A DNA stretch of 64,000 nt from Heterodontus francisci (lineage: Eukaryota): contig NC_090411.1 in the NCBI RefSeq assembly GCF_036365525.1, forward strand, positions 31,760,432-31,824,431. Reading direction: 5' to 3'. How positions within the stretch are numbered: the first letter of the stretch is position 1; each line of letters starts with the position of its first letter. This document shows, piece after piece, positions 1-64,000 of the stretch. The position numbers and the translations under genes were made by a program. Under the pieces are notes generated by a model. That model did no database searches and was not told the origin of the DNA. It worked only from the letters and a program-made list of their open reading frames with translations.

Positions 1-320
1 AAAATGGGATTAGAATAGATAGGTGTTTGATGGCCAGCACAGACATGGGCCAAAGGGCCTGTCTGTGTGCTGTATAACTGACAGCATGTTTGAGCCAATA
101 CTTTACAATGCAGAAGTCATTCCTTCTGGATATCCATTTATTGATCTATCTATAAAAGAGGCAAAGATCAGTCATATCAACTCATCCTATAGCCACTCAC
201 CAACACTAGGAATTTTACTCATTAATCTCACCAGATGGAGAACGGAAGTGATTAGAATAAGAAACATTCTCTGAAAGTATCCAAGTTAGATCATAGACTC
301 CTTCATGTTAAAAACCCAAC

Positions 321-1327
321 CTTGATGTCCTCCAAGATGATTCGGCCTCCACGTTTATTCTGGAATTTCATCAGTTTCTCAGCGTGCTCCCGTTCCTCAT
401 GTGACTGCTCCTTGAAGAACTCAGCAAAGTGACGCAGGGCAACATCATCCCGGTCAAAGTAATAGGACTGCAGGTAGAGGCAAAATGGAAGGGGAAGAGA
501 GGCCAGACCCAAATTGCATTTATGGCCATGTCAAAAATGGTAACAATATCATGGTTGATAAATCACTCATTCTTTACCTCAAAAGAGTTTGCTTTTTATT
601 AAGGAGCTTGGTTTTTCAAGTTTATGCTGTAAAATACTAAACATATTGACATGCCCCTCCATGACATTACAAAAAGCAGTCATACAATTTGTATTAAAAT
701 TTCATTTCAGCATTCAAATTATAGTTATCAGCAGGTCATTCTTCACTCCCCCAATGAAGATGCAAGTGAAAGAGAAAAAAGTCTCAGTAGAATAAGACTT
801 TTAGATTACTGGTTCATGCAAAGTGATTACCCCTCGTACAAAAGAGTTTAGCACCACAGGATTTACTCATTTACAAAAGGGGAAAGTCAGGCCAGAACTA
901 GTCAGACAGTGTTTCACTAACTAGTCACTCAACTTAATTGTTGCCATTCAGGTTGGAAAAGATGACTAGGTTTATACATTTTCAACATGAACCCTCTATT
1001 AGAAAATTCATGGAACCTTAGAGTTACTTTCAAAATTGGACATAAATATTGCAAAGCAAGGAATAAAGTCCCTGTTTTAAGGGTGCTCACTGATTTAAGT
1101 CTAGCGAAGGCTAGAGAGATACATTATAAACCCAACTGTTTGGCCTAGAGAAATTCTAGCTACACAAAATGTATTGAAATTCCAATCTTAACTTTGAAAC
1201 AGGACCCCAAGAAAACAATACACACCATGGAAAGATAAACATAGGAGGAATAGAGCTCCAGGTTGACTTGCTTGTTAACAGCATCTTCACAGTCCTTGTG
1301 GTAGTTCTGACACACTTGAGAGGCCAT
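321..1327 (-). CDS. Ferritin heavy/middle-type subunit, copy 1 (partial: exons 1-2; exons 3-4 lie left of the window)
   Basis: Exon1 1226-1327 ([34 protein letters not shown]; extra in-frame ATG at 1328-1330). Exon2 321-467 ([49 protein letters not shown]). GT/AG sites present; TATAAATA at 1398-1405. Confidence 0.93.
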
Positions 1328-1397
1328 CATAATCTTTACTGCTAACAGAAGCTAAGTTTAAACAACAGCAAATAACTGCTTCCTACACAAGCTCTTG

Positions 1398-1590
1398 TAT
1401 TTATACTGCTGGGTCAGCCTATAGTCAAACAGGGAATGACATCATTAATGATGATTGACAATTCCAGGTAGCCAGTCAGGAATAGTTCCTGAATCCAGGC
1501 ACCAGTTAACAATGTAGTCAGGCTGTGGGGGTTGGACCCAGAGACAATGAGAGCTGTGGAATACAGGCAGGTTTGGATGATTATATTGTG
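1398..1590 (-). promoter_or_regulatory. Conserved ferritin-array promoter, copy 1
   Basis: TATAAATA ~70 nt above the ATG, then TGACATCA and a block alignable with the same region of copies 2-8 and 10. Confidence 0.7.
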
Positions 1591-1594
1591 ATTG

Positions 1595-2590
1595 GTAGGA
1601 ACAGGATGAGGCCATTCAGCCCCTCAAGCCTATTCAATTAGATCATGGTTTGTGTTTTAAGGCCATTTACCTGCATTGGTTCCATATTGTTTCATACCCG
1701 TACCTAACAAAAATCTAACAGTCTCGGTTTTGGGGGAGAGAGTTCCAGATTTCCATTTCCCTTTTTGTGAAGAAATACTTCTTGACGTCACCCCTAAATG
1801 GCCGAGCTCTAATTTTAAGATTAAACCCCCTGTCCTGGACTACGCTACTGATGGAAATAGTTTCTCTCTATGTACCCTATCAAATCCATTAATCATGTTC
1901 AATACATCAACTGTAATCATTCTTTAATCATCTATACTCGAGGGAATACAAGACTCTTCTATTCAAACTGTACACATAATCTAATCCTGTTATCCCTGGT
2001 ATCATTCTGGTGAATCTGTGCTGCACTCCCTCCAAGGTCAATATATCAGAGCTGAACACAGTCCTCCAGATGTGATCTAACCAGGGCTTTATACAAATAT
2101 AGCATAACCTCCACCCCTTTGTATTCCAACCCCCTTGAAATGAAGTCTAAAATTCTAGTAGACTTTTTAATACATTTATGCACCTATCCACTAGTTTTTA
2201 GTAATTTCTGTACACTGATTCCTAACCCTCTCTGCTCTTCACCATTTAGAAATTACTCTGATTTATCTTTCTTGGTCTTCACATCGAAGTCCATCAATCA
2301 CAATTTTGCTCACTCGCTTAATCTGTCAATGCCCTTTTGCAAATTTCTGCTCCCATTTGCACTGCTTACTGTGCCACCTAACTTAATGGCATCAGCAAAC
2401 TTGGATATACAGTACTCTATTCCTTCATGTATATTATTTATAAATATAATGTAAAGCTGGTGCCCCAGTATAGATCCCTTGGAGTGCATACCCATTATCC
2501 CTACTCTCTTGTCTCCATAAAATATTTAAAGGATTCCTCCAATTCCACAGGCTTCTAACCTAACCTCTTGTATTTAACCTTGTCCATGAT
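1595..2590 (-). mobile_element. Decayed CR1-type LINE 3' fragment
   Basis: Minus-strand remnants GSILG..YIIFIN..ISKFADAIKLGG (ORF 2310-2495) and a CR1-like 3' end; paralogous to 8545-8677 plus 10578-11180. Confidence 0.75.
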
Positions 2591-2625
2591 GTATTTGATA
2601 TTGACTTTCCTCAAACTGAATCTGT

Positions 2626-3786
2626 TGTCACGCAGACCCCCATCTGCCAAGAATGAGGCATACTAATTTCATCATATGAACATTAATTTTAAACTGCTGC
2701 TGGAGTTAAGAAATGACTTGTTAAAGAGATCACCAGACAATTTGGCTGGAAGGACTTCCCTGAGCCAATTAACCCAAATGGCTTTTGATCACCAGCCATT
2801 GAAGGTGTAAGGAAGTGCACTCCAGGGCCTGCTAAGACAATACAATCCACAAACGCAGAAGTGGTTAAGCCAGTTAGTCACACGACTGAGCTGCTGGCCA
2901 ACTTGGGTTTTTATTTGTGCCACACACACAAGAATTCAGGTGGTGTGCAACTGAAGCTGGAACAAGGAAGCCTCTCTCCTGGCTGTCTCTCTCTAGCTTT
3001 CTCCCAAGCAACAAGACCCAAAGAAGACACGCACACCTCGAGAGAGAATAGACTCTGACATCGAAACAAGTTGAAGCATGAGCTGGGCCCCAACAAATAA
3101 CAGGACTTACTGACAACCAAAGACTCCTCATTGACCTCATAGGACAGTAAATAACTAACACATTGCCTCAAACATTTCCGCTTTATTCTTTCTGGTTTTT
3201 CCTTTCTCTATCTGCATGTGTTTGTCTCATATGCATGTCACATATTCACAATCCTTAACTGGATTAGAGTTTAAAATTAATAAACTTCTACCTTTCTTGT
3301 TTAAATGTAAGGAAAACTCTGATTTCTTTACCTTACATTGGAGCTGTGAACAAGTGGTTAGCACCGCAGCCTCACAGCTCCAGCGACCTGAGTTCGATTC
3401 TGGGTACTGTCTGTGCGGAGTTTGCAAGCTCTCCCTGTGACCGTGTGGGTTTTCGCCAGGTGCTCCGGTTTCCTCCCACAGCCAAAGACTTGCAGGTTGA
3501 TAGGTAAATTGGCCATTATAAATTGCCCCTAGTATAGGTATGTGGTAGGAAAATATAGGGACAGGTGGGGATGTGGTAGGAATATGGGATTAATGTAGGA
3601 TTTGTATAAATGGGTGGTTGATGGTCAGCACAGACCCAGTGGGCCGAAGGGCCTGTTTCAGTGCTGTATCTCTAAATAAAGGGGGAAAAAGCTAAAAATA
3701 ACATCTCTGAAATTAAACCCTATTACAGTTAAACCAAGCAAAGGCTGGGATGGAACACCTAGACTCCTTCTCACCTGGTCGTAACA
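2626..3786 (+). mobile_element. Solo LTR (4-bp TSD, Gypsy/ERV-type) with nested SINE
   Basis: Starts TGTCACG, ends CGTAACA (imperfect inverted termini); flanked by direct repeat CTGT (2622-2625, 3787-3790); internal AATAAA near 3280. Confidence 0.75.
3353..3680 (+). mobile_element. tRNA-derived HE1/V-SINE-type element
   Basis: A/B-box head (AGTGGTTAGC..GAGTTCGATTC), V-domain-like core GGTGCTCCGGTTTCCTCCCACA and LINE-like tail; several near-identical copies in the window. Confidence 0.85.
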
Positions 3787-4683
3787 CTGTTCAGATTCAG
3801 AGATTCATAACATAATCCAATGTGTTTACAAAATGGAAATCCTATCTTGCATTGAGTACAATTGGATCGAAAGTAACATTGCTTGGAAAAATTGACATAT
3901 CCCTGCGTGGGTCCAGAACAAGTCGGAGATACCAATCTTGACAATAGATGGAAAGATATCCACACTGAATCTGCAAACCAACCAAGTTGGGTGGGGCAAA
4001 GAAACAGTAGGGGGAAAAAAAAAAATGCTTCAAACAGAACTCTATTGCTCTATCTCTACAGTGTGACATAGAACACCTCCCCATGGAATTTAATATCAGT
4101 AAAGTCATGTTACACCTTCTGCAAAGCTGATGTCTAGTATGAGGGAAGAGTTAGAAGCTGAAGTATCGGGGTTCTCTTACTGTTGCTGCCTGACCCAAGC
4201 CATTGGTAAAAGATAGCCCTTTCGGGAATAGGAGGAGTACAGGTAGTGGTTGAACAAATGGCAGACTAAAGTAATTAATTCTTTACTATGATAAGGCGGC
4301 AAAAAAAGTCAAGTGAAGGCACTAATTCAGCATCCTTCCTAATTTCTTAATATTCCACCTGTAGAGGCAAGAACACTTTTGTAGCAGAAATTGCATATCC
4401 CTTACAAGCTTCGCAATGGCAATTGGGAGATGTGAGTAAATTATCCTAGGCAGGCTGGCTTGGGATACAGAAAAGGTTTAATGGAATTATTATACAGCTA
4501 GACGTAATGATCTGAATAACCAAATAAATTTACTGAATTATACAAAGACCAGTTCCATGATGAATACTTTTATTTCCATATACAGCAAGAGATGAGAAAA
4601 CTGGCAATTAACCAGAAAGCATTCACCAGAATTGGATCACATTTCATTTCCACCATGTGGAAAACAAACATTTCAAACCCCAA

Positions 4684-8270
<3,587 letters not shown>

Positions 8271-8340
8271 CATAATGTTTACTACTAATAGAATAAGTTA
8301 AGCTCAAACAATAACCTAACTTCACCTTGCACAGCTCTTG

Positions 8341-8540
8341 TATTTATACTACTGGGTCAGCCTGCATTCAAACATGGAATGACATCATCAATGATGATTG
8401 ACAATCCCTGATAGCCAGTCAGGAATCTGCCATGAATCCAGGCACCAATTAAGGAGAGGGGGCAGGATGTGATTCCCAGAGCTAATCAGAGGTTTAGAAT
8501 ACAGGCAGGTTTGGATGATTGTTCTGTGATTGGAATATTG
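8341..8540 (-). promoter_or_regulatory. Conserved ferritin-array promoter, copy 2
   Basis: TATAAATA 8341-8348, TGACATCA and the shared upstream block. Confidence 0.7.
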
Positions 8541-8677
8541 GAACAGGAGGAGGCCATTCAGCCCCTCAAGCCTGTTCTGCCATTCAGTTAGAACATGGCT
8601 GGTCTGTATCTTAACTCCATATACCCATCTTGCTTCCATATCTCTTCATACCCTTACCTAACAAATATCTAACAATC

Positions 8678-10577
8678 GTGGCGCCCAGTTTCTACGCCAA
8701 TTTATCTGGACTTATAACCCGTAACTGCTGCCTTCCGTGTTGTTTCAGTCGCTGTGAGGCAACTATGGAGTGACCTCTCCATGGCGCATGCCTGGGCAAA
8801 TTTATGGAGGTTGAGAGTTGCCCAGTCGTCAAAACCCCCCTCTCGGCCTTTCTGGTGGGGTCCAAAGGAGTGCAGGACACGACGTTTGGCACCAGTATGG
8901 CTGCAGGAACTGCCGGAAACATGCCAAAGGTGACACATGACCGCCTACGGGGTTCCGCTCCGGATTTTCTGTTAGGGTTTACTCCCTTAGCCTTGGTCTC
9001 TCCCGAGACGCCCACAAGGCAGTGGGGTTGTTGGGGCCCCTACACAGGTGTAGGATGGTGCCGGTGGGAGGAGGGGATGCAGGCTCCAGAAGCTGGCCGA
9101 GCGCGTCTACCCTGAGGCACAGTGTGGCTTTCGTGCAGAGAGATCGACTATTGACATGCTGTTCTCCCTTCGTCAGATACAGGAGAAATGCCGTGAACAA
9201 CAGATGCCCCTCTACATTGCTTTCATTGATCTCACCAAAGCCTTTGACCTCGTCAGCAGACGTGGTCTCTTCAGACTACTAGAAAAGATCGGATGTCCAC
9301 CAAAGCTACTAAGTATCATCACCTCATTCCATGAAAATATGAAAGGCACAATTCAACATGGTGGCTCCTCATCAGAGCCCTTTCCTATCCTGAGTGGTGT
9401 GAAACAGGGCTGTGTTCTCGCACCCACACTTTTTGGGATTTTCTTCTCCCTGCTGCTTTCACATGCGTTCAAATCCTCTGAAGAAGGAATTTTCCTCCAC
9501 ACAAGATCAGGGGGCAGGTTGTTCAACCTTGCCCGTCTAAGAGCGAAGTCCAAAGTACGGAAAGTCCTCATCAGAGAACTCCTCTTTGCTGACGATGCTG
9601 CTTTAACATCTCACACTGAAGAATGCCTGCAGAGTCTCATCGACAGGTTTGCGTCTGCCTGCAATGAATTTGGCCTAACCATCAGCCTCAAGAAAACGAA
9701 CATCATGGGGCAGGATGTCAGAAATGCTCCATCCATCAATATTGGCGACCACGCTCTGGAAGTGGTTCAAGAGTTCACCTACCTAGGCTCAACTATCACC
9801 AGTAACCTGTCTCTAGATGCAGAAATCAACAAGCGCATGGGTAAGGCTTCCACTGCTATGTTCAGACTGGCCAAGAGAGTGTGGGAAAATGGCGCACTGA
9901 CACGGAACACAAAAGTCCGAGTGTATCAGGCCTGTGTCCTCAGTACCTTGCTCTACGGCAGCGAGGCCTGGACAACGTATGCCAGCCAAGAGCGACGTCT
10001 CAATTCATTCCATCTTCGCTGCCTTCGGAGAATACTTGGCATCAGGTGGCAGGACTATATCTCCAACACAGAAGTCCTTGAAGCGGCCAACATCCCCAGC
10101 TTATACACACTACTGAGTCAGCGGCGCTTGAGATGGCTTGGCCATGTGAGCCGCATGGAAGATGGCAGGATCCCCAAAGACACATTGTACAGCGAGCTCG
10201 CCACTGGTATCAGACCCACCGGCCGTCCATGTCTCCGTTATAAAGACGTCTGCAAACGCGACATGAAATCGTGTGACATTGATCACAAGTCGTGGGAGTC
10301 AGTTGCCAGCATTCGCCAGAGCTGGCGGGCAGCCATAAAGACAGGGCTAAATTGTGGCGAGTCGAAGAGACTTAGTAGTTGGCAGGAAAAAAGACAGAGG
10401 CGCAAGGGGAGAGCCAACTGTGCAACAGCCCCAACAAACAAATTTCTCTGCAGCACCTGTGGAAGAGCCTGTCACTCCAGAATTGGCCTTTATAGCCACT
10501 CCAGGCGCTGCTTCACAAACCACTGACCACCTCCAGGCGCGTATCCATTGTCTCTCGAGATAAGGAGGCCCAAAAGA
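8678..10577 (+). mobile_element. Young RTE-clade non-LTR retrotransposon, internally deleted
   Basis: 11-bp TSD ATCTAACAATC (8667-8677, 10578-10588). ~400 nt GC-rich leader joined to RT-encoding sequence (LAERVYPEAQCGFR..GVKQGCVLAP..LLFADD..YLG) with a C-terminal CxxC..H motif. Confidence 0.92.
9156..10526 (+). CDS. RTE-type reverse transcriptase (N-terminally truncated, no APE domain)
   Basis: 456-aa uninterrupted ORF with RT motifs FIDLTKAFD, QGCVLAP, FADD, YLG and the RTE-typical RRLRWLGHVSRM. Confidence 0.85.
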   Translation: MLFSLRQIQEKCREQQMPLYIAFIDLTKAFDLVSRRGLFRLLEKIGCPPKLLSIITSFHENMKGTIQHGGSSSEPFPILSGVKQGCVLAPTLFGIFFSLLLSHAFKSSEEGIFLHTRSGGRLFNLARLRAKSKVRKVLIRELLFADDAALTSHTEECLQSLIDRFASACNEFGLTISLKKTNIMGQDVRNAPSINIGDHALEVVQEFTYLGSTITSNLSLDAEINKRMGKASTAMFRLAKRVWENGALTRNTKVRVYQACVLSTLLYGSEAWTTYASQERRLNSFHLRCLRRILGIRWQDYISNTEVLEAANIPSLYTLLSQRRLRWLGHVSRMEDGRIPKDTLYSELATGIRPTGRPCLRYKDVCKRDMKSCDIDHKSWESVASIRQSWRAAIKTGLNCGESKRLSSWQEKRQRRKGRANCATAPTNKFLCSTCGRACHSRIGLYSHSRRCFTNH

Positions 10578-11180
10578 ATCTAACAATCTCAGTTTGAAAA
10601 GTTCAATTTACCACCTTCCCCCAGGTTCTGTGGGAGTTTTCTAGATTTCCACTACTCTTTGTGGAAAGAAATGCTTCCTAATATCACCCCTGAATGGCCT
10701 AGCTCTAATTTTAAGATTGTACTTCCTTGTTCTGGACTGCTCCACCAAAGGAAATAGTTTCTCTTTATCTACCCTATCAAGTTCATTAATCATCTTAAAC
10801 ACCTCATTTATAGTGACCCTTTAATCTTCTATACTCAAGGGAATACAAGACTCGTCTATGCAAACTGTCCTCATAATTTAACCCTTTTAGCCTTGGCACA
10901 ATACTAGTGAATCTGTGCTGCACCTCCAAGGCCAATATATCTGAACAGAATACAATACTCTAGATGTGATCTAACCAGAGTTTTAAACAACTGTAGCATA
11001 ACCTCCACCCCTTTGTATTCCAGCCCCCTTGAGACAAAGACTAAAATGCTATTAGACTTTTTAATTTGTTTTTGTCCATTAGTTTTTAGTAATTTCTGTA
11101 CACAGACCTCCTACCCCATTCCCCAAGCACGTCTAAAAGTTGCATCCAATTCCATTTTTCCTAATAATCTCATGTGGAAC
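10578..11180 (-). mobile_element. Decayed CR1-type LINE fragment (interrupted by the RTE)
   Basis: Continues 8545-8677; alignable with 1710-2220. Confidence 0.65.
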
Positions 11181-12406
11181 CTCATCAATTCTATATTTGA
11201 TGTTGGCTTATTTGAATTTCCTCAGTGAATTTGACAGCATCTTTTCTCAGAATCAGAGCTTCACAAAATATCACAAAGAGATCAATGAGTTTGCAAAGGA
11301 AAATGCCATCCTGTAGATGGTGTTGAGACCAGTTGAAAGTGAATCTGTCTCCTGCTGAATTGATAAGCAGCTTATTGGGTCCCTAATGAGTCCATAACAC
11401 TACAATTCACAATGTTGACCATAACAGCTTGAAAGAGACAGATCTGCACCAGACAGTCCACAGTGAATCCACAAACAAGCCAGAGAGTTGGAAAAATGGA
11501 TCAGTGGAGAAGCTTTAAACAGAACCTTGTTGCTCTGTCTCTAAAGTGCTGTATGGAGTCCTCTCCCCGCAAAATTTTGGTTTTTGGGTGGGGTGGGGAG
11601 GGGGTGGGAAGAAAGTTTGCAAACCCAAGTGTTTAAACATCCACCATCTTTCCTTCTGGAAAACTTGAGTATGTTGAGAAACAGTTTTATGCTAAAAACA
11701 TTAAGTGTCTTATGCTTCCTGACTGAAGCATCTAACATTTCTGTTTCCCTCTTTCCCCACCTCCCCCTAGTATGGCCTTTGAATGAAATATGGTGAAGTT
11801 TAGAACAAAACTAGTGAAAGGTGGCCATTGTTACATTATGTAGAAAGGTTAAAAAAAAACACACTTTAAGCAACCCCACAAGTAACTTGTAGCATCAGTC
11901 TAATGTAGAACCACCTAAAGAGCAGGTGACTTCCCCCTTCCTTATCTAGAGAATCAGGAACAGATATTCCCTATTCTCTAACCTGAAGTTAAAACTAATT
12001 CAGCCACACTCACTCTTGCACAACTCCATTTCATTGGCAGAAATGAAAAAACCCCTTTGCAGCAGAAATTGGGAGTGATTGCAGTAATCTCCTATAAACT
12101 TCTGACTAAATATTGAAATGTCAGCAAACTATCCCAGACAGATATTACAATCAATTTAGTAAGCAGGAATGGGGCAGGGAATTAAAAAAAAAAATGTTTT
12201 GTGATCAGATGGTCAACAGACTAATGCAGCTTGATTTGATTGTTCGATGATTTAGTTGATTTGAATCAAGACAAACTAGTTCAATGATGAATACTTTTAT
12301 TTCCATTATAACAATGAGAAAACTGGAATTAACCACAAACAAAGCATCCATCAGCATTTGGATCACATTTCAATTTGTTCCATGCATAAAGCATTTAGAG
12401 TCTCAA

Positions 12407-14793
<2,387 letters not shown>

Positions 14794-14859
14794 CTTCACT
14801 ATTACTATATACTATCACTTAAAAGCTCTAAAGTTAACCCTTTCTAATACAAGTTCTTG

Positions 14860-15070
14860 TATTTATACTACTTGGGCAGCATGCATTCAAACAGGAAATG
14901 ACATCACCGATGATTGAAAATTCATGGTAGCCAATCAGGAATCTTCCATGAATTCAGGTACCAATTAACACAGGAGATGGGGTGTGGGGAAGTGGGTGAG
15001 ACCCACAGACAATCAGAGCTTTGGAACATCAGCAGGTCTGGGAGCTTAGTTTCAGTGATGTCAGTGCTTT
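14860..15070 (-). promoter_or_regulatory. Conserved ferritin-array promoter, copy 3
   Basis: TATAAATA, proximal TGACATCA, CCAAT, G-rich box and distal TGATGTCA. Confidence 0.7.
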
Positions 15071-15076
15071 TAGGTT

Positions 15077-15565
15077 ATAGAATCATAGAAACGTACAGCA
15101 TAGAAGGAGGCCATTCGGCCCACTGTGCCTGTACTGGCTCTTGAAAAGAGCAGTTATGCTTTGTTCCACATCCCCACTCTTTTTCCATAACCCTGGGAGT
15201 TCCTCAGTCTCAAGTACCTGCCTATCTCCCTTTTACAATTACGATGGAATCAGCTTCCACCCCCTTTTCAGGTTTAGTGCTCCAGATGTCAAGAACTCTC
15301 ATTGAAAAATAATTCTCATTTCCCCTCCAGATCTGTTGCCATACGTTTTGAATCTATGAGCTCTAGTTATTGACCGACTCACCAGTGGGAATAATAGTTC
15401 TCTATCTACTCTCTCAAAACCACTCATCATCTTGAAAACCTCTATTAGGTCACCTCTTAACCTTCTCTATTTCATGGAGATGAGTCTTAACTTTTGCAAC
15501 TTCTCATAACTGAAGTCCCTCGTCCCTGGTACCATCCTGGTAAACCTCCTCTGAACCTTTTCTAA
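15077..15565 (-). mobile_element. CR1-type LINE 3' fragment
   Basis: LEKVQRRFTRMVPG..FSYE motif on the minus strand, with a CR1 3' tail (ATAGAATCATAGAA on plus). Confidence 0.75.
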
Positions 15566-16055
15566 GGATTCCTTCAAATCTGAAAGTTTCACATTGTTTA
15601 ACACTCTGCAACCAGAACGTTGAAATAAATGATAACTTGTTACTTTCACCGGGCTTTTCACAATCTGGGGTCAAGTTTGTTACTTGCAAGGAACTGTGAT
15701 GCTGTTACAATATTCAAAGGAATCAGGTTTTCTTGCAAACCAACCATGGGACAGAGAAATGGAAATTCCATCCTGATCTAATATAGAGAATGGACATGTG
15801 AGGATTGGCTACAGGGGGCATCAAATAGTGGAGGATAATGGATGTGACAGGTTTTTGGTTTGTATTCTCATGAAATGTTGTCTGGTAAAACTCAGTGAGA
15901 GGGAGTGAACATTACTGAATACAGTGTCACCCACAGACAGATCTCCATTTGCTACAGTGTGTTTTGGGGCTGGTTTGATGGACCAGTTGCTCTTTTTCTG
16001 ACGATCAATTTCAGACATTAGATGAGTCCTTTTATGGTTGACATTCAATGAGGCT

Positions 16056-17126
16056 GAACATAGAACATAGAACAGTACAGCACAGTACAGGCCCTTCGGC
16101 CCACGATGTTGTGCCGAACCTTTAACCTACTCTAAGATCAAACTAACTACCTACCCTTCATTCTACTATCATCCATGTACCTATCCAGGAGTCGCTTAAA
16201 TGCCCCTAATGTATCTGCTTCTACTACCACCGCTGGCAGCGCATTCCACGCACCCACCACTCTCTGTGTAAAGAACCTACCTCTGACATCTCCCCGAAAC
16301 CTTCCTCCAATCGCCTTAAAATGATGCCCCCTGGTGATAGCCCTTTCCACCCTGGGAAAAAGTCTCTGACTATCCACTCTACCTATGCCTCTCATCATCT
16401 TGTACCCCTCTATCAAGTCACCTCTCATCCTTCTTCGCTCTGAGAAAAGCCCTAGCTCCCTCAATCTTTCTTCGTAGGACATGCCTTCCAGTTCAGGCAG
16501 CATCCTGGTAAATCTCCTCTGCACCCTCTCTAAAGCTTCCACATCCTTCCTATAATGAGACGACCAGAACTGAACACAATATTCCAAGTGTGGTCGAACC
16601 CGGGCCTTATAGAGCTGCAGCATAACCTCGCGGCTCTTAAACTCAATCCCCCTGTTAATGAAAGCCAACACACCATACGCCTTCTTAACAACCCTATCAA
16701 CTTGGGTGGCAACTTTGAGCGATCTATGAACATGGACCCCAAGAACCCTCTGTTCCTCCACACTACCAAGAATCCTGTCTTTAAGCCTGTATTCTGCATT
16801 CAAATTCGACCTTCCAAAATGAATCACTTCACATTTTTCCAGGTTGAACTCCATCTGCCACTTCTCAGCCCAGCTCTGCATCCTGTCAATGTCCCGTTGC
16901 AACCTACAACAGCCTTCCACACTATCCACAACTCAAGCAACTTTTGTGTCATCGGCAAACTTGCTCACCCAGCCTTCCACTTCCTCATCCAAGTCATTTA
17001 TAAAAATCACAAATAGCAGAGGTCCCAGAACAGATCCTTGTGGAACACCACTGGTCACCGAGCTCCATGCTGAATACTTTCCATCTACCACCCTCTGACT
17101 TCTATGGGCCAGCCAATTCCGTATCC
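16056..17126 (-). mobile_element. Young 5'-truncated CR1 LINE
   Basis: RT C-terminal ORFs ([20 protein letters not shown]; 16147-16929, 260 aa) and a CATAGAA tail repeat. The empty site GAGGCTAAAGAATATTTGAATC is seen in the paralogous unit at ~25697-25718. Confidence 0.9.
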
Positions 17127-18629
17127 AGAATATTTGAATCTGATTGAAATGATGAGACTCAAATGATACACAATGGGCCCAAGTGCAAACAGATACATTT
17201 GTGGGGAAACTGATTGCATTTTGTTTATACATTGATGGGTCAACCACGGGGGTGGCATGCATCGGGGAAATGTGTTTTCATGAGAAGCATCTATTTAAAT
17301 AGGTGGGGCTTTAAAGTTATTTGCTTTGTACATTTAATAAAAGACTGTTTGTCGATAACACAACCACTAGATGGCACATGCAGAAATGCAGCATCATTGA
17401 TAAACATAACTTAGCAAAATCTCAGACAGTGTTAATACATTTACACCTTCCTGAGGTATCCTTCATTGGAGCTCAGCTCTGCAAGGATCCACTCCCACCA
17501 GTACCATACCCCATTTCATATGGGAATAAGAGAGGTCATTCCAAGTGGTGGAAAGAGAGTGAAAGATGTGCTGGGATAGGGAAAAGGGCATTTAAGACCC
17601 ATTCTCATGGATTAGGAAACCACACATTCCCCCAAGAGACCAGTATAAAGCAAGCAAATATGGTAACTCTGGTTGATTTGCTAAATCACATGATTGCAAC
17701 TCTTTTAGTAATATGAAGCTCTAAGATTGCTGGTTTAAGGCTGTTTGTGCTGCTCAGCCCACAAAGCTTACCAGAAAGTAAATAGAAGCAGCAATGAGCT
17801 TAATTAACTACCCCTGGTTTAATCTTACACTATTAAGTCAATAGAATGATAGAAGCTTACTACACTTCCCTGGGCTTGTATCTGCTCTGAATAAAATTGT
17901 TCATTGAACTAAAAATGATGATGGCTAGTTCTTCGCAGATAAAGATCAAAAGTGAAATGGTGTGACACTAATGCATTGGAAATGGTTCTGTACATTTTAA
18001 ATACTATAGCAGCTGATATTGTTATATTGAGGAGTTTGAGAGATACTATTGATGTTGGGATAGAGACTATTCATCAACATTGGTAACATTTACTTGTATT
18101 CAGCTGTCTCGGTCCTGAACTTGGGAGTTCCCTCTCTACAAAAGCACTCCTTAAAACCAACCTCTTGAATAAACATTAGGGCACCTGCTCCCTCATCGGT
18201 CCATGTCAAATTTTCCTTTTAGCGTTCGTGTGAAGTACATTGATTGACAATGCTAAAGGGGCTCTATAAATGCAAATTGTTGTATCACTGCATTTCTTGA
18301 CAGATTGAAATGCATAGATACAATTTGTTCAAAAGGTACACAATTGAAGAGAGACCTTCAACAAGTGATGAACATCTGATTCAATCCATCAGAAGGAAAG
18401 ATGGAAAAATAAAGCTGTTATACGGCCCAGTGTAATTCTTGTTTAAATGTAAAGACAAAGTTAATTGAAAATAAGCAACCACCAGAAAGTAGAGACAAAA
18501 CCCAGTCCACTGAGAAAATTATTTACAGTAATTACATTCCACATCAAGAGCCCAGATCTCACAAGCCATCATTCCTCACACATTAGAACAAAAACTTTAA
18601 AGACAAAAGGGCTCAATCCTGCAGTCAGT

Positions 18630-20509
18630 TCAGTCACTCTCCCCCAGGGTGAGCTTGTCAAACAGGTACTCTCTCCCATGCCATTCTCAGGGGCTCCTAG
18701 TCTCCTCTGGTTGGTGATGTGATCTCCAAGCTTTTCGATCATCTTCACTTGCTCATCCAAGTAGTGAGTCTCCAGGAAGTCACAAAGCTGAAAAGAAAAT
18801 GGAAACTTAAAAGTTATGTTCAGCAGCAGATATCAAATTTCCAAGCTATGCCTACCACTCAGTTGGGATTTTAATCCTCCTGGACTGGTGTAAAGATTAT
18901 TGTAAATTTGCACCAGTTATCCAGTAATTCTTGTACAATAAGTGCTGAGATCCCAGGGTCAGTGAGACACTTACTTCTCAATGCTCATAGCAAGACAACT
19001 TCCATGTCCTCTGCCCATACCCACCCAAGAACCAGGAAACACCCCAAAGTTACCAGGCATTGAAATTTTTTAAAATAAGCTCAAGGACAGTGACAGTAAA
19101 GTTCTACCAATTCCAACTCCAACTTAGCCAAAAGCCCACATTAAGAACTTACATGAGGGTCAGTGTTGCCAGTGGAGAGTTTGTGCAAATCCAGCAGACT
19201 CTGGTTCACATCCTTCTCCATCTGCAGAGCTCTCTGCATTGCCTCCAGACCATTGCTCCATTCATCCTGCTCTGGCTTCTGAAGAGGAAAGTCAGACAGT
19301 TCACTTACAATGGACAAAATAAAACACATGAGAAAGTACAAGAATAAAGAGGGGTGAAAAAGCAACAAGAAGTAGTCCATGTTACCAGGAACTAATGAGT
19401 TACATGAATATATAATTTCTGCATTAAATCACCACAACCTTGTAATCAAATTACCGTAGCAAGTATTGAAAGAATCAGTTCCAATTCAGTCATTGAATCC
19501 AACCTTGATGTCCTCCAAGATGATTCGGCCTCCACGTTTATTCTGGAATTTCAGCAGTTTCTCAGCGTGCTCCCGTTCCTCATGTGACTGCTCCTTGAAG
19601 AACTCAGCAAAGTGACGCAGGGCAACATCATCCCGGTCAAAGTAATAGGACTGAGGAGAGAATTTAAACAGCTTCATGCTAGATCTAGATCATAATATAG
19701 AATTAAAGATCAAATCTCTATTTCCCCAGTTAGTGAGCTCTGAACAAAAAAAAAAACACTTTGTTTTTTAAACTAGCAAAATTCATTTTACTATTTTTGA
19801 AGTTGCAAGTAAGGGGAATGCTATCCAGAGGAAGGATGAAAGATCCAATGACCAAAGATGGAAAAAAGATTTTGGGATTATATTTCATGTCCAATCAAGC
19901 TAAACTCTGCACACTGGCTAAGTTATCTCCCCGCCTGCTTCCAGTCATTCAGATATAGCAAAACAATGTACGGTCACCGGGATGACAATCACCACATGTC
20001 AAAAAACAGGGACATTCTCTCTAGTGTCCTGCCAATATTTGATCTCTTGAAGCACTTGGGAGATGCTGAGGTAGAGAAAAGTGTTCTGCAAGTGATGTAT
20101 TTATTTTTTAAAAAATGAACATGAAAATAAATCATCCCATTGATTTATATTAGCTTGACCAGGTTTATGCTCAATTACAACTAGCGGAGCTAGTTTCATA
20201 TATTAAACCTCACAACAGAGCGCAACTGTTACAAGGAGCAGTCCATTAACTCAATACCACCCTCTATTACACACAGGAATTATTCATTGACCAAATATTC
20301 TTTCCCCTCCATCACACATGGGAGAAGATTAAGAGTAATGGAGTTTAAAGCCAATTCACAAGACTGAAGAAATTACAACTTTTCAGAATGTAAGGAATAC
20401 AAGACTCACCATAGCCAGGTAAACAAAAGGAGGAATAGAGCTCCAGGTTGATCTGCTTGTTAACATCCTCTCAGTCCTGGTGGTAGTTCTGACATACTTG
20501 GGAAGCCAG
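18630..20509 (-). pseudogene. Ferritin copy 4, unprocessed pseudogene
   Basis: Exon1 20410-20509: ATG>CTG, 3-nt deletion and +1 insertion. Exon2 19504-19650 and exon3 19153-19278 intact. Exon4 18630-18787: +2 frameshift at ~18671. TATA and AATAAA both degraded. Confidence 0.9.
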
Positions 20510-21997
20510 CTTCACTATTTCTATGTACTATCGTCTCACTAGTACCTGAACACTTTTAGAACTGATCCTTGTCACAAGCTCATTTACACAACTGGGACAG
20601 CCTGCATTCAACCAGAGAATGGCATTAGCAGCGACGACTGGTTATCAGTCAGGAATCTCCTTTGAAACCAGGCAATTAACAAAAGGAGAGGGGGTGTGGG
20701 GGAGGGGGATAAGACCCAGAGCTTTGAAAGAGACAGGTTTGGGAGACTAGTCTCAATTTCATTGCTTTTGGCTTAGAGTCATAGCAACTGACAGCACAGA
20801 AGGAGGCCATTCAGCCCTTTGGGCCTGTGCTAGCTCCCAAACAAGCAGTAGTGTTAATGCTACATTCCTACTTTTTGTCCATAACCCATTCAGTTTGAGC
20901 CTCAAGCACCTGTCTAGCTCCCATTAAGATTATTTATGGAATTTGCTTCTGCCACCATTTCAGGTGGAACATTCCAGATCACAACTCAAATGTCCTCTAC
21001 TTTTTTTGTGTATGATTTTGAATCCATGTCCAATTCAATCCCCTCCAAAGAAAAAAAAACTGTCCTTTTTCCACCCAACCCCCAAAAGGCAAATGAAAAT
21101 AGAATTGGGAAATCAACCTGAAATACCATAATCTCCTTTAGTACTTTCAATTCAGGGATGCTCATAACCTGCCCACAAAGCTCATCAGAAAGTCTAAAGT
21201 TATAAAATTGGATGTGAGAGCTACACTAGATGTATTCACATGAAGTCAAGACCAGTTAGTTATTTTAATCTTCCAATCCCAAATTTCACTTCCCAGGGCA
21301 GACATTAACCCCAGGCACTGAAATGGTCAAATATTAAAGTCACTAGAAAACACTGTTATTTTAAACAATTGAAGCATCTGAAACTTCAATTCATGAATAT
21401 CACTCGGCTATAAATTTAAATCTGTTGTCACTAGTAGTGACATGCTCTTGTATTCAGTCACCTACTTCAAGATCTAGAGGGCAGAGATGTTTACAGAGGG
21501 AAGTCGAAAGCAACCTCTGAATACCCATCTCAGACCAAGAGTTTAGGCACCTGCTTTCTCCTCCTGTAACTTAGTGTCACTTTCAGTAATGCTCTGAAGC
21601 TTCTTGCAATGGTTTTACAATGTTAAAGGTGATCACCAATGTACAATAATGTGTATTAAAGCATTTCTACAATTGATGTTAACCCTTCAACATGTCACCC
21701 TGAATAGCCAAAAGAAAACTCAAGAACTTTCAAATGGGAAATGATGGAGCTCTTGTACAGCCCAGTATAATTTCTATCCAACAGAAGCCACATGTTAATC
21801 TGAAAAAGGGAACCAAAGGAGGCAAAATCCAGTCCAACATTGAGCAGTTTATTTATAGTTAACATTACACTCCAGATCAAGACCAGGCCCCAACTCTGTT
21901 AAGGCACTCCTGTTGTGCCAGCAATAATGGTTTCAATCTTTGTACAATTAAATTCACAGGAGCATTAAATACAGCAAGCTTGAACCCTGCAGTCAGT

Positions 21998-24135
<2,138 letters not shown>

Positions 24136-24192
24136 CTTCACTATCTCTATACGCTATTATCTGAAACTAAACCTTTCTCTTACAAGCTCTTG

Positions 24193-24410
24193 TATTTATA
24201 TTCTTGGTCAGACTGCATTCAAACAGGGAATGACATCACCAATGATTGACAATCCCTGATAGCCAGTCAGGAATCTTCCATAAATCCAGGCACCAATAAA
24301 CAAAGGAGAGGAGTTGTGGGGAAGGGGGGGTGATGCCCAGAGCCAATCAGAGCTTTGAAATAGAAGCAGGTTTGAGAGATTAGTCTCGATGATATCACTA
24401 CTTCTGGGTT
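24193..24410 (-). promoter_or_regulatory. Conserved ferritin-array promoter, copy 5
   Basis: TATAAATA, TGACATCACCAAT, GAGCCAATCAG. Confidence 0.7.
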
Positions 24411-24665
24411 CCTTGAGCTTCTTCAAATCTGAAAATGTCTTGTTGTTTAACGCTCTCATTTGAGTTAAATGATAATGTGTTACTTTCACTGAGGTGGCTT
24501 TTCATAATCGGGCCCAGTTTGTTACTTGCAAGGAACTGTGGAGCTGATACAATATTGAAAGCAATCAAGTCGTCTTGAGTGAATTTGCAAACCAACTATT
24601 GGACAGAGAAATGGAAATGAGAGAATGAGAGGGAGTGAACATTACTGAATACAGTGTCACCCACA

Positions 24666-25582
24666 GATCATCTTCAGCTGCTTCATCAATGATCTTCCCT
24701 CCATCATAAATTGAGAAGTGGGGGTATTCACTGATGATTGCACAGTGTTCAGTACCATTCGCAACTCCTCAGATACTGAAACTCACAGTGTCGACAAGCA
24801 GCAAGACCTGGACAACATTCAGGATTGAGCTGATAATTGGCAAGTAACATTCACAGGTGCCAGGCAATGACAATCCAACACGAGAAAACCTAACCATCTC
24901 CTCTTGACATTCAACGGTACTATCATCACTGAATGTTCCACCATCAACATCCTGGAGATTACCGTTGAAGAGAAACTTGCCTGAACCAGCCATATAAATA
25001 CCGTAACTACAAAAGTGGGTCAGATGCTGGGTATTCTGTGGCGAGTAATTCTCCTTCTGACTCCCACAAGCCTGTCAACCAACTACAAGGCACGAGTCAG
25101 GAGTGTGACTCCACTTGCCTGGATGAGCGCAGCTCCAACAATACTCAAGAAACTTAATACCATCCAGGACAAAGCAGCCCCATTGATTGGTACCCCATCC
25201 ACCACTGTAAATATTCACTCTGTCCACACGGTGGCAGCAGTGTGTACCATTTATAAGATGCACTGAAGCTCCTTGCACAGCAGCTTCGAAACACGCGACC
25301 CCGACCGCCGAGAAGGATAAAGGCAGCAGATACATGGGAACAGCACCTGCAAGTTCCCCTCCAAGTCACACACCATCCTGCCTTGGAACTAGATCACTGT
25401 TTCTTCACTGTCGCTGGGTTAAAATCCTGAAACTCCATCCCTAACAGCACTGTGGGTGTACCTCACACGGACTGCAGAGGTTCAAGAAGGTGGCTCACCA
25501 GCACCTTCTCAAGGGCAATTAGGAATGAGTAACAAATGCTGGCCTTGCCAGCGACATCCACAACCCATGAAAGAAAAAAATA
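24666..25582 (+). mobile_element. CR1/L2-group LINE 3' fragment (second family)
   Basis: Decayed RT (FINDLPS..FTDDCTV; TVAAVCTIYKMH) with 3' end AAATGCTGGCCTTGCCAGCGAC and A-tail. Interrupts a segment that is contiguous at ~15930-15945; same family as 55005-58358. Confidence 0.8.
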
Positions 25583-26117
25583 AGCCCCGTCTCCATTTGC
25601 TGCAGTGTGTTTTGGGGCAGGCTCGATGGGCCAGCTGTCTTTTCCTGCCCATTAATTCTGTATATTAGATGAGTCCTTTTATGGTTAACTTTCCATGAGG
25701 CTAAAGAATATTTGAATCAGATTAAAATGATGATACTCTGACTTATAGTAGGTTTATACAGCACAGAAGGAGGCCAATCAGCCCACCGTGCCTGTGCTGG
25801 CTCATTGAAACAGCTATCCAATCAGTCGCATTGGCTTGGACTTTCCCCATGGCCCTGCAATTTAGTTCCTTTTCGAGTATATATCCAACTTCCTCTTCAA
25901 AGTTATTATTGAATCTGTTTCCAGCACCCTTTCAGACAGTGCATTCCAGATCATATCAGCTCGCTGCTTAAAAGTAATTCTCATCTCTCCCCTTTGGTTC
26001 TTTTGTCTCACATTGGTGTTTGTCTGAGATCCAATGTGTTGACATCTGGTTTCATTGCAAAAGTGGTTGAGTCCTGGATTAGGTGATGAGATGTGTTGTC
26101 TTGGATTAAATCTGTGT

Positions 26118-26590
26118 TTTAGATGGCAGGACAAAATCACAAATGTGGCAGTCCTCTCAAAGGCAGAGCTCCCAAATGTGTTGGCACCAATTAAACAGAG
26201 GCAGCTTTGGTGGATCGGACATGTCTGCAGGATGGAAGATGGTCACATACCCAAGGTCTGGTGAGATAGCCAGAGGCAGATCAGTGGGGCAGCCAAAGCT
26301 CCACTTCAAGGATGCTTGTAAGCATGATATGAAGACCCTAAAGGTCGAATATCACACCTGGGAGGCACCAGCTGGCACAAGAGGGAAATGGTGACACATC
26401 CAGTGGACTGGCATGCACTACCATGCCAACAAATGGCCAGAGTAGATTGACACAGGTGCCAATTCCAAAAACAACTTAGCATCACTTGGTAACTTCAGGT
26501 GCAGCACTTGTGGCAGAATGTGCCAATCAAGGATTGCCCTTCACAACCATCAGCAAAGGTGCACCAAGAGAAGACACCCCAACGATAGGG
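26118..26590 (+). mobile_element. Decayed RTE LINE 3' fragment
   Basis: RWQDKITN..VL..QRQLWWIGHVCRMEDGHIPK..HFKDACKHDMK, homologous to the C-terminus of the ORF at 9156-10526. Confidence 0.8.
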
Positions 26591-27856
26591 ATCAAGCCAG
26601 GGACTGGGACTGACAGCATAGCTCTGTGGAGCGGATATGGACTCAATGGGCTCCTTCTGTACTGTAAATGACTAAATGGTTTGTTCACTTCATGTCCATC
26701 ATCTTTCATAGATGGAAGGATGCCAACATGTAGTTTAAGCTTCATGCATTTAATGAAATATGTTCACTGCTTCCAGCAGCATTAGATTAGGGTACATTTC
26801 CACACACTCTCCTCTGACTGCACCACCTTATCCAAGCTTTGTTGGAAGAAGATTAGATAAACCTATTCACTAGAGAGTTGCTGTAAGGTTTTCAGAACCA
26901 AGTCCACACTTCCTCCCTCCTGAAAGGAGTGAAATTATGGCAGTTTGGGTTAATTTTCAAGTCATGTAATTGTAATCCATCTCAATATTTGGAATTCAGG
27001 GAGCTCCGACTTTAAATACAACAGCCATAACAGGAAGACTGAAGCAGCAGTTTTGAATTTGAGTGAGCAAGAGCATGTGTATTCCACCATCAGAACTCAG
27101 ACTAGTAGCTTATTAAATACCAGAACTGCTCATTCCTAGGGCAGAGACCGGGACTGAAATAGTACAACATTAACTCATTCCAAAGCATCCTTTTCCATTT
27201 TAAAAGGAGTTGCAGTTAATATTTGTGTATTTAGGCATTAGTGAAATTTGTCAGTGATGCAGAGAATATTCAGCACCAGTGGGAAGAGTTCTTTGTACTT
27301 AAGCTTCTAGTGTTCTCTCAAACCTCTTCCAATCACTCCTTTTAAGAAAGGAAAAAACACCCACTTCTTTGACTAAGCTTTTGGTTACTTGTCTTCTCTC
27401 CTTGTATCTCAATGTCATATTCTATTTAACAGTCTTGTTAAGCATTATGGAATGCTTTACAATGTTAAAAGATGTAAGAGCAAGCAGATATCTACTTTCA
27501 ACAGTAATTGAATGTAATAAAAAGGAAATTGCATGCCTAAAAATCAAGTGTTATTCCAGATGGGAAAATTAAATAACCTTCAGCTGAACCTCATGATGAA
27601 GCTGTTCTATAGCCCAGTGGAATTCCTGTCTGATGCAAACCACATTATGTTAATTCAGAATTAACAAATTAAACAATTCCTTAAAGAGACAAAATCCAGT
27701 CCAATATTGAGCAGTTTATTTACAATTAACATTACACTCCCACAAGAGCCTCAACTCATTGTACAAAGACAACTCTCTAAAGAACAGAGGGGAATCTTCT
27801 TACACCATTACAGTAACAGGAATACCAAACACAATAAACTGACTGCAGTGACTGAC

Positions 27857-30088
<2,232 letters not shown>

Positions 30089-30174
30089 CTTCACTTTTAC
30101 TATACACTATTACTGCTCACTACCACCTAAAACACTCTACAACTTACACTTACCTTTTCTAATACAATCTCCTG

Positions 30175-30390
30175 TATTTATACCACTGGCACAGCCTGAT
30201 TTCAAACAGGAAATGACATCACCAACGATGATTGACATCCCTGATAGCCAGTCAGGAATCTCCCATGAATCCAGGTACCAATTAACAAAGGGGAGGGGCT
30301 ATTAGGGAGGGGCTGAGACCCAGAGGCAATCAGAGCTTTGAAGTACAGGCAGATTTGGAAACTTAGTCTCGATGATGTCACTGCTTTTGT
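30175..30390 (-). promoter_or_regulatory. Conserved ferritin-array promoter, copy 6
   Basis: TATAAATA, TGACATCA, kB-like GGGAGATTCC (30255-30264, minus) and distal TGATGTCA. Confidence 0.72.
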
Positions 30391-30839
30391 TCTCTATCTG
30401 TTCTATCAAACCCTTTCATCACTTTGAAGATCTCTGTTCAGTCACCTCTTAACCTTCTCTGTTCCGTGGAGAACAGTCTTAACTTTTGCAACTTCTCCTC
30501 ACAGCTGAAGTCCCCCATCCCTGGTAAATTTCTGGTAAACCTCCTTTGCACCCTTCCTGAAGATTCCTTGACACTCTATAAATCTGACAATACCTCGTGG
30601 TTTAACATTCCAGCATCACAACTTCAAATTAAATGATAATTTGCTACTTTTGCTCAAGTAGCTTTTTATAATCTGACCAAGTTTACTACTTGTAAGGATC
30701 TGTGTAAAAATAATTCTCCTCATCTCCCCCATTGGTTCTTTTGCCTCAAGTTTGTGTTCCTCTGAGATCTAAAGCTGTGACATCTGGTTTCATTGCAGAA
30801 GTGGTTTAGTCTTGAATTAGGTGATGAGATGTGTTGCCT

Positions 30840-31745
30840 TGGATTAAATCTCTGTTTTAGATAAACCAAATCGGGTGGCAGTGAGTCACATCTGGAGCCA
30901 GCAGTCACGCTAAAGGCACGAGCCTCTCAGGAGAGATGCCACCAACGGGCACAGTTGACCCACCTGACCTGAAAATGTATCCGGGTATTTACACCTGTTC
31001 TGGTCAAAAAGGATCAAAGATGCAGTGAATGTCCTGCAGTCGCAAAGGGTTTTGAACAAACTGATGGACATCACATGGTCACTCAATGGCCACCCAGGTG
31101 GATAGCAAAAATTTTGATCAAGGCCTGTGTTACTGGTTCTGAGGGAACTATTGATGTATCCTTTCCACAGAACCTCTTTGAATTCAGTGTTGTTACAGAA
31201 CGTGGGGGCAGGGGTGTGGGAGGGTGGTGGTGGGTGTTGAGAGAGAGGGTGTTGTGTGGGTGATTTCCACTTTGCACCTCTCACCTGACTGTGGACAGTG
31301 TTTTTTTAAAAAAGAAATTTCATTTTCTTCCCTGAGTATTTTAGAGGTCAAATAAACAAACAGATTTTCTCATAGGATTAAAAGATAAATGATTTATTAA
31401 ACAATATCTGGATTAAATCAGTTTTAGATGGGCCAGACAGGGTGGCAGTGATTCATATCTGGAGCAACCAATCACACTACAGGTACAACCTTCTCAAGAC
31501 AGATGCCACCAATGGGCACAGTTGACCCACCTGAACAGAAAATGTATCCGGGTATTTACACCTGTTCTGGTCAAAAAGGATCCGAGATGCAGTGAATGTC
31601 CTGCAGTCGCAAAGGGTTTTGACTAAAAACCGATGGACACCACGTGGTCACTCAATGGCCACCCGAGACTTTGATTAAGGCCTGTGGTTACTGGTTTTGT
31701 GGAAACTATTGATTGATCCTTTCCACAGGACCACTTTGAATTATC
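30840..31745. repeat. Locally duplicated unclassified ~340-bp module
   Basis: 30840-31190 is similar to 31410-31745; further copies at 38075-38410 and partially at 43350-43490. Confidence 0.75.
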
Positions 31746-33471
31746 ACAGTAGCTGTAGGAAGTAGAAATGTTGATTACAAAAAGCTTAAGGTGACAAGAA
31801 GTATCCTTTGGCATTTGTGAATTTTCATAAATAGTAATGGCCAAATAAAGTAACAGGAAACTTTTGATTGTCTGAAGACTACAATTTCATTGCACTTAAT
31901 GCAATTCTCAATTAAGTTCCTAAAGTTAACTTGTAAACTTTAGATAATTACAGTTGCAACATCATTTGATTCTATCTATAGGGATGAAGGAGACAATTGG
32001 AGATCCAGTAGGATTTGGAAAGGATGATTCTTATTTGGTATGTAATGTACAATGTGTCTAAATTCAAATTGATACAATAGTGAAGGAGCTGCTAATAGTC
32101 ACTTTATAAATTGGTGCAGGAAAAAAATAGCTATTTAGCTCTTTACTACCTTTGCTTCATGCATTTACTGAAATCCAATTGAATTCTTCTAGAAGGATTG
32201 AATCTAAGTGAGTGCCCCACCATCCCTCCAGCTTCAACTACAAACCCTTTTTAAAAAATAATCTGAAGGATATATTGTTCAGTAGAAGAAACAAGTGCAG
32301 GACTTTCAGAACCAAAGTTCAATCCTTTCCCAATAAGGAATCCATACTTTCTCCACCCCTCCCCCAACTCCTAATAGTCCAGTGCAATTATGGTATTTCA
32401 GATTTATTGTCCACATCAGCCAACTGTAATTCTATTTAGTACTGGTGTTTAGGGAAACCAACACGACAAACGCTGAATGGCCTTTTTGCCCACAAAGCTC
32501 ATCAGGAAATCTGAATGTAATTTTGTTAAGAGCCACCCTAGCTCTCCCACAGTGAAAAACAAACTCAGTGGGATTGGTAGATCCTGAAGCAGTGCTGGCC
32601 AAGGCCAATATTAACCTTAAATAGTATTGAGCATGGGATGGAAATAGTGGGACATTACATCACGCAGCATCATTTGTAATTTAAGCCAACAGTTGCAGCA
32701 GCTGATATTTCATGGATTGAAGGTCAGATGTCATTAAAGCAGAGTGACTGATCACCAGTGGTAGTATTCACTTAGGCTCCAAACTCTGGAGTTCCATCCC
32801 TAAAATGTTATTGCATTCTAGAACAATTCTCACCCATCTCTTTGGCTAAGAGTTTGGGCACCTGCCTTCTCTCCTTATGTGGCAGAGTGTCACTTCTGTT
32901 TGAAGAGTGCTCCAAGGGAGCATTACTAACATTAAAAAAAAGGTGCTATATAAACACATTGTATTAGAATGTCTTACATATGGCTGCAGTAGTCATTGCA
33001 GTTACCAATTACAACTCAGTACACAATTGAGCAAAGACTTTCAACATGTGACCCTGAACATTGCAATCAGAATTACTCATAAATGGGAAGGGAGTAAACA
33101 AAGGTCATAGGGTTGACTGGTAATAAAAGCTATTGCACAGGCCAGGTGTAATTTGAAAGAAAAACCACTGGATACTGAAAAGACAACAGAAAATGCTGGA
33201 AATACTCAGGTCAGGAGCTGTGGAGAAAGACATTCCAGATCTATTTATCAGATAAACCTAATGAGATGCTGCTTAACTAGTTTAATTCTTTTTATCCAAA
33301 GTAAACTATTGAAATCTGCAAAATACAAGCCAATTGAGGCAAAACCCAGTCCAATATGGAGCAGTTTATTTACAGTTAACATTGCACTACACACTAGGAC
33401 ACCAGGTCTCAATTCCACAATTGTAGAAAAAATGAGCACTAAACACAGCAAGCTTGAACCCTGCAGTCAGT

Positions 33472-35777
<2,306 letters not shown>

Positions 35778-35857
35778 CTTAGTTATTACTATATACTATT
35801 ACTACTCAATATCACCTAGTAAATTCCAGCAATGACCCTTTCTGCCACAATCTCCTG

Positions 35858-36070
35858 TATTTATACCACTGGGACAGCCTGATTTCAAACAGGGAATGAC
35901 ATCACCAATGATGATTGACATCCCTGATAACCAGTCAGGAATTTCCCATGAATCCAGGCACCAATTAACAAAGGGAAAGGGCTATTAGGGAGGGGGTGAG
36001 ACCCAGAGCCAATCAGAGCTTTGACATGCAGGCAGATTTGGGAGCTTAGTCATGATGATGTCACTGCTTT
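35858..36070 (-). promoter_or_regulatory. Conserved ferritin-array promoter, copy 7
   Basis: TATAAATA, TGACATCACCAAT, consensus NF-kB site GGGAAATTCC (35938-35947, minus), CCAAT and distal TGATGTCA. Confidence 0.72.
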
Positions 36071-36074
36071 TGGA

Positions 36075-36580
36075 TTACAGAGTCAAAGAAGATTACAGAG
36101 TCAAAGAAACTTACAGCACAGAAGGAGGCCATTCGGCCCTTTGTGACTGTGCTAGTTTTTCGAAGGCGCAGTTATGCTTAATGCCACATCCCTGACTTTT
36201 GTCCATACCCCATTACATTTCTGATCCTCAGGCACCTGTCCAACTCCCATTACACTTATTTATGGAAACGGCTTCCAGCACCTTTCAGGTCAAGCATCCC
36301 AGATCCCGAGAACTTTCTCAATGAAAGATTTCTCACCTCCTCTCCAGATTCTTTGCCAATGATTTTGAATCTATGACCTCTGGTTATTGGTCCATTTGCC
36401 AGAGAGAATGATAGCTCTCTATCTGTTCTGTCAAACCCTGTCATCACTTTGAAGACCTATGTTCAGTCACCTCTTAACCTTCTCTGTTCCGTGGAGAACA
36501 GTCTTAACTTTTGCAACTTCTCCTCATAGCTGAAGTCCCTCATCCCTGGTAAATTTCTGGTAAACCTTCTCTGCACCCTT
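36075..36580 (-). mobile_element. CR1-type LINE 3' fragment
   Basis: MTGFDRTDRE..TRGHRFKIIG on the minus strand; paralogous to 15077-15565 and 30390-30560. Confidence 0.75.
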
Positions 36581-37791
36581 TGAAATGATTTATGACTTTA
36601 ATCACTTATAGGGACTAAACCAAATCGGGCATACATCCCTATGAATCTCCTTTAAGTTCAAACTAGACAAATTCCTATAGACACTTATTTGGGTCCAAAG
36701 AATTGAACTAGTTTTCCCTCAAAGAAAGAAAACTAACAGAGAATATTACCATCTTTCGGATAGCCTATTTTTTAATAGTTATGGCTAAGTCATAAATATC
36801 CCAGATATTATAAGGGTCTGGGAAACCCTCTTTAATACATATCTTTCCACTTAAAGAGACACAGAGAGGCTTTTCTTGTAGTTGAATACAGAATACTACA
36901 TGAGACGATTTATTAACTTTTAAATATTTATTAAAGAATTTACCATGCAATACACTTTCAAGTGGATAAGTATATCACATTATCAAATATTACGAAGAGA
37001 TGTAACACATAATCTTATTTCTAACATAGAATCCAAAAGTTTAACTTTGCTAATATTACAGCAAAATATCTTAGAATATCCATCAAAATTTAAAGCCAAC
37101 TTTTACCTTAAATTCCCCCAGTAAGCCATGGAGTGAGAAGTATTGATGAGGATTCAACATTTCTAATTTTTGCTTCAGAAAGTCTCCAGTTTATACTGTT
37201 TCTAAGGTATCATCTGACCTTTTAACATTTAGGTGTTACTTTTCTGTGTGTTTTCCTTGCTATTGAAATCCATATTTGACATCTCCACTTAATGTTTTGC
37301 TGGAATTCCCCTGCTCTTAAAGTTGTGAGCATTTATCTGGTCAAAATATTTATAATTGTGTTTACTTGACCTCTTGTTCCTGTAAGTACTATTCCATTTA
37401 TTGTTTTATTATCTATAATTGTATTTTATATGGTACCTTGTAACAACCTTTTGAGCCGATCTGTCTACATCAGCAACCAAGACTATCAATTAAGTCTATT
37501 GCTACCTCTTACTGATGTCACACACAATATTTCAATGTGTGTTTATCCTCCAAGTCCTTGGCAACAGAGACACTGAAATGGATTTCCCAACTTAAAAGTT
37601 GTTTCTGGTTCACATTCTATTGCGACAGGGACCTTGAAAGACCTTGAAATTTCTAACTCTACCTTCTTAAAGGGAAATATCAATGAGTCATGAAAACTGA
37701 CCATTTATTCAATCTTTAATTCTAAAAGGTATAACATTTTAACTATATCTAAATTCTACCTAATTAAGCCTATTATACCTACATTCCATCA
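36581..37791. repeat. Unclassified AT-rich ~1.2-kb insertion
   Basis: Absent from the paralogous site at ~30548-30570; imperfect flanking duplication CACCCTT/CACCTT; inverted homology to 5310-6390. Confidence 0.75.
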
Positions 37792-39949
37792 CACCTTCCT
37801 AAAGGTTCCTTGACATTCCTCAAATCTGAAAGTGTTTCGTGGTTTAATGTTGTAGCATCTCAATTTCAAATTAAATGATAATTTGCTATTTTTGCTAAAG
37901 TAGCTTTTTATAATCTGACCAAGTTTACTATTTGCATGATCTGTGTAAAAATAATTCTCATCTCTCCCTCTGGTTCTTTTGCCTCACGGTGTTCCTCTGC
38001 AATCTAAAACATTGACATCTGGTTTCATTGCAGAAGTGGTTCAGTCCTGGATTAGCTGATGAGATGTGTTTCCTTGGATTAAATCTGTTTTAGATGGGCC
38101 AGACAGGGTGGCAGTGATTCACATCCAGAGCCAACAATCACACTACAGACACAAGTCTCTCAGGACAGATGCCACCAATGGGCACAGTTGACCCACCTGA
38201 ACAGAAAAAGTTTCCAGGTGTTTACACCTGTTCTGGTCAAAAAGGATCCAAGATGCAGTGAATGTCCTATGGCCACAAAGGTTTTTGACCAAACTAATGG
38301 ACATTCCATGGTCACCCCGGTGGATAATAGAGAGTTTGATTAAGACCTGTGTTTCTGGTTCTGAGGGAACTATTGATTGATCCTTTCCACATGACAACTT
38401 TGAATTCAGCGTCACTACCTGTAGGGACTAGGAATGTTGATCAGTAGAAAAAGCTCAAGGTGATAAGAAACATCCTTTGCTGTTCGTGAATTTTCACACT
38501 AGCAAAGATCAAATAAGGTTACTGGAAGCTTCTTTAAGAAATGGAAAGACTTTAACATGGAATGACTGAAGACTGGAATTTCATTAGGAACTTAAGAACT
38601 GCAGTGAAGATAAAGTTAAATCTGGGCTAAGTACAGTTGCAGCATGAACATTTGAATCCATCGATGGGCTGAAGGAAATAAATGGAGACCTATTAGGATT
38701 TGGAATGGATAATTTTTATTTAGTATGAAATGTACAATGGGACTAAGCACAAATTTATATAGAGCAGTTCAAGCATTAAGTTTATAAATTGAAGGACAGG
38801 AAAATATTGAGCAGAGAAATAGCTCAGTTTAATTTGCTTCATGCAGTTCATGAAATATATTCATTCCTTCCAGAATGAGGAGATTGGAGTAGAGCACCAG
38901 ATATTCCTCTGCCTTTCATACCATACCCAGTTTCTTGGATTACGCCAGAATGTGCAAGACTTTCTAAAGTCAGTCATCTCTAAAAACAAATCCATATTTT
39001 TTTTTCCTCCTTCACAGGCCCCTGCCAAACACTTCAAAGGCCAGTAAAATTATGGCATTTCCAATTGATTTCCTAGTCATGCAGTTGTAATTCCCTTTTG
39101 TACATTATGGGAAATCAAGTTCCTATGGCTTTTTTGCCCACAGAGCTTACCAGGTAGTCCAGAGTTATAAATTTGGCCATGAGAACTACCCTAGGTATAT
39201 TTTACATACTGAATTCTGACTGGATTGGTAGAAGCTTTCTTGTTACTGGGACTGCTCAGGCCAGGACAGATACTATCCTTAAATAGGATTGATCAAGATT
39301 GAAATGATGGAATATTAAGTCACTGCTAAAATATGAAAGAATGTTTTCCAAACAGCTGCAGCAGCACAAGAGCAGGAGCATGCACCAGTGGTGACATTCA
39401 CTTGGTTTTAATCAGCCTCGGCCCCAAGCTCTGGAGTTCCCTCCCTAAAAGGAATCTGCCTTTTAAAACAATCCTCAACACCTCTATGGCTAAGCTGTGG
39501 CATCAGCCTTCTCAGAGGGTGTCACTATTGTCTGTGAATGCTTCAGTTAACCATCATGCAATGCTGAAGGTATTATATAAACCATTATTGTATTACATTT
39601 CTTCATCTAAATTACAATTACTAATCACCCTTCACTGTGATCCTGAATACACAAAAAGCAAAGAATTATCACAAATTGAAAAGGATTTCAATTTCAGAGG
39701 ACATGATAAAGCTGTTACACAGCCTAGTGTAATTTTTGTTCAATGCAAGAATGTTTGTTAAAAAAAATGAACCAAACAAGGAGGCAAAACTCAGTCCAAT
39801 ATGGAGAAGTTTATTTAGTTAACATTACACATCATGAGATGAGGTCTCCAGGTCATTAGCCATCATTCCCTACAATGACCAGGAAGGGAAGGGGGTGACT
39901 TACACACAACCTTAGTACTAAACAGCTTTGATCCCTGCAGTCAGTTCAG

Positions 39950-42089
<2,140 letters not shown>

Positions 42090-42170
42090 CCTCACTATTT
42101 CTGTGCACTAATAACTGCTCACTACTTCCTACAAATTTCCAAAACTTATACTACCTAACACAAGCTCTTG

Positions 42171-42385
42171 TATTTATACCACTGGGTCAGCCTGCATTCA
42201 AGCAGGAAATGACATCACCAATGATAATTGCAACCCCTGACAGCCAGTCAGGAATCTTGCATGAATCCAGGCACAGATTAACAGAGGAGAGGGGGTGTGG
42301 GGGAGGGGATGGGACCAAGAGCCAATCAGAACCTTGGAATACCAGAAGGTTTTGGGAGATTAGTTTTGATGATGTCACTGCTTTT
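42171..42385 (-). promoter_or_regulatory. Conserved ferritin-array promoter, copy 8
   Basis: TATAAATA, TGACATCACCAAT, GGGGGTGTGGGG, GAGCCAATCAG and distal TGATGTCA. Confidence 0.72.
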
Positions 42386-42450
42386 GAGTTCCTTGACCTT
42401 CTTCAAATCAGAAAATGTCTCGTTGTTTAAAGTTCTCATTTGAATTAACT

Positions 42451-42760
42451 GGACGGCGCAGTGGTTAGCACCGGAGCCTCACAGCTCCAGGGACCCGGGT
42501 TCAATTCTGGGTACTGCCTGTGCGGAGTTTGCAAGTTCTCCCTGTGACTGCGTGGGTTTTCGCAGGGTGCTCCGGTTTCCTCCCACCACCAAAGACTTGC
42601 AGGTGATAGGTAAATTGGCCATTGTAAATTTCCCCTAGTGTAGGTAGGTGGTAGGGAATATGGGATTACTGTAGGGTTAGTATAAATGGGTGGTTCTTGG
42701 TCGGCACAGACCCGGTGGGCCGAAGGGCCTGTTTCAGTGCTGTATCTCTAAATATAAATA
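42451..42760 (+). mobile_element. HE1/V-SINE-type element
   Basis: Same family as 3353-3680; absent from the paralogous site at ~24465. Confidence 0.87.
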
Positions 42761-44356
42761 ATTTGTTACTTTCATTGAAGTGGCTCTTCATAAACTGACC
42801 AAGTTTGTAACTTGAAGGGAACTATGGAGCTGATACAATAATCAAAGCATCAATAATCAAATAATAATAATCAATAATCAAATCATACAATAATCAAAAC
42901 ATCTTGAATGAATGGAGTGAACATTACTGAATACAGCGTCACCTACAGACTCATCTCCATTTGCTGTAGTTTGTTTTGGGGCAGGCTTGATGGACTAGCT
43001 GGTCATTTCCTGCCCGTCAATTCTGTATGTTAGATGAGTCCTTTTTATGGTCAACTTTTAATGAGGCTAAAGATTATTTGAATCTGTTGGAAACACTGAG
43101 ACTCAGATCTTCTCTAACTCTCTGGCTCATCATAGATTCAGACTGCACAGAAGGAGGCCATTTACCCCATCCTGCCTCTGCTGGCTTTTTAAAAGACCTA
43201 TCCAATTAGGCCCACTCCCCCACACCTACCGATAGCCCAACAATTGTTCACCTTTTCAAGCATATATCCTCTTCAAAATTAGTATTAAATCTGCTTCCAC
43301 CACCCTTTTAAGCAGTGCATTCCAAATCACAACAACTAGCCGTGCAAAAGGCTTTGACTAACTGACGGACATCATGTGGTCACATAAGGGCCACCTAGGT
43401 GGACCCCAGAGACTTTGATCAAGGCCTGTAGTTACTGGTTCTTAGGGAACTATTGATTGATCCTTTCCACAGGACCTCTAAATTCAATATCACTTCCTAT
43501 AGGGAGTAGAGATGTTGATCAGTATGAAAAGATCAAGGTGATGATAAACAACCTTTGCTATTTGTGAATTGTCACACAACAGCAAAGTTTAATAAGGTGA
43601 CTGAAATGTCTTGGTGTGTTATGCAACCTACACCAGAGTGTGTTATTCTCATTTTTAGTTTCTTTCGAACCAGAACCCATTAGCGTTACCTTTCCTTTAC
43701 ATGGTTTCTCCCATCACACAATCCCTTGTGCTACCACAATGAGTAGTTGAGGCAAAGAGCATAGATGTATTCAAGGGGAAGTTACATAAACAGTGGGAGA
43801 AAGGAATAGGCTCTGCTAATAGGGCTAGGAGGAATTCAGAGCATACACACTGATAAGGAGCTGTTGGGCCAAATAGCCTTTCTCTGTACTGTAAATTCAA
43901 TGTAATTCTTAAAACACAGGCACCTGTAAAGCTTTCACATTGTGCCAGCTGAAGATTTTGTTTTGTCTGAAACATGAAGCCATCAAACCCATTAGCCTGG
44001 AAATCCGACCCAAGTCATAGAATTGTAGCACAATGTGCTGACAATACCCAAAAAGTGCCTTTAAGAGATGCAAAGACATCTACGTGGAATGATCGAAGAC
44101 TGAATTTCATTGCTCCCAGTGCAGGACTCAACACCCCCCCCTCACCACCACCCCACCCAAGCAATTTAAATGAGAAGCAGCAAAATGAACCACAAGGAGA
44201 CAAAATCCAATCCAATATCAAGTTTATTTTCAGCTAATGACAGCTATTACATTACACAGCAAGAGCCATATGTCTCATTGCTCTTTCTAGTCAGAAGCCA
44301 TCATTCCTCACAATTGAGATTGAGGACTAAACACAAGCTGGTTTCCTGCAGTCAGT

Positions 44357-47267
44357 TCAGTCACTCTCCCCCAGGCTGAGCTTGTCAAACAGGTACTCTC
44401 CCATGTCATTGTCAGGGGCTCCCAGTCTCTTCAGGTTGGTGATGTGCTCTCTAAGCTTCTTGATCATCTTCACTTGCTCATCCAAGTAGTGAGTCTCCAG
44501 GAAGTCACACAACTGAAAAAAAAACCAGATAGGTCCAGCTGTAGAAATCATGAAGTAGTGTCTCAACAACGGTTTGGACATTAATCCTCTTGAACTTGTG
44601 GGTAGAGAAATGGTGTAACGATTAAATGTACTGCTCAAAAGAGGTATATAGATTAATTATCCTACTGTGATCAAACTCTCCTCTCCAAAACACTCAAGAC
44701 ACCAACAGGGAGATATTGGACATTGAAATATTGTGAATGGATTCCAGAGCTGCCAAGATTCATGAACTACAAAAGCCCACATTAAAAGAACTTACATGAG
44801 GGTCAGTGTTGCCAGTGGAGAGTTTGTGCAGATCCAGCAGACTCTGGTTCACATCCTTCTCCATCTGCAGAGCTCTCTGCATTGCCTCCAGACCATTGCT
44901 CCACTCATCCTGCTCTGGCTTCTGAAGAGGAAAGTCAGACAGTTTACTTACAATGGATTTAACAAAAAATACACATTAAATTGCCTGTCACCATAAACCA
45001 CTGTTAGAATATAAATGACTGCATTTAGTTATCACAAGTGGACTGAGGAGGTAAATAGTATATCTATTTAAGGTGAAGCTAGAAATGTGCATAGAAAAGG
45101 AACAGAAGGATATGCTGATCAAGGTTAGTGAAGCAAGGAGAGGAGAGACTGGAGAAATATAAAATACTAGCATAAACCAGCTTGGCTAAATGGCCTATTT
45201 GTGCCTTTTATCAAGTTACAGTCAGTCAGTCATACAGCACAGAAACAGGCCCTTCAGCCCATTGTGTCTGCCAGCCATCAAGCATCTAACTATTCTAATC
45301 CCATTTTCCAACACTTGGCCTGTAGCCTTGTATGCTATGGCATTTCAAGTGCTCATCTAAATACTTCTTAAATGTTGAGGGTTCCTGCCTCTACCACTTC
45401 AGGCAGTGCGTTCCAGATTCCAACCACCCTCTGGGTTAAAAACTTTTCCTCAAATCCCCTCACCTTAAATCTATGCCCCCTGGTTTTTGACCCCTCCGCT
45501 AACGAAAAAAGTTTCTTCCTCTGTAACCTATCAATGCCCCACAATTTTGTATACCTCGAAGGCTTTCCTCCTCACTACTTACAACACCAGTTTTAGTGTC
45601 ATCTGCAAACTTACTGATCATACCTCCTACATTCAAGTCTAAATCATTAATGTGCCCTACAAACAGCAAGGGTCCCAGCACCGATCCCTGTGGTACACCA
45701 CCGGTCATAAGTTGTTTCAGATACTTTCTAAAGCATCAGTTTAAAGGGGATCCAAACAGGAGGCCATTTATTAAACCCAACCTTGATGTCCTCCAAGATG
45801 ATTTGGCCTCCACGTTTATTCTGGAATTTCATCAGTTTCTCAGTGTGCTCCTGTTCCTCATGTGACTGCTCCTTGAAGAACTCAGCAAAGTGACGCAGGG
45901 CAACATCACCCCGGTCAAAGTAATAGGACTGTGGAGAGATTAAAGTAGCATTTGTTTCCCATGGCAGATCAATCATGCATTGCGTACATAAAGCCAATTT
46001 CAATATTTTTCTTTCAAGACTTCACAGTCTCACTAAAAATGCACAGTCTTATTCACTTCAATCGACATGGATTGGATAGTCTCACTCCAAGTCATGGTGA
46101 AACTAGCCAGTGGAAGATTAGGCCATTGGCAAAGGAACTGGGAAATTATCTAATTATCAAGATTTGGATCCTTCAACTAGGTTGATGTTCAATCATTAAC
46201 TATTGACCCAGGTCTGTTTTGTACAGGTTAGTTAAAGGGCACGACTGGAACTGGAGGCAAAGCCCTTAAAGTAGAGATGTAGTTACAGTACACAATTCAC
46301 ATAGTACAATGATGATATAAACAAGTCTGAGTTTTACTGGCTACATTCATCCCATGGACAAGGTCAAAACTACAAGCAGCATTTGGAAACTTCAATACAA
46401 AGTATTTCAGAGGAGAAATTGATACCAAGGAATAAAAAAAAAAGTTAATTGTATGACTGGGAAGTACTCGAAGGTCAAGGCATAGGAAAACAGCAGGACT
46501 GAGGGAGAGCACCCCTGACTAGGGACAAAGTAACTGAAGGCTTGCTACCAATAAAGCAAAAGACTGTATGAGAAAGGACAGAAGGTTACAGCCTGGTACT
46601 TAAAGCCAATAGACAAACAAGAGCAGGCCATTCTGCCCTTCAAATTGAATGGAACAGCCTTGATCATACTGTTCTATCACTTAGCTTTAATCCCTTGCCT
46701 CAAAAGTTCCCGTTATCCCAACAGCCTTTGGCCGAGAGGAGAGAAACAAAAGCAAAAGTTCTAGATTGCTACCATCCTATGTGGAAAAGCACTTCTTGAC
46801 TTCCCTCCCAAATGGCCCAACTTTAATTTTCAGATTAGATTCCTTCATTACGAAAGGCAAGACAGGGAAAAGCTTTTGGGCAATTTCAAATTAAGAATTG
46901 CCAAATATATTCATTGGAATGAGAGGGTATTCCAATAAATCTACAATAACAAACTCACAGGAAAGAGAGTTAAGATTTAACACACTCAAAAAATGGTTCA
47001 GCAATTGCACAGGAGAGAAAAAGTTTGTTCATTAACACACATGATAAATTACATACAGCTTTAAAAAAAAATCACTGTACATAGATTGCAGGAAAATAGC
47101 AGAGTTGGATATATCTCAGTTTAGTAAATTTATAATCTCCATTGAGATAGCGAAAAATGCAAAATTCACCATATTTAAACATAGGAAGAATAGAGCTCCA
47201 GATTGATCTGCTTGTTGACAGCATCCTCACAGCCTTTCTGGTAGTTCTGACACACTTGAGAAGCCAT
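44357..47267 (-). pseudogene. Ferritin copy 9, probable pseudogene with atypical 5' end
   Basis: Exon1 47170-47267 is 98 nt (net -4) and reads ..TAT GTT TAA, an in-frame stop at codon 31. Exons 45782-45928, 44796-44921 and 44357-44512 are open; exons 2 and 4 carry extra missense changes ([19 protein letters not shown]). Confidence 0.85.
45225..45705 (-). mobile_element. CR1 LINE fragments in intron 2 of copy 9
   Basis: [22 protein letters not shown] on the minus strand, plus a CR1 3' end. Confidence 0.8.
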
Positions 47268-47662
47268 CTTATTTATTTTAACTTCCAAACAGCTTTGTTG
47301 AAACAAAAAGTTAAAACTTCAACTGCCCGAACTGCTGTTTTTGTTCTGCTAGATAATCCAGGGCGTGGCAGTCTAGGTAATGAGCGACAATCCTCAACAC
47401 CCTATTAGAAATTGCAGCCTCCCTCAGTACACCAATCAAGTAAAGGGAGGGGGGGAAGAGCCACTCACAGCTTTGTAGGTTGAGCATCATTGGCTGACAG
47501 CTCAATAAGGATCTCAATTGCCCTGCACTTCCCCCAAACATAATTCAAATATCCAGAATCAGTGGTTTAAGCGAATTCTTTAGCGCTTTTATACGGATGT
47601 ATATCTTTATCAATTAAAAGAGGTAATCAGTGCTCCCTTCTTAAAAGGACATCACTAAAAAA

Positions 47663-48030
47663 GGGCGGCACAGTGGCGCAGTGGTGAGCACCGCAGCCTC
47701 ACAGCTCCAGCGACCCGGGTTCAATTCTGGGTACTGCCTGTGTGGAGTTTGCGAGTTCTCCCTGTGACTGCATAGGTTTTCGCCGGGTGCTCCGGTTTCC
47801 TCCCACAGCCAAAAGACTTGCAGGTTAATAGGTAAATTGGCCATTATAAATTGCCCCTAGTATAGGTAGGTGGTAGGGGAATATAGGGACAGGTGAGGAT
47901 GTGGTAGGAATATGGGATTAGTGTAGGATTAGTATAAATGGGTGGTTAATGGTCGGCACAGACTTGGTGGGCCGAAGGGCCTGTTTCAGTGATGTATCTC
48001 TAAATCTAAAATCTAAATCTAAAAAATCTA
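47663..48030 (+). mobile_element. Full-length HE1/V-SINE-type element
   Basis: GGGCGGCACAGTGGCGCAGTGG head and (TCTAAA)n tail. Confidence 0.9.
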
Positions 48031-48059
48031 AACTGTAACAGAAACCAAAACTCTAAAGG

Positions 48060-48310
48060 AAACTTAGCAATTCAAATTAAAATGACATTTCTTTTGAGTG
48101 GGGGGGGGGGGGGGGGGAGGTGTTGACGATACACTCCGGTGCCCACCAGTTGTAGGAGGCCACAAACAAACCGCCAGACACAGTGTGCCGCCCCCTCTCC
48201 GGGGACATCCAAGCATGGATGTAGCCGCTGATGAGAGGCAGACAGTTGGACTGAACGGCCTCCTCAGCTGCATACTACCTGGACCTGTTAATAGCCACCT
48301 GGCTTGGTTA
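48060..48310 (-). mobile_element. Tx1/L1-clade LINE extreme 3' remnant
   Basis: Minus strand reads ..QVAINRSR.. and ..WWAPECIVN.., similar to 58870-59150. Confidence 0.5.
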
Positions 48311-48508
48311 AATAAATCCTCTGTTGTTTGTGAATCAGTGTCTTTTTAATAGTGCTGGATGGTTCAGTGAGTTGGGTATTTGCAGCTATCTGTAGCTTTG
48401 ATGCAACATCCAGATGGATCAATGGATCTGTAAAGCAACCAACAATGGGACAGATGAATGTCAAGTTTTCAGATACTCCATCACTTCCAAACTTATTGAG
48501 CACCTGCA

Positions 48509-49300
48509 TATAGAAACACAGAATTGTTACAGTGCAGAAGGAGGCCATTCGGCCCATCGTGCCCGCACCATCTCTCCAAAAGAGCAATTTACTCAGTCCC
48601 ATTCCCCTGCCTTCTCCCCGTAACCCTGCACATTCTTCCTTTTCATATAACTGTCTAATTCCCTTTTGAATGCTTCATTTGAACCTGCCTCCACCATGTT
48701 CTCAGGCAGCCCATTCCAGACCTTAACCACTCGCTGCGTGAAAATGTTTCTCCTCATGTCACTTTTACTTCTCTTACCAAATACTTTAAATCTGTGCCCT
48801 CTCGTTCTTGGTCCTGTTCCGAGTGGGAGCAGTTTCTCTCTATCTGCTCTGTCCCAGACACCTCATGATTTTGAATACCTCTATTAAATCACATCTCAGC
48901 CTTCTTTTCTCCAAGGAAAACAGTCCTAACTTCTCCAATCTATCTTCATAACTGAAGTTCCTCATCCCTGGAACCATTCTTTGTGAATCTTTCCTGTGCT
49001 CTCTCCAATGCCCTCACATCTTTCCTAAAGTGCAGCGCCCTCCAGCTGAGGCCAAACTCGTGTCTTATACAAGTTCAACATAACTTCCTTGCTTTTGTAC
49101 TCTATGCCCCTACTAATAAAGCCCAGGATATTGTATGCAGTATTAACCACTCTGTCAACCTGTCCTGCCACCTTCCGTGACTTATGCACATATACACCCA
49201 GATCCCTCTGCTCCTGCACCCTCTTCAGAATTGTACCCTTTATTTTATATTGTCTCTCCATGTTCTTCCTACCAAAATGAATCATTCACATTTCCCTGCA
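48509..49300 (-). mobile_element. CR1 LINE 3' fragment
   Basis: IHFGRKN..QRDLGVYVH..ILGFISRGIEYKSKEVMLNLYK (ORF 49025-49285). Confidence 0.85.
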
Positions 49301-49387
49301 TACATCAGCTAGAATATGGAGGAGACCCAGGGATGTTGAATTCTTATCATGAAATTTACAAGCAATGATATAGACTGCAGTTCAAAA

Positions 49388-50185
49388 TGAAAGAACATGC
49401 ATTTCTATCGTGTCTCTCATGATCTCAAGACGTTCCAAAGTGATTTACAGCCAATGAAATACTTTTTGAGGTGTAGTTACTGTTGTAATGTAGGAAATGC
49501 AGTCGTCAGTTTACCCTTAGCAAGCTCCCACAATCAGCAATGTAATCAAGACCAGATTTTCTGTTTTAGTGATGTTGGTTGACGGATAAATATTGGTCTC
49601 CAGGAAAAGTTTAGATTAGATTAGAGATACAGCACTGAAACAGGCCCTTCGGCCCACCGAGTCTGTGCCGAACATCAACCACCCATTTATACTAATCCTA
49701 CACTAATCCCATATTCCTACCAAACATCCCCACCTGTCCCTATATTTCCCTACCACCTACCTATACTAGTGACAATTTATAATGGCCAATTTACCTATCA
49801 ACCTGCAAGTCTTTTGGCTTGTGGGAGGAAACCGGAGCACCCGGAGGAAACCCACGCAGACACAGGGAGAACTTGCAAACTCCACACAGGCAGTACCCGG
49901 AATCGAACCCGGGTCCCTGGAGCTGTGAGGCTGCGGTGCTAACCACTGCGCCACTGTGCCGCCCTGCTCTTCTTTGAAATCGTTTCATGCGATCTTTTAA
50001 CGCCCTCCTGAGAGGGCAGGCAGAGCCTTGGTTTCATGGTTCATCTGAAAGATGCACCTTTGACACAGCAGCTCTCCCGCAGTACTGCACTAGAAATGTC
50101 AGCCTAGATTTTATGCTCACGTTTCTAGAGTGGGACTTGATCCCACAATCTGCTGACTCAGAGACAATAGTGCTACCCACAGAGT
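49388..50185 (-). mobile_element. Deu-type (SacSINE1-like) SINE interrupted by an HE1-type SINE
   Basis: tRNA-like head at ~50130-50185 on the minus strand; body homologous to 23270-23555; split at 49610-49964. Confidence 0.6.
49610..49964 (-). mobile_element. Full-length HE1/V-SINE-type element
   Basis: Reverse complement of the 47663-48030 family. Confidence 0.9.
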
Positions 50186-50330
50186 CCTTCTGACTGATCC
50201 CTGAAACTAAAAGCTCTGCGTCGTCCACTGTGTCAATATTTATAGCAGTCATCTGTAGATTCACCCCATTATCTGTCTTTAGTCTCCTCAGACTCATCTC
50301 CTGTCCCATACTTCCGTACCACCTGCTGAT

Positions 50331-50519
50331 ACTAGGGGCAATTTATAATGGCCAATTTACCTATCAACCTGCAAGTCTTTGGCATGTGGGAGGAAACTGG
50401 AGCACCCAGAAAAAACCCACACCGACACGGAGAACTTGCAAACTCAGCACAGGCAGTACCCAGAATTGAACCCAGCTCCCTGGAGCCGAGAGGCTGCGGT
50501 GCTAACCACTGCGCCGCCC
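50331..50519 (-). mobile_element. HE1/V-SINE-type element, 5' half
   Basis: Same family, truncated. Confidence 0.8.
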
Positions 50520-52275
50520 TTAGTTACTAGATGAACTGTTTCAACAAACTGAAAGGAAAGTTGACGTTGTCCTAAAAGTGGCAAATGTTAGGGTTCCCTG
50601 GATATCAGTCATAGACCTGATCAGAACACTGGAAATAGCAGTGTTCTGAAAGCATAAAAGTGGAGCATTATTGAAGGAAAGGTAGTAAGGAGGTTAATGA
50701 ACTGGTGTGTTCATGTGTTGAAAACCTCTACATTTCAGTATGTTCAAACTGAAAGCACTAAACACAGACTAAGTCTCTGTTTACCCAATAGTTACCAGGG
50801 TCTATTTGCCAATTTACACTTAGAAGCAGCAGCGTTAAACATTTAGAATCCAGTGCAATTTTGTACCAGAGCAATAGGACTTAGAGTACTCATAAGGTTA
50901 AAAAAAAAGGACATGAGCAAGACCAATATATAAAAAAGAAAATCAGCACAGGAGACCCAAGGGGCTTCCAAGATTGCAAATGACAAGAAAAGGGAAAAGT
51001 TGAAACCTGTGGAGTCTGGGCTACAACAGCTGCTAAAAATGGAATCCAGAAGGGCTGAAAAATATAAAGTAAGAATGACTGGAGATTTGGTCTTTAGAGC
51101 AACCCAAGTTTGGAACATGCTCAAGTTTGGAGATCACTGGCACAGCTGGCATTTGTTGCTGATAGTTACCACAAGGTAGTGGCTTAGTGCCTCCCTGAAC
51201 TGCAGGCCACATGAAGGTGCTCAAATGGTCACATTTAAGCCAGACTGGGCAAGGATAGCAGGTTTTCTCCACCACACCCCCACCAAAAAAAGCTAGTTGG
51301 ATTTTTACAATCCAACCAGTCCGTGGCTACAGAGGTCAGTTTTCATGGAGAGGAATCCAAACTTTAAAATAGTCATGGGAATATTTGAATTTATTTTTTG
51401 AATTAGAAGTCTAATAACCACACTGTGTACCCTCAACTTGAAACTTAGCTCACCTAGAGTGGAGAAAGTGCAAAGTCTACACTGAGACTAAGGCAATGCA
51501 AGATAAAATTCTGTTACTTGAATTCTAAATATCACTAGTTCAGTTGTAACTGATGGTAAAGGCTCACACCCAATTGCAAATAGACTATTTTTCATTCATT
51601 ATAGCCAGCAATTAATGGAGAATTTAGATTAAAAGATATTTTAAAAGGGAGAAAGACATTAAACTATTCAATGAACTTTGGCCTAGAGGCTGTGAACTAT
51701 GTTTATATAGATTAGCAATTACATCAAGTCAGCCAATTACATTACCAGTCCCTCCTTGCCACTGAGTGCAATTATATGAGGCCTCACCTGACATTTTGCA
51801 CTCAGTATTTGCATCAGGGATCAGCAGCAATTCAAGGGGTGGGTTGGGGTTTGTCTATTCAGAGTGCAGCTTGTACTGCAAAACATCCATAACAAAAAGG
51901 AGATTCAAGTGAGGAGCAAGGTCTTACCATAACCAAAATCACATTGGAGTCTTAGTGCACCAAACATTTAAACCAGCTAAGAGACCAAGATTAGACTTGT
52001 AGCTTTGATCATCTTAGGCCACTACTGAACCAAAGTCAGTATTCTGGAAAGAAGGTTAAATAATCCCCATTACCAACCAAATCTAGCTTGATTCCATTTC
52101 TTCGAAGTAATTCTTATTTGATGCAAGCTCAAACAACTGACCTGAAAATCAGTTCTGTTAAACACCAAAATGTTTTTATTTCAGCTGCCACAAAACACCC
52201 AAATACAACATTTACAAGTTAACCTCAAGACAATTACTAGTTCAGAGTAATGCCAATACTTTAGTACACCCAAAG

Positions 52276-54626
52276 TCACTCTTCCCCCAGCATGTGCTTG
52301 TCAAACAGGTACTCTCCCATGCCATTGTCAGGGGCTCCCAGTCTCTTCAGGTTGGTGATGTGATCTCCAAGCTTCTTGATCATCTTCACTTGCTCATCCA
52401 AGTAGTGAGTCTCCAGGAAGTCACACAACTAGAACATAAGAGGAAAACTGGTTATGTCCAGCAGCAGATAAATGAATGTTTCAGCTATCTCTTGGACTGG
52501 AGGATAGTCAAACTTACACCACAATGCAGGTTTGCTCCGGTGATGCAGTAATTGCTGTACAATAGGTGCTTAGTTCCCAGGATCATGGAGACATTGACTT
52601 CTCAAAAATAATGGTCTACTTTACCCTCCATTCCCTAAAGATCTCAGGAGGCACACCAACACAACTATCAGCTCATGATATTCCACCACCTCATATTAAA
52701 AGCATTAAGAACTTACATGAGGGTCAGTGTTGCCAGTGGAGAGTTTGTGCAGATCCAGCAGACTCTGGTTCACATCCTTCTCCATTTGCAGAGCTCTCTG
52801 CATTGCCTCCAGACCATTGCTCCACTCATCCTGCTCTGGCTTCTGAAGAGGACATTTAAAAATGCATCATCAGTTCCTATGGCCAACTTTGAGAATAGCA
52901 GTCAAGGAGTTGGTTTCTCTCAATAGCAAGTATTCAGTTCAATACTGAATAAACACCTGCAAGTTTAAAAGATTCCACCTAGTCTGACAGCAGAGGAGAT
53001 ACTATCCTGTGAACTAATAGCCAAAAGAAGTAGAGATTAGAAACCAGGGTTATTCAAGTTCACAACAGAAAAAAAAAAAGGAGGCCATTCTGCCCATCAC
53101 ATCTTGGCTCTTAAATGAATCCACTCATTCAGCTGCCCTGTATCCTCTTCACTTCCATGTCCATCTACTCCTTCCCTTACAAGATCCAATGGTCTTTGCT
53201 TTGGGTTATTACTTCATAACTAGTTTTTCCAATTTGCAATCATCCTGAATCTACCTTGTCATCTATGGCTTCAATGTCCTTTATCAGCACTGTTCCAGCT
53301 GCCACATTGTTATGTACAAGTTAACTAGCTTGGTTGCTTATGAATGCAATGTTCCTATAGCTAAGCAATTATATTGCCAGCCCACCACAGCCTTGTGTCT
53401 CATGTGATCCATTACTAGTATTTCTCCACAGCTGACCTTGATATCCACTAGGCTGATACGCCCACCACGTTTATTCTGGAATTTCAGCAGTTTCTCAGCC
53501 TGCTCCCATTCCTCATGTGACTGCTCCTTGAAGAACTCAGCAAAGTGACGCAGGGCAACATCATCCCGGTCAAAATAGAAGGACTGTAGGCACAAGAGTG
53601 AATTATACCAAAATGAATTAGTGAGCAACAGAAATAGTGTCAACATGGATCAAATTGCCAAGTTTGATCATGCAAATGATACATTACTGATTTGCAACTC
53701 AAGTTTACCCAAAGAATGGAATAAATTTCTGACATAGAACTAAAGATTTTCAATACCCACAATACAATGGAAGCCTTGAAGTGGGTCTGTGCCCTCACCA
53801 GGTCAGAGAACTTTAGTGCAGAATAGGATAGAATGCAATCCAAAAAACCCAACATTTAAGACAGATATGCTGAGCTTTGTCCAGTCCCAGGTAGTGGAGG
53901 CAGCATACATTGCCATACCCAGAGTCCAATAACAGATATTGGAGTTTGTTTGACTTTAGGTACTAGTTTTATGAGCTGTATCTTCTGACAAGGGGGCAAC
54001 CACAAAAGTAAAAACACTCCCCAATTATATTTTATCCAAATATGAAAGTTTTGTATTGTTTAGAAAAAAAAAGTCATGCTCCCACTCAAGTTTGAATAAA
54101 ACTTTTCAGAAAGGTGAACACAGTTTGTAAATCACCAATTTGCCTTCAGGCATAATAGCTTAAGCAGATTTGTCTACAAGATTTTAGCTTTAATAAAAAA
54201 GGGCATGATGTAGGATCAAGTGTATATAGCTAGTTAAATGCTAATAGATGCATTTTCACTTAACAACTCACTAACAGGGTCATGTAGACTTACTATAGGC
54301 AAGGTCACTTAACTCAGAAGGCATTCACAGGCTAATATTTAAGATTAGGACTGCATTAGTTTTCATAAAGTGATGAGCAAAGGTTGTGGTCAATTTGACA
54401 GAATCAATGATAAGAAAAAGTATAAAATTATTAGAACAGTTAACAACATTAAAAAGTTAATTGACGAGATAACAACTCCACATTAGTTAATAAAACCAAA
54501 TAGACTCAAAGAAACAAAGTATACCATGGACAGGTAAACATAAGAGGAATGGAGCTCCAGGTTAATCTGCTTATTAACAGCATCCTCACAGTCCTTGTGA
54601 TAGTTCTGACGCACTTGGGAATCCAT
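52276..54626 (-). CDS. Ferritin heavy/middle-type subunit, copy 10 (175 aa, divergent; His65>Gln)
   Basis: Exons 54525-54626 ([17 protein letters not shown]), 53437-53583 ([23 protein letters not shown]), 52717-52842, 52276-52428. Ends DKHMLGEE*; TATA 54674-54681; AATAAA 52175-52180. Confidence 0.92.
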
Positions 54627-54673
54627 CTCCACTATAGCAGCTCACAATCACCTAGAAAATTCTAGAACTCTTA

Positions 54674-54865
54674 TATTTATACTATTGGATCAGTCTGACT
54701 TCAAACAGAGAATGACATCACAAATGATGATTGACAATCCCTGATAGCCAGTTAGGAATCTCCCATGAATCCAGGCACCACTTGACAAAGGAGAGGGGGT
54801 GTGGGGGAGGATGATGGGGGGGATGGAGGATGATGGGGGGGGGAGACCCAGAGTCAATCAGCCAA
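54674..54865 (-). promoter_or_regulatory. Conserved ferritin-array promoter, copy 10 (proximal part)
   Basis: TATAAATA, TGACATCA, GGGAGATTCC (54755-54764); the distal part is displaced to ~58590-58635. Confidence 0.7.
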
Positions 54866-55004
54866 TCCAATAGGAAATAGTAGCATAGCAGTTATATTAC
54901 TGGGACTAGTAATTCAGAAGCCTGAACTAATGATCCAGTGGACATAAGTTGAAATCCTTTCATAGCAGGTGGGGAATTTAAATTCAGTTAATAAATATAT
55001 CAGT

Positions 55005-58000
55005 ATTCTGCACTGTGGTTGACTCTTAATTGCCTTCTGAGATGGCTGAGCAAGCCACTCAGTTGTATGAAATGAAAATGTCAAATAAGAATTAAATCGG
55101 ATGGATCACTCAGCTTTGACATAGCATCAGATACAACAAATGCACACTCTGCTCAGTCAACCCTGCAAAGTCCTCCTCCCTCATGTCCGGGGACTTGTGC
55201 CAAAATTGGCAGAACTGTTCCACAGACTAGTCCAACAACAGCCTGACATACTCATACTCACAGAAGCATACCTATTAGCCAATATCCCAGATTCACCCAT
55301 TCCTATCCCTGGGTATGGCCTGTGCCACAGGCAGGGCAGACTCACTAGAAATGGCAGCATTGTGGCATATAGTTGGTCTGGGTGTCCTTAACATTGACTC
55401 TGGACCCTATGAAGTCTCAAGGCATCACGCCAAATGTGGGCAAGGAAACCTCCTGCTGATTACAACCCTACCTCAGCTGATGAATCAATACTCCTCCTTG
55501 TTGAACACCATTTGGAGAGGCACTGAGGGTAACAAGGGCACAGAATATATTCTGGGGGACATCAATGTCCATTATCAAGAGTGGCTCAGCAGCACCATGG
55601 CTGGTTGAGTCCTGAAAGACATACCTGTCAGGCGAGGACTGCCGTAGGTACTGAGAGAACCAACAGGAGGGAAAAACCCACTTGACCTCCTCCTCACCTA
55701 CCTGTTGCAAATGCATCTGTCCTTACAGTGTTGGTAAGAATGACTACAGCACAGTCCTTGTGGAGACAAAATCCTATGTTTACACTGAGGACACCCTCCA
55801 TCGTATTGTGGGGCACTACCGCACATGGGATAGATTAAGAATAGATCTAGCAGCTCAAAACTGGGCATCCATGAGGCACTGTGGGCCATCAGCAGCAGCA
55901 GAATTGTATTCAACCACAATCTGGCATATCCCTAACTCTAACATTACCATCAAGCCAGAAGCAGCACCAGGCAACCTAAAAATGAAGTACCACGCTGGTG
56001 AAGCTACAATGCAAGACAGAATTAGGCAATCCCAATGAATCAGATCAAAGCTCTGCAGATCTGTCATATCTAGTCAGGAATTGATAAGGTGTCGTCAACA
56101 GTGCTATCAAGCAGCACTTACTCACCAATAAGCTGCTCAGTTTGGGTTCCACCAGGATCTTTTGGCTCCAGACCACAATACAGCCTTGGTCCAAACATGG
56201 ACAAGCAGCTGAATTCCAGAAGTAGAGTGACTGCCCTTAACATCAAGGCAGCATTTCACCAAGTTTCACATCAAGAAACCCGAGTAAAATTGAAGGCTAT
56301 GAGAATTGGGGAAAATCCTCCACTGGCTGGAGTCATACCTGGCACAAAGGAAGATGGTTTTCATTGTTGGAAGTCATTCCCCTCAGCCCCAGAACGTTGC
56401 TGCAGGATTTCCTCAGGACAGTTCCTAGGCCCAAATATGCTTCATCAATGGTCTTTCCTCCATCACAAAGTTAGAAGTCGGGATGTTTGTTAATGATTGT
56501 CCAGTGTTTGTTGCATTTGCAACTCTTCAGATAATGCAGCAGTCTGTACCTGCAAGCAGTAAGACCTGGATAACATTCAATCTTGGGCTGATAACATTCT
56601 CACCACACAAGTACCAGTCAATAAGCATCTCCAACAAGAGAGAATCTATCCTCTCCCCTTGACATTCAACTGCATTACCATCACTGAATCCCCCAGAATC
56701 AACATCCTGGGGCTTACCATTTACTAGAAACTGAACTGGACCAGTGATATAAATGCTGTGGCTACAAGAGCAGGTCACAGGCTGGGAATTCTGTGGTGCA
56801 TAACTCACCTCCTGACTCCTCAAAGCCTGTCCACCATCTACAAGGCACAAGTCAGGAGTGCGGTGGAATATTCTCCACTTCCCTAGATGAATTCAGCTTC
56901 AGCAACACTCAAGAACAAAGAACAAAGAGAACAAAGAACAGTACAGCACAGGAACAGGCCATTCGGCCCTCCAAGCCTGCGCCGATCTTGATGCCTGCCT
57001 AAACTAAAACCTTCGGCACTTCCGGGGCCCATATCCCTCTATTCCCTTCCTATTCATATATTTGTCAAGATGTCTCTTAAACGTCGCTATCGTATCTGCT
57101 TCCACCACCTCCCCCGGCAGCAAGTTCCAGGCACTCATCACCCTCTGTGTAAAAAAACCTGCCTCGCACATCCCCTCTAAACTTTGCCCCTCGTACCTTA
57201 AACCTATGTCCCCTAGTAACTGACTCTTCCACCCTGGGAAAAAGCTTCTGACTATCGACTCTGTCCATGCCGCTCATAACTTTGTAAACCTCTATCATGT
57301 CGCCCCTCCACCTCCGTCGTTCTAGTGAAAACAATCCGAGTTTTTCCAACCTCTCCTCATAGCTAATGCCCTCCAGACCAGGCAACATCCTGGTAAACCT
57401 CCTCTGTACCCTCTCCAAAGTCTCAACGTCCTTCTGGTAGTGTGGCGACCAGAATTGCACGCAATATTCTAAGTGTGGCCTAACTAAAGTTCTGTACAGC
57501 TGCAACATGACTTGCCAATTTTTATACTCTATGCCCCAACCGATGAAGGCAAGCATGCCGTATGTCTTCTTGACTACCTTATCCACCTGCGTTGCCACTT
57601 TCAGTGACCTGTGGACCTGTACGCCCAGATCTCTCTGCCTGTCAATACTCCTAAGGGTTCTGCCATTTACTGTATACCTCCCACCTGCATTAGACCTTCC
57701 AAAATGCATTACCTCACATTTGTCCGGATTAAACTCCATCTGCCATTTCTCCGCCCACGTCTCCAACCGATCTATATCCTGCTGTATCCTCTGACAATCC
57801 TCATCATTATCCGCAACTCCACCAACCTTTGTGTTGTCCGCAAACTTACTAATCAGACCAGCTACATTTTCCTCCAAATCATTTATATATACTACAAACA
57901 GCAAAAGTCCCAGCACTGATCCCTGCGGAACACCACTAGTCACATCCCTCCATTCAGAAAAACACCCAGAAGCTTGACACCATCCAGGAAAAAAACAGCC

Positions 58001-58358
58001 TGCCTAATTGGAAGCCCATCCACCACCTTCGACATTCACTCCCTCCACCACCGACGCACAGTGGCAGCCGTGTGTACCATCTACAAGATGCACTGCAACA
58101 ACTCACCTTTGACAGCATCTTCCAAACTTAGCGACCTCTACCACCTAGAAGGACAAGGGTAGCAGGCACATGGGACACAACCAGCGTCAAATTCCCCGCC
58201 AAATGATACAACATTCTGAAACTCATTCCAAACTGCACTGCAGTGTACCTACTCGACAAGGACTGCAGCGGCTCACCACTTTCTCAAGGGCAATTAGGGA
58301 TGGGCAATAAATGCTGGCCTTGCCAGTGATGTGCACGTCCCATCAACTAATAGAAAAA
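55005..58358 (+). mobile_element. Long decayed CR1/L2-group LINE (APE + RT remnants)
   Basis: HVRGL..PDILILTEAYL..IPGY and ILGDINVH (APE); TALNIKAAF (RT); HRRTVAAVCTIYKMH; 3' end shared with 24666-25582. Confidence 0.8.
56911..57965 (-). mobile_element. Young 5'-truncated CR1 LINE nested in the older LINE
   Basis: 288-aa ORF 57077-57943 ([29 protein letters not shown]) and an (AAGAACA)n tail. Confidence 0.9.
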
Positions 58359-58869
58359 AGCTAATATCAGCAATGGTGACCATGAAATTACCAGATTATC
58401 ATAAAAACCCATCTGGTTAACCAATGTCCTTTAGGGTAATAGATCTGACATCCTTACCTGATCTGGCCAATATGTAATTCCACTGCAATGTGGTTGACTC
58501 AACTTCCCTCTGAAATGGCCTCGAAAGCCACTCTGCCATAAATGCTGGTCTTGCCAGCGATGCCCGTAACCTGTGAATGAATTAAAAGAAAATGGGCTGG
58601 CTTTGGCAATTGGTCTTGGTGATGTCACTGCTTGGAACTTTTTTGATGGTCCAATAATGATGATGCTGGGTTGCCCAGAGTGACCAATTAATAGTCATCA
58701 CAACATGTACTCCTTTTATTTTTTTAGTCAAAGTGTTTTGGTTCTACTCATTTGGCTGCCAACTCGGATGATTAAATCATCAATTGGAAATACTTAAACC
58801 ATAAATGTCCCCCTTTTAAAGGGCCACAAACAATAGAATCACAATAAATTATAATCAAACTAATATAAA

Positions 58870-59150
58870 AAAACTATCAAATTATAATTTTACTCTCTGT
58901 ATCCACTGTGCACTGCAGTCCCTCCGGTGCCCACCGATCACAGAAATCTCGAGTGTATTGGTTGTCACCGTATGCTCCCTCTTCAGGGACACCGGGCACA
59001 GGCATGGCCATGGAAGAGATGCGGGTAGCTGGACAAATCTGTCCCCTCGACCATGCTCTGCCTGGACCTGATGGGGTAGCCACCTTGGCCAACCCCAGGA
59101 GCAGACCCACAAGGAGGTCCTCTCACCCGTTCCCCTCCACACCAAGTGGC
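58870..59150 (-). mobile_element. Tx1/L1-clade LINE 3' remnant
   Basis: DLLVGLLLGLAKVA...FCDRWAPEGLQCTVD resembles the Tx1 ORF2 C-terminus. Confidence 0.6.
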
Positions 59151-59779
59151 CAAGATCAGGAGAGTGGGATTGAAGTGAAAAGTGCCTCTTTTAGGTCACC
59201 AGTAATATGAGATAGTCAATTCAGCTAAAAAGATTCAAAATATAAGGATCAAGTGCCATTGCAACAAAAAGATACCTTCCCTACAAAATCAGGATCTTAT
59301 TTTTGACGTGCAAGATACTGTAAATCCTGAGGTGCCCACTGGTGGCAGAAGGCATCCAGGGTACCAGTGGACACCACATGCTCCCTCCCTCAGGGCCATC
59401 TGGGCAACTGCAAGACGATAGAAGAGAAACAGGCAGACAGAATGACCCCACCCAACCAGCTGTCCACCATCCCAACCCCATGGGCCTAACCAGTCCTGGA
59501 ACAACAAATTGCTGAATTAGCTATGCCTAGCAAGCCCAAAAGAAGATCCTGACTTTCTCTCACTCGTCCCTTCGCATCCTGCGGCTACAGATCTAGTAAC
59601 ATTGGGGAAACATAGTGTCTCCTTATGTGTTACTTTAGAAAAGAATACCATTCGTGATGATCATGATTGTTTATTTTTGCTTCCCACGTGTAATATTTTG
59701 AACTTGTCTGCAGTATTCATCCAATGGGGCCCATCAGCAAAGTTCTGCCTGGTCTGAAGTATCATCCCCACTGCACCTT

Positions 59780-59937
59780 ATCCTTGATTGGTGTCCTCTG
59801 TGAGTATAGAGCTCTGATTGGTTACTGGGAGTTGTTACTCATCAGCTGGAATGTCACTCCCTGTATTTAAGGCGCGCTGTCCACATACTATAAATACTGG
59901 AGCTTGGTAGGGAATTAGGTTTATTTAGGAAGTTAGA
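59780..59937 (+). promoter_or_regulatory. Promoter/leader of copy 11
   Basis: Two inverted CCAAT boxes (GATTGG at ~59786 and ~59816); TATAAATA at 59889-59896, only 41 nt above the ATG. Confidence 0.65.
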
Positions 59938-61937
<2,000 letters not shown>

Positions 61938-63642
61938 ACTGACTGCAGGGTTCAAGCTTGTTTTGTTTAATAATGTATGTAGGCCTTGCTCTTTCTGTCA
62001 TCTTTTTAGGGACTGATTGCTTGTGTTTTGTAGAAGAACTGTGAACTGGGCTCTCCAATATGAAATATAATTGAATAAAGTGTTTAAAATGGCCCTCTTG
62101 AGTGGTTGCTTATTCTGTAATAACCAGAAATTATGAACTTTCTGCAGTAGCTCCTCACTCTCGTCACTCTTGTGGTATGTGCTGGTACTTTCCTTCTGGT
62201 GTATTGACATGATTTTGTATTTCTGAGCCATACGATGGTGTAAACTTGATTCTATGTGTACCATGAATGTAATTGACAAAGCAATGATCATGTTGCAACT
62301 GGCCATAACCACCAATGCTGTCATTCAAGTCACTACTGCTGACACATACTTATCTTGCCCCTTTCCACAAATGGCAACAAGCTCTTGTTAATTGATCAAT
62401 ACAGCAAGACATGAACACCAGGAAAGTTTTTCCAGTGGGTTTGGTATTAAACCATTTCAGAGTAATGACCATAAAGCTGTGGTTTAGTATCCTATTTAAG
62501 AATAGTACCTGCTCTTGGAAGTTCAATACCTAATTTTTGAAGTCTGGTTCTGTACCTCAGCTACTACAAACAGCTCATTACTTCTGTTGCAGACTCTGGT
62601 AAGCTTGGTGGCAGTGCAGAGTAGACCTACTCACAGTAGTAACTTGAGCTCACTTGCATTAAGTTATTAAACTCATCACACGCAGGCCACTGTGATTGGG
62701 GAAATCAAGGTAAAATGCTATGTCTGCTTGCTTTTAACTGGCAACTTGTGGGGAAATGTGTGCTGAGAGCCACTCCTATTTCCTTACCCCCTACAACCCT
62801 TCTACAGGACTGAGGAACTGACTATAGTACTAAAGGAAAAATAAGAGCATATGGAACTATACATCAGCAAATGGAAGCAAAGGCATTTCATCAAATAACT
62901 CAACACACCAAGCATGTTACACAAAGCTATTTCTCCTGAAACACTTTGACCATACAACGGCTCAATGAATTCAATAGGGAATTGGAAATATTGAATTTAC
63001 AAAGCTTTGGGCTGCTTGAATAGGTGCTAATTTAGTTTTGACAAGGAAATTGCATATACTTGAAATAAAAAATTTCAAAGGGGTAAATGAAAGATGTGAT
63101 GGGCCGAATGGCCTCTATCTGTGCTTGTATGGTTCCATATCCCAATATTCTTGGGCTCTCCATAAATGTATCACTTTGTATTTTGGTCCAGTGTGCATTT
63201 TAAAACAAATAGCAATCATTGTTTCTAAATTGTACTGGATTTGTCTTCTGTGATTCAAATATGGATGCAGCTGTAATAATGCAGTGTGTACAATGAAGTT
63301 TCAGAACTTAGTTGAGTCCTGCACTGGGTACAATGATATTGCAGTCTTCAGTCATCCCACATTAATGTCTTTGCATCTCTCAAAGGCACTTTTGGAGATT
63401 AATAGCACCTCATTTCATACACCGATGAGATAAAATTCTACAAGTTAGTGTGGATTTGAGTGCTGTTTGGTTTAACTGATCCATATTTCAGAAAAAGCAA
63501 TGGCTTCAGCTGACTCATTGTGTTGATCTTGGATTTGAATGAGCTGCAAACATTCTCTGGACTATGTTCGCAACTGAGGTCAATCTTTACCCCACTCCAT
63601 GCTGATACATTTCCTACAGTGTGACTACGAAGAATAGCAGGC

Positions 63643-63825
63643 TAAAGGCCTGCTACCTGACCCGAATCTGACGGGACCCGACGACGTGTGTCGGGTTCGG
63701 GATGGGTCGCTCTTCCGGATCAGACTTTCGGGCTCGGGTTGGGTCAGGTGTGGGAAAAAATGGAAGGACTCGGGCCAGGCCGGGTTCGGGTCGGGTTTTT
63801 TTTCCAGACCCGAGCAAGCCTCCTA
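63643..63825. mobile_element. Short CpG-rich non-autonomous DNA transposon (hAT-like MITE)
   Basis: Imperfect termini TAAAGGCCTGCT / AGCAAGCCTCCTA and many CCCGA/TCGGG subterminal motifs. Confidence 0.55.
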
Positions 63826-64000
63826 ATTGATGGACTAGAACTTATGTTTTTTTCTCCAGAAGAAAAATTTCTGTCTTTACATTTGAAGGGATTGGGTGAT
63901 GGGGGCACAGTTTTAATCCAAGGGAACACATCACATCATCAAATCCAGGACTGAAAATCTGAATCTCTTTTGCATGGATTCGGGGAAGGTTCCATTAGAT

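What the first reader, a model, noticed from the sequence alone, without database searches (positions are those of the whole stretch)
1328..59937. Intact copies lack an iron-responsive element
Seen: TATA-to-ATG distances are only ~40-90 nt (1328-1397, 8271-8340, 14794-14859, 24136-24192, 30089-30174, 35778-35857, 42090-42170, 54627-54673, 59897-59937). None of these intervals contains the CAGUGN loop. Known: canonical vertebrate ferritin mRNAs carry a cap-proximal IRE bound by IRP1/2. Inference: this family has escaped iron-dependent translational repression and can be produced when iron is low, as would suit an immune iron-withholding, oocyte/tissue-bulk or antioxidant role.
Basis: partly seen in the sequence, partly recalled or inferred. 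Interest (0 to 1): 0.82.

Follow-up and report, generated by a model that had tools for sequence, protein, structure and literature searches.

The report
Shark ferritin array without iron switch
This window sits inside a shark array of about 80 near-identical ferritin genes whose predicted messenger-RNA leaders lack the iron-sensing hairpin found on the animal's two ordinary ferritin genes, so they are likely made in bulk regardless of iron level, probably in the ovary to stock the egg with iron.

Summary
Observation confirmed and extended. The nine intervals are real TATA-to-ATG spacers of nine intact ferritin genes, and none holds an iron-responsive element (IRE). The window is the middle of a ~600 kb array: 80 complete four-exon copies, 68 intact, ferroxidase residues kept, pN/pS 0.19. 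IRE models find no IRE in the array but do find those of two ordinary ferritin genes, one ~30 kb beyond the array's end. Two independent retrocopies of array mRNAs begin 35-43 nt after the TATA box, as retrocopies of the IRE genes do (32, 40 nt), which argues against a hidden upstream exon. The array belongs to a cartilaginous-fish clade. The expansion and its ovary-specific expression are already reported for the Greenland shark (bioRxiv 2024.09.09.611499). I found no report of the missing IRE. Also found: a sister array (14 copies, IRE-less, same promoter motif, Lys at ferroxidase position 62), and exons 2-4 kept near-identical while flanking introns are unalignable. Best reading: a transcriptionally controlled, dosage-amplified ovarian ferritin. 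Immune (epigonal) expression is not excluded. Start sites and IRP binding are untested.

The parts
1328..1405 (-). Copy 1 TATA box (1398-1405) and IRE-less spacer to ATG
321..1327 (-). Copy 1 exons 1 (1327-1226) and 2 (467-321); exons 3-4 lie left of the window; intact, 173 aa
8271..8348 (-). Copy 2 TATA box and IRE-less spacer
4684..8270 (-). Copy 2, four exons (8270-8169, 7314-7168, 6683-6558, 4830-4684), intact, 173 aa
14794..14867 (-). Copy 3 TATA box and IRE-less spacer
12407..14793 (-). Copy 3, four exons (14793-14692, 13953-13807, 13007-12882, 12553-12407), intact, 173 aa
18632..20508 (-). Copy 4, pseudogene: decayed exon 1, frameshifted exon 4
24136..24200 (-). Copy 5 TATA box and IRE-less spacer
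21998..24135 (-). Copy 5, four exons (24135-24034, 23047-22901, 22657-22532, 22153-21998), intact, 176 aa
30089..30182 (-). Copy 6 TATA box and IRE-less spacer
27857..30088 (-). Copy 6, four exons (30088-29987, 29122-28976, 28732-28607, 28012-27857), intact, 176 aa
35778..35865 (-). Copy 7 TATA box and IRE-less spacer
33472..35777 (-). Copy 7, four exons (35777-35676, 34758-34612, 34391-34266, 33627-33472), intact, 176 aa
42090..42178 (-). Copy 8 TATA box and IRE-less spacer
39950..42089 (-). Copy 8, four exons (42089-41988, 40958-40812, 40566-40441, 40102-39950), intact, 175 aa
44357..47267 (-). Copy 9, pseudogene: stops and lost donor in exon 1, no normal promoter spacer
54627..54681 (-). 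Copy 10 TATA box and IRE-less spacer
52276..54626 (-). Copy 10, four exons (54626-54525, 53583-53437, 52842-52717, 52428-52276), intact, 175 aa
59690..59937 (+). Copy 11 promoter region (a divergent version of the shared ~200 bp module), TATA box 59889-59896 and 41 nt IRE-less spacer
59938..61937 (+). Copy 11, four exons (59938-60039, 60828-60974, 61306-61431, 61782-61937), intact, 176 aa; first copy of the opposite-strand arm of the array

Best explanation
The window holds 11 copies (9 intact) of a ~600 kb tandem array of shark ferritin genes that keep the ferroxidase residues, have no IRE between TATA box and ATG, and are likely a bulk-made ovarian (probably oocyte or follicle) ferritin controlled by transcription and gene dose instead of by iron. 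Shown: the array, intact ORFs under purifying selection, no IRE, a shared promoter module absent from the IRE-bearing genes, a poly(A) signal per copy, spliced transcripts in related organisms. Inferred: transcription starts ~30 nt after the TATA box, giving 19-75 nt weakly structured leaders that IRP1/2 cannot bind. Protein would then be made ahead of iron arrival, as a pre-built sink that takes up iron delivered to a very large yolky egg, keeps it harmless during storage and supplies the embryo. The two single-copy IRE genes would do ordinary iron-responsive storage. Exon-limited gene conversion likely keeps the subunits interchangeable within the 24-mer. The sister array 5 Mb away (Lys at position 62) would supply a ferroxidase-poor partner subunit.
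For: 80 complete copies, 68 intact; seven ferroxidase positions kept in 66-68 of 68; pN/pS 0.19. No IRE by four scans with working positive controls. Retrocopies on C5 and C48 carry 45-53 nt of leader colinear with array DNA and start 35-43 nt after the TATA box; retrocopies of the two IRE genes start 32 and 40 nt after their TATA-like boxes. AG just before the ATG (29 of 68) has a pyrimidine fraction of 0.40 against 0.77-0.85 at true acceptors. TGATGTCA occurs in 60 of 68 array and 9 of 13 sister-array promoters, 3% of shuffles, and 0 of 5 other ferritin genes. AATAAA lies within ~175 nt of the stop in 67 of 68. Contigs of public runs join exons at GT-AG (intron 1 in 3 of 4 runs, intron 2 in 4 of 4). 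The Greenland shark preprint reports the expansion and ovary-specific expression of its largest cluster. Mammalian FTHL17 is a multi-copy germline ferritin and FTMT is IRE-independent.
Against: No tissue or start-site data for this genome: no run holds half the query words, tissues are not given, and contigs cannot show starts or levels. Orthology to the Greenland shark cluster is inferred, not tested. Shark ovaries lie inside the lymphomyeloid epigonal organ, so 'ovary' RNA can be immune-cell RNA. 12 of 68 copies have a YAG with a pyrimidine tract between TATA and ATG and could accept an upstream exon. One contig in run X2 spans exon 4 of one copy to exon 1 of the next, so read-through RNA may exist. 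No CPE-type motif (recalled consensus) near the poly(A) signal in any of 68 copies, which is not typical of stored maternal mRNA. The IRE model rests on four near-identical IREs and could miss atypical ones. Only two independent retrocopies reach far into the leader; a third (C36) keeps 10 nt.
Confidence: 0.6

Rival explanations
1. The array is an immune ferritin made by myeloid cells of the epigonal organ to withhold iron from microbes. Loss of the IRE lets it be made at low iron, and the reported 'ovary' signal comes from the epigonal tissue around the ovary.
For: Ovaries are enclosed in the lymphomyeloid epigonal organ and immune genes appear in shark ovary transcriptomes (passage). IRE loss fits this equally well. 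Salmon ferritin isoforms respond to infection (passages).
Against: The Greenland shark passage calls the expression ovary-specific. The salmon isoforms that respond to infection all keep IREs. Immune gene arrays usually diversify (general knowledge), whereas this one is homogenised and under purifying selection.
Confidence: 0.18
2. The IRE-less state holds, but the protein's main job is not iron provisioning. It is a general antioxidant, other-metal sink or bulk storage protein in the egg or another tissue.
For: The sister array has Lys at ferroxidase position 62 and a His-rich stretch in 13 of 13 copies checked. Array subunits carry an N-terminal Cys that the IRE genes lack.
Against: The main array keeps all seven ferroxidase residues plus Glu57 and Glu64. 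ARE and MRE consensus matches (recalled motifs) are below shuffle level in array promoters, 7 and 2 of 68.
Confidence: 0.1
3. The array is largely a by-product of tandem duplication and conversion; a few copies matter, and the IRE was lost incidentally when an ancestral duplicate picked up a new promoter.
For: 12 of 80 complete copies are broken and about 11 further fragments lie in the array. Mirror-image arms share 96-100% intron identity, so some copies are very recent or reflect two haplotypes in the assembly. Conversion from a few selected copies could lower pN/pS in the rest.
Against: Related many-member protein clusters occur in at least ten shark species and the clade includes Callorhinchus. 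Promoters are more conserved (p 0.20) than leaders (0.35), 3' UTRs (0.42) or introns (0.33-0.48) across 66-68 copies.
Confidence: 0.08
4. The leaders are iron-regulated after all, through an upstream exon, a farther start site or an IRP-binding element too unusual for current models.
For: 12 of 68 spacers hold an acceptor-like site. A few weak descriptor hits lie 430-1063 nt or more upstream of some copies. A possible read-through contig exists.
Against: Retrocopy 5' ends. The descriptor hits lie upstream of the TATA box in few copies and score nothing in the covariance model. Leaders are 6% C with median folding energy -4.7 kcal/mol.
Confidence: 0.04

Closest known systems
Shark ferritin clusters described in the Greenland shark genome (Sahm et al., bioRxiv 10.1101/2024.09.09.611499)
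   Same: Large ancient tandem expansion of full-length ferritin genes shared among distant sharks; largest cluster expressed in ovary (passage).
   Different: That text labels copies FTL/FTH1 and has no occurrence of 'iron', so nothing on IREs, promoters, retrocopy starts, the Lys62 sister array or exon-limited homogenisation. Identity of the clusters is inferred, not tested.
Canonical vertebrate H and M/L ferritin genes (FTH1, FTL, teleost and frog M)
   Same: Four exons and three introns; ferroxidase centre; closest solved structures include frog M ferritin, E 2e-82. The array lies ~30 kb from an IRE-bearing ferritin gene on a contig that also carries RUVBL-family and glycogen synthase loci, which are FTL neighbours in human (recalled).
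   Different: No 5' IRE; ~80 copies; short C-poor leader; CpG-poor TATA promoter with its own motif (CpG o/e 0.15 against 0.58 and 0.98). All five salmon H and M paralogues keep IREs.
Mammalian FTHL17 family
   Same: Multi-copy (six in mouse), germline-expressed ferritin family beside the housekeeping genes (passages).
   Different: FTHL17 lacks ferroxidase activity and is recalled as intronless; the shark main array keeps introns and ferroxidase residues and is over ten times larger. FTHL17's IRE status was not seen in the passages read.
Mammalian mitochondrial ferritin FTMT
   Same: Ferroxidase-competent and not regulated by IRE/IRP.
   Different: Single intronless retrogene with a targeting peptide; array proteins have no N-terminal extension.
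Concertedly evolving high-dose gene arrays (histone, oocyte 5S, protocadherin clusters; recalled)
   Same: Tandem copies, coding parts homogenised, spacers divergent, copies group by species in the tree.
   Different: Here homogenisation stops within ~10 nt of each splice site and spares exon 1 in part.

Membership tests
Vertebrate cytosolic ferritin, H/M type | Ferritin domain sequence, 170-185 aa | tested here: met
   PF00210 on all 120 listed homologues; PDB ferritins at E~1e-82; 173-176 aa
Vertebrate cytosolic ferritin, H/M type | Four exons, three introns | tested here: met
   spliced joints
Vertebrate cytosolic ferritin, H/M type | Ferroxidase residues E27, Y34, E61, E62, H65, E107, Q141 (human H numbering, recalled) | tested here: met
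   66, 68, 67, 68, 67, 68, 68 of 68 intact copies
Vertebrate cytosolic ferritin, H/M type | Ferroxidase activity and 24-mer assembly | not testable with these tools
   needs recombinant protein
IRE/IRP-regulated ferritin mRNA | Cap-proximal IRE (C bulge, 5-bp stem, CAGUGN loop) | tested here: not met
   positive controls on C14 and C41 detected
IRE/IRP-regulated ferritin mRNA | IRP binding and iron-dependent translation | not testable with these tools
   needs gel shift or reporter
FTH1 orthologue | Groups with vertebrate FTH1 in a tree | tested here: not met
   The C14 IRE gene groups with ray and chimaera H ferritins (SH-aLRT 98); the array forms its own clade with Callorhinchus (100/95)
FTL/M paralogon | Synteny with RUVBL2 and GYS1 (human neighbours recalled) | tested here: inconclusive
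   RUVBL-family locus ~1.1 Mb and glycogen synthase ~6 Mb away on C41, but paralogue identity was not determined, C14 also has a glycogen synthase near its ferritin, and the deep tree nodes are unresolved
Greenland shark ovary-specific ferritin cluster | Orthologous cluster with ovary-specific expression | not tested
   no Greenland shark sequence or tissue-labelled RNA was available here; one search gives text only
FTHL17-like germline ferritin | Lack of ferroxidase activity | tested here: not met
   main array keeps the centre; only the sister array has Lys62
FTMT-like mitochondrial ferritin | N-terminal targeting extension | tested here: not met
   array proteins start at the ferritin domain; a neighbouring non-array gene has such an extension

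The most novel reading that the evidence does not exclude
Cartilaginous fishes run a second, IRE-free ferritin system for the egg. Two co-regulated tandem arrays, one ferroxidase-active (~80 copies) and one Lys62 ferroxidase-poor (~14 copies), re-invent the H/L heteropolymer outside IRP control. Gene conversion confined to coding exons keeps the subunits uniform, and exon 3 with the start of exon 4 is held almost fixed at the nucleotide level across distant sharks by a further, unknown constraint.
Probability: 0.25. Interest if true: 0.75.

Novelty: new variant of a known kind. Interest (0 to 1): 0.5.

Why it matters
IRE control of ferritin is a textbook constant of vertebrate iron biology; the known exceptions are few, small mammalian offshoots. 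An old, intron-bearing, catalytically intact family of ~80 IRE-less genes would explain why sharks amplified ferritin and how a very large egg might be loaded with iron safely. It makes maternal iron provisioning in egg-laying and live-bearing sharks directly testable. It also warns against reading shark ferritin copy number as a longevity or ferroptosis adaptation of one species, because the clade spans sharks and chimaera. The expansion and the ovary link are already in a preprint, which caps the surprise.

Tried and rejected
RNA evidence for start sites: no RNA holder was listed on record. Contigs from four runs did not align to the leader at 85% and cannot show starts or levels. Two contigs run 38 and 47 nt past the ATG, which fits short leaders but is not evidence. 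CpG decay as the reason for exon differences: rejected, since exon 1 is the most variable and has no CpG-touched synonymous site. GC-biased conversion or codon bias as the reason for frozen exons 2-4: not supported, as four-fold sites are mixed in base and GC3 is 0.61-0.71. An RNA structure in exon 3: not supported, best z -2.5 among 15 windows against synonymous shuffles. The exon 1-2 junction pattern found only one retrocopy; similarity searches found the rest. Retrocopies on C3, C4, C10, C32, C34 and others are 5'-truncated or come from other ferritins and say nothing on leaders. The decayed IRE at C41:32261227 was considered as an upstream exon for array genes and rejected: it lies beyond the array's end, ahead of a broken exon 1. 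NOBOX-like TAATTG (60 of 68, 28% of shuffles) and CCAAT (68 of 68, 79% of shuffles) are too common to lean on. Structure and complex prediction were not run: any ferritin pair would pass by likeness to solved cages. Literature searches found no statement on IREs in shark ferritins; a review on IRE evolution that I recalled was not held. Earlier scan notes: three look-ups returned nothing.
Full report
What is in the window. The window is G000:C41:31,760,432-31,824,431 in a 6.0 Gb genome. The best protein hits carry the label Heterodontus francisci, followed by other sharks. It holds 11 ferritin gene copies: ten on the - strand and one on the + strand. Nine are intact; the copies near 20.5 kb and at 47267 are broken. 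The nine intervals of the finding are the spacers between a TATAAATA box and the ATG of the nine intact copies.

The IRE is absent. No spacer contains CAGTG, but that alone is what chance gives for ~50 nt. Rfam on the window returned 10 matches at E<=10, none an IRE. A genome search with RF00037 scored 82 candidates and found four IREs: two intron-bearing ferritin genes (C14:46,650,093 and C41:32,278,910) and a retrocopy of each. A covariance model from those four, run on 861,497 bases including the whole array, found the two genes and one decayed IRE with a CAGUCC loop before a broken exon 1 at C41:32,261,227. The best other score was 17.2 bits. Rfam at gathering score on 14 of the loci gave the same three. 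A descriptor scan with 18 recalled loop words over 1 kb upstream of 84 exon-1 copies gave 8 hits; only the IRE gene's hit lies in a leader, and the other 7 are 430-982 nt upstream.

The array. Over C41:31.56-32.35 Mb I found 84 exon-1, 91 exon-2, 90 exon-3 and 93 exon-4 matches, a few of them from divergent neighbours. They assemble into 80 complete array genes between about 31.65 and 32.24 Mb, 68 with open frames and GT-AG sites, plus fragments. The seven ferroxidase residues are kept in 66-68 of 68 and pN/pS is 0.19. For 77 copies with a normal spacer, predicted leaders are 19-75 nt with median folding energy -4.7 kcal/mol and about 6% C. Strand polarity flips inside the window. Of 20 intact - strand copies, 12 have a + strand partner with 96-100% intron-1 identity in mirror order, a palindrome centred near the window's right end. 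It may be real or partly two haplotypes, so the copy count is an upper bound.

Is the start site right? Processed pseudogenes act as natural 5' ends. The C5 retrocopy carries 47 nt and the C48 retrocopy (present twice, counted once) 45-53 nt of leader colinear with array DNA, beginning 35-43 nt after the TATA box; the C36 retrocopy keeps only 10 nt. Retrocopies of the two IRE genes begin 32 and 40 nt after their TATA-like boxes and include the IRE. The AG before the ATG in 29 of 68 copies is not acceptor-like (pyrimidine fraction 0.40 against 0.77-0.85). Against this reading, 12 of 68 spacers do hold a YAG with a pyrimidine tract, and one contig in run X2 runs from exon 4 of one copy to exon 1 of the next. 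Promoters are conserved over ~200 bp (p 0.20, against 0.33-0.48 in introns, 0.35 in leaders, 0.42 in 3' UTRs). TGATGTCA is in 60 of 68 and a TGATTGACA word (recalled as a TALE-factor site) in 57 of 68, against 1-3% of shuffles and 0 of 5 other ferritin genes. A recalled ARE consensus is in 7 of 68 (17% of shuffles), while both IRE genes have a match.

Expression and spread. Four public runs (RNA by guess, contigs only, coded organisms) were laid on the + strand copy from its promoter into exon 4. They cover exons and join them at GT-AG sites. This shows spliced transcripts of the family in other organisms, not tissue, level or start. A homologue search listed 120 of 335 hits; the top ones are many-member clusters from Pristiophorus, Heptranchias, Chiloscyllium, Stegostoma, Rhincodon, Carcharodon, Cetorhinus, Mustelus, Scyliorhinus and Hemiscyllium. 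A tree of 77 rows (65 of the 120 hits, 8 array copies, 4 neighbours) puts the array in one clade with these and two Callorhinchus proteins (100/95), apart from both IRE-bearing lineages. Copies of Heptranchias and of this genome group by species. Deep nodes are unresolved, so loss of the IRE rather than primitive absence is an inference: near-identical IREs sit on both paralogous genes, and an IRE relic lies in the same cluster. RUVBL-family and glycogen synthase loci on C41 hint at the FTL/M paralogon (human synteny recalled). Three aconitase-family loci fit ACO1, IREB2 and ACO2 but were not assigned.

A sister array. At C41:26.67-26.84 Mb lie 14 further four-exon copies, the last broken. They have no IRE (best 14.3 bits), share the promoter motif (9 of 13) and carry Lys at position 62 in 13 of 13, as does the Heptranchias orthologue. 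In a 44-row quick tree (36 of 80 rows dropped) they are sister to the main array with modest support (SH-aLRT 84; 97/81 for the Heptranchias protein). Lys62 is the L-chain state (recalled), so a ferroxidase-poor partner is predicted, not shown.

Exon-limited homogenisation. Mean pS is 0.27, 0.077, 0.030 and 0.075 for exons 1-4, and 37 of 68 copies share one identical exon 3. Diversity jumps within ~10 nt of each splice site. In 225 of 400 random pairs the introns flanking exon 3 are as unlike as shuffled sequence (0.43 against 0.42), yet exons 2-4 differ by 2-3%, the same as in pairs with near-identical introns. Gene conversion confined to coding exons is the simplest account; no formal test was run. 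In run X5, whose codon states point to a distant shark, differences from the array majority number 11 in exons 1-2 (249 nt) and 1 in exon 3 plus the first 99 nt of exon 4 (225 nt). The runs were picked by shared words and the tool drops human-like contigs, so this is a lead only.

Literature. Sahm et al. (bioRxiv 10.1101/2024.09.09.611499; seen: abstract, outline, one passage, Discussion; supplements and browser not seen and they may bear on novelty) report 155 FTL and 179 FTH1 annotations, about 80% in three clusters syntenic with the white shark, and ovary-specific expression of the largest; 'iron' does not occur in the main text. [quoted passage not shown] PMC4117605 (passages) finds IREs on all five salmon paralogues. 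PMC7760355 (passages) covers FTMT as IRE-independent and FTHL17 as a germline, ferroxidase-dead family. PMC3944790 (passages) added nothing. Ten searches found no statement on IREs in shark ferritins; most subscription journals are not in the library. I recall a second Greenland shark genome report on ferritin expansion; one search did not find it.

Verdict. Most likely (0.6) this is a transcription- and dose-controlled ovarian ferritin that works outside IRP control while two single-copy genes keep it. The epigonal immune reading (0.18) is the main rival. The array is known; its IRE-less leaders, the Lys62 sister array and the exon-limited homogenisation appear not to be described. New variant of a known kind, interest 0.5.

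Noticed in passing
G000:C41:32264920-32275078 (L070, L071): Intron-bearing, IRE-less ferritin gene in a CpG island with a 51-64 aa N-terminal extension (6-9 Arg/Lys, no Asp/Glu) conserved in Heptranchias and two Scyliorhinus species. It looks like a mitochondrial presequence, which would be a mitochondrial ferritin independent of the mammalian retrogene FTMT; a signal peptide is not excluded.
   Followed up: partly
G000:C41:26667352-26838783 (L099-L116): Second ferritin array of 14 copies, IRE-less, same promoter motif, Lys at ferroxidase position 62.
   Followed up: yes
window exon 3 copies, e.g. 61306-61431, 22657-22532: Exon 3 is identical in 37 of 68 intact copies while flanking introns are unalignable, and it appears nearly unchanged in distant sharks; no RNA structure signal found.
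   Followed up: partly
window ~55000-64000 and G000:C41:31.69-31.96 Mb: Strand switch inside the window; the array forms a large palindrome with 96-100% intron identity between mirror copies. Real amplicon or haplotype artefact not resolved.
   Followed up: partly
L069:6796-6831 (G000:C41:32261227): Decayed ferritin exon 1 with an IRE relic whose loop reads CAGUCC; still scores 37.6 bits in Rfam.
   Followed up: partly
G000:C41:32259658 (-) and 32310856 (+): Two further divergent single ferritin genes beside the array, both without an IRE and with changed ferroxidase residues.
   Followed up: partly
L003 (C1) and L087/L088 (C48): Two unrelated ferritin retrocopies begin right after the same word of the same tandem repeat, hinting at site-specific retrotransposition into a shark satellite.
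   Followed up: no
array leaders, e.g. window 14794-14859: Predicted leaders are strongly C-poor on the sense strand (6% C against 18% in intron 1), and 31 of 68 intact copies have an in-frame ATG directly before the start ATG.
   Followed up: no
run X2, record 7: A 2528 nt contig joins exon 4 of one copy to exon 1 of the next over 2346 other letters: tandem order in another organism, and possibly read-through RNA.
   Followed up: no
window 9054-10526, 16147-17277, 57077-58003, 61034-61240: LINE-type reverse-transcriptase fragments between copies and a palindromic repeat remnant in intron 2 of the + strand copy; ordinary shark repeats.
   Followed up: no
P0076, P0121: Database errors: a shark-type ferritin labelled Aeromonas veronii on an 866 nt contig, and a 721 aa gene model that fuses several array copies with the N-extended gene.
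   Followed up: no

Follow-up and report, generated by a model that had tools for sequence, protein, structure and literature searches.

A decayed IRE-like element in a ferritin pseudogene of Heterodontus francisci, and hybrid genes in the array around it

Ferritin is the model case of control by the iron-responsive element (IRE), and sharks carry hundreds of ferritin copies. An IRE is defined by a 6-nt CAGWGH loop, a five-pair stem, a bulged C, and a lower stem, and SIREs accepts 22 motifs (PMC12230718). All five H and M ferritins of salmon are reported to have IREs (PMC4117605). The yolk ferritin of the snails Biomphalaria and Lymnaea is described with a 5′ UTR that lacks an IRE, and this protein is secreted, with a signal peptide and a 42-residue insertion (PMC10799875). 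For sharks, a preprint on the Greenland shark reports 155 plus 179 annotated ferritin copies, ferritin clusters common to the Greenland and white sharks, and ovary-specific expression (bioRxiv 10.1101/2024.09.09.611499). Section 6 of that preprint is silent on IREs, leaders, pseudogenes, and hybrid genes. Our search of the literature, in which subscription papers were thinly covered, turned up neither a description of how these many copies are regulated nor a report that deals with IREs in the shark clusters.

The whole stretch of DNA analyzed here, which we call the window, comprises 64,000 nt of Heterodontus francisci and holds 11 ferritin genes, of which ten lie on the minus strand and one is inverted (Table 1). 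Like the shark clusters described above, it is a tandem array of many ferritin genes. Frameshifts disable copies 4 and 9, the window edge truncates copy 1, and the remaining eight have open frames. Exon 2 of copy 8 resembles solved ferritin H and M chains (E about 1e-21), and the nearest database proteins are shark ferritins, with copy 2 being 98% identical to the H. francisci protein P0021. Relatives in NCBI and UniRef are named "ferritin heavy chain B-like" or "oocyte isoform-like" and come from Heterodontus, Heptranchias, Pristiophorus, and others; searches of the viral and prokaryote collections with the shark ferritin DNA gave 0 matches in each. The array chains have 173-176 residues. They resemble snail yolk ferritin in being ferritins, presumably egg-related, without an IRE in the 5′ UTR, but they have neither the signal peptide nor the 42-residue insertion of the snail protein, and the two are presumably of separate origin.

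The explanation that we favor, and consider probable, is a single reading in which copy 9 is a pseudogene, its leader would hold the relic of an IRE lost at the base of the array or close to it, and copies 4-8 are hybrid genes. Its central feature is an element of a known kind, decayed, in a pseudogene of a known gene expansion. The element itself would be a dead relic with no new activity.

Table 1. Coordinates of array features in the window; position 1 is the first letter of the window
Feature	Position	Strand	Remark
ATGs of copies 1 to 10, in order	1327, 8270, 14793, 20509, 24135, 30088, 35777, 42089, 47267, 54626	-	
Copy 11	59640-61939	+	Inverted, ATG at 59938; open frame, intact TATA box; living 5′-end sister of copy 9
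Copies 8 to 4 and 5′ half of copy 3	14793-44356	-	Six related spacers, five apparent hybrid genes
Copy 4	20509-18628	-	Second pseudogene; its start codon is CTG, exon 1 has a stop and indels, and exon 4 a shift; no TATA box, no TGTCA element
Copy 9 exons 2-4 with introns 2 and 3	44357-45928	-	Exons at 45928-45782, 44921-44796, 44512-44357
Copy 9 intron 1	45929-47169	-	Both ends align with intron 1 of copy 11
Copy 9 exon 1, coding part	47170-47267	-	98 nt versus 102, four letters short
Copy 9 stop TAA	47177-47175	-	Codon 31; 30-residue product
Copy 9 leader (TATA-to-ATG stretch)	47268-47338	-	71 nt; collinear with copies 1 and 2 (70 nt)
Decayed IRE-like element	47281-47311	-	31 nt; 22/32 identical to the L046 IRE, one gap
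Element, lower-stem 5′ arm	47311-47306	-	
Element, UGU	47305-47303	-	
Element, upper 5′ arm	47302-47298	-	
Element, loop	47297-47292	-	CAAAGC, then decayed upper 3′ arm
Element, lower-stem 3′ arm	47286-47281	-	
Copy 9 promoter	47309-47560	-	Diverged array-family promoter; its sister is the copy 11 promoter
Mutated TATA box	47346-47337	-	GAACAAAAAC; 3/10 letters differ from the commonest array form
Proposed GC box	47369-47361	-	By column, mutated TGTCA(C/T)T element, then a gap of ~12 nt
CCAAT	47493-47489	-	Upstream of copy 9
ATTGG	47436-47432	-	Upstream of copy 9
Closest canonical IRE word	27497-27512	+	In a spacer, 2 mismatches; chance level (98/100 shuffles have one)

A preliminary description of this locus called copy 9 dead, and the frameshift in its first exon is indeed real. 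Two DNA contigs from the same sample agree with the window over 45879-47655 (0 differing letters, 0 gaps), although they are possibly the source of the window, so that this agreement is not independent. Copy 9 combines H/M-like ferritin exons with a disabling change, and its exons 2-4 keep an open frame with several private amino acid changes. Of its 504 coding letters, 10 carry private changes (7 that change an amino acid and 3 silent), or about 2%, and its exon 3 is identical to that of five other copies. Because gene conversion keeps exons alike, this 2% may understate the age of the death of copy 9, and a protein tree may misplace the copy. The three changes in its TATA box point to an older death. 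Any transcript of copy 9 would yield only the 30-residue peptide and is predicted to be removed by nonsense-mediated decay, which acts on frameshifted transcripts of this type.

The same description saw an A-rich ACAAAAA, a GC box, and CCAAT words upstream of copy 9 in place of the array promoter. The words are located where they had been put, but the promoter is a collinear, diverged homologue of the others. The copy 9 sequence GAACAAAAAC aligns in the TATA column of the other copies, and TATAAATA is found in nine of the 11 copies, being missing only from the frameshifted copies 4 and 9. Likewise, the TGTCA(C/T)T element stands in nine copies and is missing in 4 and 9, and CCAAT or ATTGG words occur in ten of the 11 promoters. 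Since the TATA box and the TGTCA element are both present in nine copies and gone only in the two frameshifted ones, their state in copy 9 is best read as decay rather than as another promoter. When a promoter profile was built from copies 1-8 and 10, the two best matches in the window outside the training set were copy 11 (E 9.9e-14) and copy 9 (47486-47309, E 0.0011). Direct alignment of the copy 9 and copy 11 promoters gives 130 identities, 70 mismatches, and 20 gap positions (z 11.3, with 0 of 300 shuffles as good). Copies 9 and 11 retain 46 and 53, respectively, of 83 invariant promoter columns and are thus about equally far from the main type. A likeness between a fish ferritin promoter (locus L046, see below) and the array promoter was set aside, being confined to the TATA word.

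The leader of copy 9 also has relatives within the array. Aligned end to end with the leaders of copies 1 and 2 it reaches z 3.7 and 3.6 (0 of 1000 letter shuffles as good in each case), whereas local alignment to the same two leaders is not significant (69 and 66 of 1000). This collinearity implies that copies 1 and 2 carry homologues of the IRE-like stretch in which the resemblance to an IRE is gone. The leader of copy 11, at 41 nt, is 30 nt shorter than that of copy 9 and has no IRE-like stretch; the last 13 letters common to these two leaders are not significant on their own (279 of 1000 shuffles) and were not used.

The element was originally presented as a hairpin that retains both arms. 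On the minus strand, 47305-47284 gives the 22 letters that were quoted, and the bulged C has been lost as claimed, with U at 47303 instead, but the hairpin itself does not hold up. Pair probabilities in the upper stem are 0.03-0.09, and the fold of the whole element has z from -0.9 to +0.9. The loop is CAAAGC in a 6-nt register, or 9 nt in the register first proposed, and is absent from the 22 SIREs loop/bulge motifs (PMC12230718, Table 2). No unpaired C lies five pairs below the loop. The five-pair upper stem is worth -0.1 kcal/mol alone in the register first proposed and is unpaired in the 6-nt-loop register. The lower stem is retained as an outer stem in the minimum-energy fold, with a pair probability of 0.1-0.3 in its sequence context.

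Searches with covariance models agree with this picture. At threshold, Rfam finds no IRE in any of the 11 copies across the whole window, and neither IRE_I nor IRE_II, nor any other IRE family, matches the 701 or 58 bases around the element at E up to 10; the sub-threshold matches in these scans belong to unrelated families only. By comparison, 7 of 7 ferritin IRE loci used as controls score 41.5-57.2 bits (threshold 34). These controls came from an IRE pattern scan that gave at least 119 loci (3 viral and 116 metagenome). Among the 119 loci listed, 7 adjoin ferritin sequence, none of them shark-like, and 5 distinct ones trained our models; the other 112 were dropped as chance matches. Two loci, L046 and L095, are presumably teleost M-type ferritin loci, a label that we take from their N-termini. 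Our own covariance model, made from the five distinct IREs, places the lower stem at 47313-47279 with 3.8 bits (E 0.14 in 71 nt), and 11 other sites in the window score 7.6-13.2 bits. The arm pair alone is not rare either, with 20 matches on both strands of the window. Given the absence of any Rfam match, the wrong bulge and loop, and the unpaired upper stem, the copy 9 element is not a working IRE.

It could be asked whether the stem is instead under selection as a non-IRE structure, or as a non-canonical protein-binding site in a non-coding transcript. The minimum-energy fold does contain an outer stem of 11-12 pairs (-7.5 kcal/mol), and the three lower-stem differences from the L046 IRE all keep pairing (G-C to C-G, C-G to U-G, and G-C to G-U). 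However, 34 of 200 shuffles fold as well, the lower-stem pair probabilities in context are low, and both the TATA box and the TGTCA element are mutated. In addition, the loop and bulge match 0 of the 22 SIREs motifs (PMC12230718), and we judge selection on such a structure to be very improbable.

Despite its failure as a working element, the copy 9 sequence shares several features with the ferritin IRE (RF00037, IRE_I). It sits in a ferritin 5′ leader behind the TATA position, has a UG-x-UUCAA-CA core, and carries a lower stem of matching spacing (19 nt between arms versus 20). The best register of its alignment to the L046 IRE, with 22 of 32 letters identical, gives the 6-nt loop CAAAGC and a decayed upper 3′ arm. 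It differs as follows: U stands for the bulged C, the loop is CAAAGC, the upper stem is broken, there is no Rfam score, and the gene is dead. Moreover, the element starts 41 nt from the TATA position (63 in L046) and ends 13-16 nt before the ATG, compared with 149-226 nt in the six vertebrate IRE loci for which this distance is given.

Because covariance models score working elements, we used a decay profile, which is a sequence profile of five Rfam-validated IREs blurred by neutral change, with a scoring scheme that is specific to this analysis. Under six settings the copy 9 leader scores 10.3-13.7 bits and the other ten leaders at most 5.1. The copy 9 score is reached by 3-11 of 1802 tiles of the window, possibly including its own tile, and by 1-6 of 1000 dinucleotide shuffles. 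With the profile columns permuted (four settings), 1-5 of 600 profiles attained this score in at least one of the 11 leaders. Multiplying the tile rate by 11 leaders gives about 0.02-0.07, which is a modest margin over chance for a leader that is U-rich. The likeness to an IRE at the expected place is moderately above chance by the decay profile, whereas the covariance models give no support.

The main competing view is that this likeness arose by chance as a U/A-rich leader, a homologue of the leaders in copies 1 and 2, drifted, in which case the pseudogene and the hybrid history would stand and the IRE would not. Such a view accommodates the lack of covariance-model support, the 20 arm-pair matches in the window, and a fold no better than that of shuffles. 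It also fits the homologous leaders of copies 1 and 2, which show no IRE signal (-3.5 to 5.1 bits with the same profile), and the fact that two different registers fit the element about equally well. Weighing against it are the scarcity of permuted profiles that do as well in any leader, the position of the element at the right place behind the TATA position, and the near-identical arm spacing. We consider chance to be unlikely on balance, though it carries appreciable weight, and we think it quite likely that the copy 9 element descends from an IRE. The descent proposed in the preliminary description is therefore retained with moderate profile support, in a better register than the original and with a decayed upper 3′ arm where both arms had been thought intact. 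A sawshark read-through peptide (P0026) was also considered as strong confirmation of a shared broken IRE and fell under a formal null. Its core profile score is reached by 47-92 of 1500 null peptides, which is weak, and its full profile score by 367-745 of 1500. A protein search with the translated element found no matching protein.

The extent of decay may indicate the order of events. The element differs from the intact L046 IRE at 10 of 32 positions, or about 30%, compared with the 2% seen in coding sequence, which argues that the IRE was lost long before the coding sequence of copy 9 decayed. Even allowing for exon homogenization and an older decay of the promoter, we infer that the IRE went first. 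No IRE signal is present in the leaders that P0016 (H. francisci) and P0058 (Cetorhinus) read through, and both are similar to the leaders of copies 1 and 2 in translation. The occurrence of IRE-less leaders in the gene models of both H. francisci and Cetorhinus suggests that the IRE-less state is older than this lineage.

These observations bear on the earlier proposal that copy 9 was the IRE-regulated founder of the array, or a chimera with the founder's 5′ end, which died as IRE-less copies spread. It is true that no other promoter is as diverged as that of copy 9, that no other leader is IRE-like, that copy 9 appears to be a parent of the hybrid block described below, and that exon homogenization could hide an old death. 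Nevertheless, its promoter is of the array family, with the living, IRE-less copy 11 as its sister, and these two are about equally far from the main promoter type. A protein tree of 36 rows, in which row labels for metagenome loci are inferred, unites array proteins from sharks, a ray, and a chimaera in a single clade (99/96) that includes the copy 9 protein and is separate from the H-chain clade. Outside the array clade lies a ferritin unit of greater divergence, at the end of the fused H. francisci model P0001. This unit is not in the window and is a candidate source gene for the array. Together with an IRE far more decayed than the coding sequence, and with a segment pattern that makes copies 4-8 the hybrids, these data leave an ancestral IRE-regulated copy 9 improbable.

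The affinities of individual segments also reverse the idea of a chimeric copy 9. As had been reported, intron 1 of copy 9 is unlike that of copies 3-8, with no blastn match, and the flanks of exons 3 and 4 are array-type, in that introns 2 and 3 and the 3′ flank match copies 4-8. The non-coding parts around exons 2-4 are of the type carried by copies 4-8. Intron 1 is not unique in this respect, however, because copies 10 and 11 and the pair 1 and 2 likewise have no blastn match to most of the copies. Against 60 dinucleotide shuffles, intron 1 of copy 9 aligns with that of copy 11 at its start (z 4.8-6.0, 76 of 107 aligned letters identical) and at its end (z 5.1-6.8, 82 of 118), and the only other copy related to it is copy 6, at the start (z 3.5-4.6). 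By segment, the promoters of copies 9 and 11 reach z 16 (60 shuffles). Four of five segments in introns 2 and 3 and the 3′ flank give z 2.5-6.7 between these copies; the low values are about 1 in the first part of intron 2 and 0.1 at the end of intron 3. Copy 9 thus pairs with copy 11 for both promoter and intron 1, and its 3′ half groups with copies 4-8 and with copy 11.

A chimera should have 5′ and 3′ halves with different nearest relatives, and such a clean switch is seen not in copy 9 but in copies 4-8. In the 5′ non-coding parts, summed blastn scores are 114-326 bits between copy 3 and copies 4-8, and 0 between copy 9 and all others. In the 3′ non-coding parts they are 93-192 bits between copy 9 and copies 4-8, and 0 between copy 3 and copies 4-8. 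The 3′ half of copy 3 matches only copy 2. In copies 4-8, the partner changes from copy 3 to copy 9 close to where intron 1 ends; on visual inspection, their acceptors for this intron are of the type found in copies 9 and 11. Judged by these affinities, copies 4-8 are hybrids with copy-3-type 5′ halves and copy-9-type 3′ halves, and copy 9 is one of the parents. The six spacers from 9-to-8 down to 4-to-3 have collinear pieces in common at 70-85% identity; spacer 3-to-2 pairs with 2-to-1, and spacer 10-to-9 shares only apparent interspersed repeats.

The order 9, 8-4, 3 and the segment affinities form the pattern expected from repeated unequal crossing-over, and we suggest that such exchange between copy-9 and copy-3 genes gave rise to the hybrids. 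Alternatively, conversion of 5′ ends could mimic this pattern. Lepore-type globin fusions are hybrid genes that arise by unequal crossing-over in tandem arrays. Like them, copies 4-8 have a 5′ half from one parent and a 3′ half from the other, and the parents flank the hybrids. Unlike them, the shark array has five hybrids in a row, and the 70-85% identity of the shared spacer pieces suggests that these hybrids are old and fixed rather than a recent allele. On the crossing-over reading, 14793-44356 would be a clean record of how the array grew.

Our favored reading, with an IRE relic in copy 9 and hybrids in copies 4-8, would entail the following history. The ferritin IRE would have failed around or at the base of the array, a long time before copy 9 died, and the array genes would be ferritins made without the brake of iron regulatory protein (IRP) on translation. 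Copy 9 and the inverted copy 11 would represent one old sub-lineage of 5′ ends, with copies 1-3 and 10 carrying the other promoter type. Repeated unequal crossing-over between copies 9 and 3, switching late in intron 1 or within exon 2, would then have produced hybrids 4-8. Later, copy 9 would have lost its TATA box and reading frame while keeping the clearest trace of the IRE.

An array without the IRP brake would fit the mass production in the ovary that is reported for such clusters in another shark, and the array presumably is an ovary cluster whose leaders escape IRP control. With all 11 copies lacking a working IRE and one holding a readable trace, the iron brake may have been lost first, and the expansion for loading eggs with iron may have come after. 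Perhaps shark ovary ferritin clusters began when a short-leader duplicate of an IRE-bearing gene broke its IRE. In this tentative scheme, to which we give somewhat less than an even chance, release from iron-dependent repression occurred >250 million years ago, and the array then grew by serial formation of hybrid genes. If true, such an origin would be a vertebrate parallel to the IRE-less yolk ferritin of snails.

Several other observations concern the array as a whole. Of the 12 sequencing runs listed, four contain the stretch; all come from one sample and one study, and no RNA run is listed among those containing it. Contigs from four of the 12 runs were aligned to the stretch. In a DNA run, summed contig depth is 500-1400 on exons versus 4.8 on intron (45760-45951 and 47168-47295). 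This excess fits a very large gene family, although summed contig depth is no copy number. No second DNA contig was found over 47296-47551 at 80% likeness, which does not in itself show absence. A contig of 78 nt that matches 47206-47277 extends 10 nt into the copy 9 leader and hints at another copy with a similar leader end. A run of the same sample carries the label RNA, which is a guess; one of its contigs connects the first three exons of an intact copy of array type. Among the RNA contigs listed, none lies over the copy 9 leader, which says nothing on expression.

Exons are near-identical across all 11 copies (0-4 differences in 125 for exon 3), and introns of different types cannot be aligned, a pattern that would suggest either strong selection or exon-limited gene conversion. 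Exon 4 ends in a short C-terminal type in copies 2 and 3 (173 residues) and in a longer one in copies 4-11 (175-176 residues). Both length types are also present in proteins of other sharks, and the two 3′ types may be old. An interspersed repeat of roughly 330 nt, which we take to be SINE-like, occurs in several spacers (including 47660-48000 and 42460-42760) with copies 83-92% alike. Finally, copy 10 has an open frame, 18 private changes, its own introns, and an array-type promoter, and its exon 2 carries substitutions near the iron-oxidizing site region.
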